Origin: an uncultured Candidatus Rokubacteria bacterium
Lineage (GTDB): Bacteria > Methylomirabilota > Methylomirabilia > Rokubacteriales > DASRDR01
NCBI GenBank assembly: GCA_963805625.1
Contig: CAWDVE010000018.1
Span: forward strand, 1-64,000
Length of the DNA stretch: 64,000 nt
Reading direction: 5' to 3'
Shown: positions 1-64,000 of the stretch, one piece after another
How positions within the stretch are numbered: position 1 is the stretch's first letter
How the letters are laid out: each line of letters begins with the position of its first letter
Position numbers and translations under genes: made by a program
Notes under the pieces: generated by a model
Database searches by the model: none
Told to the model about the DNA's origin: nothing
Seen by the model: the letters and a program-made list of their open reading frames with translations, nothing else

Positions 1-281
1 CCCCCGCCCCGGGGGTAGGCGAGGATCGACTGCCGGAAGGACGTGACCACGATCGCGACGAGGACCGCAATCGCGAGCGCGATCGGCAAGGAGGCTCCGA
101 GGGCCCCGGTCCCGGCCGCGACCAGGACCAGCAGGATGGCCTCGGTGGCGTACGCCACCGAGGACAAGGCGTCCGAGGCAACCACGGCCAGGCCGGTGAC
201 GCGGCTCAGCCGCTCGTGTTGGTCGAGGCTGGTCGGGATCGGCCGGCCGACGAGGACGCGCTTGAGGCGCTGGACGGACAT
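1..281 (-). CDS. APC-family transporter, KimA/YdaO-like K+ transporter (5' part; runs off window)
   Basis: Manual translation from ATG at 281: MSVQRLKRVLVGRPIPTSLDQHERLSRVTGLAVVASDALSSVAYATEAIL...AYPRGG; SDALSSVAY and AYPxGG are YdaO/KimA motifs. Not in the ORF track. Confidence 0.8.
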   Translation of the reverse strand, partial: MSVQRLKRVLVGRPIPTSLDQHERLSRVTGLAVVASDALSSVAYATEAILLVLVAAGTGALGASLPIALAIAVLVAIVVTSFRQSILAYPRGG

Positions 282-352
282 TTGCGTCAGGTGCGCCGGG
301 CTGGTCCCGGCACTCCCTCGATCACCACCGGTCGCCGGTCACGCGGCCGAAT

Positions 353-1702
353 TCAGAATCGCTCGCGCCGGGCGGGCGAGGCGAGGTTGTCGAACCGCGT
401 GTACTCGGCGTTGAACACGAGCTCGAGCCGCCCGGTGGGCCCGTTCCGGTGCTTCCCGATCACGAGGTCGGTCGTCCCCGCCTCGGCGTCGGGGGCATTC
501 TCCTTGCGGGCGAGGAACATGATGAGGTCCGCGTCCTGCTCGAGGGCGCCGGACTCGCGAAGATCCGAGAGGCGGGGCAGCGCGTCGCCCCGGGATTCCA
601 CCGCGCGGGAGAGCTGGGAGAGAGCCACGACGGGGACGCTGAGCTCCTTGGCGAGGGCCTTGAGAGAGCGCGAGATCTCCGAGATCTCCTGCTGGCGGTT
701 CTCGGCCCGCCACCGCCCCTGCATGAGCTGGAGGTAGTCGATCACCACCAGCTCGAGCCGATGCTCGGCCTGGATGCGCCGCGCCTTGGCGCGTGCCTCC
801 AGGACCGAGAGGGTCGCCGTGTCGTCGATAAACAAGGGCGCCTCGGAGAGACGGCCGGCCGCGTCGATGATCCGCCGCCACTCGGGGGGTTGGAGGAAGC
901 CCGATCGCACCTTCTGGGAGTCGACCCGGGCCTCGGCGCAGATCAGCCGCTGCACCAGCTGCTCCTTGGACATCTCGAGGCTGAAGATCAGCGCGGGCCG
1001 CCCCAGCTCCACGGCGGCGTGGGCGGCGAGGTTGAGCGCGAACGCGGTCTTGCCCGTGGACGGACGCCCCGCGATGATCACGAAGTCCGACCGCTGGAGC
1101 CCCGACGTGCGCCTGTCGAGCTCCGTGAACCCCGTGGCCAGGCCGGTGATGTCCTCCTTCCGGTGGTAGAGCGTCTCGATGTGCTGGATCGCCTGGGCCA
1201 GGATCTCGCGGACGGGGAACGCGCTCCGCTGGAACCGCCGCTGTGAGATGCGAAACAGCATCTGCTCGGCGCGGTCGAGGAGCGCCTGCACGTCGTCCGT
1301 CTCCTCGTAACCCTCCTCGACGATCTCGCGAGCGACGCGGATCATCTCCCGGAGGAGCGCTTTCTCGCGCACGATGCCGGTGTACGCCGTGAACTGGGTG
1401 GCGACCGTGCCCTCCTCCTGGAGGGTCGCCAGGAGGGTGTGACCTCCGATCTCCTCGAAGACACCCTCGCGGCGCAGCGTCTCCGTCAGCGTGATGGCGT
1501 CGGCCGGCTCGCCACGCTCGAACAGACGGATCATCGCCCCGAAGATCTTCCGGTGGGCTTCCTTGTAGAACTCCTCCGGGACGAGGAGCTCGATGGCCCG
1601 TGGGAGCAGGGCCGGCTCGAGCAGGATCGCGCCCAGCACCGCCCGCTCGGCCTCGAGGCTCTGCGGCGGGACCTTGCCGGGGAGCTCGATCGTGGTGGCC
1701 AT
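353..1702 (-). CDS. dnaB: Replicative DNA helicase DnaB
   Basis: PPQSLEAERAVLG N-terminus, Walker A GRPSTGKT, IDYLQLM, SDLRESGALEQDAD, KHRNGPTG. Confidence 0.97.
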   Translation of the reverse strand: MATTIELPGKVPPQSLEAERAVLGAILLEPALLPRAIELLVPEEFYKEAHRKIFGAMIRLFERGEPADAITLTETLRREGVFEEIGGHTLLATLQEEGTVATQFTAYTGIVREKALLREMIRVAREIVEEGYEETDDVQALLDRAEQMLFRISQRRFQRSAFPVREILAQAIQHIETLYHRKEDITGLATGFTELDRRTSGLQRSDFVIIAGRPSTGKTAFALNLAAHAAVELGRPALIFSLEMSKEQLVQRLICAEARVDSQKVRSGFLQPPEWRRIIDAAGRLSEAPLFIDDTATLSVLEARAKARRIQAEHRLELVVIDYLQLMQGRWRAENRQQEISEISRSLKALAKELSVPVVALSQLSRAVESRGDALPRLSDLRESGALEQDADLIMFLARKENAPDAEAGTTDLVIGKHRNGPTGRLELVFNAEYTRFDNLASPARRERF

Positions 1703-1727
1703 GGCCGAACGACGGCGCGCGGCCCGG

Positions 1728-2171
1728 CTACTCGGCCGCGACCGAGACCGTCAGCGACGCCGTCACATCTCCGTGGAGCCGGACTGGCACCTTGTACTCG
1801 CCGAGCGCCTTGATGGGCTCCTCGAGCTGCACCCGACGCTTCTCGACGGGCACCTGGTGCCGCTCGAGAAACTCGACGACATCCTGCGCCGAAACCGAGC
1901 CGTAGAGACGCCCGTCCTCCGACGCGCGCGCGGTCACGGCGAGCGTCAGGGCCTCGATGCGGGCGGCGGTGGCCTTCGCCACCTCCAGCGCGTGATGCTC
2001 CTCCTTCGCGCGCTGCCGCTTGAGATGCTCCACGTTCTTCAGGTTGGCCGGCGTCGCCGGCACGGCAAGCCTGCGGGGAAGCAGGAAGTTCCGGGCGTAG
2101 CCGTTGGCGACGTCCCGCGTCTCACCCCGGTGCCCGAGCGCGGGCACGTCCGTCATCAGGATCACCTTCAT
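1728..2171 (-). CDS. rplI: 50S ribosomal protein L9
   Basis: MKVIL...GYARNFLLP, GRLYGSVS; conserved position before dnaB. Confidence 0.97.
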   Translation of the reverse strand: MKVILMTDVPALGHRGETRDVANGYARNFLLPRRLAVPATPANLKNVEHLKRQRAKEEHHALEVAKATAARIEALTLAVTARASEDGRLYGSVSAQDVVEFLERHQVPVEKRRVQLEEPIKALGEYKVPVRLHGDVTASLTVSVAAE

Positions 2172-2212
2172 CGCTGTGCTCTCCTAAGGGCGCGCCCCGA
2201 CCGGTCCCGGCC

Positions 2213-3160
2213 TCATCCGGAGGCGGCGGTCGGCGCCTGACGAATCTTGCGAAAGTCGATCCAGAGGTCGGACAGCCCGACGCACGACACCGCCACCAGC
2301 AAGAGGGGCTGCATCGCGAGTAGCCCGAAGCTCACCACCTGGAGGAGGCGTGGCAGGCCGATCCGCTGGAAGAAGTGGCGGAACACGGCCAGCCCCTGGA
2401 TCACGTAGAGCGGCATCAGCACGAGGAGCAAGTTCAGCCCGGCGGCTTCCAGGCGCTCGTGACGCGACGCGAGGAGCACCCCCGCCCCGATGGCACCCCA
2501 GACGAGGTGGTCGGGGACGGCTTCCTGCGCAAAGGGACGGAATCCGAGCCGGTGGCGGAGGCAGAGGCGGGCGATCGCGAAGTTGGCCACGGCGCCGGCG
2601 AAGACTCCAAGCCCCAGCATCCCGGGGGCGGCGATCCGGAGGGTGGCCACGACGAACCGCGCGGCCTCGACCGCCCACCCCGCATCCCGGCCGGCCGTTC
2701 CGAGCCGCGCGGGCCATTGCTCGAGCTCGGTCACCTGGGCAGCGACCTGCCGCTCGAGGTACGCGATGGGCCCCATGCCGACCGGGCTCAGGACCCACAG
2801 CAGGACGACGACGCCCGCCAGGTTCGCGAGAGCGGTCAGGAGCGTCGTCACGGCGACCGGCAGACGCCGGACGAGCCCGAACCCGAGCGCCGCGCCCGGG
2901 AGCGCGTACTTGAGCCCGACGATCAGCATCGCCGGACCGCCGCGGATCGCCCCGACGGCGGTCATCGCGACAACGCCCGCCAGCGCGGCGGCCAGAGGCC
3001 CGCCGAGGGCCAGGGCCACCGCCACCGGGACCAGACCGACGGCGATCGCGGCGAGCCCGCCCCACCACCCCCAGGAGGACACCATCTCGAGACCCGCGAG
3101 CCCGAGGCCCAGTCCCGCGCCCAGTAGGACTGCCCGTCGCGTATCCGGGCCCGCGCCCAC
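2213..3160 (-). CDS. DUF2232/YybS-family membrane protein
   Basis: Hydrophobic 315 aa with QGLAV and GLSDLWIDFRK C-terminal motifs; typical rpsR-rplI position. Confidence 0.8.
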   Translation of the reverse strand: MGAGPDTRRAVLLGAGLGLGLAGLEMVSSWGWWGGLAAIAVGLVPVAVALALGGPLAAALAGVVAMTAVGAIRGGPAMLIVGLKYALPGAALGFGLVRRLPVAVTTLLTALANLAGVVVLLWVLSPVGMGPIAYLERQVAAQVTELEQWPARLGTAGRDAGWAVEAARFVVATLRIAAPGMLGLGVFAGAVANFAIARLCLRHRLGFRPFAQEAVPDHLVWGAIGAGVLLASRHERLEAAGLNLLLVLMPLYVIQGLAVFRHFFQRIGLPRLLQVVSFGLLAMQPLLLVAVSCVGLSDLWIDFRKIRQAPTAASG

Positions 3161-3169
3161 CAGCGGGTC

Positions 3170-3406
3170 CTATTCGGCGACGTACGGGATGAGGGCGACC
3201 GTGCGGAGGCGCTTGAGGGCGCCGGTGAGCTGGCGCTGATGCCGCGCGCAGTTGCCCGAGATGCGACGCGGGATGATCTTGCCACGCTCCGTCATGAAGG
3301 AACGGAGGCGCTTGACGTCACGGTAGTCCACCGCGAGGACCTTGTCGACACAGAACTTGCAAACCTTGCGTCGGCCGAACCGACGCCGCTTCACGGGCTT
3401 GACCAC
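3170..3406 (-). CDS. rpsR: 30S ribosomal protein S18
   Basis: [35 protein letters not shown] (Zn-binding form). Confidence 0.97.
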
Positions 3407-3465
3407 TTCGCCTCCTCGCTGTTCGCTTCACCGTCTGCGTGCGGAGCGCCACGCTCCGCGGACAC

Positions 3466-3876
3466 TCAGAAGGGCACGTCGTCGGCGCCGCCCGCGGCCT
3501 CCTCGACCGGCTCGGCGTCCGCCGGCCCGGTCGCTCCACTCGCTCGACCTCGTCCGAGGAACTGGAGGCGCTCGGCCACCACCTCCACGACGTTCCGCTT
3601 CTGCCCGTCCTTGGTCTCCCAGTCCCGGGTCTGAAGCCGTCCCTCGACCAGGACGGGGCTGCCCTTGTCGAGGTACTGGGCCGCACTCTCCGCTTGCTTG
3701 CCCCACACGACCACCGTGAGGAAGCACGTCTCCTCGCGCTTCTCTCCGCCCTGGGTCGTGTAGGACCGGTTAACGGCCAGCCGGACATCGGAAACGGCCG
3801 TCCCGCTCGGCGTGTACCGCAGCTCCGGCGCGCGGGTGAGGTTCCCGATCAGGAAGACCTTGTTCAGGCTCGCCAT
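3466..3876 (-). CDS. ssb: Single-stranded DNA-binding protein
   Basis: LNKVFLIGNLT..PELRYT, VEGRLQTRDW, acidic tail DDVPF. Confidence 0.97.
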   Translation of the reverse strand: MASLNKVFLIGNLTRAPELRYTPSGTAVSDVRLAVNRSYTTQGGEKREETCFLTVVVWGKQAESAAQYLDKGSPVLVEGRLQTRDWETKDGQKRNVVEVVAERLQFLGRGRASGATGPADAEPVEEAAGGADDVPF

Positions 3877-4244
3877 CAGCCGACCTCGCTCGTCGCCGGG
3901 GTCCCCGGCCCTGAGGGCGCCGCCACGGCCGCGCCGCTAGGTGCTAGCTTCCGCCGCCCCTCGACGACGCGCATCGTCAGAAAGCGCAGCACCGATTCGT
4001 TGAGCTTGAGCTGCCGCTCGTATTCACGCAACACCGTCGGGGTGGCCCGCATCTGGAGCAGGAGATAGTGCCCCTCCCGCTGCTTGCGGAGCTCGAAGAC
4101 CAGCCGCCGTCGGCCCCAGTCGTCCGAGCTCACCACCTCACCACCCAGGGCGACCAGCGCCTCCTGCAGGCGCCCGCCGAGCTGAGCCACCTCCTCGTCC
4201 GTCAACCGGGGATCCACGATCAGCAACACGTCGTACGTCCGCAA
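3876..4244 (-). CDS. rpsF: 30S ribosomal protein S6
   Basis: MRTYDVLLIVDP, WGRRRL, EGHY, NESVLRFL; TTG start with AAGGAGGTG SD. Confidence 0.95.
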   Translation of the reverse strand: MRTYDVLLIVDPRLTDEEVAQLGGRLQEALVALGGEVVSSDDWGRRRLVFELRKQREGHYLLLQMRATPTVLREYERQLKLNESVLRFLTMRVVEGRRKLAPSGAAVAAPSGPGTPATSEVG

Positions 4245-4251
4245 AATCGCA

Positions 4252-4303
4252 TCACCTCCTTCAAAAGCTCCGACAGCAACGGCCGGAGCGGGGTCAAGAG
4301 CGC
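4252..4303 (-). promoter_or_regulatory. Putative S6:S18 autoregulatory leader RNA
   Basis: Leader CUCUUG-ACCCC-[GCUCCGGC..GUCGGAGC hairpin]-AAGGAGGUG directly upstream of rpsF, resembling the S6:S18 motif layout. Confidence 0.45.
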
Positions 4304-4306
4304 TCT

Positions 4307-4336
4307 AGGATACCAGCGGCCTCGGCGAGGGTGCAA
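4307..4336 (-). promoter_or_regulatory. Putative sigma70 promoter of the rpsF operon
   Basis: TTGCAC-N18-TATCCT on the minus strand. Confidence 0.45.
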
Positions 4337-4396
4337 GGCCGACCACCGCCAGTGCCTGGCGGTGCCCGCGATGGAGCCGAACCGAACGGGACCCCG

Positions 4397-4435
4397 AACA
4401 AGCCGGCCTCCGGGGAGTCCTCCCCGGAGGCCGGC
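4397..4435 (-). terminator. Intrinsic terminator downstream of groEL
   Basis: 15-bp perfect stem GCCGGCCTCCGGGGA/TCCCCGGAGGCCGGC with 4-nt loop, followed by TTGTT on the minus strand; a second 10-bp hairpin lies at 4453-4481. Confidence 0.7.
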
Positions 4436-4494
4436 GGATCGGGCTTAGACTGGGTCGGGAGGACGCGGGCCCCTCCCGACCGTCGATCTCGGTC

Positions 4495-6120
<1,626 letters not shown>

Positions 6121-6172
6121 GGATGATTCCTCCTTGAGTTCTCGGCTTCTCGTCGGTGGCTAGGGGCCGGAG

Positions 6173-6478
6173 CTAGTCGAGGATCCCGAGGACGTCCTCT
6201 TCCCGCAGGATGAGGTACTCCTCGCCGTCGATCTTGACCTCGCTGCCGGAGTACTTGCCGAACAGGATGCGGTCCCCCGCCTTGACGTCGAGCGGGAGTT
6301 TCTTGCCTTCGTCGGTCACCTTCCCGTTGCCCACGGCGATAACCTTGGCCTCCTGAGGCTTCTCCTTCGCGGTGTCCGGGATGATGATGCTGCCGTGCCG
6401 GTCCTCCGTCTCCTCGAGACGCTTGACGAGGATGCGGTCGTGGAGCGGGCGAAGCTTGACCTTGGTAGCGGTCGGCAT
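6173..6478 (-). CDS. groES: Co-chaperonin GroES
   Basis: [35 protein letters not shown]. Confidence 0.98.
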
Positions 6479-6557
6479 GGTCTGTGCCTCCTTCTGAGCT
6501 GGTCTATGACCTGGGGGTTGTACGACCGGCAGTGCGCCGGCATGTCACCGAGTGCGC

Positions 6558-6584
6558 TTAGCACTCATCTCAATCGAGTGCTAA
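6558..6584. promoter_or_regulatory. CIRCE element (HrcA operator)
   Basis: Exact TTAGCACTC-N9-GAGTGCTAA upstream of groES. Confidence 0.97.
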
Positions 6585-6611
6585 TATAGCGGCGCTCGGA
6601 CCGCCAGTCAA
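6583..6611 (-). promoter_or_regulatory. sigma70 promoter of groESL
   Basis: TTGACT-N17-TATATT on the minus strand, abutting CIRCE. Confidence 0.8.
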
Positions 6612-7097
6612 CCCCAGGGGCCTCGAGATCGGGCAGGCGGTCAGATCCGACTCACGATTTAGCCAATAAACGCTCATTATTTCAATTATTTACCTGTTCT
6701 CTTGCCTGACACCCGCCGGTTGGCCCCTGGTACTGGGAGTCATCGATACGGGAGGTCCTCCCTCCCCTGACGTCACTTGCCGGACGCCGTTCTCGGTCCT
6801 GGCGGGGGGCCGCGCGGCCGTCCGGTGGTCACGAGGCCGGGGCTCATCCGCGCGCTTCTCGGGGGGCTGGATCGCCTGGGTGGGCCTCGACGTGTAGCGT
6901 GTAGGAGGAGTCGCGCGTGCGCCGCGGGGGTCGCGGAGCACATCGCATCGGCGCCCCCGGCCCGGAGACACGCCTCCGGAAGGCGACGTTGGCCTGAATT
7001 GATGCGCTGGCCGTTTCCGGAGGGCCGGCAGCCGGCCCACCTCGTGAACCCCCGCGGGCCTCGGGGCTGGCCGCCCCGGTCGCCCGACGGCCGGGGG

Positions 7098-7817
7098 CTA
7101 CTTCGGCGTGTACACCCAGATCTTCGCGGCGGCCGCGAGCCCCAGGACCACGGTGCGCCCGTCGGTGACCGTCGTGATCGTGCCGGCCCAGGGCGCGATC
7201 TCCTGGACCGTAAGGCGCGTGTCAGGACGGACCCCGTTCCGCCAGAGGTGCTCGAGGAGCTTCCGGTCGGCCTCGGCCTCCTCGGTGATCCGCTCGACCG
7301 TGACCGTCGTGCCCTCCTGGGCCTGGTCGAGCGGGAACGGGTGCGTCCCCGGCCGGGGCGCCATCCCGGGGATGGGGTTGCCGTGTGGACACGTGCTGGG
7401 CATGCCAAGCATCGTCGCCAGACGGTCCTCGACCCGGGGGGACAGGGCGTGCTCGAGCCGGTGCGCCTCTTCGTGCGCGTCCATCCAGTCGAGCCCGAGG
7501 ATGTCCGTGAGCCACCGCTCGAGGAGGCGGTGCCGCCGGGCCATCACCTCGGCCAGCGTGCGACCCCGCTTCGTGAGGACGATCTGCTTGCCCGGCCCGA
7601 GCCGGAGATAGCCGTCGCGGGCCATCCGCTGGAGGGCCTCCGTGACGGCCGGGGGCGAGACCTTGAGATGGCGCGCCAGCCGGGCGCCGATCACCGGCCC
7701 GCCGCTTCCCGCCAGATCGTAGATTCCTTCGAGGTAGTCCTCGATCGACGCCGTGGTGACGCTCCCGCGGGCCCGGGCGGCGAGAGACCCCGATTTTCGG
7801 CTTGACACACTCGACAC
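7098..7817 (-). CDS. DtxR/IdeR-family metal-dependent regulator with C-terminal FeoA domain (start uncertain)
   Basis: EDYLEGIY, HTH, RRHRLLERWL, HEEAHRLEH, TCPHGNPIP. Confidence 0.92.
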   Translation of the reverse strand: MSSVSSRKSGSLAARARGSVTTASIEDYLEGIYDLAGSGGPVIGARLARHLKVSPPAVTEALQRMARDGYLRLGPGKQIVLTKRGRTLAEVMARRHRLLERWLTDILGLDWMDAHEEAHRLEHALSPRVEDRLATMLGMPSTCPHGNPIPGMAPRPGTHPFPLDQAQEGTTVTVERITEEAEADRKLLEHLWRNGVRPDTRLTVQEIAPWAGTITTVTDGRTVVLGLAAAAKIWVYTPK

Positions 7818-7832
7818 GTTAGGCTTACCTAA
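7802..7832 (+). promoter_or_regulatory. Putative promoter with overlapping DtxR/IdeR-like box
   Basis: TTGACA at 7802; TTAGGCTTACCTAA (7819-7832) matches 13/14 of the right part of the DtxR consensus TTAGGTTAGGCTAACCTAA. Confidence 0.6.
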
Positions 7833-7964
7833 TCTCCACGGTCGCGGCTCGGCGAATTATAGCCACGAGGCGCGACGCGACGCAACCGCACGCCAGCGGG
7901 GGGGGGCGCTCGGAGGACCTGGTCCCCGGTACCCCAAGACCGTGACGCATGCAGGGAGGCTCAC

Positions 7965-8981
7965 ATGCATCGCCGATCCTGGGTTCGGATCGCCGGCCCG
8001 GTCCTGGCCACGGCCGTCACGCTGATGGTGGCCGCCGCCACACCGGCGGCCGCGACCGAGCTGCTCCTGTACTCCTCGCGCCACTATCCGAAGGAACCCG
8101 CCTTCGAGGCCTTCACGAAGAAGACCGGCATCACGCTCAAGATCTTCCACGCGAGCGACGCGGAGCTCTTCGAGCGGCTCAAGGCCGAGGGCGACCGTAC
8201 CCCGGCCGACCTTCTCGTCACCGTGGACGCCGGCAACCTGTGGAACGCCGCGCGCGCAGGCTACCTGGCGCCCGTCGACTCGCCCGAGCTCGCCACGAAC
8301 ATCCCCGCCCACCTGCGCGATCCGCAGGGGCGCTGGGTCGCGCTGGCCGTGCGGGCCCGCACCATCATGTACAACACGACCCGCGTGAAGCCCGAAGAGC
8401 TCTCCACCTACGCGGCGCTCGGCGATCCCAAGTGGAAGGGGCGGCTCTGCCTTCGCAACTCGGCTCACATCTACAACCAGTCCTTGCTCGCCACCATGAT
8501 CAAGCGGTATGGCGAGCCCCGAACGGAGGAGATCGTGCGCGGCTGGGTCGCAAACCAGCCGACGCTCATCAACGGCGACGCGAAGATCCTGGAGGCGATC
8601 GCCGCCGGGCAGTGCGACGTCGGCGTCACCAACACCTACTACCTGGGGCGCGCCCTGGCCAAGGACCCCGGCCTCCCGGTGCGCCCTTTCTGGCCCGACC
8701 AGGCCGGACCCGGCGTACACGTGAACATCTCCGGCGCCGGCGTGATCGCCCACAGCAAGCACCGCGCCGAGGCGATCAAGTTCCTCGAGTTCCTCTCGAC
8801 TCCCGACGCGCAGGCGGCCTGGGCCGAGGCGAGCTTCGAGTATCCGGCCAATCCCCAGGTGCCTCCCCAGGCGCTGCTGGCCCAGTGGGGCAGCTTCAAG
8901 ATGGATGACATCAACGTCGCCAGCGCGGGAGAGTTCCAGGCCGCCGCGACGAGGCTCGCGGACCGCGCCGGGTACCGCTAG
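7965..8981 (+). CDS. Fe(III) ABC transporter substrate-binding protein (FutA/FbpA type)
   Basis: Signal peptide, YSSRHY, ADLLVTVDAGNL, YNQSL, NTYY, HVNISGAGV. Confidence 0.92.
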   Translation: MHRRSWVRIAGPVLATAVTLMVAAATPAAATELLLYSSRHYPKEPAFEAFTKKTGITLKIFHASDAELFERLKAEGDRTPADLLVTVDAGNLWNAARAGYLAPVDSPELATNIPAHLRDPQGRWVALAVRARTIMYNTTRVKPEELSTYAALGDPKWKGRLCLRNSAHIYNQSLLATMIKRYGEPRTEEIVRGWVANQPTLINGDAKILEAIAAGQCDVGVTNTYYLGRALAKDPGLPVRPFWPDQAGPGVHVNISGAGVIAHSKHRAEAIKFLEFLSTPDAQAAWAEASFEYPANPQVPPQALLAQWGSFKMDDINVASAGEFQAAATRLADRAGYR

Positions 8982-8994
8982 CGGCTGGTCGTTC

Positions 8995-10689
8995 ATGGCC
9001 CGAGTGTCCGGGGTCGCCGGGGCGATCGGCTCGGGGCCCCGGCGCTCGTGGCCCTGGTCCGCGGCGGCCCTCGCCGCCGCCGCCGTCGTTTCCCTCCCGA
9101 TCCTCACCGTGCTCTGGTCGCTCGCCCATCCCGCCTGGGCGGTCTGGGCGCATCTCGGACGCACCCAGCTGCCGGAGCTGCTCCTCAATACGGTGGCCCT
9201 GGTCGCCGGGGTCGGCCTCGGGGTCCTCCTCCTCGGTACGACGCTCGCGTGGCTCGTCGTGACGTGCGAGTTCCCGGGCCGTCGGGTGTTCGAGTGGGCG
9301 CTGGTCCTGCCGCTCGCGCTCCCGGCCTATGTCATCGGCTTCGTCTTCCTGGGCCTCTTCGAGTACGCGGGCCCGCTCCAGACCGCCCTCCGCGGCTGGC
9401 TCGGCCCCGGCGCCCGCCTCCCGGACCTCCGCTCGGGCTGGGGTGTGGCGCTCATGATGACGCTCGTCTACTACCCCTACGTGTACACGCTCGCGCGAGC
9501 AGCGCTAGTCGAGCAGGCGCCAGAGTTCCTGGAGACCGCGCGCGGCCTCGGGCGCTCGCGGACGGCGATCCTGTTCCGCGTCACCCTGCCCCTGGCGCGT
9601 CCCGCGCTCGCCGCCGGGACGGTCCTGGCATGCATGGAGGCGCTGGCGGACTTCGGCACGGTCGCGACGTTCAGCTTCCGCACGCTGACCGAGGCGGTCT
9701 ACCGCGTGTGGCACGGGATGTTCGATCGCGGCGCGGCGACCCAGCTCGCCGCGATCCTCCTCGGACTGGCCGCCAGCCTCCTGGCGCTCGAGCGCCTCTC
9801 GCGCGGGCGCGCCCGGTTCACGCACGCGCGTCGTCCGGTGCGCCCGCCCGCGCGGCTTCGACTCGCCGGGATCCAGGCGCTCGGCGTCACACTTCTCTGC
9901 GCGGGCACACTCGGCCTGGCCTTCGGGCTGCCGGTGGGTCAGCTCATCGTCTGGGCCATCGAGGCGGTCGGAAGTGACAGCGTGCCCGAGGCGTTCCTGC
10001 CAGCCCTCGCTCAGAGTCTGGCGCTCGGCGGCGGCGCCGCCATCCTGGTCACGGCGGTGGCCGTCCTCCTCGCGTACGCGCTCCGGCGCCAGCCGACGCC
10101 GCTCGTGGTGGCGGCCACGCGCCTGGCCGGGCTCGGGTACGCGCTACCGGGCGCGGTCATCGCCGTGGGCGTCCTCCTCCCGCTGTCCTGGCTCGACCGG
10201 ACGCTGGCGGCGGGACTTGAGCTCCTGACCGGTGTCGCGCCGGGCCTTCTCCTGACCGGCTCCGTGGCGGGCCTGCTCTTCGCCTATCTCGTCCGGTTCC
10301 TGGCGGTAGGCAGCCAGAGCGTCGAGGCAAGCCTCACGCGGATTCCGCGAAGCCTCGACGAGGCGGCCCGCTCGCTCGGCGCTCGCGGCGCACGGACGCT
10401 CCGCGCGATCCACCTCCCGCTGGCGCGCCGCGGGCTCTTCGTCGCAGTCACCCTCGTCTTCGTCGACGTGATGAAGGAGCTGCCCGCCACGCTGCTCCTG
10501 CGACCGTTTGGCCTCGAGACGCTGGCGGTCGTCATCTGGCGGCGGACGGCGGAGTCGCTGTGGGTCGAGGCCGCCGCCCCGGCGCTCGCGCTCGTTCTGG
10601 CCGGGCTCGGGCCGGTCGTGCTCGCGATGCGGGCCAGCGGAACCGATCCCCGGGGCACGGACCCCCGCGCGGGACGCCCCCCGTCGTGA
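8995..10689 (+). CDS. Fe(III) ABC transporter permease (FbpB type)
   Basis: Duplicated permease domains with ETARGLG and EAARSLG loops; DVMKELPATLLLRP. Confidence 0.92.
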   Translation: MARVSGVAGAIGSGPRRSWPWSAAALAAAAVVSLPILTVLWSLAHPAWAVWAHLGRTQLPELLLNTVALVAGVGLGVLLLGTTLAWLVVTCEFPGRRVFEWALVLPLALPAYVIGFVFLGLFEYAGPLQTALRGWLGPGARLPDLRSGWGVALMMTLVYYPYVYTLARAALVEQAPEFLETARGLGRSRTAILFRVTLPLARPALAAGTVLACMEALADFGTVATFSFRTLTEAVYRVWHGMFDRGAATQLAAILLGLAASLLALERLSRGRARFTHARRPVRPPARLRLAGIQALGVTLLCAGTLGLAFGLPVGQLIVWAIEAVGSDSVPEAFLPALAQSLALGGGAAILVTAVAVLLAYALRRQPTPLVVAATRLAGLGYALPGAVIAVGVLLPLSWLDRTLAAGLELLTGVAPGLLLTGSVAGLLFAYLVRFLAVGSQSVEASLTRIPRSLDEAARSLGARGARTLRAIHLPLARRGLFVAVTLVFVDVMKELPATLLLRPFGLETLAVVIWRRTAESLWVEAAAPALALVLAGLGPVVLAMRASGTDPRGTDPRAGRPPS

Positions 10690-11735
10690 ACCTCCTCCGC
10701 CTGGCGGGAGTGAGCAAGCGCTTTGCCGCCGACGCCCCGCCCGCCGTGGATGGCCTGTCGCTCAGCGTGGGAGCCGGCGAGGTCCTCGCGCTCCTCGGAC
10801 CCTCCGGTTGCGGCAAGACGACGACGCTCCGGCTGGTGGCGGGCTTCGAGGCGCCGGACGCGGGCGTCATCGAGATCCGAGGCGAAGAGGTGGCGGGGCC
10901 CGGCCGGGCCGCGCCGCCGGAGTCACGGGGCGTAGGCGTCGTCTTCCAAGACTACGCCCTGTTCCCCCACATGTCCGTCGAAGCCAACGTGGCGTTCGGG
11001 CTCGTTCATCTCGCCCGCCCCGCGCGGGTCCGTCGCGTGCGCGAGGTGCTCGAGCTCGTCGGCCTGGCCGGGCTCGAAGCCCGGTATCCCCACGAGCTCT
11101 CGGGCGGTCAGCAGCAGCGCGTCGCGCTCGCCCGCGCGCTCGCCCCGGCGCCAGCGCTGATCCTGCTCGACGAGCCGTTCTCGAATCTCGACGCCGATCT
11201 CCGCGCGGCGATGCGCGAGGAGATCGGCAAGATCCTCCGGGCCAGCGGGACCACGGCCATATTCGTCACCCACGATCAGCAGGAGGCCTTCGCGCTGGCG
11301 GATCGCGTCGGGGTGCTGAACGCGGGGCGACTCGAGCAGGTCGCCCCGCCCTTCGAGCTCTATCACCGGCCCGGGACCAGGTTCGTCGCCGAGTTCGTGG
11401 GGGCCGCGGACTTCCTGCGGTCGATGGTCACCGAGGACGGGATCGTCTCCGAGCTGGGAACCCTGGCGCGCCCACCCGAGCTGGCGCCGGGTCAAGCGGT
11501 CGACATCATGATCCGCCCCGACGACATCGACTTCATCCCGCACCCGGAGGGCGACGTCGTCGTGGTGGGCCGGCAGTTCCACGGGGACGAGCACCTCTAC
11601 CGGCTCCGGCTGACCTCGGGCGCGCACGTCCACGCCGTCCAGCCGTCGACCACGCTCTATCCCGTGGGGACGCGGGTCCGCGTCGTGGCGAATCTGCTCC
11701 ACGTGGTGGCGTTCTCCCTCGTGGAAGAGAAGTAG
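10686..11735 (+). CDS. Fe(III) ABC transporter ATPase (FbpC type)
   Basis: GPSGCGKT, LSGGQQQRVALARAL, LLDEPF, TOBE-like tail; GTGA overlap with permease. Confidence 0.93.
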   Translation: MNLLRLAGVSKRFAADAPPAVDGLSLSVGAGEVLALLGPSGCGKTTTLRLVAGFEAPDAGVIEIRGEEVAGPGRAAPPESRGVGVVFQDYALFPHMSVEANVAFGLVHLARPARVRRVREVLELVGLAGLEARYPHELSGGQQQRVALARALAPAPALILLDEPFSNLDADLRAAMREEIGKILRASGTTAIFVTHDQQEAFALADRVGVLNAGRLEQVAPPFELYHRPGTRFVAEFVGAADFLRSMVTEDGIVSELGTLARPPELAPGQAVDIMIRPDDIDFIPHPEGDVVVVGRQFHGDEHLYRLRLTSGAHVHAVQPSTTLYPVGTRVRVVANLLHVVAFSLVEEK

Positions 11736-11772
11736 CGCCGGCCCCGCCGGCCGGCGAGACCGAACGCCGCGG

Positions 11773-12993
11773 TCAGCTCTGCGAGGCCTTGACCCGGACG
11801 GTCGTGGCGCGGGCCAGCCGCCGGGTCAGGCGGTGCGCCCGACGCTCGAGCCCGTCAACGAGGTCGCCGCCCACCACCTCCCACGCCTCGGCAGTCGCGA
11901 GGGCCGCCCGCGTCAGATCGAGCGCGGCGCCGTAGTCCCGCGCATGGTGCTCGTGGAGTTTCGCGAGGTCGATCAGGAGCCGGAGCGGCGGGCGCTCGGC
12001 GCGCGCCACCGCGTCCGCCCAGAGGGTCCGGGCCTCACCGATCCGTCCCGCCCGCCGCCAGAGCCAACCGAGCCGCCAGGCAACCCCGGGCTCGAGCGCG
12101 TCGGGCAGGCCCGCGCGGAGCGCGGCCTCGTAGAAGCGCGCGCTCCGGTCGGGCTCCCGGCGCTCGAGCCAGCGCCCCGCTCCCATCCACTCCACAGGAT
12201 CGTGACGCGGGTCCGGACCGTCGAGGAGCGCGGCCGCCCGCGCGTGGAGGCCGGCGAGGGCGACCAAGTCCCAGCGGTTGTGCCGGAAGATCCGCGGCAG
12301 CGGCCCCGGATCGCGCGTGCGGAGGTAACGGAAGTAGACCTGAGGCACGAGGGCACCCGGCAGGTCGTCGCCCCGCTCGAGCCCGAGCAACGCGCCCTCG
12401 AGGGTCGAGAGCCGGCAATCCGGCGCACGCCCCCGCCAGAGCGCTCGCGCGACGGGGTAGAGATCCTGGTGGGGGAGCTCCGCCCCCCACCAGCTCGCCC
12501 GCGCCAGCAGGTATCGGGTCTCGAGGAGCGGCAGGTCGAAAGTCCGCCCGTTGAAGGTCACCAGCTCGCGCGTCTCCGCGACCGCCTCCCGCACCGCATG
12601 GAGGAACGCCGCCTCGGCGCCGAGGTCTCCCAGGAAGTACTGGGTCACGGTGAGCGTGCGCGCCGTCGTCCACGTCGCAAGGCCGACGAGGAACACGTAC
12701 GTGCCCGTGCCACCCGCGAGCCCCGTCGTCTCGGTGTCGAGGAAGACCGTCCCGGGGCTCGGCGGGACCGCGGCCATCGCCGCCGGCACCCGCACCGTCT
12801 CGACCGAGCGGAGCGCGGGCCCGTGGGGGGTGGGCACGGACTCGAACGTCAAGGGATCCGCCGGCGGCGGGCGCTCGGCCGCGTGGCGCGCCGCCAGCCG
12901 CTGGAGGCGCGCGCGGAGCCGCGCCAGTTCGAGCTCGCGATCGACGCCGGCGCCCGGAGCGGGGGGCTGACCCGAGGTCGTGGGCAGCGTCAT
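11773..12993 (-). CDS. RNase H-like exonuclease with helical/TPR C-terminus (YprB/MrfB-like)
   Basis: FLDTETTGL, TFNGRTFDLP, HNRWDL DEDD-type motifs; directly downstream of a DUF1998 helicase. Confidence 0.85.
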   Translation of the reverse strand: MTLPTTSGQPPAPGAGVDRELELARLRARLQRLAARHAAERPPPADPLTFESVPTPHGPALRSVETVRVPAAMAAVPPSPGTVFLDTETTGLAGGTGTYVFLVGLATWTTARTLTVTQYFLGDLGAEAAFLHAVREAVAETRELVTFNGRTFDLPLLETRYLLARASWWGAELPHQDLYPVARALWRGRAPDCRLSTLEGALLGLERGDDLPGALVPQVYFRYLRTRDPGPLPRIFRHNRWDLVALAGLHARAAALLDGPDPRHDPVEWMGAGRWLERREPDRSARFYEAALRAGLPDALEPGVAWRLGWLWRRAGRIGEARTLWADAVARAERPPLRLLIDLAKLHEHHARDYGAALDLTRAALATAEAWEVVGGDLVDGLERRAHRLTRRLARATTVRVKASQS

Positions 12994-13016
12994 GGGGCGG
13001 GGAGGTGCCCGGTCCT

Positions 13017-15434
13017 TCAGCCGATCAGGCGGTCGAGGAGCGTGCCCGCCATCGGCTTCGCCCGGCGGCCGACCTCGTTCACCGGCCCGACGCACGACGG
13101 GCACCCGGACCGGCAGGAGCAGGCCCGGATCGTCTCGCGGGCGCGGGCGAGCAGCAGGGCAACCAGCTCGAAGAGGCGCTCCGTGAGCCCGACGCCGCCC
13201 GGCTGGCTGTCATAGAGATAGATGGTGGGCTCGAACTGCTCCGCGGCAAGGAGGCGGGCCCGCGTGCGCTCGGTGGTGAGGACCCGCGGCCCCCGCGGTG
13301 CGTCGCGGCCTGGCTCTGGCGGGGCGGCGTCGCCGAGCCAGGAGCCGAGATCCCGCACGTCGCACATGAGGAAGAGCGGCGCCAGGTGATGGAGGAGGTA
13401 TGCCAGGCCGCGGAGGCCGTCGACGAGGGCGTCGCGGTCCGGCGAGATCGCCGCGAGCACCTCGGGGCGAAGCGTGAGCCAGAGCCCGGAGGTCTGCATC
13501 TCCTGCTGGGGCAGCTCGACCTCGCCCGCGCCCACGTTCTCCATCGTGTCGAACTTGATCTTCTTGAAACCGACCACTTGCTCGGCGACCAGGAGCTCGC
13601 CTTGCTCGACCCGGCCCGCGCCGGCGCTCCCCGTGGCCTCGGTCTGGAACCGGTCGAGCGCCCAGACCCCCTTGGCCGTGACCGCGTCGGTGAAGTAGTC
13701 GACCTGGACGCGCTTGACGTAGGCGACCTTCTCCTCGTCCTCCCGGAAGTGAAGCTCCTGCACCTCGTACTGCTGCCCCTCGATGAGGTAGATCGCCTTG
13801 GGGTGCACCATCGCGAAGGCGCTCCGCCAGTCGACCTCGGCGATCACCTCGCGCTTCCGGGTGAGCCGGCGGACGGCCTCGACGGGCTCGAGCGTCTGAT
13901 GGGTCGAGTCGATCACGACGAAGTTGTCGCTCGCCACGCTCCGGAGCGAGAGGTGATCCGCCGGGTACGTCTCGCTGGTCCAGTGGTAGCGGCCGCCCGT
14001 CCGGTGGAGCAGCCCCTCCTCCTCGAGGAGGTGGAGGTAGCGCCCGACGTCCTCCGCACCGAAGAGCTCGTCCTCCGCAAACGGCAGCTCGAACGCCGCG
14101 CACTTGAGATGGCTCGCGAGGACGTAGGGGTTGTCGGGGTTGATCAGCCCGTGCTCCGGGGGCGCGCCGAAGAAGTAGTCGGGATGGGTGACGATGAACT
14201 GGTCGAGGGGGGCCGAGGACGCCACGAGGATCGCGGCCGAGAGCCCGGTCCGCCGCCCGGCCCGGCCCGCCTGCTGCCAGGTCGAGGCCACCGTGCCCGG
14301 GTACCCGGCCAGCAGCGCCACGTCGAGCCGGCCGATGTCGATGCCGAGCTCGAGCGCGTTCGTCGACACGACCCCCAGCACATCCCCCGCGCGGAGCCCC
14401 CGCTCGACCTCGCGGCGCCGGTTCGGGAGGTACCCCCCGCGGTAGCCGCGGATCACGTCCGTGAACGCCGGCGCCCGCTCGACGGCGGCCTTGAGGTCGG
14501 TCAGGACGACCTCCTCCGCCAGCCGGCTTCCCGTGAAGACGATGGTCGGCACCCGGGCCCGGAGGATCGGCGTCGCCAGCCGGCTCGCCTCCTTGAGGTA
14601 GGGCCGGCGGATCCCGAGCTCGGCGTTGACGACCGGCGGGTTGTAGAAGACGACGACCTTCTCGCCGGCAGGCGCGCCGTTCTCCACGACCAGGCCCACG
14701 GACGACCCGATGAGGCGCTCCGCGAGCTCCTGGGGGTTGGCGATCGTCGCCGACGTGCAGATGAACTGCGGGGCCGCCCCGTAGTGCCGGCAGATCCGCA
14801 GGAGCCGGCGGAGCACGTTGGCCAGGTGGCTACCGAAGACGCCGCGGTACGTGTGGAGCTCGTCGATGATCACGTAGCGCAGGTTCTGGAAGAGCCCGAT
14901 CCATTTCGTGTGGTGCGGCAGAATGCCCGAGTGGAGCATGTCCGGGTTCGTCAGCACCACGTTGGCGCGGGCCCGGACGGCGCGCCGCGCGTCCTGCGGC
15001 GTGTCCCCGTCGTAGGTGTGGATCCGCAGCTCCGGCAGCGCCCGCGCCAGCTCCTCGAGCTCCGCCAGCTGGTCTTGCGCGAGCGCCTTCGTGGGGAAGA
15101 GGTAGAGCGCCCGCGTCGCCGGCTCGGTCAGGAGCGCCTGCAGGACCGGGAGGTTGTAGCAGAGCGTCTTGCCCGACGCCGTCGGCGTCACCACGACCGC
15201 GTGGCCGCCCTTGCCGAGGAGGTCGAGCACCTGGGCCTGATGCGTGTACAGCCCCTCGATCCCGCGCGCCCTCAGCGCATCCGCGAGCCGGGGGTCGATC
15301 GTGTCGGGAATCGGGACCGTCTGCGCGGGGCGAGCCGGGAAACGGCGGAGCGCCGTCACGGCCCCCCCGGATTCGGAGACGAGGCGGTCGATCAGCTCGG
15401 CGAGGTCGACGCGCGGTTCCCCGGGCCCCGCCAT
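13017..15434 (-). CDS. DEAH-box helicase with DUF1998 Zn domain (YprA/MrfA/Hrq1-like)
   Basis: TPTASGKT, PTKALAQDQ, DELH, SAT, QQAGRAGR, C-terminal CSCRSGCPSCV. Confidence 0.92.
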   Translation of the reverse strand: MAGPGEPRVDLAELIDRLVSESGGAVTALRRFPARPAQTVPIPDTIDPRLADALRARGIEGLYTHQAQVLDLLGKGGHAVVVTPTASGKTLCYNLPVLQALLTEPATRALYLFPTKALAQDQLAELEELARALPELRIHTYDGDTPQDARRAVRARANVVLTNPDMLHSGILPHHTKWIGLFQNLRYVIIDELHTYRGVFGSHLANVLRRLLRICRHYGAAPQFICTSATIANPQELAERLIGSSVGLVVENGAPAGEKVVVFYNPPVVNAELGIRRPYLKEASRLATPILRARVPTIVFTGSRLAEEVVLTDLKAAVERAPAFTDVIRGYRGGYLPNRRREVERGLRAGDVLGVVSTNALELGIDIGRLDVALLAGYPGTVASTWQQAGRAGRRTGLSAAILVASSAPLDQFIVTHPDYFFGAPPEHGLINPDNPYVLASHLKCAAFELPFAEDELFGAEDVGRYLHLLEEEGLLHRTGGRYHWTSETYPADHLSLRSVASDNFVVIDSTHQTLEPVEAVRRLTRKREVIAEVDWRSAFAMVHPKAIYLIEGQQYEVQELHFREDEEKVAYVKRVQVDYFTDAVTAKGVWALDRFQTEATGSAGAGRVEQGELLVAEQVVGFKKIKFDTMENVGAGEVELPQQEMQTSGLWLTLRPEVLAAISPDRDALVDGLRGLAYLLHHLAPLFLMCDVRDLGSWLGDAAPPEPGRDAPRGPRVLTTERTRARLLAAEQFEPTIYLYDSQPGGVGLTERLFELVALLLARARETIRACSCRSGCPSCVGPVNEVGRRAKPMAGTLLDRLIG

Positions 15435-15507
15435 CTCGGCGACATCTTAGGAGTCGCGCGCGAACGTTGTCAACGTTCGGGCATCGCGGTTCAATGGGGC
15501 GATCCTC

Positions 15508-16146
15508 ATGCGCACCAAGCCCCGCCCCCTCACCCCCCGCAGTCCGACGCGCTTCCTGCCCCCGCTCCTCTGGATGGGTCTCATCGCGCTCGGCTCCTCG
15601 AGCTTGCTGTCGGGGGGCCGGACAGGCCGGGGGATGCTGATGCTGCTCGGCCACCTCGTACCGTGGGCAAGCCCGGCTATCTTCGATGCCGCCCACTTCG
15701 GGCTACGGAAGGTCGGGCACCTCGTCGAGTTTGGCGTCCTCGCGATCCTGTGGTATCGCGCCCTCGCCCCGTCGCCGCGCGCGCTGATGGCGGCCTTCGT
15801 CCTCACCACGGCCTACGGCGGAGTGGACGAGCTCCGACAGGGGCTCGACCCGAGTCGCTCGCCTGCCGTGAGCGACGTGGTCGTGGACGCGCTCGGCGCG
15901 CTGCTCGGGCTCGCGGCCTGGACGGAACCAGACCGACTCAGCATGGGGACGCTGCGCGTCGCCGCCTGGGTGGTGGGGCTTCTTGCCGGCCTCGCCGTCC
16001 TGGCCATCGCGCTCGACTGGACGCTCGGCCGTCCGGCGACGGACGTCGGCGTCGCGGCGCTCGGCTTCACCATGGTGGCGGTTGGCCTGGCCTGCGCCGC
16101 GAGAAGCGGCGTATCCGCGGGCCGGCAACCGCCCGGCCCACCCTGA
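15508..16146 (+). CDS. VanZ-family membrane protein
   Basis: RKVGHLVEFGVL, YGGVDELRQ, R..AVSDVVVD motifs. Confidence 0.8.
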   Translation: MRTKPRPLTPRSPTRFLPPLLWMGLIALGSSSLLSGGRTGRGMLMLLGHLVPWASPAIFDAAHFGLRKVGHLVEFGVLAILWYRALAPSPRALMAAFVLTTAYGGVDELRQGLDPSRSPAVSDVVVDALGALLGLAAWTEPDRLSMGTLRVAAWVVGLLAGLAVLAIALDWTLGRPATDVGVAALGFTMVAVGLACAARSGVSAGRQPPGPP

Positions 16147-16221
16147 GCGTCGACGATCGAAATGAGCTCCTCGCCAGGCAGCAAATCGGCCGCGGGCGCG
16201 GCGCCCTGCCGTGCGGCCCTC

Positions 16222-17592
16222 TCAGGCGGGGCGCTCGATGCGGACGACCACCTCGATGTGCGGTGTGTGCGGGAACATGTCGACGGGCTGGACCGCGGTG
16301 ATCCGGTAGCCGGCGGCGCAGAGCGTGGCGAGGTCCCGGGCCAGGGTCGCCGGATTGCAGGACACGTAGACGACGCGCCGGGCGGCGAGCGTGGCGAGGC
16401 TCCGGAGCGCCTTCGGGTGAAACCCGGCGCGGGGCGGGTCGGCCACCACCACGTCGGCCCGCACCCCGCGCGCGAGCAGGTCGGGCAGCACGTGCCGCAC
16501 CTCGCCCGGGAGGAACGTGCAGTTCGTGATGCGGTTCTCCCGCGCGTTGCGGGCGGCATCCTCGATCGCGGCCGGCACGAGCTCGATGCCGTACACGACC
16601 CGCGCCTGGCGCGCGAGGAGCAGGCTGATCGCCCCCGTTCCCGCGTAGAGGTCGAGCACGGTCTCCTGGCCGGTGAGCCCAGCGTACTCCCCCACGATCC
16701 CGAACAGGCGCTCCGCCTGGCGCGTGTTCGTTTGGAAGAAGGAGTTGGCCGAGATCGAAAAGATAAGATCGCGGAGCCGCTCCCGGATCGTCTCGTTGCC
16801 GGCGATCGGGTGCTCCTCGACGCCGACGGCAACGGCGGCCTTCTTCGGATTCACGTTCAGCACGACCGAGGTCACGTGGGGACACCGGTCACGGAGGCGG
16901 TCGGCGAGGGCCCGCGCGGTCGGCACGTCGGGGGAGGCCGTGACCAGGTTGACCATGGCGTCGCCGGTCTGCCGTCCCTCGCGGAGCATCAGGAAGCGGA
17001 GGAGGCCTTCCTCGGTCTCCTGCCGGTAGATGCTCCAGCCCCGCTCCCGCACGAAGGTGCGCACCTCGGCGAGGACGGCGTTCATCCCGTCGGACTGAAG
17101 CAGGCAGCGCTCGACGTCCAGGATGGCGTCGTAGCGCTCCGCCTCGTGGAGTCCCACCACGGGCCGACCGTCAACCTCGGCGAACGTGAACTCCATCTTG
17201 TTGCGGTAGCCGTAGATCTCGGGGGCGCCCAGGATCGGGGACACCGGAACCTCGCCTAGCCCGCCGAGCCGCGTCAGGCAGTCCACCACCTGGCGCTGCT
17301 TGAACTCCAGCTGGGCTTCGTAGCGCACGTGCTGGAGCCGGCAGCCGCCACACCGCCCGAAGTAGGGGCACGGGGGCTCGGTGCGTAGATCCGAGGCGCG
17401 GTCGAGTCGCTCGATCGCGCCCCGAGCGAATCGCGGCCGGACCTGCGTGAGCCGGACGTCGACACGGTCGCCCGGCACGCCACCGGGGACGAACACGACG
17501 TAGCCGCCGGCCGCCCGCGCGACCCCCTCGCCTCCGAACGCCAGGTCGGTCACGTCCACGGTCAGGAGATCACCGCGCCGCGCGGTGGCCAT
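16222..17592 (-). CDS. rlmD: 23S rRNA m5U1939 methyltransferase (TRAM domain + 4Fe-4S)
   Basis: CPYFGRCGGC, YRNKMEF, SFFQTN, DLYAGTG, DPPRAG, YVSCNPATLARD, DMFPHTPHIE. Confidence 0.9.
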   Translation of the reverse strand: MATARRGDLLTVDVTDLAFGGEGVARAAGGYVVFVPGGVPGDRVDVRLTQVRPRFARGAIERLDRASDLRTEPPCPYFGRCGGCRLQHVRYEAQLEFKQRQVVDCLTRLGGLGEVPVSPILGAPEIYGYRNKMEFTFAEVDGRPVVGLHEAERYDAILDVERCLLQSDGMNAVLAEVRTFVRERGWSIYRQETEEGLLRFLMLREGRQTGDAMVNLVTASPDVPTARALADRLRDRCPHVTSVVLNVNPKKAAVAVGVEEHPIAGNETIRERLRDLIFSISANSFFQTNTRQAERLFGIVGEYAGLTGQETVLDLYAGTGAISLLLARQARVVYGIELVPAAIEDAARNARENRITNCTFLPGEVRHVLPDLLARGVRADVVVADPPRAGFHPKALRSLATLAARRVVYVSCNPATLARDLATLCAAGYRITAVQPVDMFPHTPHIEVVVRIERPA

Positions 17593-17702
17593 GTCGCCCT
17601 GCATGCTACGGCAGGGCCCCAGTGCCGTCAACGCTCGGCGCCGTGAGAGCGGCTCCCGTGTGCTACGCGTGTGCTACGATAGAGGGCCGAGTCCTCGATG
17701 GC

Positions 17703-19007
17703 ATGAGCGCTCAAGGAGTCCCGGCAGTTTCACCGGGTCGCGCACGCTACGCGCTGGGAGTCCTGTTCGCGATCAACCTGTTCAACTACATCGATCGTCA
17801 GGTCATCTCGGGTGTGCTCCCGCTCGTCCAGCAGGACCTCAGGCTGTCGGATACCGCGCTCGGCTGGCTCGCGTCCGCGTTCATGATCCTCTATCTGACC
17901 GGCTCGATTCCGCTCGGGGTGCTGGGAGACCGGATGGCCCGCAATCGCCTCATCGCCGTCGGCGTCGGCATCTGGGGCGCAGCGACCGTCCTCTCGGGGC
18001 TCGCGCGCTCCTACGGGCAGCTGTTCACCGCCCGCGCCCTGGTGGGTATCGGCGAGGCCTCCTACGGCCCCACCGCCAGCGCGATGGTCTCGGACCTCTT
18101 CCCGCGGGAGCGGCGGGGACTCGTTAACGCGCTCTTCAACGCCGCCATCCCGCTGGGTGGCGCGATCGGCGTGATGGCGGGCGGACTCGTCGGGTCCCGC
18201 TACGGATGGCGGGCCGCGTTCCTTCTGGTCGGCCTGCCCAGTGTCGCGCTCACGATCCTCGCCTGGCGCCTCGGCGACCCGCTGCGCGGCGCGCAGGATC
18301 ACCTGGCCGCCGACGCGCACGGCCGGGCCCCCAACGGCTTCTTCGAGGGTGTCGTGGGGCTGTTCCGCACGCCGACCTTCGTGATGGTCTGCGCGGTCGG
18401 CATGCTCGTGGCGTTCTCGATCGGCGCCTTCAACCACTGGCTCCCGCTCTATCTCCACCGGATCAAGCAGTTCACCGTGGCCGAGGCCAGCTTCTGGTTC
18501 GGCGTTCTCTCGGCAGCCGGCGGATTTCTCGGCGTCGTCAGCGGCGGCTTCGTCGGGGACCTGCTGGCGCGCCGGACCCCCGCCGGGCACCTCCTCACGA
18601 TCGCCGGCGGCTTCCTACTCGCGGCCCCGGCCGGTATCGTGATGATCCTCGCCCAAGATCGGGCCGTTTTCCTGCCGGCCCTGTTCTTCGCCGTGACGTT
18701 CCTCGTGCTCTACATCGGCAGCGTCAACGCCGTGATCCACAACGTCGTCCACCCAGCTCTGCGCGCGACAGCGGTCGCCATCTTCGTGTTCATCATCAAT
18801 CTGGGCGGGGCGGCGCTCTCGCCGGCCATCGTCGGGCTCATCTCCGACCGGCGCCAGTCGCTGCAGGCCGCCATGCTCATGCTGCCCGTCCTCGTGTTCT
18901 TCGCCGGTCTAATCGCGCTCGCGGCAGCCACGGTCATCGGATCCGACATTCGACGGCTGGGGAACGGCCTCGGGCTCACTCCGTCCGGGAGAGTGTCGCG
19001 TGGCTGA
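17703..19007 (+). CDS. Spinster-like MFS transporter
   Basis: INLFNYIDR, GVLGDRMARNRL, RALVGIGEASY, WRAAFLLVGLP. Confidence 0.85.
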   Translation: MSAQGVPAVSPGRARYALGVLFAINLFNYIDRQVISGVLPLVQQDLRLSDTALGWLASAFMILYLTGSIPLGVLGDRMARNRLIAVGVGIWGAATVLSGLARSYGQLFTARALVGIGEASYGPTASAMVSDLFPRERRGLVNALFNAAIPLGGAIGVMAGGLVGSRYGWRAAFLLVGLPSVALTILAWRLGDPLRGAQDHLAADAHGRAPNGFFEGVVGLFRTPTFVMVCAVGMLVAFSIGAFNHWLPLYLHRIKQFTVAEASFWFGVLSAAGGFLGVVSGGFVGDLLARRTPAGHLLTIAGGFLLAAPAGIVMILAQDRAVFLPALFFAVTFLVLYIGSVNAVIHNVVHPALRATAVAIFVFIINLGGAALSPAIVGLISDRRQSLQAAMLMLPVLVFFAGLIALAAATVIGSDIRRLGNGLGLTPSGRVSRG

Positions 19008-19338
19008 GCCGGTCCGGATCGGAACGTTGCTGGGCAGCCTGCCGGGCCTGAACGACCGGTTGGCCGAGGCCCGGCTCGTTGCAACCTGGCCGACCATCGC
19101 GGGCCCTGCCGGCGCACGTTCGCGCGCGGAGGGGGTCGATCAGGGGGTGCTCCGGGTCGCGGTGGACAGCTCCGGCTGGCTCCATCGGCTCACCCTGGAG
19201 GAGCCTCGGTTGGTCACCCGCTGCCGCGAGATCGCCGCGATCCGAGCGATTCACTTTCGACTGGCTCCGCCCCCGGACTCGGCGGCCCGCGCCGCCCGGA
19301 GCCCGTCCCCGGCGGTCGAAGGAGAGGTGTGCCCATGA
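19000..19338 (+). CDS. DUF721/DciA-family protein
   Basis: W..IAGP, GVLRVAVDSSGWLHRL pattern; 112 aa; overlaps both neighbours. Confidence 0.7.
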   Translation: MAEPVRIGTLLGSLPGLNDRLAEARLVATWPTIAGPAGARSRAEGVDQGVLRVAVDSSGWLHRLTLEEPRLVTRCREIAAIRAIHFRLAPPPDSAARAARSPSPAVEGEVCP

Positions 19339-21083
19339 TGCTGACACGGCGCGGGCTCGCGAGCGTGCTCGTCACGCTCCTGTTCCTGGGCTGCGCGGCC
19401 GGGCCCAACTCCGGGGGCATCGCCCCGGAGGCGGGTACGGCCGCCGAGCGGAATCGCGCGGCGATGGAGCGGCCGGCGGACCCGATCGCCTACCTCCACC
19501 TGGTCCGGGCGCACTATCACGCGGAGGCGGCCGAATGGCCGCAGGCCGTGGCCGAGCTCCGGCGGGCCCTCGACCGCGACCCGCGATCGGCGACGCTCTG
19601 GCATCTGCTCGCGCGCTGGCTCGGCCGCCAGGGCGCTCACGCCGAGGCGGTCGCGGCGGCGAAGGAGGCCATCGCCCTCGACCCGAAGCGGCCGGGAAGC
19701 TACCTCACGCTCGCCGAGGCGTTCCACGCTCAGAAGAACGACCGCGACGCGGCCGCCGCCCTCGAGCAGGCGATCCAGCTGAACCCGAAGGCACCAGAGC
19801 CGTACGAGACCCTCGCGCGCTACGCCGCGGAGCGGAAGGACTACGCTCAGGCCTCGGCCGCGCTAGAGCGGCTCCTGCAGGTCCAGCCGCAGCACGCCCG
19901 TGCGCACTTCCTCCTCGGTCGCCTCGCGCTCGAGCGCGAGGCGTGGGACGACGCCGTGCCCCATCTCCGGCGGGCGGTCGAGCTCGACCCGGACCAGGAC
20001 GGCGCCTGGGCGGCGCTGGCCTTCGTCTACGAGCAGCAGAAGAAGCCCGAGGAAGCCGTGCGCGTCTACCGGGACGCGATCGAGGCGAACTCCGACAACC
20101 TGGCGCTCCGCGACCGCCTGGGCGAGCTGCTGGTGCGACTCGGTAACCTGGCCGGCGCCGGCGAGGCCTTCCAGGGCCTCGTCGATCAGGCGCCCAACGA
20201 TCCCCGGGTTTGGATGAAGCTCGGGGCCGTCCTCTACGAGCAGAAGGCATACGACCGCGCGATCGAGGCGTTCCAGCGCGCCCTCGCCCTCGAGCCGCAG
20301 AACCTGCGCGCCCGGTTCTACCTCGCCTCCTCCTACCTCGACGCCGGGCGCGAGGGCGAGGCGCTCGAGGCGCTCAACGAGGTGCTTCGCTCCGACCCGA
20401 AGAACGTGGACGCGCGGCTCCAACTCGGGTTCCTCCACAGCCGGGCGAAGCGTTACGACGACGCCGTCCGGGTGCTGACCGAAGCGGCTAACCTCGACCC
20501 GCGCCGTCCGGAGATCTTCCTCTACCTCGGCATGGCGCACTACCGTGCCGCCCGGTACGATCGCGCGGTGCGGGCGTACGAGGAGGGGCTCGCGATCGAC
20601 GAGGCCCACAAGGACCTGCACTTCCAGCTGGGCGTCGCGTTCGAGAAGCAGGGGCGGTTCGACCAGGCGGTGGCCGAGTTCCGGCGCGTCATCCTGCTCG
20701 ATCCCAAGCACGCCGAGGCATACAACTACGTCGGCTACATGTTCGCCGAGAAGGGCATCCGCCTCGACGAGGCAGAGCGCCTGATCCAGAAGGCCCTCGA
20801 GCTCGAGCCCGAGAACGGGTACTACATCGACAGCCTCGGCTGGGCCTACTACCAGCAGGGGCGCTATGGCGACGCCATCCGCGAGCTCCGACGCGCGGTG
20901 GAGCTCACGCGCGGCAAGGAGGACGCGGTCATCTACGATCACCTCGGCGAGGCTTATCTCAAGGCGGGCGACGAGCCGTCCGCGCTCGCGGCCTGGGAGA
21001 AGTCACTCGAGCTTGACCCCGCCAACGAGATCGTTCGCCAGAAGATCCAGAAGACCCGCCAGCGCCAAGAAGGCCGGAAGTAA
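19335..21083 (+). CDS. TPR-repeat lipoprotein
   Basis: Lipobox-like FLGC; many TPRs; AYNYVGY and IDSLGWAYY motifs typical of the TPR gene upstream of ispE. Confidence 0.88.
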   Translation: MMLTRRGLASVLVTLLFLGCAAGPNSGGIAPEAGTAAERNRAAMERPADPIAYLHLVRAHYHAEAAEWPQAVAELRRALDRDPRSATLWHLLARWLGRQGAHAEAVAAAKEAIALDPKRPGSYLTLAEAFHAQKNDRDAAAALEQAIQLNPKAPEPYETLARYAAERKDYAQASAALERLLQVQPQHARAHFLLGRLALEREAWDDAVPHLRRAVELDPDQDGAWAALAFVYEQQKKPEEAVRVYRDAIEANSDNLALRDRLGELLVRLGNLAGAGEAFQGLVDQAPNDPRVWMKLGAVLYEQKAYDRAIEAFQRALALEPQNLRARFYLASSYLDAGREGEALEALNEVLRSDPKNVDARLQLGFLHSRAKRYDDAVRVLTEAANLDPRRPEIFLYLGMAHYRAARYDRAVRAYEEGLAIDEAHKDLHFQLGVAFEKQGRFDQAVAEFRRVILLDPKHAEAYNYVGYMFAEKGIRLDEAERLIQKALELEPENGYYIDSLGWAYYQQGRYGDAIRELRRAVELTRGKEDAVIYDHLGEAYLKAGDEPSALAAWEKSLELDPANEIVRQKIQKTRQRQEGRK

Positions 21084-21084
21084 G

Positions 21085-21870
21085 GTGCGGGGGCGGGTCC
21101 GCCGCGGCGCGCGGCAAGCCGCGGTCGCCCGCCTGCTGGCTCTCGCCCTCGCCGGTTGCGCGACCACGGGGCCGGCCCCGCCGGCGGCCGCGCCCATCGC
21201 GCCCGCTCAGGCTGTCGAGCTCGCCCAGCGGTGGGCCGCGGAGTGGAAGAGCTTCCCGGGCATGCGGGCCGCGATCGACCTCACGGTCAAGAACCGCCGG
21301 GGGAGCGAGCGCGCCGCGGCGCTGCTCCTCATGGCACCGACCGCGCTCCGCATCGAGGTGGCGACCCCGTTCGGGTTGCCCGCCCTGGTGGCGACGGCCG
21401 GGCCCGACGACATCACCATCTTCCGGGTGCTCGAGCGCCGGGCCCAGACCACCCACCCCTCCCCGGCCGCCGTCGAGCGCTGGCTCGGCGTCGCGCTGCC
21501 GCCGGTGACCCTGATCCGCCTCCTCGTCGGCAACGTCCCGCCCCCGGCCGACCCGCACGTGATCGCCGTCGAGCGCACGCCGAGCCCGCATCTCACCTGG
21601 ACCGACAACGGCGTGCGGCACCGGGTCTGGGTGACGGCGGAGGGGCGGCCCGCGCGCCTCCTCCTGGAGGGGGCCAGCGGGGGCGGGGACCGCCTCGCAG
21701 CCAACTTCGAGTGGAACGCGGCCGGCGGCCTAGTCGCCGTCGCACTCGAGGCGCCTGACCGGGGCGCCGAGCTCACGGTCCGGTATCTCTCGGCGGAGTA
21801 TGTCGAGAGTCCGCCCGAGGCGTTCCGTCTCGCCCTCCCGCCAGACATCCCGATCCAGCGGCTTGATTGA
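21085..21870 (+). CDS. Lipoprotein with putative LolB/LolA-like fold
   Basis: Lipobox LALAGC, LRIEVATPFG motif; occupies the lolB slot between the TPR gene and ispE. Confidence 0.6.
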   Translation: MRGRVRRGARQAAVARLLALALAGCATTGPAPPAAAPIAPAQAVELAQRWAAEWKSFPGMRAAIDLTVKNRRGSERAAALLLMAPTALRIEVATPFGLPALVATAGPDDITIFRVLERRAQTTHPSPAAVERWLGVALPPVTLIRLLVGNVPPPADPHVIAVERTPSPHLTWTDNGVRHRVWVTAEGRPARLLLEGASGGGDRLAANFEWNAAGGLVAVALEAPDRGAELTVRYLSAEYVESPPEAFRLALPPDIPIQRLD

Positions 21871-21885
21871 CAGGAACTCTGCGTC

Positions 21886-22983
21886 GTGTTAGCGTTTTCC
21901 GCGTTCTCCGGCGGGCGAGTGGAGGTCCGGGCGCGGGCCAAGATCAACCTGGGGTTGGAGGTGCTCGGACGGCGGGCCGATGGCTACCACGAGCTCCGCT
22001 CGGTCATGTGGGCTATCGAGCTGGCCGACCGTGTGACCCTCGAGGCCAGCGGCACAGACATCACGCTCGAGTGTGCGGCACCTGATGTCCCGCGTACCCG
22101 GGACAACCTTGCCTGGCGGGCTGCTGAGCTCGTTCGCCAGGAGATGGGCACGGCGGCCGGGCTTCGGATTCGGATCGAGAAGCGAATTCCGGTGGCGGCA
22201 GGTCTGGGCGGAGGCTCCACGGACGCGGCGGCCGTTCTTGCCGGGTTCAGGAGCTTCCGGAGGAGCGGGCCCGGACCGCGCCGGTTGGAGGCCATGGCGG
22301 TGGCGCTCGGGATGGACGTGCCGTTCTTCCTGGGCCGGAGCCCGGCCTTCGCGTGGGGACGCGGTGAGGAGCTGCGGACGCTCCGGGCGAGCACCGGCCT
22401 GTCGCTCGTGCTCGCAAATCCGGGCTTTCCGCTGGCCACTCGCGACGTGTACGGGCGGCTCGAGCCCGCCGACTACGGCGACGGGCGCCGGGTGAACGCT
22501 CTCGTGATGGCCCTCCGCCGTGGGGCGCAGGCGATCGCAGCCACGGTGACGAATGGGCTCGAGCGCGCGGCCGTGCGCCTGTGGCCCGGGTTGGCCGAGG
22601 TCAAGGCGGCGCTGCTGGAGGCGGGGTGCCTGGCCGCGTTGATGTCGGGCAGCGGCCCGACCGTGCTGGGGATCGCGCCCTCGCATCGGGCGGCCCTCCG
22701 GGTCCGGGACGCGCTGGGCGCGCGGCCGTGGCGGCTCTGGGTCACGCGCACGGTCACCGGCCCGGTGCTGACGATCCGGCGCGCGGAGCCGGCCCGGGGG
22801 CGGCCCGGCCTCGGGCCGACGCAGGGCCGGGACGACCTGGGGCGTCGCCAAGTGGTAAGGCACGGGACTTTGGATCCCGTATTCGGAGGTTCGAATCCTC
22901 CCGCCCCAACCATCCGGACGAGGCGCGGGCCCGCCCACGCGGGCCTCGTGAAGGAGTGGCAGAAGCCATGCCGTACGAGCTGA
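21886..22983 (+). CDS. ispE: 4-diphosphocytidyl-2-C-methyl-D-erythritol kinase; ORF reads through tRNA-Gln
   Basis: [45 protein letters not shown]; recognisable homology ends near 22760. Confidence 0.92.
22838..22912 (+). tRNA. tRNA-Gln(TTG)
   Basis: TGGGGCG acceptor/CGCCCCA, anticodon arm CGGGA-CTTTGGA-TCCCG, GGTTCGAATCC T-arm, encoded CCA. Confidence 0.97.
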
Positions 22984-23906
22984 AGCTGTTCACCGGGAAC
23001 GCGCACCACGCGCTCGCGGAGGAGATCGCGGCCTGCCTCGGGATCCCCCTCGGCCAGGCGGAGGTCACCCGGTTCTCCGACGGCGAGGTCTTCGTCCAGC
23101 TCGACGAGAATGTCCGGGGGGCGGACGTCTTCATCGTCCAGCCCACGTGCCCCCCCGTGAACGATTCCCTGATGGAGCTTCTGGTGATGCTCGACGCCGT
23201 GAAGCGGGCCTCGGCCGCGCGCGTCACGGCGGTGCTGCCGTACTACGGGTACGCACGCCAGGACCGGAAGGTGCAGCCGCGCGTGCCGATCTCGGCCAAG
23301 CTCGTGGCCGACCTGATCACCGCCGCGGGCGCGCAGCGCGTCCTCGCCCTCGACCTCCACGCGGGGCAGATCCAGGGCTTCTTCAACATCCCGGTCGACC
23401 ATCTCTTTGCCGCCCCGGTCGTGATCGACTACCTCGACAAGCGCGGGCTCTCCGACCTGGTCGTCGTCTCGCCCGACGCGGGCGGGGTCGAACGGGCGCG
23501 GGCCATCGCCAAGCGACTCCGCGCGGGACTCGCCATCATCGACAAGCGCCGCGACGGCCCCAACGTCGCCGTCTTCATGTACTTGATCGGCGACGTCAAG
23601 GGCAAGGACGCGGTCATCATCGACGACATGATCGACACCGCGGGCACGCTGGTCCAGGCCGCCGACGCGCTCAAGCGCGAGGGCGCCCGGCGCATCCTCG
23701 CCTGCGGCGTGCACCCCGTGCTCTCCGGGCCCGCGATGGCGCGCATCGAGGGCGCGCCGCTCGAGGAGCTCGTGGTCACGAACTCCATCCCGCTCACCAA
23801 GGACAAGCAGATCCCTAAGATCACGGTTCTCTCGGTCGCGCCCCTCCTGGCGGAGGCGATCCGGCGCATCCACGACGAGGAATCGGTATCCACCCTGTTC
23901 GTGTAG
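22968..23906 (+). CDS. prs: Ribose-phosphate pyrophosphokinase
   Basis: [43 protein letters not shown]. Confidence 0.97.
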
Positions 23907-23935
23907 GCGCCGGACGCGCCAAGGAGACGGTTGAC

Positions 23936-24616
23936 ATGAACATCCGCGAGCTGTCAGTCGAGTCCCGCGAGGCTGTGGGGAAGGGCGCGGTCGGCCGTCT
24001 TCGCAGGAAGGGCCTCGTCCCGGCCATTCTTTATGGCGCCGGGAACGCCCCCTTGCCCCTCGCCGTGGTGCCCGCCGAGATGCAGCGCACCCTTCACGGC
24101 CATGGCGCCGGCGGCGTGCTGGTGAACCTCCGGCTGGCCGGCGACGCCGAGCCGCGGACGGCCGTCGTTCGCGAGCTCCAGTACGACCCGGTCCGCGACA
24201 CCCTGATTCACATCGACTTCCAGGCGGTGCGGATGGACGAGGAGATCACGGTAGAGGTGCCGATCCACGTGATCGGCGAGGCCGCCGGCGTCAAGGAGCA
24301 GAGCGGCGTGCTCGCCCTCCTCATGCGCACCGTCGAGGTCTCGTGCCTCCCGGCGCTGATCCCGGAGCGGATCGACGTCGACGTCTCGTCTCTCCACATC
24401 CACGACGTGGCGACCGTCGCCAACCTCCAGCTTCCGGAGGGAGTCCGCGTGACGACGCCCAGCTCTCAGCCGGTCGCCACCGTCGCCCCGCCGATGGCCG
24501 AGGAGGTCGTGGCGGCCGTGGTCGCGCCGGCGGCGGAGCCCGAGGTCGTCACCGAGCGCAAGCCGAAGGACGAGGACGAGGCCAAGGGCAAGGAGGAGGG
24601 CAAGGCCAAGAAGTAG
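23936..24616 (+). CDS. rplY: 50S ribosomal protein L25/Ctc
   Basis: GKGAVGRLRR, VPAILYG, HIDFQ, CLPALIPE; prs-rplY-pth synteny. Confidence 0.95.
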   Translation: MNIRELSVESREAVGKGAVGRLRRKGLVPAILYGAGNAPLPLAVVPAEMQRTLHGHGAGGVLVNLRLAGDAEPRTAVVRELQYDPVRDTLIHIDFQAVRMDEEITVEVPIHVIGEAAGVKEQSGVLALLMRTVEVSCLPALIPERIDVDVSSLHIHDVATVANLQLPEGVRVTTPSSQPVATVAPPMAEEVVAAVVAPAAEPEVVTERKPKDEDEAKGKEEGKAKK

Positions 24617-24652
24617 GGCCGGTCCGCGCCGCCGGCTGCCGGGTGCCTGCCG

Positions 24653-25210
24653 ATGGCGGCGGACGTGGTCTCGTCGCCTCGCGTGATCGTGGGCCTCGGC
24701 AACCCGGGCTCGGAGTACCGCGAGACGCGGCACAACCTCGGCCATCGGGTCGTCGAGGAGCTGGCGGCACGTCTCGACGCCCGGTTCCGGCTCCGCGGCC
24801 CCGCTCATGTGGCCGAGGCCGCCTGGCAGGGGGTGCCGCTCTACCTCGCCAAGCTGGTCAGCTTCATGAACGTCAGCGGGCCGCCACTGGCACGGCTCCT
24901 CCGGCTCCTCGACGCCACCCCCAGCCAGCTGGTCGTCGTGTACGACGATCTGGACCTGCCGTTCGGGACCGTGCGGACACGTCAGCGGGGCCGGCATGGG
25001 GGGCATCACGGCATGGAGTCGATCCTGGCGACCGTGGGCACCCGGGAGGTCCCGCGCGTCAAGATCGGGGTGGGGCGACCCGCGACCCGGGACGAGGTGG
25101 TGGATTGGGTGCTCACGGGATTCTCGAACGAGGAGCGGGAGGCGCTGCCCGGGGTGATCGAGCGCGCGGCCGACGCGGCCCTAGGGCTGGCCGTCGGCGC
25201 CCCGCCATGA
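24653..25210 (+). CDS. pth: Peptidyl-tRNA hydrolase
   Basis: [40 protein letters not shown]. Confidence 0.95.
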
Positions 25211-25236
25211 GAGTGTGCCGTCGGGGGGCCCGCGCG

Positions 25237-25265
25237 TGGACTCCGCAGGGGCCCCGTGCTATAAA
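25237..25265 (+). promoter_or_regulatory. sigma70 promoter of the rpsU-mutS2-dnaG-rpoD operon
   Basis: TGGACT-N17-TATAAA with extended -10 TG. Confidence 0.6.
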
Positions 25266-25310
25266 CTATCCGTTTACCCAAGCGACCAGTACGGAAGGGG
25301 GGACGCGCAC

Positions 25311-25505
25311 GTGACGAAGGTCATCGTGGAGCCTGACGAGTCCTTCGAGAGCGCGCTCAAGCGCTTCAAGAAGCAGTGCGAGAAGGCGGGGCTCCTCTCC
25401 GAGCTGAAAAAGCGCCAGCATTACGAGAAGCCGAGCGTCCGGCGGAAGCGCAAGGCGCTGGCGGCTCGCAAGAAGGCCAAGCGACGGGAGCGCTACTCGG
25501 ACTAG
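25311..25505 (+). CDS. rpsU: 30S ribosomal protein S21
   Basis: [33 protein letters not shown]; GTG start. Confidence 0.96.
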
Positions 25506-25527
25506 CCCCGGGGGTCGGACGGTCGAG

Positions 25528-27939
25528 GTGGAGTTGATCCGCGACGACCTCCTGGGCAGGCACCCCTTTCGTAACTTGCTCGCGCGCTTCGCGGCGACGC
25601 CATCGGGGCAGGACCGCGCTCGGGCGCTCGTGCCGCACCATACCCTGACCACCGTACGAAGCGCCCTCCAGGAGACGACCGAGGCGCGCCGGGCCCTGAC
25701 GGCCGAAGGCCCGCCGCCGTGGGACGGGACGGGTGATGCCCGCCCGATCCTGGCCGAGGCGGCACCGGCGGGCGCGGTCCTCGACGGTCCCTCTCTGGTC
25801 CTGCTGGGGCGCGGTCTCGCATCGGCGGCCCGGCTCCGGGCGTACGGCCAGGGGATCGCAACCGTCGCACCCGGGCTCGCCACGGCCTGGGCCGCCTTGC
25901 CCGCCTTTCCCGACCTCGCCCGCACCCTTGACGAGGCCCTCGATCCCGACGGACGGCTGACGGACCGCGCCAGCCCGCGCCTCCGCGCACTCCGCCGCCA
26001 GATCACGACGCTCCGTGCCGAGCTCCAGGCCCGCGTCGAGCGACTCCTCGATCACCCCGCCATCCTGCCCGCGCTCCAGGAGCATTACGTCACGCTCCGG
26101 AACGGCCGCTACGTGATCCCGGTCCGGGACGACGCTCGCCGCGCGGTCCGCGGGATCATCCACGACCGGTCGCAGAGCGGCGCCACGGTGTTCGTGGAGC
26201 CCGAGGAGACGATCCCGCTCAACAACGAGCTCACGCGGCTCTGCCTCGAGGAGCGGGACGAGGAGCAGCGCGTGCTCGGGGAGTTGACCGACGCCGTGCG
26301 GCGCGTTCTGCCGGCCCTGGCGGAGCTCGTCGAGGGGCTCGGCGCCCTCGATCTCATCTTCGCCCGCGCCGCCCTCGCCGAGCGGCTCCACGCTTCCGAG
26401 CCCGAGGTGGACGTCGGCGGCGACCTCGATCTCCGTGCGGCCCGGCATCCGCTGCTGGTCGCCCAGCGGTGGGGAGCCCCGCCGGGTGCGGGCGATGTCG
26501 TCCCGATCGACCTCCGGGTGCCGGCGGACCGGCCCGGTCTGGTCCTGAGCGGCCCGAACGCGGGCGGCAAGACCGTTGCGCTCGAAACGGCCGGCCTTCT
26601 GGTCCTCATGGCCCAGGCCGGCTGCCACATCCCCGCCGCCCCCGGGAGCCGGGTGCCACTCTCGGACCAGGTGTTGGCGGTGATCGGCGACGAGCAGAGC
26701 CTCGCCCAAGACCTCTCGACGTTCTCGTCGTTCGTCCGCCAGGTGCGAGAGATCCTGGACGTCGCCCGGCCAGGGTCGCTCGTTCTCCTCGATGAACTCG
26801 GCGCGGGAACCGACCCGACCGAGGGCGCGGCGCTCGGGGCGGCGCTGCTCGAGGCGCTCCTCGACCGAGGGGCGCGCATCATCGTCACGACACACCTCGA
26901 GCCCCTCAAGGTCTTCGCCCAGGTGGAGCCGCGTCTCCAGAACGCGACCGTCGCGTTCGACACCGAGCGGCTCGAGCCGACGTTCCGCCTGGAGTACGGT
27001 CATCCGGGACCGAGCCACGCCCTCACGATCGGGAGGCGTCTCGGCCTCCCTGCCGAGGTCATCGCCCGCGCCCGGACGCACGTCGGCGAAGAGAGCCGCC
27101 GACTCGAAGCCCTCCTGGCCACGCTGGAGGCGCGGACCCGGGAGGCCGAGGCCCGTGGCGCGCTGGCCGCCCGCCGTGAGGCGGAAGCGGCGAACGCGCT
27201 GGCGGGCGCCCAGGTCGCGGCCGAGCGCGCCCGGACCGAGGCGCGGGAGCTCAGGTGCGCGGCGGAGCAGCAAGCGCAGGCGCTCCTGGCCGATGCGCGG
27301 CGCCAAGTGGGCCAGGAGCTCGACCGCCTGAAGACCGACGCGGCCGGCGGGCGCCGCGCGGCGCAAGAGGCCTACCGGCGACTGCGCGCCGCGGAGGCGA
27401 CGCTCCAGCCGGTTCCGACGGCAAGCGACGAGCCCGCCCCCCCGGGCGAGGTCCAGCTCCGCGGTCTTGGGCTCCGCGGCCGCGTGGTGGCGGAGGCCGG
27501 CGGCCTGGTCACCGTGCAGGCCGGCAGCCTCACGGTGAGGGTGGCGCGGAGCGAGATCGAGCCCGCCACGGGCGGCAGGCCCAAGACGCCCGGGGCAGCC
27601 GTGTCGCTGCCGGTACGGGAGGACGTGCCTCGGGAGCTCCGCCTCCTCGGCCTCACGTCCGACGAGGCGCGTGCGGCGGTCGAGAAGTTCCTCGACGACG
27701 CGGTGCTGGCCGGACACCGGGAGATCCGGCTGGTCCACGGCAAGGGCACGGGCGCGCTCCGGCGCGCGGTGGAAGGGTGCCTCCGCGGGCATCCCTTGGT
27801 CGGCAGCTTCCGCCTCGCCGAGCCATCGGCCGGCGGCGCGGGCGCCACCGTCGTGGCGCTCGAGGGAGCCGAGGCCCCCGAGGGGCTCGCGCGACGGCGC
27901 GGCCCGCGCGCGCTCCCGGGTCGGAGGGCCAGCCGATGA
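25528..27939 (+). CDS. mutS2: MutS2 (ATPase, coiled coil, Smr domain)
   Basis: GIIHDRSQSGATVFVEP, GPNAGGKT, IGDEQS, LDELGAGTDP, VHGKGTGAL Smr motif. Confidence 0.93.
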   Translation: MELIRDDLLGRHPFRNLLARFAATPSGQDRARALVPHHTLTTVRSALQETTEARRALTAEGPPPWDGTGDARPILAEAAPAGAVLDGPSLVLLGRGLASAARLRAYGQGIATVAPGLATAWAALPAFPDLARTLDEALDPDGRLTDRASPRLRALRRQITTLRAELQARVERLLDHPAILPALQEHYVTLRNGRYVIPVRDDARRAVRGIIHDRSQSGATVFVEPEETIPLNNELTRLCLEERDEEQRVLGELTDAVRRVLPALAELVEGLGALDLIFARAALAERLHASEPEVDVGGDLDLRAARHPLLVAQRWGAPPGAGDVVPIDLRVPADRPGLVLSGPNAGGKTVALETAGLLVLMAQAGCHIPAAPGSRVPLSDQVLAVIGDEQSLAQDLSTFSSFVRQVREILDVARPGSLVLLDELGAGTDPTEGAALGAALLEALLDRGARIIVTTHLEPLKVFAQVEPRLQNATVAFDTERLEPTFRLEYGHPGPSHALTIGRRLGLPAEVIARARTHVGEESRRLEALLATLEARTREAEARGALAARREAEAANALAGAQVAAERARTEARELRCAAEQQAQALLADARRQVGQELDRLKTDAAGGRRAAQEAYRRLRAAEATLQPVPTASDEPAPPGEVQLRGLGLRGRVVAEAGGLVTVQAGSLTVRVARSEIEPATGGRPKTPGAAVSLPVREDVPRELRLLGLTSDEARAAVEKFLDDAVLAGHREIRLVHGKGTGALRRAVEGCLRGHPLVGSFRLAEPSAGGAGATVVALEGAEAPEGLARRRGPRALPGRRASR

Positions 27940-29750
27940 GAGTGCCCCCCGAGGTTCTGGACGAGATCCGGGCGCGCGTGGATCTCGTGGACCTCGTGGG
28001 GGCGGTCGTGCCGCTCAAGCGCGCCGGAGAGCGCTGGAAGGGCCTCTGTCCCTTCCACCAGGAGAAGACGCCCTCCTTCACGGTTCACCCGAAGCTCAAC
28101 CTCTTCCACTGCTTCGGCTGCCACGCGGGCGGCGACGCCTTCGAGTTCCTGCGCCGGCACGATCGCCTCGATTTTCCCGAGGCCGTTCGCCTCCTGGCCG
28201 ACCGGGCCGGCGTCCCCTTGCCGGGTCGCGAGTCGACGCCCGAGGCCGGCGCCCGCGACGGGCTGCTCACGCTCATGGAGTGGGCCGCGCGTCGCTTCGA
28301 GTCGTGGCTCTGGGAGGGGACGGAGGCGGAGCGCGCCCGCGCCTATCTCGACGGACGCGGGATCGGGCGCGAGATCGCGCACGCCTTCCGCCTCGGCTAC
28401 GCGCCCGAGGGCTGGGACCACCTCCTCGGCGCCGCGCGCAAGGACGGCCATCCGGTCGAGGCGCTCCTCGGAGGTGGGCTCGTACTCCCCCGGCAGAATG
28501 CCTCCGGCTACTACGACCGCTTCCGGGGGCGGCTCATCTTCCCGATCGCGGACACGCAGGGTCGCGTCATTGCGTTCGGGGGCCGGGCGCTGGCCGGGGA
28601 AGAGCCGAAGTACCTCAACTCGCCCGAGACGCCGCTCTACCAGAAGGGGCAGACGCTCTACGCCCTTCACCGCGCGCGCGAGCGGATGACCGAGAATCGC
28701 CGAGCGCTCCTGGTCGAAGGCTACGTCGACTGCCTGATGGCGCACCAGCACGGCTTCGGGGAGGCCGTGGCCGTTCTCGGGACCGCCCTGACGCCACCCC
28801 AGCTCGGGCTGCTTCGCCGCTATGCCGACGAGGCGATCCTCTTCTTCGACGCCGACCGCGCGGGGCAGGAAGCGGCGCGGCGCGCCGAGGATCTCCTCGA
28901 GCGGTCGGCGGATCCCCAGTGGTGGGCGCTCACCCGGCGCTCGGACACGCTCGCGCGGCGGGGTCTCCGGCTCCGGGTCGCGACGCTCCCGGCCGGCCAC
29001 GACCCCGATACATTCCTGCGGGCCGAAGGCCCCGAGGCCCTCGAGGCGGCCTGCCGCGCCGCCCGGCCCCTCCTCCTCTTCGCGCTCGACCGCGTGTTCT
29101 CCGAGGAGGACACGGCGAGCCCGCGGGGCCGCGCCACCGGCAGCGCCCGGGTCGCCCTCATGCTCTCGAAGGTGCAGGACGGCGACGAGGCGATCGAGCT
29201 CGGGCGCGAGGCGGCCCGGCGGCTCGGCGTCGACCCGAGCGATCTCTGGCTCCAGGCCCAGCGTCTGGCCGAGGCGGTCCGCCCGACCGCACCGGCGGCC
29301 GCGACGGTCCCGCCGCCCCAGAATGTGACGTGGTTCGAGCGGGACCTCTGCCAACTGGTGCTCCAGGCCCCGGAGGCGCGCGAGGCGCTGCTGCCGCTGA
29401 TCGACGCCGCCGGCATCGTGCACCCGGCAGCCCGGGCCATCCTGGCGGCGCTCCGTGACGAGCCGGCCCTGGCGCCGGAGGCGCTCCTCCAACGGTTACC
29501 GGACGACAGCGCGCGCACGCTCCTCGCCCGGTGGCTCGTCGAGGAGCGCGAGTGGCCCGACCTCGCCGCCGAGGTGGCCGCGCGACGACGCCGGCTCGAG
29601 CGTCGGCAGGCCCAGCGCCGGGTCCGCGAGATCTCGCAGACGGTCGCGCGGTCAGAGGCGACCGGCGTCACGACGGACTTCAACTCGCTTCATACGGCCA
29701 TCGGCCAGGAGACGCCCCGAATCCGGGCCGATGCCGGAGGCAGCCTGTGA
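27936..29750 (+). CDS. dnaG: DNA primase
   Basis: [11 protein letters not shown]...CFGC Zn finger, [30 protein letters not shown]. Confidence 0.96.
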
Positions 29751-29791
29751 GCCCTGGTTCGCCCGAACCCCACGATGGAGGACGCACGTCC

Positions 29792-31552
<1,761 letters not shown>

Positions 31553-31671
31553 GACCCGCCGGGCCGCCGCGCAGCGCCGCCACCCGCCAGGTTAGACGCC
31601 CCCCGGCACCGCTCGGTTCGGACGCTCCGGTTTGTGGCCTTGTCCGAAATCTGCTAGCATCACCTCCGCTT

Positions 31672-31747
31672 GGGCCCATAGCTCAATTGGCAGAGCCGCC
31701 GGCTCATAACCGGTCTGGTCCTGGTTCGAGTCCGGGTGGGCCCACCA
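31672..31747 (+). tRNA. tRNA with CAT anticodon, most likely tRNA-Ile2 (lysidine); elongator Met possible
   Basis: GGGCCCA/TGGGCCC acceptor, CCGG-CTCATAA-CCGG anticodon arm, GGTTCGAGTCC, CCA end; located after rpoD like E. coli ileX. Confidence 0.9.
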
Positions 31748-31751
31748 CCTA

Positions 31752-32462
31752 ATGATGGATCCGCATCTCCAGCGTCTCCAGGAGCTTCAGGTCCTCGACA
31801 GCCGGGTCGCCGGGCTCGAGCGCAAGCTCGAGGCCATTCCCAACCGCATCCAGACCATCCGCGACGCCCTTCAGCAGGCGAAGGCAGGTGTCGACGCGAT
31901 CCGGTCGAAGCTCGACGGCGCCCGCAAGGACATCCGGACGAAGGAGAAGGAGCTCGAGTACCAGGCGGCCCAGCGGAAGAAGCTCGAGGCGAAGCTCTAC
32001 GAGGTGAAGACGAACAAGGAGTACTCCGCCGTTCTGGCCGAGATCGAAGGGGCGAAGGTCGAGAAGGACCGCCTGGAGGAGGAGGTCCTCGGGCTCATGG
32101 AGCTCCAGGAGCGTCTCAGCCGCGAGGTGGTCGAGGGCGAGGCGCGGCTCCGGCCCCAGGAGGCGGAGGCGCGGGTCCAGGAGGCGGCTGCCGCCGAGGA
32201 GCTGCGCGCGCTCGAGGTGGACGTTGAGGCCGCCCGGAGCGAGCGGGAGGGCGCCGCCCGCGATGTCCCGCGGGACGTCCTGGTCCAGTACGGGCGGCTC
32301 CTCAAGGTGCGGGCCGGGCTCGCCGTGGCGCTCGTGGGCAGCAACGGGATCTGCTCCGGCTGCCGGGTGACCCTCACGCCCCAGCGCTTCAACGAGGTGC
32401 GCCAGTCCAGTCAGATCTTCGTCTGCGAGAACTGCGGCCGCTTCCTGTACTACCAGCCGTAA
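31752..32462 (+). CDS. Coiled-coil protein with C4 zinc ribbon (DUF164)
   Basis: LQELQVLD start, long coiled coil, KTNKEY, CSGC...CENCGRFLY. Confidence 0.88.
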   Translation: MMDPHLQRLQELQVLDSRVAGLERKLEAIPNRIQTIRDALQQAKAGVDAIRSKLDGARKDIRTKEKELEYQAAQRKKLEAKLYEVKTNKEYSAVLAEIEGAKVEKDRLEEEVLGLMELQERLSREVVEGEARLRPQEAEARVQEAAAAEELRALEVDVEAARSEREGAARDVPRDVLVQYGRLLKVRAGLAVALVGSNGICSGCRVTLTPQRFNEVRQSSQIFVCENCGRFLYYQP

Positions 32463-32565
32463 GCCCGCAGCGCGGCGTCCCGCCGCCCTGCCCACGCCGC
32501 CGCCCGCCCCGTCGAGTATACTTTCAGCGATCGTCACGCTCGTGACCATGCTCTTTGACAGACGC

Positions 32566-32967
<402 letters not shown>

Positions 32968-33039
32968 TTTTCCTTTTATCGCGCATACTTACTCAGCGGC
33001 GCCTTACAGCGGCGCGGCGACGTACAGAACCCCCACACA

Positions 33040-33063
33040 GAAAGCGCGCGATGGCCGCTTTCT
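33040..33063. terminator. Short hairpin downstream of the FAD oxidoreductase gene
   Basis: GAAAGCG...CGCTTTC inverted repeat. Confidence 0.35.
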
Positions 33064-33088
33064 AGTGTTCCGTGATTGATCGCCCGGC

Positions 33089-34504
33089 TCACGCGCTTGG
33101 CTTGATGTTCTGGTTCAGTCGAAACAGGTTTGTCGGATCGTATCTAGTCTTCAAGGCGACGAGGCGGTTGTAGTTGGCGGCGCCATAGCTGTTGCGCACC
33201 AGCTCCTCCCCCTCCTCGCCGAGGCCCGCGAAGTTGAGATAAGCGCGGCCGCCGGAATGATGCTTCATGTTGCCCCAGAAGGCGCGCGACCAGGACAGGT
33301 TCCGCTCGTCGTCGGCCGGATTTTTCCAGATCGAATCGATGCTCAGCATGTAGCGCATGTTGCGCTCGCCGAAGGCGGTTGCGTTGCCGGCCACCCGGCC
33401 GACGGCGCCGCCCAGATACCACACCGAGCAGAGCGTCAGGTCGGAGGGGCGATCGGCGGCGCGTGGCGCGATCTCGTCGATCATCCGGTCGTCCAGGCCG
33501 TTCAGATAGAGCGATTTGAAGTAGGCGCGATGAACGCCCTTGGGGAACAGCCCATCGTAGAGCTTCTGAACGCTGCAGTAGGGCATCCGGCCGCTGATAT
33601 CCAGTACCGGCGTGGCCAATTCGCGCAGGGGCCTGACGGCTTGTTCGCCCTCGTGCGCCGGGCCCGCCCACACCCCGGCCAGAGCCATGACCCGCGCGCC
33701 CCAGGTCTCCTCGGGATATTCCGGATCCGTGGGGATCGTGGAGAATTCGACCAGCGTTCCGCCGATCTCGTCGGGCGCGGTTGCCATGAAATCGCGCCAG
33801 CCCTTCATCACCTGGGCGGCGTCCTCACTCCGGTAGATCACGCCCAGGAACATCACTTCCGGCCCGATCGGATGCAGCTGGAACTCGAACGAGGTGACGA
33901 CGCCGAAATTACCGCCGCCACCGCGCACGGCCCAGTAGAGATCGCTGTTCTCGGCCGCGCTGGCGGTGCGAAGCTGGCCGTCCGCGGTGACGATGTCGAC
34001 TGACAGGACGTTGTCGAGGCTGAGGCCATGCTTGCCGCGCAGCCAGCCGAGGCCACCGGCGAGCGTCAGCCCGCCCACGCCCGTCGCCGAGACGACGCCG
34101 CCCGGCGTTGCCAGACCATAGAGCTGCGCCTCGCGGTCGAAATCGCCCCAGGTTGCGCCGCCTTGCACCCACGCCCGCCGCGCCTTGGGATCGACCCGGA
34201 CCGCGTTCATCCGTGACAGATCGATCATGATGCCGCCGTCGCACGAACCGCTGCCCGCTGAGTTGTGGCCGCCGCACCGCACCGCAGCGAGAAGCCCGTT
34301 TTCGCGCGCGAAATTGACCGCGTGGACGGTGTCGGCGGTGCCGTTGCAGCGGGCGATGAGGGCCGGCTTCTTGTCGAACATGGCATTCCAGATGAGCCGC
34401 GCACTGTCATAGCCTTCGTCACCTGGTTGGAGCAGTTCGCCGCGCAGGTTGGCACGCAACGCTTTCGCCGCCGCTTCAAGACTAGTGGCTTGTCGGTTTG
34501 TCAT
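33089..34504 (-). CDS. FAD-binding oxidoreductase, berberine-bridge/6-HDNO-like
   Basis: RCGGHN (flavinylation His), GVGGLTLAGGLGW, WAVRGGGGNFGVVT, YLNF...KTRYDPTNLFRLNQNI. Confidence 0.92.
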   Translation of the reverse strand: MTNRQATSLEAAAKALRANLRGELLQPGDEGYDSARLIWNAMFDKKPALIARCNGTADTVHAVNFARENGLLAAVRCGGHNSAGSGSCDGGIMIDLSRMNAVRVDPKARRAWVQGGATWGDFDREAQLYGLATPGGVVSATGVGGLTLAGGLGWLRGKHGLSLDNVLSVDIVTADGQLRTASAAENSDLYWAVRGGGGNFGVVTSFEFQLHPIGPEVMFLGVIYRSEDAAQVMKGWRDFMATAPDEIGGTLVEFSTIPTDPEYPEETWGARVMALAGVWAGPAHEGEQAVRPLRELATPVLDISGRMPYCSVQKLYDGLFPKGVHRAYFKSLYLNGLDDRMIDEIAPRAADRPSDLTLCSVWYLGGAVGRVAGNATAFGERNMRYMLSIDSIWKNPADDERNLSWSRAFWGNMKHHSGGRAYLNFAGLGEEGEELVRNSYGAANYNRLVALKTRYDPTNLFRLNQNIKPSA

Positions 34505-34603
34505 GCTTGTCTCCCTTGCTAGCCGCGCGGCAACGCAGGCGGCGCGGCAAATCCGAAATCATTGACGGTACAAGACTATGGTTGAGCCCGAGCCTTCGTA
34601 AGA

Positions 34604-34636
34604 GGCAGAATGGACACTAACGGGGCAAATGTGACA
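34604..34636. promoter_or_regulatory. Putative GlxA/AraC-type tandem binding sites
   Basis: GGCAGAATGGACA and GGCAAATGTGACA at 20-bp pitch in the divergent intergenic region. Confidence 0.4.
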
Positions 34637-34658
34637 CCGCGCTGACCTGGGAGGATCG

Positions 34659-35735
34659 ATGGCGAGATCCGAAGCGAAGTTGCCGCGAATCTGTCTGCTC
34701 GCCGCGGCGGAAACCTCTCCCGCGGTGCTCTATGGCCTCTATGACGTCCTGAGTACGGCAGGGGCGGTCTATTCCGAACTGACCAGCGGGAATCCGGCGG
34801 AGAAGGTGCTCGACGTTAGGATCGTGGCCGCCACCACCGATCCGTTCCGCTGCTTCGGCGGTGTGATGGTCGAACCGCATGACGCCATCGACCGGCTACA
34901 TGAAACCGACGTCGCGATCGTGTGCGATATGTATACGCCAATCGACACGCCGCCGCGCGGGCGCTACGGGCGAGAGATCGAGTGGCTGAACCGAATCTAC
35001 GCCAAGGGCGCCATTCTCGGTTCCGTCTGCTCGGGCTCCCTGGTGCTCGCCGAGGCGGGCCTTCTGGACGGACTGCAGGCAGCCGGACATTGGGCCTATC
35101 GCGAATTGTTTCGTGAGCACTATCCGAAGGTGAAGTTTCGGGTGGATTCGATCTTGAGCGTTGCCGGTGAGCAAGACCGGATCGTGACAGCGGGGGGCGT
35201 GACCGCCTGGCAGGAACTGGCGCTCTACCTGATTGCCCGGTTTTGCGGGCCTCAGCATGCGATCAGGACGGCCAAGATCCACATCCTGTCCGATCACTCG
35301 GACGGCCAGTTGCCCTTTGCCGTGATCACACCGCGTGTGGGGAACACCGACGCTGTCATCGCCGACTGCCAACACTGGATCGCTGAGAATTACGCGTGCC
35401 AGAATCCTGTTGCCAGCATGATTGCTCACTCGGGCCTCAAGCCCCGCACCTTCGCCCGGCGGTTTCTGGCGGCGACCGGCTTTCATCCGGTGGACTATGT
35501 GCACGCGGTTCGCATGGAGGAGGCGAAACAACGCCTGGAAACCGATACCGTCAGCGTGGAGGAAATTGGCCACATCGTGGGCTATGAGGATCCCACCTTC
35601 TTTCGCCGCCTGTTCAAGCGCAAGGTCGGCCTGACCCTTGCGGCATACCGGCGAAAATTCTCCAAGATCGCGGCGATCGGACATTCGGGGACGCAGTATT
35701 CAACTCCGGCGCCTCGGCGGCGGAATTTCGGATGA
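34659..35735 (+). CDS. GlxA-family regulator (DJ-1/PfpI + AraC HTH)
   Basis: SVCSGSLVLAEAGLLDG, TAGG, RTFARRF, VGYEDPTFFRRLFKR. Confidence 0.92.
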   Translation: MARSEAKLPRICLLAAAETSPAVLYGLYDVLSTAGAVYSELTSGNPAEKVLDVRIVAATTDPFRCFGGVMVEPHDAIDRLHETDVAIVCDMYTPIDTPPRGRYGREIEWLNRIYAKGAILGSVCSGSLVLAEAGLLDGLQAAGHWAYRELFREHYPKVKFRVDSILSVAGEQDRIVTAGGVTAWQELALYLIARFCGPQHAIRTAKIHILSDHSDGQLPFAVITPRVGNTDAVIADCQHWIAENYACQNPVASMIAHSGLKPRTFARRFLAATGFHPVDYVHAVRMEEAKQRLETDTVSVEEIGHIVGYEDPTFFRRLFKRKVGLTLAAYRRKFSKIAAIGHSGTQYSTPAPRRRNFG

Positions 35736-36037
35736 CGGCCCATGGGACCAACCTGCCCGCCACCCGGGTCGTCCGAGGAACACCTTGACCTAGGCTGAAC
35801 GAATTCCTACATTCTAGCTCGCCACCGATTGCCCACCCCGTCTGGAGCTCGCCGGCCGCGAAGAGATTCCGGCCTCGCCGCCAGTCGGCGTCAGGACTCC
35901 CTCGGTGATCAGACGCTCAGAGCCACCGGGCCAGTTGTCGGGCAGGCCAGAGGCCATCGCCGCCGAGCCCCGCGCTTATGGGGCAGGCTATGTCACCGAT
36001 AAGCCAACTGACGTAAGTCCGCACCCGTACAGAATCC

Positions 36038-36089
36038 GGGGCAACTCGTCGATATCCCGGCTTACAGGCTCCCTCTGGCGCGTTTCTTT
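36038..36089 (+). repeat. rnpB 3'-end repeat copy 2 (core 36056-36081)
   Basis: 26/26 match to copy 1; ~50-bp extended similarity to copy 3. Confidence 0.9.
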
Positions 36090-37213
36090 GTCACGCCGAC
36101 ATCCGAAGCATGAGCTCCTCGGCAGCGTCCGCCCCGGTCCTTGCCGGGCGGCCCGCGGGGCGCTAGACTCCGGCCACCCTAGTGACGCGCCAGCTTGGCG
36201 ACGAGGGCGTCGCGGCCGCCCAGGCGGCGATCGAGCTGGATCGACAGCTTGCCGAGCTCGACCGCCTCGCTGTGCACTGATCGTCCGTGGCCAGATCTAT
36301 CAGTGCCACTGCTAGACCGAACAGGCGAGGCAGGGGTGGAACCGGATTCGCCCACGGTGCTACGGTTTCTCGTCTAACCAGGAGCCACGGACATCACGAT
36401 ACCGGAGCCTCGAGTACTTCGACCCGGGGAGCCCGCCCCGGATTTCACGCTGCCCACCGTCGAGCGCGAGGGCACGGTCTCACTGGCTGACTACCGAGGG
36501 CGGAGCTCCCTGCTCCTCGCCTTCTTCCGGGGGATCTACTGTCCGTTCTGCCGGCGGCAGATCGCCAAGCTAGGACTCTCACGAGACAAGCTGCTGTCGG
36601 TGGGCGTCGAAACTCTCGCCGTCGTGGCGAGTAACCTCGAGCGCACCCGTCTGTACTTCCGGTACCGGCCGACGGGTGTGCCCTTGGCCGTCGATCCGGC
36701 GCTCATCACCCATCGCGCCTTCGGGGTCTCACAAGTCCCGGTGACCCCAGAGTTGAGGGAAGCGCTTCGGACCTTCCGGACCGACGTGATGGGCGAGCTG
36801 CCGCAGCCGCTGCCGATCAGGGACGCGGTGAAGGTGCTCGATGCGCGGGACGGTTTCGAGCCCACCGAGACCGACACCCGAGAGGACCAGGAGCATGGTT
36901 TCTTGGACGTGGGGCAGTTCCTGGTGGACCGCAGAGGCATCGTACGCTGGGCCAACCTGGAGCTCGCCAGCGACGGCCCTGCAGGGCTCGGTAAGTTCCC
37001 CAGCGAGGAAGAGCTCCTCGCGCTGGCGCGGACGCGCGGCTCCTAGCGCGCCGCCGATGCCGTCGACGTCCGGGACGACAGTGGCTGGAGCGCCGAGTGT
37101 CGGCCCTTATGAGGGGCCAGATCCCATCCATAAGCGGATCGATGCAGGTACGCGCCCTGCATGGAATTGGGGCACATTCGTCGATATCTCGGCTTACAGG
37201 CTCCCTCTGGCGC
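36056..37213. mobile_element. Integrated unit B at rnpB (single redoxin gene)
   Basis: Bounded by repeat copies 2 and 3; 1132-bp spacing. Confidence 0.6.
36393..37046 (+). CDS. AhpC/TSA (peroxiredoxin-like) redoxin lacking a canonical start codon
   Basis: Frame open from the stop at 36375: PGEPAPDFTLP...SLADYRG...FFRGIYCPFCRRQI...FLVDRRGIVRW; AGGAG SD at 36380, ATC at 36393. Confidence 0.8.
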   Translation: MTIPEPRVLRPGEPAPDFTLPTVEREGTVSLADYRGRSSLLLAFFRGIYCPFCRRQIAKLGLSRDKLLSVGVETLAVVASNLERTRLYFRYRPTGVPLAVDPALITHRAFGVSQVPVTPELREALRTFRTDVMGELPQPLPIRDAVKVLDARDGFEPTETDTREDQEHGFLDVGQFLVDRRGIVRWANLELASDGPAGLGKFPSEEELLALARTRGS

Positions 37214-37221
37214 GTTTCTTT
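37169..37221 (+). repeat. rnpB 3'-end repeat copy 3 (core 37188-37213)
   Basis: 25/26 match to copy 1. Confidence 0.9.
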
Positions 37222-37460
37222 CATTGGGCATTTGCAACGCACTACTTCGTCGCCGGTAATCGACGTACAGAACCCCGGGATGTAAAGCCCGCTTATTCAC
37301 GAGGCCGTCCCCACCCCTGCGCGCGGCGCGCGAGCCAGCGTTCGAGCCGTCCCCGAGGGAACCGGACACCCGCCCCGGACGTGACGCCGTGCTCAATTGG
37401 AAATCCGTGCCCCTTCCTCGGCTCACGTGAGTTTCCAGGGTAGCCAGAGCATGGCCTCGC

Positions 37461-37559
37461 TCAGCGCCGCGTCCGTGATTCGGTGTAGACCACCATCGAT
37501 TTGATGTCCTTATGCCCGAGCGACTCCTTCACCCACTCGCGCGGCGAGAGGAACCGCCG
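37461..37559 (-). pseudogene. Tyrosine recombinase/integrase C-terminal relic
   Basis: WVKESLGHKDIKSMVVYTE = LGHxxIxxTxxYT motif carrying the catalytic Tyr; upstream part absent. Confidence 0.7.
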
Positions 37560-37622
37560 TCCCGTGCTAATATCGCGCGGACGAAGCTCCGGCGCGATGC
37601 GGCCCGGCGCCGGCTCGACCCG

Positions 37623-40049
37623 ATGACGACGCGGTTGATCGGTGCGCGCATCTCGCGAAACGAGGATCCGCGGCTCCTCCGGGGGCTGGGCTCGTTCGTC
37701 GACGACATCGAGCCGCGCGGGGTGCTTCACGCCGCGTGCCTCCGCTCCCCGCATGCGCACGCGCGGGTCCTCGCGATCGATACCGCCCGGGCCCGCGCGC
37801 TGCCGGGTGTGCACCTGGTCCTGACCGCTGCCGAGCTCGGCGAGCTCAACCAGCCGTCGCCGCTCCTGATTCCGCACCCGGGCCTGTCCCATCCGAGGAC
37901 CCAGCGGCCGCTCGCGGTCGACCAGGTCCGCTACACGGGCGAGCTCGTCGCCTTCGTGGTGGCCGATGACCGCTACGTGGCCGAGGACGCCGCCGGCCTG
38001 ATCGACGTCGCCTACGAGTCCCTGCCGGTGGTGACCGATCTGGAGGCGGCCGGCAATCCCGGAGGACCGCTCGTCCACGCGGACGTGCCAGCGAACCGCG
38101 CGGCGCGCCTCGTTCAGCAGGTGGGAGACCCGGACGCGGCGTTCAGGCGGGCGGCCCACGTTCTGCAGGAGCGGCTCTATATCGAGCGGAGCTGCGGCAG
38201 CCCGATCGAGGCGCGCGGCGTGGTCGCGGAGTACGACGCCCGGACCGGGCAGCTCCGGGTGTGGAGCTCGACGCAGGCGCCGCTGCCCATCAAGAACGGC
38301 CTCGCCCGGATCTTCGGCCTGCCCGAATTCAAGGTCGAGGTCGTCGTGCCGGACACCGGGGGCGGCTTCGGCACAAAGATCATGCTGTTCTACCCCGAGG
38401 AGATCCTGGTCCCGTACGCGGCGATGCGGCTCGGGCGAGCCGTGAAGTGGACCGAGGACCGCCTCGAGCACTTCGTCAGCGCCAGCCACGAGCGCGGGCA
38501 GCTCCACGACGTCGAGGTCGCCTGTGACGCGGCCGGCCGGATCCTCGGACTCCGGGACCGGTTCCGCCACGACGCCGGGGCCTACACGCCGTATGGCATC
38601 GTCATCCCGCTCATCACTTCGACCCAGCTCCCCGGCCAGTACCGGATCCGGCACTACCAGGTCGAGTTCGACGTGCTCTACACGAACAAGGTGATGACGA
38701 CCCCCTACCGCGGCGCCGGGCGCCCCCACGGCGCCTTCGTCATGGAGCGGGTCATCGGCCTCATCGCTCGCGAGCTCGGGCTCGAGCCCGCCGAGGTGCG
38801 CCGCCGAAACCTCATCCAGCCGGACGAGTTCCCGTGGGACGTGGGGCTTACGTTCCAGGACGGCGGACCGACGCGCTACGACAGCGGGAACTACCCCGCG
38901 GGCCTCGAGATGGCGCTCGAGGCGATCGGCGCGCGAGACTTCCGGGCCCGGCAGGCGGCGGCCCGCGCCGAGGGGCGATACCTCGGCCTCGGCGTCGCCT
39001 GCTACGTCGAGGGGACCGGGATCGGGCCCTACGAGGGCGCCCACGTACGGGTCGAGCCGAGCGGGCGGATCTTCGTGGCGACTGGCCTCACGACGCAGGG
39101 CCAAGGCCACCAGACGACCTTCGCTCAGATCGCCGCCGAGGCGCTCGGGTGCTCGCCGGCCGACGTGACGGTGGTGACCGGCGACACGGGGCGATTCAAC
39201 TGGGGCGCGGGAACGTTCGCGAGCCGCGCGCTGGTGACGAGCGGCAACGCGGTGGCGGCGGCGGCCCGCAAGGTCCGCGACAAGGCGCTCCACCTCGCGG
39301 GCGAGCTGCTCGAGGCCTCGCCGGGCGACATCGAGCTGGTCGACGGCGCTGCCCGGGTCAAGGGGGTGCCCGGACGCGAGCTCACGCTCGGAGCCCTGGC
39401 CACGGTGGCCAACCCGATCCGCTACGCCTACGGGAAGGAGGCGGCGGAGTCGGCGCTCCGGCTCGTCAAGCCTCGCCGCGGCGCCGTCCTCCGCGACGAC
39501 GAGGAACCGGGGCTCGAGGCGCGCGGCTACTACGCGCCGCCGCAGGCGACCTTCGCGAGCGGCTGCCACGCGGCGATCGTCGAGGTGGACGTCGAGACCG
39601 GCGAGGTCACGTTCGAGAAGTATGTCGTCCAGCATGACTGCGGGACCATCGTGAACCCGACGATCGTCGAGGGACAGATCCACGGCGGCGTCGCCCAGGG
39701 CATCGGGGGTGCGCTCTACGAGAAGCTCGCGTACGACGAGCACGGGCAGCTTCTTGCCGGGAGCTTCATGGACTTCCTCATGCCCACAGCCGCGGAGATC
39801 CCCGACATCACCGTCGTTCACCTGGAGACGCCGTCCCCGTTGAACCCGCTGGGCGTCAAGGGGGTGGGCGAGGCCGGGGCCATCCCGGTCCCCGCGCTGG
39901 TGGCCGAGGCGGTGGACGACGCGCTCGCTCCCTTCGGCGTACGGGTGCGCGAGATGCCGCTCAACCCGACCCGGATCCGGGAGCTGGTCGAGCAAGCCAC
40001 CGCCGGTGCCGGCGGACGCGCGTCGATCGGCCGGCGCGCTGGACCCTGA
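37623..40049 (+). CDS. Molybdenum hydroxylase large subunit (xanthine dehydrogenase/CoxL-like; candidate uracil/thymine dehydrogenase)
   Basis: EDPRLLRG.G.FVDD, GGGFGTK, PYRGAGRP, QGQGHQT, GQIHGGVAQG, KGVGEAG. Confidence 0.9.
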   Translation: MTTRLIGARISRNEDPRLLRGLGSFVDDIEPRGVLHAACLRSPHAHARVLAIDTARARALPGVHLVLTAAELGELNQPSPLLIPHPGLSHPRTQRPLAVDQVRYTGELVAFVVADDRYVAEDAAGLIDVAYESLPVVTDLEAAGNPGGPLVHADVPANRAARLVQQVGDPDAAFRRAAHVLQERLYIERSCGSPIEARGVVAEYDARTGQLRVWSSTQAPLPIKNGLARIFGLPEFKVEVVVPDTGGGFGTKIMLFYPEEILVPYAAMRLGRAVKWTEDRLEHFVSASHERGQLHDVEVACDAAGRILGLRDRFRHDAGAYTPYGIVIPLITSTQLPGQYRIRHYQVEFDVLYTNKVMTTPYRGAGRPHGAFVMERVIGLIARELGLEPAEVRRRNLIQPDEFPWDVGLTFQDGGPTRYDSGNYPAGLEMALEAIGARDFRARQAAARAEGRYLGLGVACYVEGTGIGPYEGAHVRVEPSGRIFVATGLTTQGQGHQTTFAQIAAEALGCSPADVTVVTGDTGRFNWGAGTFASRALVTSGNAVAAAARKVRDKALHLAGELLEASPGDIELVDGAARVKGVPGRELTLGALATVANPIRYAYGKEAAESALRLVKPRRGAVLRDDEEPGLEARGYYAPPQATFASGCHAAIVEVDVETGEVTFEKYVVQHDCGTIVNPTIVEGQIHGGVAQGIGGALYEKLAYDEHGQLLAGSFMDFLMPTAAEIPDITVVHLETPSPLNPLGVKGVGEAGAIPVPALVAEAVDDALAPFGVRVREMPLNPTRIRELVEQATAGAGGRASIGRRAGP

Positions 40050-41023
40050 TGCAGCCCGTGACGCGGCCACGCCCTGGCGGGAGCGCCCGGCTCCGATCCG
40101 GACTGAGGGCCGTCCGCGTGAGTCGGTGTGTCCGCGATCGGATCGACGCGTGGTGTCGAGCCGTGGTGCTCGGGGTCCAGCGTCGCGCCTGTCATCTCAC
40201 CGTTGATGACGGACCGCTCCTGATTCTCTCGACACCGGACGTACCGCTTGCGCCGAATGCCCTCGCGGTCGACGTGGCGCCCCACGTCACGCTGGGGGAC
40301 GCCGGCTTCCGAATTGGCCAGCTCGTCGCGCTGGGGGCGAGCGCGCCGCCCGACCGTGACGCCGATTGGCTCGTCACCTTCGGGGCGGCGTCGACCTGGG
40401 AGCCGCGCCCCCGCGTCCACCGGGTCGTCCTATGCGACCTGGTCGATCGGTTGCGGGCCGCGCGCGCCACCGTCATCGCCGACGGCGCAGAGGAGTCACT
40501 CCTCCCGCTCCTCTGGGTGTCGGAGTCCGACGTGGCTGGGCTCCGGCCGGGTGTCGTCGAGACGGCGGGTATCGCGGCGCGGCTCCTCTTGGACGCGGCG
40601 ATCCGGCGTGATGCGGCCTCCCTGGCCCGGGCGGCCCGCGGTCTCGCGGGGCTCGGGCCCGGGTTGACCCCATCGGGAGACGATCTCCTCGCCGGTTTCG
40701 CCGCGGCCTGGATCCTGGTCGGTGAAGCCCGCGGTCTCGATCGCGTGGCTCGCGAGCGCGTGACGGAGGCCCTCTTCGCGGGAGCCGAGCGCCGCGCGTC
40801 GGCGCTCGGGCGAGTCTGGCTCGAGCACGCCCTCCGGGGCGAGCTCCTCGAGCCGATGACCCGGTTCGTCGCCGCCTTCCTCGCCGCGGAGCCTCGCGAC
40901 CTCGGCGCGGCCGTGCGCGGCGCGCTCGCGGTTGGATCTTCGTCCGGGACCGACTGGATGGTGGGATTCGTTCTCGGAGCCGTAGCAACCCTCGATCGAG
41001 TGACGCGGAATCAGCCATGGTGA
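40049..41023 (+). CDS. DUF2877/YlbF (AllH)-like protein
   Basis: GLGPGLTPSGDD and VGSSSGTD motifs; precedes FdrA- and YlbE-like genes; start may be GTG 40118. Confidence 0.8.
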   Translation: MQPVTRPRPGGSARLRSGLRAVRVSRCVRDRIDAWCRAVVLGVQRRACHLTVDDGPLLILSTPDVPLAPNALAVDVAPHVTLGDAGFRIGQLVALGASAPPDRDADWLVTFGAASTWEPRPRVHRVVLCDLVDRLRAARATVIADGAEESLLPLLWVSESDVAGLRPGVVETAGIAARLLLDAAIRRDAASLARAARGLAGLGPGLTPSGDDLLAGFAAAWILVGEARGLDRVARERVTEALFAGAERRASALGRVWLEHALRGELLEPMTRFVAAFLAAEPRDLGAAVRGALAVGSSSGTDWMVGFVLGAVATLDRVTRNQPW

Positions 41024-42471
41024 CGCGGGGCAGGGTGCGGTCCGACACCTTCATCGACTCGGTGGCGCTCATGCAGGTCACGGAACGCGTCCGGGCGCTC
41101 CCCGGCGTCAGGGCGGCCGCCCTGGTGATGGCGACGGACCTGAACCGCCGGCTGCTCGACGAGACCGACCTCCTCCCCGCTGAGGCCAAGCGGGCCGGAT
41201 CGGCCGACCTCGTCATCACGGTGCGCGCGGAGACCGCCACCGCGGCGGACGCCGCTCTCGGTCAGGCCGAGGGATTCCTCGCCGCGCACCGGGGCGACCA
41301 GGGCCCGCACCGGAGCGAGCCGCCGCGCTCGATCGTCAGCTCGGCTCGCCGGCTGCCGGGGGCCAACGTCGCCCTGGTCTCGGTTCCCGGAGCCTATGCG
41401 ACGGCCGAGGCCCACCAGGCGCTCTCGGCCGGACTCCACGTGTTCTTGTTCAGCGATGGCGTGACGCTGGCCGACGAGATCGCGCTCAAGAAACGGGCCG
41501 AGACACGCGGGCTGCTCGTCATGGGACCGGAGTGCGGGACGAGTTTCCTGAACGGCGTGGGGCTCGGCTTCGCGAATCGCGTCCGGCAGGGACACGTCGG
41601 GCTGGTCGCGGCGTCCGGGACCGGACTCCAGGAGGTCGCGAGCCTGATCCACCGGCTGGGCGCGGGAGTCTCGCAGGGCATCGGTACCGGTGGGCGAGAC
41701 CTCCACGAAGCCGTGGGCGGGCTCGCCACGCTCCAGGTCCTGTCCTGGCTGGCCCGGGATCCCGAGACACACGTGATCGGACTCGTCTCGAAGGCCCCGT
41801 CGGCTGCCGTGGCCGAGCGGGTGCTGAAGGCCGCCGGCGCGTCCGGCAAGCCCGTGGTGGCGTACCTGCCCGGCTGGCGCGGGGCGACTCCGGCCGGTGT
41901 GCTGAGCGTGGCGACGCTCGAGGCGGCCGCGCTCGGGTGCGTCCGGGCGCTCGGGCGCAAGAGGCCGGGCTTCGACCGGCAGCGCGGGCGACGTCCGGGG
42001 CGCCCCCGCCCGGGCCAGGTGCTCGGCCTCTTCACGGGCGGCACGCTGTGTGACGAGGCGCGGACGATCGTCGGTGCTGCCGCGCGGGAGTTCATCGACT
42101 TCGGCGCCTCGGACTACACAGGGGGTCGGCCGCATCCGATCATCGACCCGAGTCTCCGGAACGCGGCCCTGGCGCGCGCCGGGAGCGATCGAAAGGTGGG
42201 AGTGCTGCTGATAGACGTGATCCTCGGCGACGGCGCCCATCCGGACCCAGCCGGCGCGCTCGCCGCCGCCATCGGCGAGGCGCGGACCCGCGCCCATCGG
42301 GGGCGCCGGACGCTCGAGGTCGTCGCGCACGTGGTCGGGACCGACGAGGATCCCCAGGGGCTCGCGAAGCAGGAAGGGGCGCTCCGGCGCGCGGGTGCCC
42401 GAGTCTGCCCGACGAACCGCCTGGCCGCCGAGCTGGCGCGAGACCTCGTAGGAGGACGCCGTGGCCGCTGA
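41017..42471 (+). CDS. fdrA: FdrA (AllF)-like protein, acyl-CoA synthetase alpha-like fold
   Basis: DSVALM, SVPGAYA, FSDGV, MGPECGT, ASGTGLQEV, GTGGRDL, GGTLCDEA, GRPHPIIDP. Confidence 0.88.
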   Translation: MVTRGRVRSDTFIDSVALMQVTERVRALPGVRAAALVMATDLNRRLLDETDLLPAEAKRAGSADLVITVRAETATAADAALGQAEGFLAAHRGDQGPHRSEPPRSIVSSARRLPGANVALVSVPGAYATAEAHQALSAGLHVFLFSDGVTLADEIALKKRAETRGLLVMGPECGTSFLNGVGLGFANRVRQGHVGLVAASGTGLQEVASLIHRLGAGVSQGIGTGGRDLHEAVGGLATLQVLSWLARDPETHVIGLVSKAPSAAVAERVLKAAGASGKPVVAYLPGWRGATPAGVLSVATLEAAALGCVRALGRKRPGFDRQRGRRPGRPRPGQVLGLFTGGTLCDEARTIVGAAAREFIDFGASDYTGGRPHPIIDPSLRNAALARAGSDRKVGVLLIDVILGDGAHPDPAGALAAAIGEARTRAHRGRRTLEVVAHVVGTDEDPQGLAKQEGALRRAGARVCPTNRLAAELARDLVGGRRGR

Positions 42472-43867
42472 GGGCGGGCTATTCGGCGCGGAGCTCAGGG
42501 TCGTCAGTGCCGGGGTCGATCTCTTCGCCGACGCGCTCGCCGCCCGCGGCGTCGAGGTCAGCCGCGTGGACTGGCGCCCGCCGGTCTCCGGCACGGCATC
42601 GACTCTCTGGCGAGACGAGGTCGACGCCGCCAACCGCGAGGCGCTCCGGCGACTCAGCGCCGCCCAGCCCGTCCTGATCGACGTCCGTCCGGCCCTCGAG
42701 GTCGTGCCCGGGATGACGCCGACGACGCTGCTCCACGCGGGGCCCCCGCTCCCGTGGGCGCGGATGAGCGGGCCGGTGCGGGGCGCCGTCATCGGGGCGC
42801 TTCTCTACGAGCGCCTCGCCGAGACGCCCGAGGAGGCCGAGCAGCTCGCTGCGTCGGGCGCCCTCGCGTTCGATCCCTGCCACCATCACGGCGCGGTCGG
42901 GCCGATGGCCGGGATCACGACGGCGCGCATGCCGGTCCTCGTGGTCGAGAACCGGACCAACGGCAATCGGAGCTACGCCACCCTGAACGAGGGGCTCGGC
43001 AAGGCGCTTCGCTACGGCGCCTTCGCGCCCGACGTCATCGAGCGGCTCCGGTGGTTCGAGGCGATCCTCGGACCGGCGCTCAGCGAGGTGCTCCGACGGA
43101 TCGGGGGTGTCGACATCCGGAGCCTGATCGCCCAGGCCGTCCAGATGGGAGACGAGTGCCACAACCGGAACCGGGCCGCCTCCGCGCTCCTCATCAAGAC
43201 GCTGGCGCCTCACGTGGCCGCCCTCGACCTCCCGCCGGCGGAGCGCGAGCGCATCCTCACCTTCGCGGCCGGGAATGACCACTTCTTCCTGAACGTGGGC
43301 ATGGCAGCGTGCAAGGCGGCGCTCGACGCCGCCCACGGCGTCCCCCGGAGCAGCATGGTGACGGTGATGGCGCGCAACGGCACCGAGTTCGGCATCCGCG
43401 TGAGCGGGCTCGGCGACCGGTGGTTCACCGGCCCGTCCGGGACGCCAGTCGGGCTCTACTTCGCGGGGTTCAGCGGGGAGGACGCCAACCCCGACATGGG
43501 CGACAGCGCGATCACCGAGACGGCCGGCCTCGGCGCCTTCGCGATGGCCGGCGCGCCGGCCATCGTCCAGTTCGTGGGCGGAACCCCGGCCGACGCGCTG
43601 GGCTACACTCGGCGCATGTACGAGATCACGCTCGGCGAGAGCGAGGCCTACCGGCTGCCGGCGCTCGACTTCCGGGGGACGCCGACCGGGATCGACGTCA
43701 GGCTCGTGCTCCAGACCGGGATCCTGCCCCAGATCAACACGGGCATCGCACACCGCCGCCCGGGGATCGGTCAGATCGGGGCCGGTCTCGTCAATCCGCC
43801 CCTCGCGTGCTTCGAGGCGGCCGGCCGAGCGCTGGCAGCCGAGCTGGCCCGAACGAGCCAGGCGTGA
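42461..43867 (+). CDS. DUF1116/YlbE (AllG)-like protein
   Basis: VDWRPP, LHAGPP, PCHHHGAVGPMAG, MGDECHNRN, ARNGTEFG, DMGDSAITE, INTGIAH. Confidence 0.88.
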   Translation: MAAEGGLFGAELRVVSAGVDLFADALAARGVEVSRVDWRPPVSGTASTLWRDEVDAANREALRRLSAAQPVLIDVRPALEVVPGMTPTTLLHAGPPLPWARMSGPVRGAVIGALLYERLAETPEEAEQLAASGALAFDPCHHHGAVGPMAGITTARMPVLVVENRTNGNRSYATLNEGLGKALRYGAFAPDVIERLRWFEAILGPALSEVLRRIGGVDIRSLIAQAVQMGDECHNRNRAASALLIKTLAPHVAALDLPPAERERILTFAAGNDHFFLNVGMAACKAALDAAHGVPRSSMVTVMARNGTEFGIRVSGLGDRWFTGPSGTPVGLYFAGFSGEDANPDMGDSAITETAGLGAFAMAGAPAIVQFVGGTPADALGYTRRMYEITLGESEAYRLPALDFRGTPTGIDVRLVLQTGILPQINTGIAHRRPGIGQIGAGLVNPPLACFEAAGRALAAELARTSQA

Positions 43868-43878
43868 GGGCAGGGGGC

Positions 43879-44703
43879 GTGAGCGCGCTCCGCGCCGCGG
43901 AGGGGGCCGCGCCGGCTCCCACACTGCCGGTCCGGCGGTGGCTCTCGTCATTCGCGGTGGCGGGGGCCCTCGTCCTTGCGTGGGAGGGGAGCAAGGCGCT
44001 GTTCGCGATTCCGCGGTACAAGCTTCCCCACGTCCACGAGATCCTCGGCGAGTTCGTCCGGGAGGGCGCGGACGGCACGCCCTGGCTCCTGATCATGGCC
44101 CACAACGCCGGGTACACGGCGCTCGAGAGCTTCGCCGGCTTCGCGCTCGGAGCCAGCACGGGCCTCGTCTTGGCCGTCCTCTTCGCGCGCTTCCGGCTGC
44201 TCGAGCGGGGCCTCTTGCCCTACGTGATGGTGTCCCAGACGGTGCCGATCCTCGCCGTCGCGCCGATGGTGGTCGTCTGGCTCGGCACCTCGTGGGTATC
44301 CAAGGCGGTGATCGCGGCGTACCTGACCTTCTTCCCGGTGACGGTCAACATGCTGCGGGGCCTCCGGGCGGTCGACCCGGACGCCCTCGCCCTCATGCGG
44401 GCGCTCGCCGCGACGCCGCGTCAGGTATTCCTGAAGCTCCGCTTCCCGGCCGCGCTTCCCTATCTCTTCACCGCGCTGCGGATCTCGGCGACCGCGAGCG
44501 TCGTCGGCGCGATCATCGGCGAGCTCCCGGTCGGGAGCCGGTTCGGGATGGGTGTGGTGATCATCAACGCGGCCCAGTACTACAACTGGCAGCCCGCGAA
44601 CCTCTGGGCGGCCATCCTGGTGTCGGCGCTCCTCGGGATCGCGTTCTACCACGCGGTCGCCGCCGTCGAGCGGCGCTGCATCCGCTGGCAGCCGACGACG
44701 TAG
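43879..44703 (+). CDS. NitT/TauT-family ABC permease
   Basis: QTVPILAVAP, FFPVTVN, KLRFPAALP, VGAIIGE. Confidence 0.88.
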   Translation: MSALRAAEGAAPAPTLPVRRWLSSFAVAGALVLAWEGSKALFAIPRYKLPHVHEILGEFVREGADGTPWLLIMAHNAGYTALESFAGFALGASTGLVLAVLFARFRLLERGLLPYVMVSQTVPILAVAPMVVVWLGTSWVSKAVIAAYLTFFPVTVNMLRGLRAVDPDALALMRALAATPRQVFLKLRFPAALPYLFTALRISATASVVGAIIGELPVGSRFGMGVVIINAAQYYNWQPANLWAAILVSALLGIAFYHAVAAVERRCIRWQPTT

Positions 44704-44706
44704 GCC

Positions 44707-45753
44707 GTGCCACACAGGACCCTGGCAGCGATTGTCCCGTTTACCAGGACCCGAGAGGCGAACGTCACGCGCTCCCGGTCGGCCGTTCTCCTCGCCCTGA
44801 CCCTGAGCCTCCTCGCTGCTCCGGTCGCCGCCCAGGTGCCGCAGTCCGGGCGAGTATCGCGGATCGGCCTTCTGTTCACGGGCTCGCCTCCACCCGAGTC
44901 CAATCGTGCGGTCGAGGCGTTACGACGCGGCCTCCGCGACCTCGGCTACGTGGAGGGTCGGACCATCCAGCTCGAGTACCGGTGGGCGCCGGAAGGTGGA
45001 TCCGATCAACTCCCTGGTCTGGCGGCTGAGTTGGTCCGTCTCGGGGTGGATGTCATCGTCGCCCAGACGAACGTCCACACCAGGGCGGCCAGCCAGGCGA
45101 CGTCGACGATTCCCATCGTGTTCGGCGCGGTCAGCGATCCGGTCGAGAGCGGTCTCGTGGCCGGCCTGGCCCGGCCGGGCGGGAACGTGACAGGGTCGAG
45201 CTTGCTAGCGCCGGAAGTCGTCAGGAAGCTGCTCGAGTTTCTCAAGGAAGCGGTTCCGGACGCCTCCCGGATCGCTGTTCTCGCAGATCCGGAGGGAAGC
45301 GTGCAGAGCCGGAAGGAGGCAGAGGCGGGGGCCCAGGTGCTGGGTCTGCGGCTTCATCGACTGGACGTGCGCGATCCGAGGGAGCTCGATCAGGCATTCC
45401 AGGCGGCCATGGCGGCCCGCGCCCAGGCCGTCATCACGATTCCGAGCTCCTTCTTTGCCCGACACCGCGGGCGCGTGGCGGAGCTCGCCCTGAAGAGCCG
45501 GCTCCCGGCGGTCTCCATCGAGACGGGATTCGCGGAGGCAGGCGGCCTCCTGTCCTATGGCCCGAACATTCCAGACAGCTTCCGGCGGGCTGCCCTCTAC
45601 GTCGACAAGATCCTCAAGGGCGCGAAGCCGGCCGACTTGCCCGTCGAGCAACCCACCAAGTTCGACCTGGTCCTCAACCTGAAGACCGCCAAGGCGCTCG
45701 GCCTGACGATCCCTCCCTCGGTTCTGGTGCGGGCAGATCGGGTGATCGAATGA
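44707..45753 (+). CDS. ABC substrate-binding protein (Tyr/Trp-binding DUF534-like family); start uncertain
   Basis: GLRDLGYVEG, DPVESGLV..LARPGGNVTG, GGLLSYG, YVDKILKGAKPADLPVEQPTKF. Confidence 0.88.
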   Translation: MPHRTLAAIVPFTRTREANVTRSRSAVLLALTLSLLAAPVAAQVPQSGRVSRIGLLFTGSPPPESNRAVEALRRGLRDLGYVEGRTIQLEYRWAPEGGSDQLPGLAAELVRLGVDVIVAQTNVHTRAASQATSTIPIVFGAVSDPVESGLVAGLARPGGNVTGSSLLAPEVVRKLLEFLKEAVPDASRIAVLADPEGSVQSRKEAEAGAQVLGLRLHRLDVRDPRELDQAFQAAMAARAQAVITIPSSFFARHRGRVAELALKSRLPAVSIETGFAEAGGLLSYGPNIPDSFRRAALYVDKILKGAKPADLPVEQPTKFDLVLNLKTAKALGLTIPPSVLVRADRVIE

Positions 45754-45791
45754 CCGTGCGCCTGCGTCTCAGGCGCGGGTAGGACGCACGC

Positions 45792-46595
45792 GTGGGGATC
45801 ATCGAGCTCGAGGGCGTGAGCAAGACGTATCCGAGCCCGGCTGGCGAGATGGAGGCGCTCCACGACGTCTCGTTCGCCGTCGAGCGCGGGGAGCTCGTCT
45901 CGCTGATCGGCCCGTCGGGATGCGGGAAGTCCACCCTCCTCCGGATCGTCGGCGACCTCGTCCCGCCATCGGGAGGCGCGGTCACCGTGAACGGGAAGCA
46001 CCCGGGGGCGGCGCGCCTCGACCGGGACTACGGTATCGTGTTCCAGGCGCCCGTGCTCTACGACTGGCGTACGGTGGAGGCCAACGTCGGCCTGCCGCTC
46101 GAGGTGATCGGCTGGCCGCGGCCGGAGCGCGACCAGCGGGTGCGGGCGCTCCTGCGGCTGGTCGGGCTCGACGCCTTCCGCCGCCATTATCCCTGGCAGC
46201 TCTCGGGCGGGATGCAGCAACGGGTCGCCATCGCGCGGGCGCTTGCGACCAATCCGGCGATCCTGCTCATGGACGAGCCGTTCGGAGCGCTCGACGAGAT
46301 GACGCGGGAGCGCCTGAACCTGGAGTTCCTGAACATCTGCCGCGAGACCGGCGCCACCGTGCTCTTCGTCACCCACAGCATCGCGGAGGCGGTCTTCCTC
46401 TCGACCCGCGTCGTCGTGCTAACCGCCCGACCCGGCCGCATCGAGCGGGTGGTGGACGTGGACCTTCCACAGCCCCGTAGCGAGAAGACGCGCGCTCTGC
46501 CGCGCTTCTTCGAGCTGGTCACTTTCGTGCGGGAGCACCTGGTCGAGGACCCCGCCCTGGCCGCCGCGGGGAGCCCCGCCAGCGAGGTTAGGTAG
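45792..46595 (+). CDS. NitT/TauT ABC ATPase
   Basis: GPSGCGKST, LSGGMQQR, MDEPFGALD, THSIAEAVFL. Confidence 0.92.
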   Translation: MGIIELEGVSKTYPSPAGEMEALHDVSFAVERGELVSLIGPSGCGKSTLLRIVGDLVPPSGGAVTVNGKHPGAARLDRDYGIVFQAPVLYDWRTVEANVGLPLEVIGWPRPERDQRVRALLRLVGLDAFRRHYPWQLSGGMQQRVAIARALATNPAILLMDEPFGALDEMTRERLNLEFLNICRETGATVLFVTHSIAEAVFLSTRVVVLTARPGRIERVVDVDLPQPRSEKTRALPRFFELVTFVREHLVEDPALAAAGSPASEVR

Positions 46596-46598
46596 CCG

Positions 46599-47369
46599 AT
46601 GCGACGCACGCGCGACTACGTGCCCGTCCTGGGGGTCTTCGCGCTCGGCCTCCTGTTGTGGGAGGGGTTCGTCTTCGCCTTCTCGATCGAGTTCTACCTC
46701 CTCCCGGCCCCGCACGTGATCGCGGCGACCCTCCGCCAGACCTACCCGGTCCTGCTGGAGGCGGCTCTCTACACGTTCGGCGAGGCGCTGGCCGGCTACG
46801 CCCTCGGCTGCGGTGGTGGCGTGCTGGTCGCCGCGCTGGCGAGCCGGTTCCCGGCGTTCGCCGGCGTCGTCCTTCCCTACGCGATCGCGTCGGCGTCGGT
46901 GCCGATCGTCGCGCTGGCGCCGCTGGCGATCGTCTGGTTCGGCATCGGCCCAGGCTCCAAGATCGCCATCGCGACCCTGATGACCTTCTTCCCGACCTTC
47001 GTCGGCACGCTCCGGGGCCTGCTCGGGGTCGACGCCCGGAGCCTCGAGCTGATGCGGAGCATCGCCGCCACCGAGTGGCAGGTGTTCTGGAAGCTCCGGC
47101 TCCCGCACAGCCTGCCTCACATGTTCACCGCGTTCCGGGCGTGCACCACGCTCGCGATGATCGGCGCGGTCGTGAGCGAGTTCTTCGGCGGCCCGATGAA
47201 GTCGCTCGGCGTGTACATCAAGAGCACGGCGAGTCTCTTCCAGACCCGCCAGTCGTGGTCGGCGATCCTCGTGGCCTGCGTGCTCGGGCTGACGTTCTAT
47301 CTGGCGGTGGCGCTCGTGGAGCGCCTCACCGTGCCGTGGCGAGTCGGCGAGGACCGCGCCGGCGCGTGA
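46599..47369 (+). CDS. NitT/TauT ABC permease
   Basis: VPIVALAPL, FFPTFV, KLRLPHSLP, IGAVVSE. Confidence 0.9.
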   Translation: MRRTRDYVPVLGVFALGLLLWEGFVFAFSIEFYLLPAPHVIAATLRQTYPVLLEAALYTFGEALAGYALGCGGGVLVAALASRFPAFAGVVLPYAIASASVPIVALAPLAIVWFGIGPGSKIAIATLMTFFPTFVGTLRGLLGVDARSLELMRSIAATEWQVFWKLRLPHSLPHMFTAFRACTTLAMIGAVVSEFFGGPMKSLGVYIKSTASLFQTRQSWSAILVACVLGLTFYLAVALVERLTVPWRVGEDRAGA

Positions 47370-47416
47370 ACGCCGCCCGGCGGTCGAAACTCCATGCGAT
47401 CTCGGAGGGACCGGCG

Positions 47417-48433
47417 ATGACGAGACAGAGGAACGGGACGACCTGGATCGCGCTGACCATGCTGGTACTGGCGGCGCTCCTGTGGCCGGGGTCGGCCGTG
47501 GCCCAGGCCACGAAGGTGCGGCTTCAGCTCAAGTGGGTGACCCAGGCCCAGTTCGCGGGCTACTACGCGGCCAAGCACCAGGGCCTCTATCGCGCCGAGA
47601 ACCTGGACGTCACCATCATCCCCGGCGGCCCGGACATCGTGCCCGAGCAGGTGGTGGCGGGCGGCGGGGCGGAGTTCGGGATCGACTGGTTGCCGAGTCT
47701 CCTGTCCGCGCGCGAGCAGGGCGTGCCGCTGGTCAACATCGGCCAGGTGTTCGCCTACAGCGGCATGCGGGAGCTCGCGTTCAAGACGTCCGGCATCAAG
47801 ACGCCGGCGGACCTCAAGGGCCGGAAGGTCGCGGTGTGGTTCGGCGGCAACGAGTTCGCCCTCCTGGCGACGCTCGCCAAGTACAAGCTCGACCCGCAGA
47901 AGGACCTCACGCTGGTCCAACAGCCGTTCGACATGAACCTCCTCCTCCAGAAGCAGGTCGACGCAGCGGCGGCCATGACCTACAACGAGTACAAGCAGGT
48001 GCTGGACGGGGGCGTGAAGCCGGAGGACCTGGTCGTCATCGACTTCAACGTCGAGGGCACAGCCATGCTCGAGGACGGGATCTTCGTCCGCGCGGACTGG
48101 CTCCGCGCCGGCAAGAACAAGGAGACCGCCGCCCGGTTCCTCCGGGCCTCCCTCAAGGGCTGGGAGTTCTGCCGGAACCAGGCGGCCGCCTGCGTAGACC
48201 TCGTGCTGAAGGAGAGCCCGGTGCTCGGCAAGCCGCACCAGGCCTGGATGATGGCCGAGATCAACAAGCTCGTCTGGGGCCCGCCCGCACCCAAGACGCC
48301 GGCGGGGAAGATGGACCCCGAGGCCTTCAAGCGCACCGCCGACATCGCGCTGAAGTTCGGCGTGATCAAGAAGCCCGCCGAGGCGTCCGCCTACACCCAC
48401 GAGATCTGGGAGCTGACCCGGACCCTCAAGTAG
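47417..48433 (+). CDS. NMT1/THI5-like substrate-binding protein (pyrimidine/nucleobase-type)
   Basis: Signal peptide; LQLKWVTQAQFAGYYAA, PGGPD, AMTYNE. Confidence 0.88.
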   Translation: MTRQRNGTTWIALTMLVLAALLWPGSAVAQATKVRLQLKWVTQAQFAGYYAAKHQGLYRAENLDVTIIPGGPDIVPEQVVAGGGAEFGIDWLPSLLSAREQGVPLVNIGQVFAYSGMRELAFKTSGIKTPADLKGRKVAVWFGGNEFALLATLAKYKLDPQKDLTLVQQPFDMNLLLQKQVDAAAAMTYNEYKQVLDGGVKPEDLVVIDFNVEGTAMLEDGIFVRADWLRAGKNKETAARFLRASLKGWEFCRNQAAACVDLVLKESPVLGKPHQAWMMAEINKLVWGPPAPKTPAGKMDPEAFKRTADIALKFGVIKKPAEASAYTHEIWELTRTLK

Positions 48434-48453
48434 GCTGACGGGGAGACCGGTTC

Positions 48454-49722
48454 ATGGACCTGGTGATCCGGGGCGCGCGCGTCGCGGGGTTCGATCGGCC
48501 GGTCGACATCGGCGTCCGCGACGGGCGCATCGCACGGCTCGCCCCGGGGCTGCACGACCGAGGGGCGGTCGAGATCGAGGCCGAGGGCCGGCTCGTGACG
48601 CCGGCCCTCGTCGAACCGCACCTCCACCTGGACGCCGTCCTCACCGAGGGCGAGCCGCGGTCCAACCGGAGCGGCTCACTGTTCGAGGGCATCGAGATCT
48701 GGGGCGAGCGCGTGAAGAGCCTCACGCCGGCAGACATCACGCGCCGGACCGACACGGCTCTCCGCTGGCTCCTGGCCCACGGCGTCACCCACCTCCGTGC
48801 CCACGTGGACGTGTGCGACCCGGCGCTCACGGCGGTGCGGGCGCTCCTCCAGGTCCGCGAGGCCTGGCGCGGCGTGATGGACATCCAGCTCGTCGCGTTC
48901 CCCCAGCAGGGGATCTACTCCTTCCCCGACGGCGAGAAGCTCATGATCGAGGCGCTCGAGCTCGGCGTGGACGTCGTGGGCGGCATCCCGCACTACGAGT
49001 GGACCCGGGAGTACGGGGAGCGGGACGTGAAGACCGCGCTGGCGCTGGCCGCACGCTACGGGCGGCCCGCCGACCTCCACTGCGACGAGACCGACGACGA
49101 CCAGAGCCGCTTCCTGGAGGTGCTCGCCGCCGAGACGATCCGCCTCGGCCTCCAGGGACGGGTGACGGCGAGCCATACCACCGCGATGCACTCCTACAAC
49201 AACGCCTACGCCTACAAGCTGATCCGTCTGGCGCGGGCCGCCGGCCTCCACTTCGTCACGAACCCGCTCGACAACTCCGTCCTCCAGGGGCGCTTCGACT
49301 CCTATCCGATCCGGCGCGGGTTCACGCGGGTGAAGGAGCTCCTCCGGGCTGGTGTGAACGTCGCCTTCGGCCACGACTCGATCATGGACCCCTGGTATCC
49401 GCTAGGGGTCGGCGACCCGGTCCAGTCCTGCTTCGTGATGGTCCACTACGGCCACATGTCAGGCCACGACGAGCTCGAGCAGATGCTCGACTTCGTGACG
49501 ACCCGGGCGGCCGAGTGCCTCGGCCTCCCGGACTACGGCCTCGCCGAGGGCCGCCGCGCAGACCTGGTCGTCTTCGACGCGCCGACGCCGGTCGACGCGG
49601 TGCGGACCCTGGCGGTCCGGACGGCGGTGGTGTCTCGCGGCCGCGTCGTCGCGCGGACCTCGCCGCCGCGGACCACGGTCACGCTGGACGGGCGCGAGTC
49701 GCCGGTGACGTTCCTGAGGTGA
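48454..49722 (+). CDS. codA: Cytosine deaminase
   Basis: EPHLHLD, NRSGSLFEGI, AFPQQG, GGIPHYE, HCDETDD, SHTTAMHSY, FGHDSIMDPWYPLG. Confidence 0.92.
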   Translation: MDLVIRGARVAGFDRPVDIGVRDGRIARLAPGLHDRGAVEIEAEGRLVTPALVEPHLHLDAVLTEGEPRSNRSGSLFEGIEIWGERVKSLTPADITRRTDTALRWLLAHGVTHLRAHVDVCDPALTAVRALLQVREAWRGVMDIQLVAFPQQGIYSFPDGEKLMIEALELGVDVVGGIPHYEWTREYGERDVKTALALAARYGRPADLHCDETDDDQSRFLEVLAAETIRLGLQGRVTASHTTAMHSYNNAYAYKLIRLARAAGLHFVTNPLDNSVLQGRFDSYPIRRGFTRVKELLRAGVNVAFGHDSIMDPWYPLGVGDPVQSCFVMVHYGHMSGHDELEQMLDFVTTRAAECLGLPDYGLAEGRRADLVVFDAPTPVDAVRTLAVRTAVVSRGRVVARTSPPRTTVTLDGRESPVTFLR

Positions 49723-49744
49723 GCGGGGTCGGGGGGATGGCCGA

Positions 49745-50071
49745 ATGATCTCGAGGCACTGGAAGGGCATCGCCAGGCCGGGGCAGGCAGAGCGGTACGT
49801 CGACCACCTCCGGCGCGACGTCTTCCCGAAGCTCGTGGCGATTCCCGGCTTCGTCCGCACCACGATCCTGAGGCGAGAGGTCGCCGACGGCACCGAGTTC
49901 CAGATCGTCACGGTGTGGCGCTCGCTGAGCGCCGTCGAGACGTTTGCCGGGAAGGATCCGGACGCCGCCGTCGTTCCGCCCATCGTCCAGGCGATGATGG
50001 CGGCCTATGATCGTGACGTCGTGCGCCACGAGCTGGCCGACAGCTACGAGCCCGTGGCACAGCCCCAGTGA
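49745..50071 (+). CDS. ABM-like dimeric alpha-beta barrel protein
   Basis: MISRHWKG, EFQIVTVW.SL, FAGKDPDAAVVP pattern. Confidence 0.7.
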   Translation: MISRHWKGIARPGQAERYVDHLRRDVFPKLVAIPGFVRTTILRREVADGTEFQIVTVWRSLSAVETFAGKDPDAAVVPPIVQAMMAAYDRDVVRHELADSYEPVAQPQ

Positions 50072-50883
50072 CCGGATCGGGGGGCGGCGCTGGCCCGGCG
50101 CGACGGCGCGCGCCCCGGAGCAGCGAGCTCCGCGGCTGGCTGGTGTTCGGCGTGGTCGCCCTCGCCGGCTGGGAGGCGGCGTCGCGACTCTACGCCCAGC
50201 CCTACCTCCTCCCCGCCCCGTCGCAGATCGCGCGGGAGCTGGGCGAGAACTGGGAGCTCGTCCTCGCCTATGCCTGGATCACCACCCAGGAGGTCGTGGT
50301 CGGGTTCACCCTCGGGGCGGTCGTGGCGCTCCTGGCCGCCATGCTCTTCCTGTGGCTGCCCGCATTCCTGGAGGACTTCCTCTACCGCGTGATCGTGACC
50401 CTGAACAGCACCCCGTTCGTGGCCCTGGCCTCGCTGGCGGTGGTCTGGTTCGGGCTCGGGATCACCAGCAAGATCCTGATCGCGGGGATGTACACCTTCT
50501 TCGCGGTGCTCTACACGACCCACAAGGAGTTCATCTCGATCGAGCCGATCCGCGAGCAGCTCATGGACGTCTACGGCGCGACGTGGTGGCAGCGGATCTT
50601 CCTGCTGAAGGTGCCCTCGGCCCTCCCCATCGTGTTCGTGAGCCTGAAGGGCGGCGTGATGGCGGCGGTCAACGGCGCGATCGTCGGCGAGCTGTTCGGG
50701 GCCTTCGAGGGGCTCGGCTACATGATCCTGGACTCGCGGTACGTCGGGAACACGGTGCGGGTGTTTCTCGCGGCCGTCTTCTGCACGCTGATCGGCTGGC
50801 TCCTGCTGGGCGTGGTTGCGCTGGCCGAGCGGGCCCTGCTACCGTGGCACGTGAGCATGGCGCGCGATCGGGGCGCGTCTTAG
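50068..50883 (+). CDS. NitT/TauT ABC permease
   Basis: LLPAPSQI, WFGLG, KVPSALP, GAIVGELF, GLGY. Confidence 0.88.
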   Translation: MTGSGGGAGPARRRAPRSSELRGWLVFGVVALAGWEAASRLYAQPYLLPAPSQIARELGENWELVLAYAWITTQEVVVGFTLGAVVALLAAMLFLWLPAFLEDFLYRVIVTLNSTPFVALASLAVVWFGLGITSKILIAGMYTFFAVLYTTHKEFISIEPIREQLMDVYGATWWQRIFLLKVPSALPIVFVSLKGGVMAAVNGAIVGELFGAFEGLGYMILDSRYVGNTVRVFLAAVFCTLIGWLLLGVVALAERALLPWHVSMARDRGAS

Positions 50884-50911
50884 AGCCATCAACGAAAAGG
50901 AGGACACGACG

Positions 50912-51925
50912 ATGAGGCGATCGCTTCGGCTCCTGGCCCTCGTGCTGGTGCTCGCCTTCGCCGCGCTTCCCGCCGGAACCGGCCTCCCGGACGCCCAGGC
51001 CCAGGCGGCCAAGACGAAGGTGACGGTCTTCGAGGCCTGGTTCATCCACAACGAGTCGATGGGGACGCCGACGGCGGTCGAGAAAGGCTTGTTCGAGGGT
51101 CTCGACGTCAAGGTGGTGGGTGGCGGCCCGGGGCTGTCCTCCATCGACCGGGTGATGGCGGAAAGCAAGGGCGGCGGCGTCGCGTTCGGGGTGGACTACC
51201 CCTACAACGTTCTGGAGGCGCGCGAGAAGCAGAAGCTCCCGCTGGTCGTCGTCGCCCACGATTTCCAGAAGTCGGCGGTGCGGCTCATCTCGTGGAAGGA
51301 GATCAAGAGCGCGAAGGACATCGAGGGCACCGTCGCCACCTGGATCGGCTACGACAAGCAGGTGAAGGCCGCGATCGGGCCGGACTGGGCGAAGCGCATC
51401 AAGGTCGTCAACCAGCAGGGCGACCCCGCGACGATCGGCTCGTGGCTCAAGAAGGACTACCCCTTTGCGCACGCGATGATCTACAACGAGATCCTCGTCG
51501 CCAAGCGGATGGCGAAGGACAAGTACTGGACGTACTCGTTCTCGGACTTCGGGATCGACTGGCCGGAGAACGTGGTGTTCACGACCGAGGAGACCATCAA
51601 GAAGCATCCCAAGGTCATCCAGGCCTTCCTGGCCGGGCGGTACAAGGGCTACAAGCACGCCCTGGCCAACCGCGACGAGGCTGTGCAGATCCTCCTCAAG
51701 TACAACAGCAACCTGAAGGGACAGGAGAAGCACGAGCTGGAGGGGATGGAGGCCATCGCGTCGGTCATGGTGACGCCCGACACGAAGGCCAAGGGCCTCG
51801 GGTACATCAACCCGGCTGGCTGGGACCGGGTGGCCCGTGACCTCAGCAAGGCCGGGTTCTACCCCTCGGCGCCCGACGTCAAGGCGGCCTACACCGCGGA
51901 GTTCCCGAGCGGGGTGACTCCCTAG
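50912..51925 (+). CDS. NMT1-like substrate-binding protein
   Basis: Signal peptide, GGGPG, AMIYNE; lies between permease and ATPase; AAGGAGG SD. Confidence 0.8.
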   Translation: MRRSLRLLALVLVLAFAALPAGTGLPDAQAQAAKTKVTVFEAWFIHNESMGTPTAVEKGLFEGLDVKVVGGGPGLSSIDRVMAESKGGGVAFGVDYPYNVLEAREKQKLPLVVVAHDFQKSAVRLISWKEIKSAKDIEGTVATWIGYDKQVKAAIGPDWAKRIKVVNQQGDPATIGSWLKKDYPFAHAMIYNEILVAKRMAKDKYWTYSFSDFGIDWPENVVFTTEETIKKHPKVIQAFLAGRYKGYKHALANRDEAVQILLKYNSNLKGQEKHELEGMEAIASVMVTPDTKAKGLGYINPAGWDRVARDLSKAGFYPSAPDVKAAYTAEFPSGVTP

Positions 51926-51941
51926 GCCCGAGCCGGGGGAG

Positions 51942-52775
51942 ATGGCCCCGCCGCTCGTCCGGCTCGAGCGGGTCTCGAAGCGCTACGAAGTCGCCCGGCG
52001 GCCGGGGCCCGCCGGCGTCGAGGAGGAGACCGCACTGCAGGCGGTCACCGACTTCACGCTCGACGTGGGGGCGGGGGAGTTCGTCTCCATCATCGGTCCC
52101 TCCGGGTGCGGCAAGACCACGGTGCTGTTCCTCCTGGCCGGCCTGCGACCGCCCAGCGCCGGCCACGTGGAGGTCTGCGGCCAGCCCGCCGCCAATGCGA
52201 TGCGGAGCGGGCTGGCAAGCGTCATCTTCCAGCAGCCCGTCCTCTTCGAGTGGCTGACGGTGGAGGACAACGTCCTCCTCCCGCTGCGGATGCGGGACCC
52301 GCGCTGGTGGGCGTGGCCGCTTCGCCGGCGGGGCTACGCGGCGCGCGCCCATGAGGCCCTGGCCACGGTCGAGCTCGACGCGTTCGCCCACTACCGGCCA
52401 GACGCCCTGTCCGGGGGCATGCAGCAGCGCGTGGCGATCGCGCGGGCGCTGACGCTGGCGCCCCGGGTCCTGCTGCTCGACGAGCCCTTCGGGGCGCTGG
52501 ACGAGCTCACGCGCGATCGGATGAACCAAGAGCTGCTCCGGCTCTGGGAGGCACGTGGTCTCAGCATTGTCTTCGTGACGCACTCGATCGAGGAGGCGGT
52601 CTTCCTCTCCGACCGCGTCGTCGTGATGGGCCGGGCGCGCTCGGAAAAGACCGGCTCCAGCATCGTGCGGATCGTCGACGTGGACTTGCCCCGGCCGCGT
52701 CGCCTGGCGGTGAAGGAGGAGGTCGCCTTCTTCCAGAAGGTGCGCGAGGGGCGCGAGGCGCTCCGGGAGGCGTAG
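51942..52775 (+). CDS. NitT/TauT ABC ATPase
   Basis: GPSGCGKT, LSGGMQQR, LDEPFGALD. Confidence 0.92.
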   Translation: MAPPLVRLERVSKRYEVARRPGPAGVEEETALQAVTDFTLDVGAGEFVSIIGPSGCGKTTVLFLLAGLRPPSAGHVEVCGQPAANAMRSGLASVIFQQPVLFEWLTVEDNVLLPLRMRDPRWWAWPLRRRGYAARAHEALATVELDAFAHYRPDALSGGMQQRVAIARALTLAPRVLLLDEPFGALDELTRDRMNQELLRLWEARGLSIVFVTHSIEEAVFLSDRVVVMGRARSEKTGSSIVRIVDVDLPRPRRLAVKEEVAFFQKVREGREALREA

Positions 52776-52806
52776 CCCTGTAAGGATTTGAACTCTCCAC
52801 TCCTGC

Positions 52807-52883
52807 TGCGAACGTGTGCTGCTAGCGACCGGCTCCGGCCGCGCGCGGCTCACGGCGCGTCGCGTTGGAAGCCATTGTTCTGT
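52807..52883 (-). other. Possible degenerate integron attC site
   Basis: Minus strand ACAGAAC-AATGG-CTTCCAACGCGAC...GTCGCTAGCAG-CACAC-GTTCGCA imperfect palindrome with extra bases on the AAC side. Confidence 0.35.
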
Positions 52884-53016
52884 GGCATGGGTACTTGAAA
52901 GCGCTGCTTAGACAGACCGACAACGATAATGCGAGCACGGTCGGCGCGAAACAGGCCGGCGCGCCAAGGCGTCCTAGGTGAGCTATGATGGGCAGTCTGT
53001 CCGGGGAGAAACGACC

Positions 53017-53569
53017 ATGACACCCCTCAGATTGGCTGGTCTTGTGATCGCGACTCTGCTCGCGGTGCCTCATGCCGGTCGACGACGAACGCAAGAAGGT
53101 CTTGGACTTCGACAGCCCTTATCATCTCCTGCAAAGCACCTATTTGGTGGCGCCCGGCTCGCCCATCCACACGCTTGCGGATGCCAACCGCGCCGGCGTG
53201 CGCATCTTCGGTGCGCAGGATACGGCGACCTTCCGCGCCTCCAACCGCGCCTCGCCCAACGCCACCCATACCGCGGTTGCCGGGCCCGTCAACGCGATCG
53301 AAACGATGCTGGCGGGCAAGGCCGATGCGATCGCGCTCGGGCGCGCATCGCTCGGCGGCATCGCCGCCAAGATTCCGGGCTCGCGCATCCTCGAGGGCGG
53401 CTTTCTCAATTCCACGACCGCCATCGCCGTGCCGAAAGGAAAGCCCGCGGCGCTGGCTTACGTGAGCGCGTTTGTCGAGGAGGCAAAGGCGTCGGGCCTG
53501 GTGCGCCGCGGCTTGGACAGCGTCGGGCTGACGAACGAGCAGGTTGCGCCGGCGGGCATGAAACCATAG
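53017..53569 (+). pseudogene. Amino-acid ABC substrate-binding protein with internal deletion/frameshift
   Basis: Signal peptide MTPLRLAGLVIATLLAV joined out of frame to C-terminal half MPVDDERKKVLDFDSPY...FVEEAKASGLV. Confidence 0.7.
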
Positions 53570-53747
53570 TTGTTGCGAAGACAGGCCACGCAACATCACC
53601 TCTCCGCGCGCGGATGGCTAAATTCACGGCCCCCGCTTCACGTACTCGCCGAGAACGCATTCAGTCCGCCATCGTGATTCGCCGTCGGCCGACTAAGATC
53701 GTCGTCCAGTGACGGAGCGCCCAGCCTCGAGTGGTGGGACCGGATCG

Positions 53748-56700
53748 ATGCCTGAGGCTCCGGCCCGGCTCCGGGTTGGGATCGACACCGGCGGCACGTT
53801 CACCGACGTCGTCGCCGTGGAAGAGGCGACGGGCGAGATCTTCGCGACCAAGACGCCATCCAGGCCCGAGGATCCGTCGCTCGCCGTGCTGGAAGGGCTG
53901 CGGAAGGTCCTGCGGCTCGCCGGGGCGCCGGCCGGCGCGGTGGTGGCGGTCTCGCACGGGACGACGGTCGCGACGAACGCGCTCCTGGAGGAGCGGTTCG
54001 ACGAGCTCGGGCTGGTGACGACCGAGGGGTTCCGGCACGTCCTCGAGATCGCGCGGCAGAGCGTCCCGCAGGGCTACGGCAACTCCTACTTCTGGGTGAA
54101 GCCGGCGCGGATCGTGCCGCTGCACTGCGTGCGCGAGGTCCCGGAGCGCGTGAGCCACCGGGGCGAGGTCCTGCGGGAGTTCGATGAGTCGGCGGCGGCC
54201 GAGGTGGCCGGGTGGTGCCGGCGCCGGGGCATCTCGGCGATCGGCGTGAGCTTTCTCCACGGCTACGCCAACCCGGCGCACGAGCAGCGGATGCGGGCAG
54301 CGCTCGCCCGCGTGCACCCGGAGGCGCACGTCTCGCTCTCCTCCGAGGTGTGGCCGGAGTACCGGGAGTACGAGCGCACCGTAACGACACTGGTCGACGC
54401 CTTCGCCAAGGGCCGTGTGTCCGGCTACGTGGAGCGGATCGGGGCCCGGCTCGCCACGGAGCTCGGGCCCGGCGTGCCCTTCCAGGTGATGAAGTCCAAC
54501 GGCGGCGTGATCTCCGCCCGCGAGGTCGTCAGCCACCCGATCACCACCATCCTGAGCGGACCGGCCGCCGGCGCGCTCGGCGCCGCGTTTCTGGCCGCCG
54601 CCGCCGGCTTCGAGCGCATCCTCACCATGGATGCGGGCGGGACCAGCACCGACGTCTGCCTGGTCGAGGGTGGCGAACCGGGGCTCACCACCGATGGCAC
54701 CGTCGGCCGGTTCCCTGTCAAGGTGCCGATGATCGATCTCGTCACGGTCGGGACGGGCGGCGGCTCGATCGCCTCGCGCGCGCCCGACGGCGGCCTCAAG
54801 GTCGGGCCGGCCAGCGCGGGCGCGGACCCCGGGCCCATGTGCTACGGCCGCGGCGGCACGCGGCCCACCGTCACCGACGCCCAGCTCGTCCTCGGACGCA
54901 TCCCGCAGCATCTCCTCGGCGGCGAGGTGCCGCTGTCGCTCGAGCTCGCCCGGAAGGGCATCGAGGCCCTCGCCGCGGAGCTCAGCCTCACCCCCGAGCG
55001 CACGGCCGAGGGCATCCTCGAGATCGCGGTTTGGAACCAGGCCAACGCCGTCGAGCAGATGAGCGTCAAGCGCGGCCTCGATCCGCGGGATTACACGCTG
55101 GTGGCGTTCGGCGGCTCCGGTCCTCTCCAGGCGGGCCGCCTCGTCGAGCTGCTGGGCCTGCGCGCGGCTCTCATTCCTGCGTCGCCCGGCACGGTCTCCG
55201 CCTTCGGCCTTCTCACCGTCGACCTCAAGAACGACTACGTCCAGACCGCCGTGCAGCGCCACGACCGGCTCGATCTCGCCCTCGTCAACGGCCACCTGGC
55301 GCGGCTCGAGGCGAAGGCGGCCGCGGCACTCGCCCGCGAAGGCGTGCCGGAGTCGGCGCGCCGTCTGGTCCGCCTGGCCGACCTCCGGTACTTCGGCCAG
55401 GCGTGGGAAGTCACCGTGGCGCTGCCGTCCGGTGCGATCGACGCCGCGGGCGCCGCCGAGACCGTGGAGCGCTTCCACGCCGCCCACGAGAAGCGCTACG
55501 GCTACAGCTATCGGGGCGAGCGTCCGGATGCGAGCGGGACCCGACAAGGGGTCGAATGGGTGAACGTGAGGGTCGTGGGTGTCGGCGTGACCGGGCGTCC
55601 GACGCCGCGGGCGCTCGCCGTCGGCGACGGGCACGCCGAGCGCGCCCGGACGGGAACGCGGCGCGTCGGGTTCGCCGGGGGAGACGTCGAGTGCCCCGTG
55701 TACGATCGCGCGCGGCTCCAGCCGGGCGATCGCCTGGCCGGCCCCGCGATCGTGGAGGAGTTCGGCGCCACGACCGTCGTCTGCCCCGGCCAGCGCGTCG
55801 AGGTCGACCGCTTCGGCAACATGATCCTGACCAGCGCGGCCGTGGCCACCCCCGCGCATAGGGCCGATGCTGGGACCGACACGATGCCCGGAGAGGCGCC
55901 GGCCAGCCCCGGGATCCAGCCCGCCCCCCCAGATCCCATCATTCTCCAGATTGTGCAGGGGACGCTGACCTCGGTCGAGGCGGAGGTCGAGGCGGCCATC
56001 GAGCGGACCGCCCGGTCGCCGATGATCCGGGAGGCGCGGGACTTCCGGGCTGGCATCCATGACCGGCACTGCAGGAAACTCACCGGCCGCTCGTACTCGT
56101 CCCTCGTCCAGCCGGTGGTGCGGGACTTCCCGCCGGACACGATGCGGCCCGGCGACGTCTACTTCCACAACGACGTCTACGAGTCGGAGGGCGGGATCGG
56201 CCATCTCCCCGACCTCTGCGTGACGGTGCCGGTCTTCGATCCTCATCAGGGAGACCGAGTGGTCGCGTTCGTTCAGGCGTTCGGGCACCACGACGACATT
56301 GGCGGGGCCGTGCCCGGCTCGATGCCGTCCCACGCCACGAGCGCCCACCAGGAAGGTCTGATGGTCCCGCCGGTCAAGCTCTACGACGCGGGTCGCCCGA
56401 ACCGCGACGTGCTCCGGATCCTCGTGCGGAACTCGCGGCTCCCCGACAGCCTCCGCGGCGACCTCGACAGCGAGGTCTCGGCCTGCCGGCTGGGCGCCGC
56501 GCGGCTCGGCGCGCTCTTTGGCCGGTACGGCGCGGCCCAGGTCGAGGCGTGCTTCGAGGCGATCCTCGCGCGGACGACTGAGACCTTCCGCCGGGAGCTC
56601 CTCGCCCGGATCCCCGATGGCACCCACACGTGGGAGGACTACGCCGAGCACGACGGCGTCGACCCGCCCCGGCTACACGCGCAGCGCATCACCATGACCA

Positions 56701-57803
56701 AGGCCGGCGGCCGCCTGATCCTCGACTTCACGGGCACGAGCCCCCAGGCCCGGGGGCCAATCAACCACGCCGGCAACTACGCCGACGGCGTGTTCCTCAA
56801 GAAGTGGCTCGCCCCGATCCTGCGCAACCTCGCCGACACGCCCGAGCGGATGGCCGAGCTGGACGTCAACGAGGGGGTCGTCCCGCTGATCGAGCTTCGG
56901 TTCCCGCCGCCCGGGACCCTGCTGACGCCGGTCTTCCCGGCTCCGACCAACGCGCGTACGTTCGTCATCCTGCGCCTGCTCGGGGTGCTCGCCGGCGTCC
57001 TTGCCAAGGCCACCGGGGGCCGCATGCCGGCCGACCAGGAGACGATCCGCTACACGGGCTTTCACGGCACGGATCCCGAGGGCGAGTTCTACCTGATGCG
57101 CGAGGTGCTCGGAGGCGGGTCGGGCGGCCGGCACTACGCGGAGGGCTCCGACGTCGTGCACATCGTGCCGGACAGCAAGAACCTGCCCGTCGAGTTCACG
57201 GAGACGCGCTTCCCGCTCCGGATCGAGCGGCTCGCCCTGGCGACGGACTCCGGCGGCGCGGGCCGGCGGCGTGGCGGGCTCGGCTACCTGAAGGAGTTCC
57301 GCACCCTCGCGGACAGCTACTTCCTCTCGGTGGCCGACCGCTCGATCCTCTCCTGTTGGGGACTTGAGGGCGGCCGGGCGGGGCAGCCGTTCCGGGTGAC
57401 GGTCGACCCGGGCGGTAGGGGCGAGCGCGTCCTGCCCGGCCTGGTCGACGATGAGCCGATCCCGGCGGGGACGCTCGTGCGCGTCGAGACAACCGGCGGC
57501 GGCGGCTGGGGCGATCCCCTCGAGCGTGAGCCGTCGCGCGTGATCCTCGACGTGGTCCAGGGCAAGGTCTCGGCGCGGGCGGCCCGGGAGGAGTACGGGG
57601 TGGTCCTGGTCCCGGATCCCCACGGCGAGGTGAGCCACGACGCGGATGCCACCGCCGCGCTACGGGACCGGCTTCGAGAAACACGTGGGCGGCTGCCGTT
57701 CTTCGATCGGGGGCCGGGCTACCGGCGCCTCGCCGGCCGGGACCAGGCTGACGTCGACCTCCTCGATCCGGCGGGGGCTGGGCTGGAGCCCGAGCGGCCG
57801 TGA
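53748..57803 (+). CDS. Fused hydantoinase/5-oxoprolinase (A+B) ATP-dependent cyclic amidohydrolase
   Basis: GIDTGGTFTD, HGTTVATNALLE, SGPAAG, DAGGTSTD, SAGADPGP; B part GHLPD, HHDDIGG, TGGGGWGDP. Confidence 0.93.
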   Translation: MPEAPARLRVGIDTGGTFTDVVAVEEATGEIFATKTPSRPEDPSLAVLEGLRKVLRLAGAPAGAVVAVSHGTTVATNALLEERFDELGLVTTEGFRHVLEIARQSVPQGYGNSYFWVKPARIVPLHCVREVPERVSHRGEVLREFDESAAAEVAGWCRRRGISAIGVSFLHGYANPAHEQRMRAALARVHPEAHVSLSSEVWPEYREYERTVTTLVDAFAKGRVSGYVERIGARLATELGPGVPFQVMKSNGGVISAREVVSHPITTILSGPAAGALGAAFLAAAAGFERILTMDAGGTSTDVCLVEGGEPGLTTDGTVGRFPVKVPMIDLVTVGTGGGSIASRAPDGGLKVGPASAGADPGPMCYGRGGTRPTVTDAQLVLGRIPQHLLGGEVPLSLELARKGIEALAAELSLTPERTAEGILEIAVWNQANAVEQMSVKRGLDPRDYTLVAFGGSGPLQAGRLVELLGLRAALIPASPGTVSAFGLLTVDLKNDYVQTAVQRHDRLDLALVNGHLARLEAKAAAALAREGVPESARRLVRLADLRYFGQAWEVTVALPSGAIDAAGAAETVERFHAAHEKRYGYSYRGERPDASGTRQGVEWVNVRVVGVGVTGRPTPRALAVGDGHAERARTGTRRVGFAGGDVECPVYDRARLQPGDRLAGPAIVEEFGATTVVCPGQRVEVDRFGNMILTSAAVATPAHRADAGTDTMPGEAPASPGIQPAPPDPIILQIVQGTLTSVEAEVEAAIERTARSPMIREARDFRAGIHDRHCRKLTGRSYSSLVQPVVRDFPPDTMRPGDVYFHNDVYESEGGIGHLPDLCVTVPVFDPHQGDRVVAFVQAFGHHDDIGGAVPGSMPSHATSAHQEGLMVPPVKLYDAGRPNRDVLRILVRNSRLPDSLRGDLDSEVSACRLGAARLGALFGRYGAAQVEACFEAILARTTETFRRELLARIPDGTHTWEDYAEHDGVDPPRLHAQRITMTKAGGRLILDFTGTSPQARGPINHAGNYADGVFLKKWLAPILRNLADTPERMAELDVNEGVVPLIELRFPPPGTLLTPVFPAPTNARTFVILRLLGVLAGVLAKATGGRMPADQETIRYTGFHGTDPEGEFYLMREVLGGGSGGRHYAEGSDVVHIVPDSKNLPVEFTETRFPLRIERLALATDSGGAGRRRGGLGYLKEFRTLADSYFLSVADRSILSCWGLEGGRAGQPFRVTVDPGGRGERVLPGLVDDEPIPAGTLVRVETTGGGGWGDPLEREPSRVILDVVQGKVSARAAREEYGVVLVPDPHGEVSHDADATAALRDRLRETRGRLPFFDRGPGYRRLAGRDQADVDLLDPAGAGLEPERP

Positions 57804-58678
57804 AGCCCCCCGTCTTCGAGTACACGGCGGTCAGCTCGATCGACGAGGCCGTTGCCGAGCTCGGGCAGCACGGCGATGCGGCGAAGCTCCTCGCCGGGGG
57901 CCAGAGCCTTGTCCCGCTCCTGAACATGCGACTGGCCACGCCCGAGCGCCTGATCGATCTCAACCGCGTGGCGGAGCTCGTGTACATCACGGTTCGCAGC
58001 GGCGGCCTTGCCGTAGGGGCGATGACGCGGCAGCGGGCCGTGGAGCGCAGCGCGCTCGCCGCCACGCACGTTCCCCTCCTGAGCGACGCGCTCCCTTGGG
58101 TGGGACACTTCCAGATCCGGAACCGCGGGACCCTGGGGGGCAGCCTGAGCCATGCCGACCCGGCCGCCGAGCTGCCGGCGGTGGCTCTCTGCCTAGACGC
58201 CCGCTTCACCGTCCGGGGGCCGGCGGGCGAGCGGACGCTCGTGGCGCAGGAGTTCTTCTTGACCCAGTTGACTACGGCTCTCGCGCCGACCGAGCTGCTC
58301 ACCGAGGCCTGGTTCCCCGCGATCCCGCGGAACTCGGGTTCGGCCTGGCTCGAGCTGGCCCGGCGCCACGGGGATTACGCGCTCGTCGGCGTGGGGGCGG
58401 TCGTGACGATGTCGGGCGACGAAATCGGGGAGGCGCGGATCGCCCTGACCGGGGTGGGGGACCGGCCCATCCGGGCGCGCGAGGCCGAGGCGCAACTCAT
58501 GGGTGAGTCGCCCACGCCGAGCATGCTGGCCGAGGCTGTCGAGGCTGTCCGGCGGGCGATCGACCCGGGGAGCGACATCCACGCGACCGCGGCGTACCGT
58601 CGGCACATCGCCGGCGTGCTCACCGGGCGGGCCATCCGGCTCGCCGTGGCGCGTGCGACGGGAGCCGAGCGTGCCTGA
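57800..58678 (+). CDS. Molybdenum hydroxylase FAD subunit (CoxM-like)
   Basis: [34 protein letters not shown]. Confidence 0.92.
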
Positions 58679-58741
58679 CCGCCGGGCTCGGTCTCAGGGC
58701 CCCCGTCCCCCAAAGGGTGGAGCGGCGTGCGGGGGTCCGGA

Positions 58742-59239
58742 ATGACGCCAGCCCCGCTCGAGATGTGCCTGCGGGTCAACGGGCGCGAGCACGCGGAAAC
58801 AGTGCCGCCGCGCCTCTTGCTCTCGGACTTCCTCCGCCACCGCCTGGGCCTGACCGGCACCCACGTCGGGTGCGAGCACGGCGTCTGCGGGGCCTGCACT
58901 GTGCTCCTCGACGGCGAGGCGGTGCGGTCGTGCCTGCTCCTCGCCATCCAGGCCGCCGGCGCCGAGGTGACGACCGTCGAGGGGCTGGCGGAGGCGGACG
59001 GCCCGCTCCATCCGGTCCAGCAGGCCTTCCACGAGATGCACGCGCTCCAGTGCGGGTTCTGCACGCCGGGGTTTCTCCTGTCGGTCGTCGCCTTCCTGCG
59101 GGACGTACCTGCACCCTCGGACGACGAGATCCGGCGCGGGCTGGCGGGCAATCTCTGTCGCTGTACCGGCTACCAGAACATCGTGCGGGCCGTCCGGCGG
59201 GCGAGCGAGCTCCTGGCGGACCCGCCGCCGCCCGCCTGA
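58742..59239 (+). CDS. Molybdenum hydroxylase [2Fe-2S] subunit (CoxS-like)
   Basis: [29 protein letters not shown]. Confidence 0.94.
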
Positions 59240-59283
59240 CGGGCGCGGGCGAACGAGACCCTCTGACCACGGAGAACCAGGCG

Positions 59284-60378
59284 ATGGCAACCGAGGTAGC
59301 CAAGGTCGAGCTCAAGACGGTGCAGGACGCCTCCGGTCTCGAGGCAGCGATCCTCGCGGGGCGGTTCACCGCCGACCAGGTCGTGGCGGTGGTCGGCAAG
59401 ACCGAGGGCAATGGCGGCGTCAACGACTTCACCCGCATCCTCGCCGACCAGGCCTTCCGGCGTGTGCTACAGCAATACGGGCGCCGCAGCGCCGAGGAGG
59501 TCGCGCGGGTGCCCATGGTGTGGTCGGGCGGGTGCGATGGCGTGCTCACCCCGCACGCCACCGTGTTCGCGCGGAACGAGCGGCGGGGACCGGCTGGCCA
59601 GCCGCGGCTCGTCATCGGCGCCGCGATGAGCGCCGAGCTCTTGCCCGAAGACATCGGCCGGCCGGCCATGGTCGAGAAGGTCGCCGAGGGGGTGCGAGCC
59701 GCGATGCGGGACGCCGACCTCCAGGACGCGGCCGACGTGCACTACGTCCAGACGAAGACGCCGCTCCTCACGATCGAGTCCGTGGCCGACGCTCACCGCC
59801 GGGGCCACGGCGTGGCCTGCAAGGTCCACGAATCCATGGATGTCTCGAACGGCACGACCGCGCTCGGCATCGCCGTCGCGCTCGGCGAGATCCCGATGCC
59901 GCGCGCCGAGCAGATTTGCCAGGACTTCGACCTCTATTCATCGGTCGCCTCGTGCTCATCCGGTGTGGAGCTGACGCGGGCCCAGATCGTGCTGATGGGC
60001 AACCGGGCGGGCGCCGGCGGCCGGTACCGGATCGGCCACAGCGTGATGAAGGACGCCCTGGATCTCGACGGGATCTACGAGGCGATCCGGGATGCGGGCC
60101 TGGACCTGCCGGCCCGGCCTCGCGCTGAGGACCTCGGCGGGCGTCTCGTCAACTGCTTCGTGAAGTGCGAGGCGGACCACCGCGGGGTGCTGCGCGGCCG
60201 CCGCCAGATCATGCTCGACGACTCGGACGTACACCACCACCGCCACGCCAAGGCGGCGGTCGGGGCCGTGGTGGCAGCCGCCATCGGCGATCCCGCCGTC
60301 TTCGTCTCGGTCGGGGCCATGCACCAGGGGCCCCACGGCGGCGGGCCGGTCGTCGCGATCGTCAACGTCGGGGAGTGA
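59284..60378 (+). CDS. Barbiturase (AtzD/barbiturase ring-opening amidohydrolase family)
   Basis: [47 protein letters not shown]: barbiturase-type rather than AtzD-type residues (GNGCVND, KCPLL, SRG, SGGxEHQGP). Confidence 0.88.
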
Positions 60379-60778
60379 AGCGGCACCCCTGGAAGGTTGT
60401 CGATCGGATCGTGGACCCTGAGAAGGCTGGTCGCGTCTGGGGCTGGACCGCTGCGCCTAGGTGAACGGGCCATTCTCGACGCTGAGGCCGACAGATCCCA
60501 GGAGCGCGTCCCTCCGCGCGGGACCGGCCAGCGGGTGGTGAGGGCGGGTCGCCGCCGGAGGGTGACAGCCACGGTCGGCAACTCGTGGCGGCCGAATTTC
60601 TCGTATGCGATGCGCGATGTGTCAAAGGAGTCAGCGGGGCGCCGGGAAGCGCCTGCGCGACGGCTTCCCGCTGCCGTCGGACCGTGGTTGGGCCCTCGCC
60701 CGTGAGGTGATGGATCCACACCCGTGTGTCTCGTCGACCGCTCTCACCGTCGATCACTCGCAACACCCGTGTGGTCAT
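60362..60778 (-). CDS. Hypothetical protein or gene fragment
   Basis: Strong GAGGAGGA SD before ATG 60778; no recognisable motif. Confidence 0.3.
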
Positions 60779-60989
60779 GGTTATCCTCCTCGGTCGGTCA
60801 ATCGTTGCCGCGTGGGCGCGCTACTCCGAGCAGATCGCTGAGCCGCCCAGCCACCGCCTTCACATCGTCGACCGCTTCGGCATCGGAACCGGCCAGGCCG
60901 CGTGCGACGAGGAGGCTCAATTCCACCTCATCCACGTCACCGAGCTGAGCGGGGAGCCTCGGCAGCACGGACACCCCGTCGAGAGATTC

Positions 60990-61682
60990 CGCAACAAGAA
61001 GGCCGGCCTGATGGCGAACGTGAAGCTCCGCCAGGCGGTGACGGTGGCGCTCTCCATGCAGCCGATCCTCCAGGTGACCGTTGGCAACCCCGATCTCTTC
61101 CAGCTGACGCCAAGCATCTACCCGAAGGGAACGTCCTGGTACTCCGAGGTCGGCGCCCCCTGGTACAACCAGGGCAACGCCGAGCGGGCCAAGCAGCTCG
61201 CCGCCGAGGCGGGGTACAAGGGCGAGCCGATCCGCTGGCTGACCAGCCAGCAGTACCCCTGGATGTACAAGTCGAGCGCGGTGGCGGCGGATCAGCTCAA
61301 GAAGGCTGGGTTCAACATCGACCTGCAGGTCTACGAGTGGGCCGGTGTGGTCGAGCGCCGGGCGAAGCCCGCGGAGTGGGAGATGTTCACCACCGGCCAC
61401 GGGTTCGTCCCGGATCCGGCGCTGATCGACCTGTTCAGCCCGACATACCCCGGCTGGTGGGAATCGCCCGCGAAGAACCAACTCCTGCAGGACTTCAACC
61501 GGGCCCTCGACCCGCGAGCCCGCGCCCAGATCTGGCAGAAGATGCAGGAGCTTGTGTTCACCGAGGGCGGCTGGGTCAAGACCGGCGACTTCTCTCGCAT
61601 CCGGCTCCGGTCGAAGACGCTGGAAGGGTTCGTGCCGGTGGAGATCGGGATGATCGTCTGGAACGTCTCCGTCGCGAAGTGA
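60990..61682 (+). pseudogene. 5'-truncated peptide/nickel ABC substrate-binding protein (family 5)
   Basis: Only the C-terminal ~230 aa (KLRQAV, AKQLAAEAGYKGEP, LKKAGFNIDL, RAQIWQKMQ); no signal peptide or N-terminal half. Confidence 0.75.
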
Positions 61683-61787
61683 CGGCCGACAGCTACCGGT
61701 GAGACCGCAGGGCGGGCTGCGGACGGCGGGGCCCGGGCCCCGCCTCCGCGGCCCCCATCCCCCGGCTCGACGCCGGGCGGCGGAGGG

Positions 61788-62735
61788 GTGGCGGTGACCT
61801 CGTACCTCGCCGGGCGGGTGTTGGCGCTGGTGCCCGTCCTGCTGGTGGTCGCCGTGGTCGTCTTCCTCATCGCGCGGTTCACGCCGGGCGACCCGATTCG
61901 CGTCCTCCTCGGCGAGGACGCCCGCCCGGAGCAGGTCCAAGCGCTCCGGCAGCACCTCGGCCTCGACGCGCCGCTCCCGGTGCAGTTCGCGCTCTGGCTC
62001 GGGCGCGCCCTCCAGGGCGACCTGGGGCGCTCGCTCTTCAACCGCCTCCCCGTCACCCGCACCATCGCCCAGCACGTCGGTCCGACCGCGATGCTGTCGC
62101 TCCTGGCCCTGTCGGTGGCGCTGGCGATCGGCATCCCGATCGGCATCGCGTCGGCGGTCTACCGCAACTCCTGGCTCGACCAGGCGAGCCTGACCCTCGT
62201 CATGCTGGGCGCCGCCGTCCCGAGCTTCTGGCTGGGGCTCACGCTGATCGTCGTCTTCGCCGTGAACCTCGGGTGGCTCCCCTCCTCCGGGTTCCGGCCG
62301 CCCGACGAGGGGCTCTGGCGAAGCGTGCGCTATCTGATCCTCCCCGGGATCGCGCTCGGCGTGCCCAACTCCGCGCTCATCATCCGGTTCGTGCGCGGGA
62401 GCCTGCTCGACGTCATCGCGACCGACTACGTGCGCACCGCCAGAGCCAAGGGGCTGGCCGAGCGCGCGGTCATCTTCCGCCACGCTCTGCGGAACGCCCT
62501 GGTGCCGATCCTCACCGTCATCGGCCTCACGTTCGCGGCGCTGATGGGCGGCGCGGTGGTCACGGAGACGGTGTTCAGCATCCCCGGCATGGGGCAGCTG
62601 GTGGTCTCGTCGGTGCTGCGGCGGGATTACCCCGTGATCCAGGGCGTAACCCTGATCGTGGCAGCGTCCTACGTCCTCATCAACCTCCTGGTGGACGTGC
62701 TCTACCTCGTGGTCGACCCGCGGGTGAAATACTGA
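61788..62735 (+). CDS. Peptide ABC permease, DppB-like
   Basis: PGDP, GDLGRS, DYVRTARAKGL, ETVFSIPGMG, RDYPVIQG, DPRVKY. Confidence 0.93.
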   Translation: MAVTSYLAGRVLALVPVLLVVAVVVFLIARFTPGDPIRVLLGEDARPEQVQALRQHLGLDAPLPVQFALWLGRALQGDLGRSLFNRLPVTRTIAQHVGPTAMLSLLALSVALAIGIPIGIASAVYRNSWLDQASLTLVMLGAAVPSFWLGLTLIVVFAVNLGWLPSSGFRPPDEGLWRSVRYLILPGIALGVPNSALIIRFVRGSLLDVIATDYVRTARAKGLAERAVIFRHALRNALVPILTVIGLTFAALMGGAVVTETVFSIPGMGQLVVSSVLRRDYPVIQGVTLIVAASYVLINLLVDVLYLVVDPRVKY

Positions 62736-63610
62736 TGGCCGAGCGCGCCCTGGCCATCAGGTCCCCGGCGCTCGCCGGCGCCCGCCCCGGGATCGGGACG
62801 CTCGTCCTCCGGATGGTGCGGCAGCGCCGCGTCATCGGCCTGGGCGGCCTGATCCTGCTCGTGATGCTCGGCATGGCGGCCGCCGCCCCGGCCCTCGCGC
62901 CGTACGACCCCCTGGACATCCAGCCGATGGAGCGTCTGCGCCGGCCGGCGGCGGCGCATCCCTTCGGGAGACATCCTGAGCCGCGTGATCTACGGCGCCC
63001 GCCTGTCGCTTCTCGTCGGCGGGCTGGTGACGCTGCTGGCCATCGCGGTGGGGACTGTGATCGGCTCGTCGCGGGATGGAGCCCGCGCGCCGACCGCACC
63101 ATCATGCGCGTGATGGACGGCGTGATGGCCTTCCCCGACATCCTCCTGGCCATCGCCCTCATGGCCGCGCTCGGGCCGAGCGTCCGGAACGTGGTGATCG
63201 CGCTCGCCTTCGTCTACACGCCGCGGGTCGCCCGCGTGGTCCGCGCGTCGGTCCTGGTGGTCGTCAACCAGGACTACGTGGACGCCGCGCGGGCGATCGG
63301 CGCACGGGGCCGGCGCATCCTGGCGCGTCACGTGTTCGCGAACTGCGTGTCCCCCATCATCGTCCAGGGGACGTTCGTCGCGGCCTACGCCATGCTGGGA
63401 GAGGCGGCGCTCTCCTTCCTCGGCGTGGGGGTGCCCCCGGAGACGCCGACCTGGGGCGGGATCATCGCGATGGGCCAAGTCTATCTGAGCCAGGCGTGGT
63501 GGATCAGCATCTTCCCGGGCGCGGCGGTGATCCTGAGCGTGCTCGCCCTCAACCTGGTCGGGGACGGGCTGCGCGACTTCCTGGACCCCCGCCTTCGCTA
63601 CGCGGCATAG
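62735..63610 (+). pseudogene. Peptide ABC permease, DppC-like, with two compensating frameshifts
   Basis: HPFG, then the conserved DILSRVIYGARLSLLVG lies in the +1 frame (62970-63065), then the main frame resumes; GEAALSFLGVG, GDGLRDFLDPR. Confidence 0.75.
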
Positions 63611-63758
63611 GACCGGGCGCGCAGACGTCGGCGCCGCGCGGCCGGAAGGAGCTTCCCCCGCCATCACGGGGGCCGGTGCCGATCCTCGGCGACGGCCGAC
63701 GTCCCGAGAGCCATCTCCCCCACACCGAGAATGGTTTCGCGCGGTGTGCCAGGGCCGA

Positions 63759-63827
63759 GGGGAGGTTGAGCGTCGTTCCGGCACCCCGCACTGTCCCGGT
63801 ACCCGGGTAGAACGGCGCCCGGTGCAC
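63759..63827 (-). pseudogene. Histone deacetylase-family (AcuC/AphA) fragment
   Basis: HRAPFYPGTG...GAGTTLNLP resembles the HDAC HxxPxYPGTG...GxGxxxNxP motif. Confidence 0.45.
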
Positions 63828-64000
63828 CGGCCGAGGTCGGCCGCTCCGTCAGCCGCCGAAGGGCTTCGACGATTCGGAGGATGACCAGGAAGACCTGAGC
63901 GAGCCTAGCCCGCCGTTGGACTAGAGATCCCGAGCGGCGATGGTCACGCTGGTTCGGGCTGTCCCGGACGGGACACAAGCGAGGTTCGGGACACTGCTGC

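Follow-up and report, generated by a model that had tools for sequence, protein, structure and literature searches.

In the portions available of the papers cited here, several systems resemble the locus that we describe. CIMEs of the ICESt1 type have lost their integration and transfer genes, keep attL and attR and stack in tandem (PMC5704250). The islands collected by Islander lie at tRNA and tmRNA genes, where an intact RNA gene is followed by a displaced 3' fragment; they use a tyrosine integrase whose reading frame runs into attP, and they form tandem arrays (PMC4383910). The temperate phage phiEf11 has its integration site in ffs, which encodes the SRP RNA, and its 27-nt core lies near the phage integrase gene (PMC12540744); the microcin H47 island is excised and integrated by means of long imperfect repeats with functions that the host supplies (PMC3191183). 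In ProBord, ncRNAs make up 13.5% of RNA targets, and the available passages and part of one supplementary file contain no rnpB or RNase P term (PMC13626063). The titles and opening lines of abstracts in the literature that we searched do not name rnpB as an attachment site, although supplements and subscription papers may list it.

The locus is a set of three units downstream of rnpB in the genome (G000) of an uncultured Candidatus Rokubacteria bacterium; the window is the whole analyzed stretch of 64,000 nt. As in CIMEs, the integration and transfer genes are gone, and units without an integrase would have stacked as newcomers inserted where the target gene ends (PMC5704250), but here the target is an RNase P RNA gene and the autonomous relatives are tailed phages and small islands rather than ICEs or IMEs. 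As in Islander islands (PMC4383910), the RNA gene is whole, a displaced 3' fragment lies downstream in the same orientation, the arrays are tandem, and the case involves a tyrosine integrase whose frame runs into attP. In contrast to them, the target is RNaseP_bact_a, neither tRNA nor tmRNA, the predicted overlap is 6 bp, and the units in the window have no integrase gene of their own, apart from a 36-codon relic in unit 3. Because the target is not tDNA, an Islander search, as far as the available text describes it, would miss rnpB islands. Like phiEf11, these elements would have as their target the gene of an essential structural RNA that is neither tRNA nor tmRNA (PMC12540744), whereas the RNA, the host and the integrase differ, and the case was made there by experiment and is made here by sequence. 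The microcin H47 island is likewise small and without an integrase of its own, and so provides a precedent for the movement in trans that has been proposed for the rnpB units (PMC3191183). Finally, as judged from unit boundaries and gene content, the array differs from an integron cassette array, with its single-gene cassettes between attC hairpins: no sedentary integrase stands at its head or elsewhere in G000, and rnpB tails and arms delimit units that contain several genes or gene fragments and range from 0.76 to 27 kb.

Three Copies of the rnpB Tail and Their Cargo

The last 26 nt of rnpB occur three times in the window, with 0, 0 and 1 mismatches at 32942, 36056 and 37188 (table 1) and core-to-core spacings of 3114 and 1132 bp. 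None of 100 shuffles contains any match, and the whole genome holds these three copies only, with up to five mismatches allowed. A sequence-only reading of this DNA had reported the repeats, and both their positions and their mismatches are confirmed. It had also placed a switch from core to accessory DNA at copy 1, and indeed relatives align upstream of this point and diverge past the core; the downstream block shared by the genus picks up again only at contig position ~64,117-64,470. Each copy ends in a U-tract, a potential transcription terminator, and a scan for promoters and terminators gave a signal at chance level. The same reading had argued from P1 pairing that copy 1 is an end supplied by an element. 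The extra paired base is real, since copies 2 and 3 pair over 16 bases with the 5' strand of rnpB and copy 1 over 15, but the conclusion drawn from it fails: element DNA follows copies 2 and 3 as well, and G013, which has the same 5' strand and is the only fair two-copy case, gives 15 against 15 (in G014, G009 and G002 a G-U position cuts the count of exact matches short).

Table 1. Features of the rnpB array; coordinates are window positions unless a contig is named
Feature	Coordinates	Strand	Details
rnpB, RNase P RNA class A	32571..32966	+	Intact target gene; Rfam RNaseP_bact_a, 288 bits
Core copy 1	32942..32967	+	Tail of rnpB; predicted unit 1 attL; first six bases are the predicted crossover hexamer
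Left arm, unit 1	32968..33050	+	U-tract; conserved motif at +80 from core (33022-33033)
FAD-binding (BBE-type) oxidase	33089..34504	-	Unit 1 cargo; 471 aa
DJ-1/PfpI + AraC HTH regulator	34659..35735	+	Unit 1 cargo; 358 aa
Right arm, unit 1	35975..36055	+	29-bp dyad (35975-36003) at start, -81 from core
Core copy 2	36056..36081	+	26/26; unit 1/unit 2 junction
Dispersed ~75-bp repeat, then broken 3' gene piece	36127..36330	+	Unit 2
AhpC/redoxin frame	36393..37046	+	Unit 2 cargo
Right arm, unit 2	37106..37187	+	Perfect dyad at -82
Core copy 3	37188..37213	+	25/26; single mismatch inside predicted crossover hexamer
Left arm, unit 3	37214..37300	+	Best match to phage attP arm
Tyrosine-integrase relic	37426..37532	-	36 C-terminal codons; frame broken at 37479
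Catabolic and ABC-transport genes	37623..64000	+	Unit 3 cargo, ~27 kb
Right arm, unit 3	G000:C18:64,040-64,118		Core deleted; just outside window

The oxidase and regulator previously read in unit 1 and the redoxin read in unit 2 are all found. Unit 1 contains no integrase relic, and its cargo directly adjoins the arm. The redoxin frame of unit 2 has ATC at the position of ATG in the paralogs of relatives and is therefore likely a pseudogene or weakly started; the broken gene piece in the same unit comes from the gene that precedes those paralogs. Unit 3, which had been overlooked, spans ~27 kb and ends just past the window. Its cargo has a host-like G+C of 0.71, and the same cargo occurs at other loci in relatives. 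The distal attR that the sequence-only reading advised looking for beyond the window survives in part, as a right arm without its core, and a contig from another study bridges this junction with 0 differences.

Arms and Integrase Remains

Also overlooked were conserved arms to either side of the cores. Their motifs lie at constant offsets (-82, -57 and +78 to +82) in the window units, in relatives and at phage-like loci. The dyad occurs exactly three times in the 7.27-Mb genome, always at a unit end, against 0.05 expected, and an arm profile, itself built partly from these places, matches the same three places only. In arm-only scores against the phage attP arm, the left arm of unit 3 is equalled in 0 of 1000 shuffles and that of unit 1 in 25 of 1000. 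Retention of the putative att sites differs among the units: unit 1 alone still has cores that match, together with its two arms, unit 2 has an altered right core and no left-arm motif behind core copy 2, and the right core of unit 3 is deleted.

The tyrosine-recombinase relic noticed earlier behind copy 3 is genuine: it consists of two 18-aa pieces, each in its own frame, which share 78% and 83% identity with the C-terminus of the integrase of a relative. It is all that tblastn detects in the array, and 29 picked open reading frames of the array region (a subset of all possible frames) have no Pfam match to integrase, relaxase or phage families. G000 encodes no intact cognate integrase, its best profile score being 150 bits against >240 for family members. 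We take its two best tyrosine-recombinase matches to be XerC and XerD, and a dif-like motif yielded no convincing site in this genome, so that use of host Xer/dif gained no support. Full-length family members are encoded in 4 of 251 genomes of the phylum and in 0 of the 15 genomes of the genus. These parent-family integrases combine PF00589, the Phage_integrase catalytic domain, with an N-terminal SAM-like domain, and alignment A1 shows conservation of R, K, H-x-x-R, H and Y, to which we assign the usual catalytic roles. Contrary to the proposal of an integrase specific to rnpB, the clade is not confined to rnpB; with 6 changes on the family tree, the rnpB-adjacent integrases do not group as a single clade. 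In relatives, integrase remains at the left ends of units face the core and range from ~11 aa to near full length, and this spread of lengths next to the left arm points to progressive decay.

rnpB as an Integration Site in Relatives and Phages

Arrays of two to five copies on a single contig, with different cargo, occur in G003, G009, G011, G013 and G014, which agrees with the earlier suggestions of variable units and of tandem accretion. Across the order, 106 of the 183 genomes examined have an exact match to the core, and 20 of these 106 have at least two, counts that include G004, whose three copies have flanks and cargo in common and likely sit on duplicate contigs, and G010, some of whose copies lie on overlapping contig ends; the reversed-pattern control gave 0. 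Intact integrases had been predicted beside rnpB, and in both G036 and G115 the rnpB gene is complete and a full-length integrase gene follows it directly; the element of G036 also has an HTH_17 gene, a candidate directionality factor. Among viral contigs, scans with the exact 26-mer or with one integrase returned no match, and the phages with an rnpB tail were recovered through an alignment query: in IMG/VR contigs L272 and L273 a full-length tyrosine integrase adjoins the tail. L273 carries terminase and portal genes and has no rnpB gene within the 20.9 kb available. Judged by its gene content, a phage contig that pairs an integrase with an rnpB 3' fragment and lacks the gene itself is in attP geometry. 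Furthermore, metagenome locus L092, with integrase, arm and core, matches the rnpB flank of G028 at 101/101 bases to the right of the core and differs to the left, as a filled and an empty site would. These comparisons agree with the earlier view that the repeats behave like att cores and that the tyrosine-integrase family using them has rnpB as a target, and by the same comparisons rnpB is a recurrent integration site in the Candidatus Rokubacteria lineage. Because the accessory blocks keep phage-like motifs and a phage has the matching tail and an integrase, rnpB is likely a landing site for mobile DNA, as tRNA genes usually are. The circular junctions and empty-site alleles that had been anticipated did not appear in contigs from 4 of the 21 listed runs, where assembly drops rare forms and the best-matching run may be the source sample. 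Within the genus no true empty allele was seen; the last copy of each array still precedes element-like DNA.

Units Shared between Species

Several units without an integrase are shared between species. G012 has the left arm and cargo of unit 1 at the first position behind rnpB, where 8/168 four-fold sites differ, compared with 18/119 for a core gene (pooled counts 9/184 and 32/176, Fisher p 9e-5); its contig ends inside the unit, and the arm is identical at 134/147 positions. An integrase-less arm-cargo junction is common to G009, G013 and G014 at 92-94% identity, and an end made of an arm plus a small gene is common to G013 and G003 at 95%, with a four-fold divergence of 5/44 against 77/233 in a core gene. 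The low divergence of these units suggests that some spread after loss of the integrase. It is not specific to att-bounded units, however, because the cargo of unit 1 also occurs without arms at other loci, in G008, where it sits between IS-type genes, and twice in G009, at 92-96% identity and with similarly low divergence. In relatives the order of cargo is shuffled and partly deleted, some junctions lack cores, and in G009 and G014 the units enclose IS-type and resolvase genes.

Origin of the Array

We consider it probable that the array consists of three stacked, CIME-like remnants of elements that integrated at the 3' end of rnpB. Each element would have entered by means of a phage-type tyrosine integrase, which was later lost while the rnpB-tail copies and the flanking arm motifs were retained. 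Strand exchange would occur at or within CCCGGC, the first 6 bp of the repeat; this hexamer is flanked by an imperfect TAA/TTA dyad and forms one strand of helix P4 in RNase P RNA. The element would supply a host-matched substitute for the last ~26-34 bases, so that rnpB remains whole, and a newcomer would insert at the rebuilt gene and displace older units outward. Because newcomers would insert next to rnpB, unit 1 (3.1 kb) would be the youngest and unit 3 (27 kb) the oldest. Later deletions would have removed the integrase and sometimes an arm or a core. Unit 1 may still be a substrate for the integrase of a visiting phage, whereas units 2 and 3 appear locked. Some integrase-less units then probably crossed between species, in cis with a neighbor, in trans or by homologous recombination.

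Some observations sit less easily with this account. Integrase-less units that species have in common are less diverged than core genes, which passive decay alone would not predict; the rnpB-adjacent integrases do not form one clade; the cargo of unit 3 is host-like in G+C and present elsewhere in relatives; and unit 1, with no relic and with cargo abutting the arm, would also suit a cassette kept for a purpose. The last point belongs to a different hypothesis, that of the sequence-only reading, which we regard as unlikely: the units would be a maintained family of small non-autonomous cassettes of two arms and cargo, excised and re-inserted at rnpB time and again by the integrase of visiting phages acting in trans. 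The identical cores and both arms of unit 1 fit it, as do the G012 unit with a four-fold divergence below that of the core gene, the integrase-less ends shared among G009, G013 and G014 and between G013 and G003, and the abundance of arrays in a genus whose 15 genomes yield no intact integrase. However, the armless unit 1 cargo of G008 and G009 is similarly little diverged, the G012 contig stops within the unit and its arm is an imperfect match, relics of every length indicate decay, two of the three window units have a damaged core or arm, and no circle appears in the contigs of the four runs.

We judge it quite improbable that the att sites are old scars and that variation and sharing have since come from homologous recombination and IS activity, in a hotspot bounded by rnpB and conserved downstream genes and without further site-specific events. 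The shuffled, partly deleted cargo of relatives, their coreless junctions and the IS-type and resolvase genes in G009 and G014 would follow from such a history. Yet it accounts for spread and not for origin, arm motifs keep constant offsets in units of different origin, and full-length integrases still occur at rnpB within the order as well as on phages. Lastly, we give almost no credence to local duplication, an assembly artefact or terminator repeats like those downstream of rnpB in E. coli, which are short, have a fixed period of ~113 bp and hold no genes between them: the U-tract at the end of each copy is compatible with terminators, but the spacing is irregular and kilobase-scale with open reading frames in between, the flanks are element arms rather than duplicated rnpB-downstream DNA, this geometry recurs, together with integrases, in relatives and phages, contigs from separate runs agree with the window over parts of the array, and the phage attP and the filled/empty pair contradict it.

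Implications

If the remnant interpretation is correct, the RNase P RNA gene joins a short list of structural RNA genes that serve as attachment sites, on evidence that comprises, among other things, the attP of a phage, one pair of filled and empty sites and the mapped architecture of the arms. Programs that find islands from tRNA or tmRNA fragments would overlook such sites. A tentative extension, which we think doubtful, is that a Rokubacterial phage-integrase family crosses over in a helix of the catalytic core of RNase P RNA and that the genus has made of this helix an integron-like platform for gene capture, in which minimal elements of ~85-bp arms and cargo, devoid of an integrase, are excised and stacked anew at rnpB by a phage-borne recombinase and carry metabolic genes between species. 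The predicted crossover falls in a part of bacterial RNase P RNA that hardly varies, so the integrase could be a broad-range insertion tool that preserves its target gene. For this uncultured lineage, the locus would be a defined hotspot at which genes are exchanged, and a candidate temperate phage would come with it.

Repeats of the rnpB 3' End and the Units between Them

The 26 bases that end rnpB (the core, copy 1) are repeated downstream as copies 2 and 3, as a sequence-only reading of this contig had claimed; no match arose in 100 shuffles, and there are none elsewhere in the 7.27-Mb genome. The units claimed between the cores are likewise borne out. Unit 1 (copies 1 to 2, 3114 bp) carries an FAD oxidase and an AraC-type regulator, and unit 2 (copies 2 to 3, 1132 bp) carries a redoxin frame that is preceded by a broken gene end and starts with ATC where its paralogs have ATG. 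The tyrosine-recombinase relic reported behind copy 3 is also present. The accompanying argument that copies 2 and 3 extend P1 pairing by one base more than copy 1 does not hold generally. Unit 2 also holds a repeat rich in G+C, of which this genome has some ten less exact copies elsewhere and the genus has many.

The array proves more extensive than first described. Genes that relatives in the genus share downstream map to contig positions from ~64,117 onward, and therefore the entire 31 kb behind rnpB is variable. The sequence-only reading had suggested looking for a distal attR beyond the window; just past the window end lies an arm (a conserved core flank) that resembles the ones preceding copies 2 and 3, yet no core follows. 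A contig from another study spans this junction with 0 differences, and the best-matching sequencing run yields a contig with a different left neighbor there, by eye like G013 and G010, two relatives. A third unit of ~27 kb thus extends from copy 3 to this arm, and its right core was lost by deletion. The cargo of this unit, a cluster of catabolic and transport genes with host-like G+C, matches other loci in six relatives over its first 20 kb (83-92%). With molybdopterin hydroxylase, AllG/AllH-like, hydantoinase, AtzD/TrzD-like, and ABC genes, the cluster likely serves N-heterocycle breakdown.

Features of the rnpB array and of related loci (window coordinates unless a locus is named)
Feature	Location	Strand	Detail
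tRNA genes	22838-22909; 31672-31744		5' of rnpB
Class A RNase P RNA gene (rnpB)	32571-32966		complete; Rfam
Core copy 1	32942
Core copy 2	36056		exact
Core copy 3	37188		one mismatch
G+C-rich repeat, unit 2	36127-36203		~75 bp
Integrase relic	37426-37532	minus	36 codons
Catabolic and transport cluster	37623-64000
Arm without core	contig positions 64,040-64,118
Integrase remnant	G014		181 aa
Integrase remnant	G002		residues 96-285, frameshifted
Integrase remnants	G000 (this genome), G003, G008, G009, G010		~11-40 aa pieces
Unit with truncated integrase only	L031:17774-18531 (G014)		757 bp
Integrase frame, phage	L273:10001-10969
Integrase frame, G036	L052:1393-2361
Phage-like subclade sites	L091:11256; L092:1293; L094:~1260
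attP-like site	L193:2072
Integrase away from rnpB tail	L192:716-1624		full length
rnpB-tail copies	L047:8205 and 10379 (G010:C22)		2.2 kb apart

Anatomy of the Predicted Attachment Site

Every copy starts with the hexamer CCCGGC, which TAA directly precedes in several element-side flanks and TTA follows. Such an arrangement is the core layout of tyrosine recombinases with a 6-bp overlap, and we infer from it that the crossover would be located at the hexamer. The hexamer is complementary to an rnpB segment beginning at 32609, the two forming the P4 helix. An integrating element would have to supply a host-matched replacement for all rnpB sequence 3' of the hexamer. In left arms, a motif located at +78 to +82 duplicates the host site's left half. 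Right arms bear a dyad at -82/-57, of which the genome has three occurrences, one at each of the three unit ends (0.05 expected). Against the phage arm, the score of the arm behind copy 3 was reached by 0/1000 shuffles, that of the arm behind copy 1 by 25/1000, and that of the arm behind copy 2 by 531/1000.

An Integrase Family and Its Phages

One tyrosine-integrase family, whose nearest named records are from Candidatus Rokubacteria/Methylomirabilota, leaves remains at the left ends of units, facing the core. In the integrase-only unit of G014, an in-frame GTG supplied by the right arm opens a 194-aa frame holding the catalytic domain only. Full-length members (~290-320 aa; SAM-like plus catalytic domain) occur in 4/251 genomes of the phylum and in 0/15 of the genus, and the best score in this genome is 150 bits versus >240 for family members. 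The search for intact integrases beside rnpB succeeded in G036 and G115, where one lies immediately 3' of a complete gene; the G036 element is 4.6 kb and contains an HTH_17 gene.

A full-length integrase adjoins an rnpB tail on two IMG/VR contigs of 38 and 50 kb, which share identical sequence at and near the site. One of them, L273, encodes terminase and portal proteins and has no rnpB gene within the 20.9 kb examined; the geometry is that of attP. In both L273 and G036 the integrase frame crosses the left arm and its stop adjoins the core. At the metagenome locus L092, integrase, arm, and core are followed by 101/101 bases identical to the rnpB 3' flank of genome G028, the two representing a filled and an empty allele. 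In a subclade from phage-like loci (L091, L092, and L094) the integrase lies left of the core and points toward it, opposite to the genus arrays. A record titled Nitrospiraceae holds a family integrase next to an attP-like site, although the tail there matches Rokubacterial rnpB types; the record is either a misbinned phage or a sign of wider host range.

In a 35-row tree, 10/10 rnpB-adjacent rows fall within one 25-row clade (100/100), separate from the two best recombinases of this genome. The rnpB-adjacent label requires six changes within the clade; thus the remaining members target other sites or lie on contigs too short to show which site they use. One full-length integrase precedes an unrelated gene with no rnpB tail found nearby and probably uses another site.

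Decay and Accretion versus Mobile Cassettes

At least two rnpB-end matches occur in 10/14 genomes of the genus, a count that takes in G004 and G010, whose copies include likely duplicates or contig overlaps. The survey of relatives recovered same-contig arrays of 2-5 copies with differing cargo in five (G003, G009, G011, G013, and G014). Across the order, 106/183 genomes have an exact core match, 20 of these 106 two or more, and the reversed pattern has none in the same genomes; six other genomes of the family had one copy each. In G010, a contig holds two tail copies whose 3' parts differ from that genome's own rnpB, reflecting either a foreign-host element or misbinning.

The farther a unit lies from rnpB, the more damage it shows. 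In unit 1 the cores match and neither arm is missing; unit 2 has no left motif, and the hexamer of its right core is altered; the right core of unit 3 is gone. This gradient and the relics, which in relatives come in every length, fit the route published for cis-mobilizable elements (CIMEs; PMC5704250), in which elements integrate, decay, and accrete. We therefore favor, with reasonable confidence, the hypothesis that the array consists of stacked remnants, occasionally remobilized; elements would integrate at rnpB, decay there, and accrete in tandem. The sequence-only reading had instead posited a family of small non-autonomous elements or cassettes mobilized in trans. Unit 1 indeed lacks an integrase relic, and G012 has its arm and cargo at the same position (synonymous divergence 8/168 vs. 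18/119 in a core gene), but the G012 contig ends within the unit. Integrase-less arm-cargo junctions are common to G003, G009, G013, and G014 (86-95%) and diverge roughly one-half to one-third as much as core genes do, yet unit-1 cargo is also present, free of arms and at similarly low divergence, at three further loci (G008 and G009). No circular junction was seen in contigs of four sequencing runs. On balance, we consider an active family of trans-mobilized cassettes unlikely.

The mechanism is already known from tRNA/tmRNA islands (PMC4383910) and from CIMEs (PMC5704250), and a 2025 paper describes a phage attachment site within the gene for SRP RNA (PMC12540744). A literature search at title and abstract level, with two key surveys outside it, returned no naming of rnpB as an attachment site. 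The present case contributes a phage attP, a pair of filled and empty alleles, a map of the arms, and a candidate position for the crossover.

Follow-up and report, generated by a model that had tools for sequence, protein, structure and literature searches.

Gene content of the cluster

The window, i.e. the whole stretch of 64,000 nucleotides analysed here, carries a ~23 kb cluster (37623..60378) whose genes are all open, intact and on the + strand, based on ORF and family profile searches. The codA gene, Mo-hydroxylase subunits, barbiturase-type gene and NMT1-type importers named in the original prediction are all present on this one strand. The features are as follows.

37623..40049, +: Mo-hydroxylase large subunit (L, CoxL-type), predicted uracil/thymine dehydrogenase L; loop PYRGAGR at residue 361
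40049..41023, +: AllH-like (DUF2877) subunit; PF11392, E 3e-20
41017..42471, +: AllF/FdrA-like subunit; PF00549, NCBIfam FdrA 401.7 bits (cut-off 433)
42461..43867, +: AllG-like (DUF1116) subunit; PF06545, E 4e-97
43879..44703, +: ABC permease, importer 1; PF00528, start chosen among candidates
44707..45753, +: solute-binding protein; PF04392, variable insert
45792..46595, +: ABC ATPase, importer 1; PF00005
46599..47369, +: ABC permease, importer 1; PF00528
47417..48433, +: NMT1/THI5-type binding protein, importer 1; PF09084
48454..49722, +: CodA-type deaminase, predicted to act on cytosine and 5-methylcytosine; Ser309 at the site of E. coli Asp314
49745..50071, +: small ABM-domain protein; PF03992, E 2e-6, varies among congeners
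50068..52775, +: ABC importer 2; permease 50068-50883, NMT1-type binding protein 50912-51925, ATPase 51942-52775
53072..53569, +: SBP_bac_3 binding-protein fragment, inside the only long gap of the cluster
53709..57803, +: fused HyuA-HyuB ATP-dependent lactamase, 1364 aa, of a dedicated subfamily; ATP motifs and Asp-His-Asp-His metal ligands
57800..58678, +: Mo-hydroxylase FAD subunit (M, CoxM); family profile
58742..59239, +: Mo-hydroxylase 2Fe-2S subunit (S, CoxS); family profile
59284..60378, +: barbiturase-type Toblerone-fold amidohydrolase (AtzD/barbiturase family); N189 H319 K323 V343 G344

The intergenic spacing is at most 63 bp throughout, with the single exception of 933 bp at 52776-53708, a gap that holds the SBP_bac_3 fragment and is missing in at least one congener. 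The gene order is kept in three congeners over the stretches compared, and the coxL-to-codA half in two more, hence the order is not a product of chance. The position of the PF04392 binding protein holds 0 to 4 copies across congeners. The NMT1/THI5-type protein of importer 1 has only weak PDB matches, with pyrimidine-precursor binders among them. About 8 kb of the interval is taken up by AllH/AllF/AllG (40049-43867) and the HyuAB fusion (53709-57803), the informative part of the cluster, which the original prediction had passed over.

The pathway had also been called complete-looking, which goes too far: no step beyond ureidomalonate was named, and family searches of the cluster genes found neither a candidate ureidomalonase nor an amidase or a carbamate kinase within the cluster. 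The cluster has no gene of the Asp/Glu-racemase family (PF01177), which we take to be the family of ureidomalonase, and the two PF01177 genes of the genome are both unlinked to it. None of the 11 genus genomes searched gave a hit to PreA or RutA, although the positive controls were detected.

Barbiturase-type enzyme, Mo hydroxylase and deaminase

The amidohydrolase at 59284..60378 very probably acts on barbiturate, judging from its signature residues and its closest structures. It matches PF09663 (E 2e-143), has all seven conserved active-site residues checked (K39, R51, S81, K158, S225, K294 and S342), and finds its best PDB match in the barbiturase 5hwe (E 3.7e-145), the best cyanurate hydrolase (E 4.9e-96) matching ~160 bits lower. 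The barbiturase (group VI) signature of the Toblerone fold is Asn195, His321, Lys325, Val345 and Ser/Ala346 in AtzD numbering (Peat 2013). Four of these five positions agree in the window enzyme (N189, H319, K323 and V343, i.e. N-H-K-V), the fifth being Gly344, as also in 6 of 17 actinobacterial barbiturase-type sequences. This fifth position is D, G, A or S among 98 sequences otherwise N-H-K-V, and looks variable in a sample wider than the 68 sequences of that paper. The cyanuric acid hydrolases AtzD and TrzD share the fold family and the seven active-site residues but have R-T-R-G instead of N-H-K-V, and only one of their five signature residues (Arg195, Thr321, Arg325, Gly345 and Gly346) is found here. 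The prediction of a barbiturase-type enzyme and not a cyanurate hydrolase is supported, and so is that of a non-actinobacterial, uncultured host, as the nearest barbiturases (91-93% identical) come from Rokubacteria/Methylomirabilota MAG records.

The Mo hydroxylase has the three-subunit architecture (L, M and S) but not the contiguous L/M/S block of the original prediction, L being ~18 kb away from M and S. A quick tree of L subunits placed 36 of its 49 rows, the window L included, in one clade (SH-aLRT 100) with barbiturase-linked subunits of Pseudomonadota, Actinomycetota and Rokubacteria, and left outside it all nine own-genome paralogues in the tree; a repeat with other rows gave 32 of 46 (FastTree 100). 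The clade also holds one subunit encoded on a Rhodococcus plasmid and that of genome G246, where the barbiturase shows the signature of group VI and a gene for a UraA-like uracil permease (E 1e-50, vs 4.5e-12 for uric acid-xanthine permeases) precedes M/S/L. The suggested L phylogeny therefore gives the barbiturase-linked grouping across three phyla, while the database search found no sequence named uracil/thymine dehydrogenase. Based on this placement, the enzyme probably oxidises uracil and thymine.

The relatives of the window L are labelled aerobic CO dehydrogenase, and it passes the NCBIfam model of that name for the large subunit (NF040766, 'aerobic carbon-monoxide dehydrogenase large subunit', 1072.9 vs 950). 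We consider such an activity extremely improbable. The active-site loop is PYRGAGR, and not the AYXCSFR of form I; TIGR02416 is failed (554.7 vs a cut-off of 991); a distinct AYRCSFR subunit is encoded in the genome at C12:11453; and the context of L in three phyla is N-heterocycle catabolism. Tree and loop uphold a barbiturase-linked enzyme that is not a form I CO dehydrogenase, and the identification as a uracil dehydrogenase stays indirect.

The CodA-type protein scores above both NCBIfam cytosine deaminase cut-offs, and its Ser309 aligns with E. coli Asp314, the site where Ser is reported for the 5-methylcytosine deaminase Kpn00632 (PMC6186785). It belongs to the same family as Kpn00632 and E. 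coli CodA (PDB 4r7w and 1k6w) and shares the discriminating Ser with the former, although it is slightly nearer the E. coli enzyme (419 vs 411 bits). It is likely to deaminate both cytosine and 5-methylcytosine, and since this serine marks 5-methylcytosine deaminases, thymine would be fed into the pathway.

AllFGH-like trio and HyuAB fusion

The AllH, AllF and AllG subunits are all clustered and overlap in the order H-F-G, the FdrA model being slightly below its cut-off. E. coli AllFGH interconverts oxalurate with oxamate and carbamoyl phosphate (PMC11326118), and by analogy we hold with fair confidence that the trio acts on ureidomalonate. Compared with E. coli AllFGH/AllK (PMC11326118), AllF has 484 aa here vs 555 and AllG 468 vs 419, the carbamate kinase is unlinked and degenerate, and the predicted substrate is ureidomalonate and not oxalurate. 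Ureidomalonate is the one-carbon homologue of oxalurate. No allantoin genes were seen in the cluster.

The only full-length carbamate kinase homologue of the genome (C17:312026-312940, unlinked) scores 244 against a cut-off of 358, with motifs that are degenerate in all nine genus sequences aligned and intact in all 17 others. Because this sole homologue lacks the conserved motifs, carbamoyl phosphate probably yields no ATP in this genus. Within the genus, five of the nine other genomes encode the barbiturase, and the same five carry an AllG copy at 89-93% identity. In Actinomycetota, 13 of the 17 barbiturase stretches have carbamate kinase and nine have AllG. Only four of the 80 closest loci contain AllFG, as do two of the 45 with full flanks; many loci are close kin, so that the counts are not independent, and in the five closest a flank of 10 kb does not reach far enough to reveal AllFG. 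Of the 145 genomes of the order, 118 have AllG homologues, mostly without barbiturase, and on plasmids AllFGH is also found alongside genes of the other Toblerone type; hence AllFGH is not pyrimidine-specific.

The HyuAB fusion has both the A and B halves, the ATP motifs and the complete metal site, as do the N-methylhydantoinase (PDB 7hk5), the caprolactamase CapAB (PDB 6yra; PMC8453981) and 5-oxoprolinase. It differs from them as a separate long-stem subfamily (FastTree 100, in a tree made up of uncharacterised sequences) that has its own invariant polar motifs (Arg1083, Glu1111 and Arg1114 in 85 of 85 members) and is linked to barbiturase and Mo hydroxylase. Members are 60-93% identical to the window protein, and its nine own paralogues 31-37%. 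It does not appear to be an N-methylhydantoinase or caprolactamase proper, the caprolactamase models being far under their cut-offs and the 7hk5 match distant.

The subfamily travels with barbiturase, though not without exceptions. It occurs in 52 of the 80 closest loci, directly upstream of barbiturase in 43; in 16 of 17 barbiturase-type Actinomycetota genomes vs 28 of 401 overall; and in both barbiturase-type genomes of a Rhizobiales sample (n=251) vs none of the 34 with only the other Toblerone type. Among Rokubacteria, 14 of 24 barbiturase-type genomes lack HyuB of the subfamily (13 counting a contig-edge fragment in G133), and of the 18 genomes with this HyuB, eight encode the other Toblerone type alone. 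HyuAB also lies next to M/S/L in genomes in which the search detected no Toblerone gene, among them the near-single-contig G421 and G590, and two genomes (G735 and G146) have it with no clear L-clade member. In actinobacterial clusters it stands alongside barbiturase, AllFG, carbamate kinase and amidase, so that each uracil step already has an enzyme, which implies a parallel substrate for HyuAB. To our knowledge, barbiturase fails on 5-methylbarbiturate, the product of thymine, and we know of no enzyme assigned to its opening. We tentatively propose HyuAB as the opener of this ring, or of barbiturate, a reading that falls somewhat short of even confidence.

Proposed pathway

Pyrimidine catabolism overall is highly probable as the function of the cluster. 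The fuller reading, in which cytosine, uracil and thymine are broken down via a barbiturate route extended by AllFGH-like and HyuAB steps, is the one that we favour, with modest confidence. Every substrate in it is inferred; what we observed are the genes present and their families, the signature residues, the clades and the patterns of co-occurrence. The importers would take up pyrimidine bases, and CodA would convert cytosine to uracil and 5-methylcytosine to thymine. The Mo enzyme would then oxidise uracil to barbiturate and thymine to 5-methylbarbiturate, with barbiturase converting barbiturate to ureidomalonate and HyuAB opening the 5-methylbarbiturate ring with ATP. The AllFGH-like trio would use phosphate to convert the ring-opened ureide to (methyl)malonamate and carbamoyl phosphate, and unlinked genes would have to supply the amide and CoA steps; the genome search found no malonate decarboxylase and no malonyl-CoA synthetase above its cut-off.

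The oxidative pathway of Rhodococcus erythropolis (uracil/thymine dehydrogenase, barbiturase and ureidomalonase; PMC3758960) is alike in its barbiturase-type enzyme, three-subunit Mo hydroxylase and nucleobase-type import. The cluster differs in having no ureidomalonase candidate, in the added AllHFG, fused HyuAB and Ser-type CodA, in the distance of L from M/S, and in its likely Rokubacteria host.

Alternative readings

With the same entry steps, HyuAB could act after barbiturase on ureidomalonate or malonamate and so replace ureidomalonase, giving malonate and urea, or malonamate and carbamate, and leaving AllFGH ancillary or for another ureide. We regard this as unlikely. The scarcity of AllFG fits it, as do the commonest layout of the 80 loci (hyuA-hyuB-bar-ABC-amidase), the degenerate-looking carbamate kinase and a urease alpha homologue in the genome (628 bits, cut-off 680). 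Five barbiturase-less actinobacterial clusters have a PF04199 cyclase, found in none of the barbiturase-containing stretches mapped alongside; in those five clusters the cyclase, in place of HyuAB, may open the ring. However, HyuAB is kept beside AllFG, carbamate kinase and amidase in the actinobacterial clusters, those characterised hydrolases of its family that were considered open cyclic amides, and four Rokubacteria loci where barbiturase directly adjoins L are without the barbiturase-linked HyuB.

It is more improbable still that L, AllFGH and HyuAB form a core for a triazine or purine-derived ring to which barbiturase was added later, for example in a route from 5-azauracil through cyanurate to carboxybiuret, or for allantoin-derived oxalurate. 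Outside the genus, the closest orthologues of L, AllF, AllG and HyuB (~55-85% identical) often adjoin a cyanurate-hydrolase-type gene, with the RTRAG signature in nine sequences and cyanurate hydrolase (CAH) as best PDB match; the window amidohydrolase itself passes the NCBIfam cyanuric acid amidohydrolase (AtzD) cut-off (454.8 vs 360); AllFGH adjoins Toblerone genes on plasmids, and AllFGHK adjoins biuret genes in nitrifiers (PMC12625717). Yet the window enzyme is N-H-K-V and much nearer the solved barbiturase, other phyla link the L clade to barbiturase and to a uracil-type permease, and HyuB of the subfamily is absent from every Rhizobiales genome whose sole Toblerone type is the other one. 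A creatinine route merely sharing the operon, in which CodA and HyuAB lead from creatinine through N-methylhydantoin to N-carbamoylsarcosine, is very improbable. Some CodA enzymes have creatinine deaminase activity, and 7hk5 is the closest solved relative of HyuAB; but the resemblance is remote (B half, E 7e-68), and the partners of the subfamily are M/S/L and barbiturase, whereas CodA homologues occur in only 16 of the 80 loci.

Significance

The oxidative pyrimidine route has been described as rare (PMC3758960). On the barbiturate-route reading, the cluster is predicted to be a variant of this known pathway with two extra enzymes, the AllFGH-like carbamoyltransferase and the ATP-dependent ring hydrolase, and it offers named candidates for the opening of 5-methylbarbiturate and for a non-hydrolytic exit from ureidomalonate. 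A bolder and rather doubtful extension is that HyuAB, as an ATP-driven 5-methylbarbiturate opener, can replace barbiturase and that AllFGH-like proteins are general acyl-ureide carbamoyltransferases replacing ureidomalonase, which would make the textbook three-enzyme route a minor form of a modular route in at least three phyla. Our data also suggest that nucleobases are the substrates of a clade that commonly carries the label 'aerobic CO dehydrogenase', with consequences for the reading of soil metagenomes. Rokubacteria would gain a specific nitrogen-scavenging trait from the cluster.

Organization and conservation of the cluster

The operon is real and conserved and very probably serves the oxidative breakdown of pyrimidines, by a modular form of the pathway that is very probably broader than the textbook one. 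It consists of 18 mapped genes, all on the plus strand, plus one binding-protein fragment (37623..60378). The order is the large subunit (L) of a predicted Mo hydroxylase; the carbamoyltransferase-like trio AllH, AllF and AllG (40049-43867); a first ABC importer with a PF04392 gene inserted; the deaminase CodA (48454-49722); an ABM-domain protein; a second ABC importer; a HyuA-HyuB fusion of 1364 aa (HyuAB, 53709-57803); the FAD (M) and 2Fe-2S (S) subunits; and a barbiturase-type amidohydrolase (59284-60378). The original prediction of a complete oxidative cluster listed its genes correctly but omitted AllHFG and HyuAB. The entry steps follow the known route, those of AllFGH and HyuAB have no description in the literature searched, and we lean slightly towards the full assignment of steps set out here.

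The intergenic gaps do not exceed 63 bp, with the sole exception of one of 933 bp that one congener does not have. The gene order is the same in three congeners over the fetched stretches, and two more have the first half alone. The barbiturase, AllH, AllF and full-length AllG are each present in one copy in the 7.27-Mb genome. An uncultured member of the Rokubacteria is the likely host, since the closest barbiturases (91-93% identity) are those of Rokubacteria/Methylomirabilota MAG records. We found no riboswitch or other Rfam element within the cluster and no sigma-70-like site directly upstream of coxL, the L gene. The following features lie before the cluster.

within 29531-35735, RpoD-like ORF, based on translation
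31672-31744, tRNA
32571-32966, RNase P RNA
33089-34504, minus strand, FAD oxidase
34659-35735, AraC/DJ-1 regulator

The GC content falls to 0.64 at 34-36 kb, ahead of the cluster. Directly after the cluster, at 60726-63610, is a peptide-type ABC system; its binding-protein ORF, which matches the SBP_bac_5 profile only in part, may be truncated. The PF04392 binding-protein gene that interrupts the ABC operon (44707-45753) has 45 tblastn matches in its own genome and 0 to 4 copies in the congeners, and looks like a repeated insertion.

The amidohydrolase is a predicted barbiturase

The top solved match of the amidohydrolase is the barbiturase 5hwe (E 3.7e-145), the best cyanurate hydrolase having an E-value of 4.9e-96, and its signature is N-H-K-V-G. 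Both features lead us to predict a barbiturase. Within this fold family (Toblerone), Peat 2013 assigns barbiturases the signature N-H-K-V-S/A and cyanurate hydrolases R-T-R-G-G (PMC3758960), and Cho 2014 describes barbiturase as inert toward cyanurate (PMC4051656). To the contrary, the protein passes the NCBIfam cut-off for the cyanurate hydrolase AtzD. We aligned 108 family members after dropping four duplicate loci and hits <300 aa. Of these, 98 carry N-H-K-V, the fifth residue being D in 74, G in 13, A in 8 and S in 3; the other 10 carry R-T-R-A/G-G.

Two variants fall outside the groups described in the available text of PMC3758960. NHKVD, with Asp at position 346 of AtzD, accounts for 74 of the 108 sequences and predominates among barbiturase-like enzymes in Pseudomonadota and in other Rokubacteria. 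RTRAG is found in Toblerone enzymes of Rokubacteria (L096-L104), which adjoin close orthologues of the AllG of the cluster and mostly of L too.

Predicted entry of pyrimidines and the Mo hydroxylase

Thymine could be fed into the route by CodA. This protein passes both cytosine deaminase cut-offs and has Ser at the site of E. coli Asp314, which points to thymine entry. The site governs specificity for 5-methylcytosine, the deaminase of which carries Ser there, according to PMC6186785. The Ser is common to the CodA proteins of the congeners, and Cys occupies the site in three other Rokubacteria loci with the barbiturase, L and codA genes. Searches of 11 genus genomes, four of which are <80% complete, detected PreA and RutA in none. 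An oxidative route exists for thymine (PMC11898903).

The large subunit is named aerobic CO dehydrogenase by NCBIfam NF040766 and fails TIGR02416. Its loop is PYRGAGR, not the AYXCSFR given as the form I active-site motif in PMC4053681. In a quick IQ-TREE tree it falls in a clade of 36 of the 49 rows (SH-aLRT 100), and in a second tree (FastTree) the clade holds 32 of 46 rows, both trees being made by quick methods without bootstrap. Its other members are encoded at barbiturase or Toblerone loci in Pseudomonadota, Actinomycetota and Rokubacteria; nine paralogues of the same genome and four remoter L subunits of barbiturase loci fall outside the clade in the 49-row tree. A UraA-like permease precedes one clade member, from G246, and PMC6308229 annotates this permease group for uracil and thymine. 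All 120 homologues listed for an actinobacterial L subunit are named as CO or xanthine dehydrogenases, none as uracil/thymine dehydrogenase, so we infer the orthology with the characterized enzyme of that name. A Rhodococcus plasmid locus has M/S/L and HyuAB, and no barbiturase was found in the 42 kb covered. Elsewhere in the genome, a large subunit of the form I CO dehydrogenase type (AYRCSFR) has M and S adjoining (G000:C12:9144-12911).

HyuAB is the steadiest partner of the barbiturase

HyuAB is found in 52 of the 80 closest barbiturase loci, directly upstream in 43, and in 31 of the 45 with full flanks. Culturable carriers include Rhodoplanes tepidamans (L065) and Nonomuraea gerenzanensis (L183). 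It occurs in 16/17 barbiturase-type genomes of Actinomycetota, an additional 89% hit on a contig of 1.7 kb being set aside, versus 28/401 overall (the 28 include G541, which is flagged unpublished and is used for no claim beyond these counts of HyuAB genomes). In 251 Rhizobiales genomes it occurs in 2/2 of the barbiturase type, one being the chosen centre of the sample, versus 0/34 with the other Toblerone type only. Kin are over-represented in all these counts. The protein retains the ATP motifs and metal ligands known from caprolactamase (PMC8453981). It belongs to a long-stem subfamily (tree of 36 rows, with every fourth proteobacterial member retained) in which a set of polar residues is invariant in 85/85 members.

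HyuAB would need a job of its own, since barbiturase, AllFG, kinase and amidase are all present already in the full clusters of actinobacteria. Uracil/thymine dehydrogenase also oxidizes thymine, and barbiturase has a narrow specificity. Given these specificities the obvious candidate substrate is 5-methylbarbiturate, the thymine product, which HyuAB would open. Contrary to such a role, HyuAB is missing in 14 of 24 barbiturase-type Rokubacteria, and 8 of its 18 carriers there have the other Toblerone type only. Ring opening by HyuAB could also be read from clusters that have no barbiturase. Twelve Actinomycetota (G541 included) and four Rhizobiales genomes have HyuAB with no Toblerone gene found, and such loci with enough flank lie mostly beside M/S/L of the same L clade; a Toblerone family search gave no match in 7 of these genomes, the positive controls matching. 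However, a PF04199 cyclase-family hydrolase is carried by five barbiturase-less M/S/L-HyuAB-AllFG clusters (L147, L150, L151, L155, L159), whose genomes gave no Toblerone match. It may be a non-homologous barbiturase and the ring opener there, which weakens these clusters as proof for HyuAB.

We dropped M/S/L and HyuAB as an invariant pair because two genomes (G735 and G146) have HyuAB and no clear member of the L clade, and because four Rokubacteria loci place the barbiturase next to L with no such HyuB. In G735, a lysR-hyuA-hyuB-ABC-amidase operon (L165, G735:C1:3917000-3927000) cleanly has no barbiturase; no L-clade subunit was found in this genome, which includes a 6.0-Mb contig.

AllFGH and the downstream steps

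AllFGH of E. coli was shown to convert oxalurate to and from oxamate plus carbamoyl phosphate (Kim and Kim 2024, PMC11326118). Ureidomalonate is the one-carbon homologue of oxalurate, so by analogy the products would be malonamate and carbamoyl phosphate. The barbiturase of the cluster is present in 5 of 9 other genus genomes, and the identical five carry a close AllG copy. The actinobacterial barbiturase stretches include carbamate kinase in 13/17 and AllG in 9/17. AllFG lies within 10 kb of the barbiturase in only 4 of the 80 closest loci, AllG homologues are spread through the order (118 of 145 genomes), and the trio also flanks Toblerone genes of the other type in Rokubacteria and on plasmids. 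It has been described near biuret genes in nitrifiers (PMC12625717). This spread fits a general acyl-ureide role, not one specific to pyrimidines. The literature searched gave no paper that connects barbiturase with AllFGH or HyuAB, and subscription papers or supplements may hold a prior mention.

Recovery of ATP from carbamoyl phosphate is doubtful in this genus, since its carbamate kinase homologue is unlinked to the cluster, scores below the cut-off and has degenerate motifs in 9/9 genus sequences (intact in 17/17 others), with changes at lysines we take to be essential. We thus dropped the path from AllFGH through carbamate kinase to ATP for this genome. The degenerate homologue is kept genus-wide (G000:C17:311472-312946 at L001 and L202; congeners L185-L193). 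The allG ahead of it is full length in 4 genomes without the cluster and truncated or unseen in 6 with it.

Missing from the cluster are a ureidomalonase candidate, an amidase, a CoA ligase and a kinase. Two PF01177 genes lie elsewhere in the genome, and its Asp/Glu-racemase queries match 1 of 80 barbiturase loci, in an insensitive test. Malonate decarboxylase was not found in the genome, MatB had no match above cut-off, and a urease alpha homologue scores just below its own cut-off. An unlinked amidase (G000:C10:902435-903799) branches beside barbiturase-linked amidases of Pseudomonadota and is a candidate malonamidase.

Conjugative plasmids of Citrobacter and Aminobacter (L203, NZ_CP042536.1; L204, NZ_CP062120.1) carry a ring-opening amidohydrolase, fdrA, DUF1116, DUF2877 and carbamate kinase. 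In 4 of 80 loci (L016, L038, L046, L049) the barbiturase operon is closely preceded by a PRK07198 GTP-cyclohydrolase-II-like gene and a neighbour, presumably URC1 and URC4 from the URC pathway for uracil.

Follow-up and report, generated by a model that had tools for sequence, protein, structure and literature searches.

The oxamate carbamoyltransferase of E. coli (EC 2.1.3.5) consists of AllF, AllG and AllH, is accompanied by the carbamate kinase AllK, and carries out phosphorolysis on oxalurate (PMC11326118). The allFGHK genes that lie beside biuH in nitrifiers have been read as oxalurate enzymes as well (PMC12625717). The characterised Rhodococcus pathway of oxidative pyrimidine breakdown ends hydrolytically, with malonate and urea as its products (PMC3758960), and our literature search found no description of an ending of pyrimidine oxidation in carbamoyl phosphate. 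The window analysed here, a 64,000-nucleotide stretch of DNA from an uncultured Rokubacteria bacterium, encodes a homologue of each of AllF, AllG and AllH in one cluster with a predicted barbiturase. By analogy with the E. coli enzyme we think it probable, though far from certain, that this trio is an acylurea phosphorolase which converts ureidomalonate and Pi to malonamate and carbamoyl phosphate, catalysing the third step in the oxidative breakdown of pyrimidines.

The gene cluster and its FdrA, DUF1116 and DUF2877 proteins

The gene for the large subunit of a Mo hydroxylase, form II CoxL-like (37623..40049; Pfam MoCoBD, NF040766), is followed by genes for a DUF2877 or AllH/YahE-like subunit that is likely accessory (40049..41023; Pfam PF11392 AllH/DUF2877, 73 bits, cut-off 25), an FdrA or AllF/YahF-like subunit with a succinyl-CoA synthetase-like fold (41017..42471; Pfam Ligase_CoA, NF004760) and a DUF1116 or AllG/YahG-like subunit (42461..43867; Pfam PF06545 AllG/DUF1116, 324 bits), all four on the + strand. 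The last base of the large-subunit TGA is the first base of the DUF2877 ATG, and the next three junctions are overlaps of 7, 11 and 4 bases; these overlaps and the Pfam families bear out the preliminary description, which had the three genes coupled directly behind the Mo hydroxylase L gene. Farther along the + strand lie an NMT1/THI5-type ABC transporter (two permeases, ATPase and binding protein, 43864..48433; Pfam), a cytosine deaminase-like amidohydrolase (48454..49722; NF005748, 509 bits, cut-off 438; NF006685, 496 bits, cut-off 483), a second NMT1-type ABC transporter (50068..52775; Pfam), a fused hydantoinase A/B of the ATP-dependent amidohydrolase family (HydAB, 53709..57803; Pfam Hydantoinase_A/B), the medium (FAD) and small (2Fe-2S) Mo hydroxylase subunits, which are thus separated from the large-subunit gene (57800..59239; Pfam), and a barbiturase-type Toblerone-fold ring hydrolase recognised by its PDB match and signature residues (59284..60378), 15 kb downstream of the trio in the same cluster. 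An ABC_sub_bind gene (44707-45753, Pfam) is inserted in the first transporter. A profile scan of the 32 ORFs of 31.7-64 kb found no allantoinase, ureidoglycolate dehydrogenase or carbamate kinase over cut-off, in agreement with the earlier statement that none of the three is seen in the window. Two soil/rhizosphere RNA runs contained 12% and 5% of the sequence words, with short contigs mostly <95% alike, and are uninformative on expression.

The FdrA protein scores 402 bits with NCBIfam NF004760, under the cut-off of 433, partly because a C-terminal piece sits on DUF1116. Its top PDB match is 3DMY, it is 38% identical to AllF and 38% to YahF, and its His373-Pro374 is invariant in 42/42 homologues. 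The DUF1116 protein is 50% identical to AllG and 49% to YahG; a fold search with its predicted structure (pLDDT 89.7) has 3CLQ as sole match (Z 64.1, rmsd 1.0 over 413 residues), the next being at Z 3.9, and thus gave no clue to the mechanism. Identity of the DUF2877 protein to YahE/AllH, 30-35%, is limited to the C-terminal 118-128 residues, and the family was not found in 18 of 39 close-relative genomes. The trio is predicted from these likenesses to work like AllFGH, with no orthology of its DUF1116 protein to AllG: in three trees E. coli AllG falls outside the supported clade of the window's DUF1116, and Gln/Thr/Gln takes the place in it of the Asn235/Asn272/His274 shared by the window's protein and most homologues. 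The window's clade joins three actinobacterial DUF1116 rows in one tree (SH-aLRT 96), a grouping that is unresolved when more rows are included, and in every tree the betaproteobacterial barbiturase-adjacent copies belong to another clade. On these two grounds we do not propose that the pyrimidine-linked DUF1116 proteins arose only once.

Identity of the ring hydrolase and the Mo hydroxylase

The signature of barbiturases (Toblerone group VI) is Asn195, His321, Lys325, Val345 and Ser/Ala346 (PMC3758960); its first site is given as Gln in PMC4051656, unlike the Asn that we find there in 5HWE. The hydrolase at 59284-60378 has Asn/His/Lys/Val/Gly, four of the five barbiturase residues, and the mismatched Gly at 346 is also present in 6/17 actinobacterial barbiturase-type proteins. 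Its best PDB match is the barbiturase 5HWE (487 bits, versus 325 for the best cyanuric acid hydrolase), and a tree of 41 rows places it with the barbiturases and apart from the cyanuric acid hydrolases with split support of 100/100. Its NCBIfam label, cyanuric acid amidohydrolase, comes from a model that does not separate that enzyme from barbiturase. By signature and grouping, this gene is predicted to encode a barbiturase, and its product is the single Toblerone enzyme of its own genome.

The Mo large subunit scores 1073 bits with NF040766 (cut-off 950) and 555 with the form I model TIGR02416 (cut-off 991), and the xanthine dehydrogenase models are far under cut-off. Form I CO dehydrogenases have a Cys-containing active-site loop. 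The loop found here is the one that PMC10773090 names for form II, enzymes for which CO is unlikely to be the physiological substrate (PMC6794299). An aerobic form I CO dehydrogenase at 37623-40049 was rejected on the TIGR02416 score and the loop, although the name of NF040766 says CO dehydrogenase. Orthologues of the large subunit (51-56% identical) adjoin barbiturase in other phyla, and a Toblerone-fold hydrolase is present in 47/57 genomes with such an orthologue versus 12/194 without. From this gene context the protein is likely the L subunit of a uracil/thymine dehydrogenase.

Distribution in other bacteria

The pairing of the trio with barbiturase and Mo hydroxylase recurs in three bacterial phyla, so the conserved linkage on which the preliminary description depended is real. 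In a sample of 400 genomes from a second phylum, assigned to Actinomycetota by their record titles, DUF1116 is present in 17/17 barbiturase genomes versus 6/59 controls, and in 13 of the 17 it lies on one contig within 45 kb of barbiturase; an intact carbamate kinase is within about 10 kb of barbiturase in 13/17, and FdrA or DUF1116 in 10/17. The Embleya and Nonomuraea records have barbiturase, Mo subunits, HydAB and the trio all in one region. Cultured actinobacteria carry the cluster. In the window's own class, a Toblerone hydrolase is present in 32/39 genomes whose DUF1116 is close to the window's (at least 70% identity) vs 27/212 of the others, and a Mo orthologue in 33/39 vs 24/212. Less favourably to our reading, the barbiturase-type genomes of this class have a close DUF1116 in only 16/26 cases, though any DUF1116 copy in 24/26 (background 135/225). 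The genomes compared here and below are kin, and the counts are therefore not independent.

Among 80 barbiturase-type loci, 34 have only an amidase, five only FdrA/DUF1116, one both and 40 neither. In Proteobacteria FdrA-DUF1116 occupies the operon slot otherwise held by the amidase, and the slot amidase has no match at E 1e-120 in the five FdrA/DUF1116-only genomes; on the other side, 12/38 amidase-bearing Proteobacteria have DUF1116 as well, and 5/50 have neither of the two. Exchange of a hydrolase and a phosphorolase in one slot has a precedent in UacY/YgeW (bioRxiv 10.1101/2025.05.19.654654). The amidase-family enzyme AtzE strips the terminal NH2 from an acylurea (PMC6219798), so the amidase route and the trio route would both give malonamate. 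Co-occurrence in three phyla supports the earlier proposal that the trio replaces ureidomalonase as far as the swap of a hydrolytic step goes; it needs correction as to the enzyme replaced, which in Proteobacteria has an amidase signature and is not a recognised ureidomalonase. Ureidomalonase itself we assume, with some uncertainty, to be an Asp/Glu racemase-family protein; a search for that family gave two weak matches in the window's own genome, both on other contigs, and in 17 actinobacterial genomes 0/24 matches within 20 kb of barbiturase.

A proposed pathway and its alternatives

We infer each reaction of the following scheme from the gene identities, coupling, signatures and co-occurrence, which were observed directly. 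The ABC transporters would take up substrate, the CodA-like deaminase would convert cytosine to uracil, the Mo hydroxylase LMS uracil to barbiturate, and the barbiturase barbiturate to ureidomalonate. FdrA-DUF1116(-DUF2877) would then phosphorolyse ureidomalonate to malonamate and carbamoyl phosphate, rather than releasing urea, and an amidase or the ATP-dependent HydAB may hydrolyse the malonamate. The Actinomycetota could draw ATP from the carbamoyl phosphate with the carbamate kinase encoded alongside. In the window's own genome carbamoyl phosphate would more likely enter arginine/pyrimidine synthesis or decay to ammonia, as that genome yielded no intact carbamate kinase: the genome-wide check that had been suggested turned up only a kinase-like gene on another contig (245 bits, cut-off 358) with three conserved motifs altered, and a broken remnant. 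This genome thus lacks the linked catabolic carbamate kinase that is a trait of AllFGH systems, and 28/39 close relatives have no typical carbamate kinase. The suggestion that the pathway conserves energy fits the Actinomycetota, where the kinase is in the operon; for this genome, in which conserved motifs are gone from the sole carbamate kinase-like gene, and for most class relatives it was dropped.

The trio might instead act on a parallel intermediate (the thymine-branch compound methyl-ureidomalonate, or an N-carbamoyl HydAB product), while ureidomalonate would be left to an amidase or to some ureidomalonase not recognised as such. HydA(B) directly follows FdrA-DUF1116 at 5/38 close loci, a hydantoinase B-subunit homologue occurs at 51/80 barbiturase-type loci (HydAB being the commonest barbiturase neighbour in Proteobacteria), amidase and FdrA-DUF1116 share an operon at two loci (L171 and L217), and the window's own genome has an amidase that shares 47% identity with the slot enzyme (G000:C10:902354-903793). 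The last two results also count against our own reading, as does the malonate and urea ending of the characterised Rhodococcus pathway. But that amidase has no pyrimidine neighbours, judged from ORF starts, and HydAB is near barbiturase at 1/17 actinobacterial loci, against 13 for the kinase and 10 for FdrA/DUF1116; we regard the reading with a parallel intermediate as unlikely. Rather improbable, in our judgement, is a role in triazine degradation (e.g. of 5-azauracil, or of ammelide to cyanuric acid), in which the trio would turn biuret or 1-carboxybiuret into urea or allophanate and carbamoyl phosphate. Close DUF1116 relatives (70-79%) adjoin isochorismatase/BiuH-like genes at 5/38 loci, the sole Toblerone enzyme is of non-barbiturase type in 24/57 genomes that share this Mo large subunit, FdrA-DUF1116-kinase genes flank cyanuric acid hydrolase (trzD-type) genes on plasmids as allFGHK adjoin biuH in nitrifiers (PMC12625717), and the own genome has a urease-like gene (628 bits, under the cut-off of 680). 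The BiuH-like neighbours and the plasmid genes also count against our own reading, as do two further results: among the 32 close-relative genomes that have a hydrolase, 16 have one of non-barbiturase type, with Arg/Thr/Arg/Ala/Gly, near the cyanuric-acid signature, in the copies inspected; and at 12 conserved DUF1116 sites no residue separates barbiturase-linked from biuret-linked copies. Against triazine degradation, the one ring hydrolase of the window's genome carries the barbiturase signature, barbiturase is reported to be inactive on cyanuric acid (PMC4051656), and relatives of the cluster are flanked by genes for uracil phosphoribosyltransferase and thymidine phosphorylase and by URC-like genes. 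In favour of our own reading, the genome also has no close BiuH or AtzF (best matches 37% and 32%).

Reading the trio as a genuine oxamate carbamoyltransferase, supplied with oxalurate by the breakdown of purines and set beside a xanthine-type dehydrogenase, would agree with the sole substrate shown for the family (PMC11326118) and with the presence of all three subunits. The xanthine dehydrogenase scores and the position and residues of AllG argue against it, as does the 99.9% complete genome, in which no AllD, PuuE or AllB is over cut-off, no OHCU decarboxylase is matched and no oxalurate supply was found (distant homologues of allantoin-route enzymes exist, the AllD model scoring 222 of 496 bits); we consider it very unlikely. 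Equally hard to credit is CoA chemistry by the succinyl-CoA-synthetase-like subunit, for example conversion of ureidomalonate or malonamate to a CoA thioester with no free malonamate. FdrA has CoA-binding and ligase domains, 16/17 genomes of one genus keep FdrA-DUF1116 without DUF2877 and kinase, and CoA-transferase genes are near barbiturase in Embleya and L281, but no CoA is listed in the assay mix of the E. coli enzyme, and the carbamate kinase in the actinobacterial operons implies that carbamoyl phosphate is the product.

Beyond phosphorolysis of ureidomalonate in this cluster, we suggest, quite tentatively, that FdrA-DUF1116 may be a general acylurea phosphorolase paired with Toblerone ring hydrolases, that malonamate plus carbamoyl phosphate (ATP where the kinase is present) may be the commonest oxidative pyrimidine ending in Actinomycetota and Rokubacteriales with the ureidomalonase ending the exception, and that the hydrolase clade with the near-cyanuric signature (Gly345 to Ala) may be a second, independently evolved barbiturase. 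If true, phosphorolysis of ureidomalonate by the trio would give one known pyrimidine breakdown route a new ending and an enzyme family whose only shown reaction dates from 2024 a second substrate, and in abundant soil bacteria many genes that now carry the label of an oxalurate enzyme, a "cyanuric acid hydrolase" or a "CO dehydrogenase" would be re-read.

Relationship to known systems

The window's trio resembles AllFGH in its three subunit homologues (38%, 50% and, over part of the length, 35% identity) and in its predicted chemistry, phosphorolysis of the terminal carbamoyl group of an acylurea. It differs in its yah-type gene order and subunit split, in a genome without allantoin genes (over cut-off) or an intact kinase, and in a DUF1116 clade that excludes AllG, in which three otherwise conserved residues are changed. 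With the uncharacterised E. coli YahE-YahF-YahG-(YahI, YahJ) it shares both the gene order DUF2877-FdrA-DUF1116 and the point at which FdrA and DUF1116 are split, and its DUF1116 protein, like YahG, has at the N-terminus a piece of ~55 residues that in AllF is C-terminal; however, YahG is no closer to it (49%) and groups elsewhere, and the yah region has no barbiturase or Mo enzyme. The plasmid cassettes of trzD type (fdrA-DUF1116-hydrolase-arcC) and the nitrifier allFGHK-biuH genes have the same trio and a kinase beside a Toblerone-fold or biuret hydrolase, but have, unlike the window, a cyanuric-acid-type hydrolase and a DUF1116 of another clade. The Rhodococcus erythropolis pathway (uracil/thymine dehydrogenase, barbiturase, ureidomalonase) is matched by the barbiturase-type hydrolase and the three-subunit Mo hydroxylase; compared with its ending, the cut predicted here would be one bond further out and would use phosphate.

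Gene cluster and host genome

The host genome of this Rokubacterium is 7.27 Mb long, 99.9% complete and 6.3% contaminated, and the window opens one of its contigs (CAWDVE010000018.1). The preliminary description had placed DUF2877, FdrA and DUF1116 genes (40049-43867) directly behind the gene for a Mo hydroxylase large subunit. This placement is confirmed (DUF2877 at 40049-41023, FdrA at 41017-42471, DUF1116 at 42461-43867, Mo large subunit at 37623-40049), and the trio is translationally coupled both to the Mo gene and to the permease gene downstream. They are part of a single-strand cluster at 37.6-60.4 kb whose order is Mo large subunit, DUF2877, FdrA, DUF1116, an NMT1-type ABC transporter, a cytosine deaminase-like gene, a second transporter, a fused hydantoinase A/B (53709-57803), the Mo medium and small subunits, and a Toblerone-fold ring hydrolase (59284-60378). 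An ABC_sub_bind gene (44707-45753) interrupts the transporter cassette, at a place where relatives (loci L014-L018) have from none to four tandem copies. Short or truncated genes mark the cluster edges (36600-37046, of no family; 53072-53569, SBP_bac_3; and 60726-61682, SBP_bac_5), which suggests recent rearrangement. Relatives have a uracil phosphoribosyltransferase gene upstream of the cluster; here it lies on another contig (C19), together with genes for a nucleoside transporter and thymidine phosphorylase.

The ring hydrolase and the Mo enzyme

The ring hydrolase is the sole Toblerone family member in the genome. Its top solved relative is the barbiturase 5HWE (487 bits, versus 325 for cyanuric acid hydrolases), and its five specificity sites are Asn, His, Lys, Val and Gly, the last of which differs from the Ser/Ala of the published barbiturase signature (PMC3758960). 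An Asp at signature site 346, absent from that paper's description of the signature, is present in 74 of the best 80 barbiturase-type proteins outside the genus (L054-L133). One NCBIfam model calls the Mo large subunit a CO dehydrogenase; the protein fails the form I model, and its loop is that of form II, a group for which CO has been doubted as the substrate (PMC6794299). We assign it, from gene context only, as a putative uracil dehydrogenase.

Conservation of the module

The trio, the barbiturase and the Mo enzyme are a real, conserved module, and the linkage to barbiturase on which the original proposal depended holds in a second phylum. Among 400 Actinomycetota genomes of at least 90% completeness, drawn around (and excluding) an acidimicrobiial genome, 17 encode a barbiturase-type protein and four another hydrolase type. 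DUF1116 is present in all 17 of the former (in pieces in one) and in one of the four latter; of 59 hydrolase-negative control genomes, chosen in blocks with some small ones skipped, 6 carry it. A carbamate kinase lies within about 10 kb of barbiturase in 13 of the 17 (two core motifs intact in 13/13) and FdrA or DUF1116 in 10, with contig ends cutting four loci. The usual order is barbiturase, regulator and permease, kinase, DUF2877, FdrA, DUF1116 and Mo subunits; Embleya and Nonomuraea share this gene set. Markers and unannotated ORFs at the 17 loci revealed no other recurrent enzyme family near barbiturase except one housekeeping neighbour.

Within the window's own class, Methylomirabilia (251 genomes), 159 genomes have some DUF1116, and at least 39 have one with ≥70% identity to the window's ("close" below), as counted among the 150 matches listed. 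Toblerone hydrolases occur in 59 (26 barbiturase-type by identity) and orthologues of the Mo large subunit in 57. The hydrolase is present in 32 of the 39 close-DUF1116 genomes among the matches listed, versus 27/212 of the other genomes, and the Mo orthologue 33 of these 39 versus 24/212; likewise, the hydrolase is found in 47/57 genomes with the Mo orthologue versus 12/194 others. These 47 divide into 23 with the barbiturase type and 24 with another type only. The non-barbiturase hydrolases retrieved beside the Mo gene have Arg/Thr/Arg/Ala/Gly at the specificity sites and form a separate clade (15 rows including some duplicates, and nine in another set); they hold the place beside the Mo gene that barbiturase holds in four other genomes. 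Members include L026:6757-7959, L136-L142 and L249-L257, and their signature matches the cyanuric acid type at every site but the one that faces ring atom 5, where they have Ala. This clade is possibly an independently evolved second kind of barbiturase; alternatively, those clusters may process triazines. Isochorismatase (BiuH/TrtA-like) genes instead adjoin DUF1116 in 5 of 38 close loci.

Alternative substrates and routes

For the window's trio the most likely reading is that it would probably cleave ureidomalonate with phosphate to malonamate and carbamoyl phosphate. Profile searches of the genome found no AllD, PuuE or AllB above cut-off, and OHCU decarboxylase had no match there, nor BiuH or AtzF a close homologue. 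It does encode, on contig C10, an amidase 47% identical to the amidase-signature protein of proteobacterial barbiturase operons, which could act on malonamate or bypass the trio. Near the best 80 barbiturase-like loci outside the genus, many of them short, that amidase occurs without FdrA/DUF1116 in 34 and FdrA/DUF1116 without the amidase in 5; one locus has both and 40 have neither, a tally that misses the trio of close relatives, which lies outside the 10 kb flank. FdrA/DUF1116 fill the slot behind the transporter that is elsewhere held by the amidase in three loci (L088, L102, L126) and directly follow barbiturase in three (L095, L122, L128). A search of 50 whole non-Rokubacteria genomes from these loci, hand-picked from 66, found the amidase in 38 and DUF1116 in 19; DUF1116 is in 7/12 amidase-less versus 12/38 amidase-bearing genomes, five have neither, and the amidase has no match in any of the five genomes whose loci have FdrA/DUF1116 only. 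Since AtzE, of the same amidase family, takes the terminal NH2 off carboxybiuret (PMC6219798), the amidase and phosphorolytic routes would each yield malonamate, their predicted common product.

Related genes occur in other settings. Two plasmid cassettes (L239, L240) bring fdrA and DUF1116 together with genes for carbamate kinase and a cyanuric acid-type hydrolase; DUF2877 comes further along. Triazine breakdown on these plasmids likely includes a phosphorolytic step too. Many DUF1116 homologues (L174-L236, 29 rows) adjoin a different Mo hydroxylase, about 30% identical to the window's, with no Toblerone hydrolase in the flanks, and may belong to another pathway. At four alphaproteobacterial loci (L064, L086, L094, L097) URC1/URC4-like genes (GTP cyclohydrolase-like, DUF1688) adjoin the barbiturase cluster, and three of these loci also have a uracil phosphoribosyltransferase gene; at all four, two pyrimidine routes lie next to each other.

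Predicted fate of carbamoyl phosphate

The suggestion that the pathway conserves energy is not borne out in this lineage. The genome's only candidate kinase is a carbamate kinase-like gene on contig C17 (312020-312946), located behind a DUF1116 stump of 176 residues. It reaches 245 bits where the model's cut-off is 358, and three of its conserved motifs are changed. All 12 such genes of the genus score 206-270 bits; the open frame (here L001:1474-2421, on C17) is kept in 12 of 14 genomes of the genus despite the altered catalytic motifs, and the gene may have another role. A typical kinase (≥316 bits) is found in 11 of the 39 close-DUF1116 genomes among the matches listed, and a kinase in 1 of 17 genomes of one genus. 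The genome has an ornithine carbamoyltransferase above cut-off and a pyrR-pyrB-pyrC region on C17, so anabolic use or decay of carbamoyl phosphate appears more likely than ATP synthesis in this lineage. Many Rokubacteriales (L038, L040, L043, L044, L051, L053) have a second module, FdrA-DUF1116(-DUF1116)-kinase-CodA, just upstream of pyrR-pyrB-pyrC-carAB-like genes, with one DUF1116 copy that clusters with E. coli AllG; in the window's genome (C17:311472-320474) it is reduced to the stump and the degenerate kinase.

Comparison with E. coli AllFGH and YahEFG

Among open full texts, which exclude subscription papers such as Peat 2017 and those on the Rhodococcus enzymology, we found none that mentions barbiturase along with fdrA, DUF1116, a carbamoyltransferase or carbamate kinase. 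One report describes allFGHK adjoining biuH and interprets them as oxalurate enzymes (PMC12625717); its supplements nowhere contain "barbitur". E. coli AllFGH converts oxalurate to oxamate and carbamoyl phosphate; deletion of allF or allG abolishes oxamate, and deletion of allH leaves 1.2 mM of 17.7 (PMC11326118). This residual oxamate, and the failure to find the DUF2877 family in 18 of the 39 close-DUF1116 genomes among the matches listed (many of them incomplete assemblies), fit an accessory role for the DUF2877 subunit, whose match to the E. coli homologues is confined to the C-terminal part. The window's FdrA is 38% identical to AllF and likewise to YahF, and its DUF1116 protein 50% to AllG and 49% to YahG, both of which fall outside its clade in three trees (147, 46 and 39 rows). 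The trio is predicted to work like AllFGH, but by genomic context and orthology it does not belong to AllFGH. It has the gene order and split point of the uncharacterised yahEFG set, and if it does cleave ureidomalonate as predicted, this would be a new variant of the known pyrimidine pathway.
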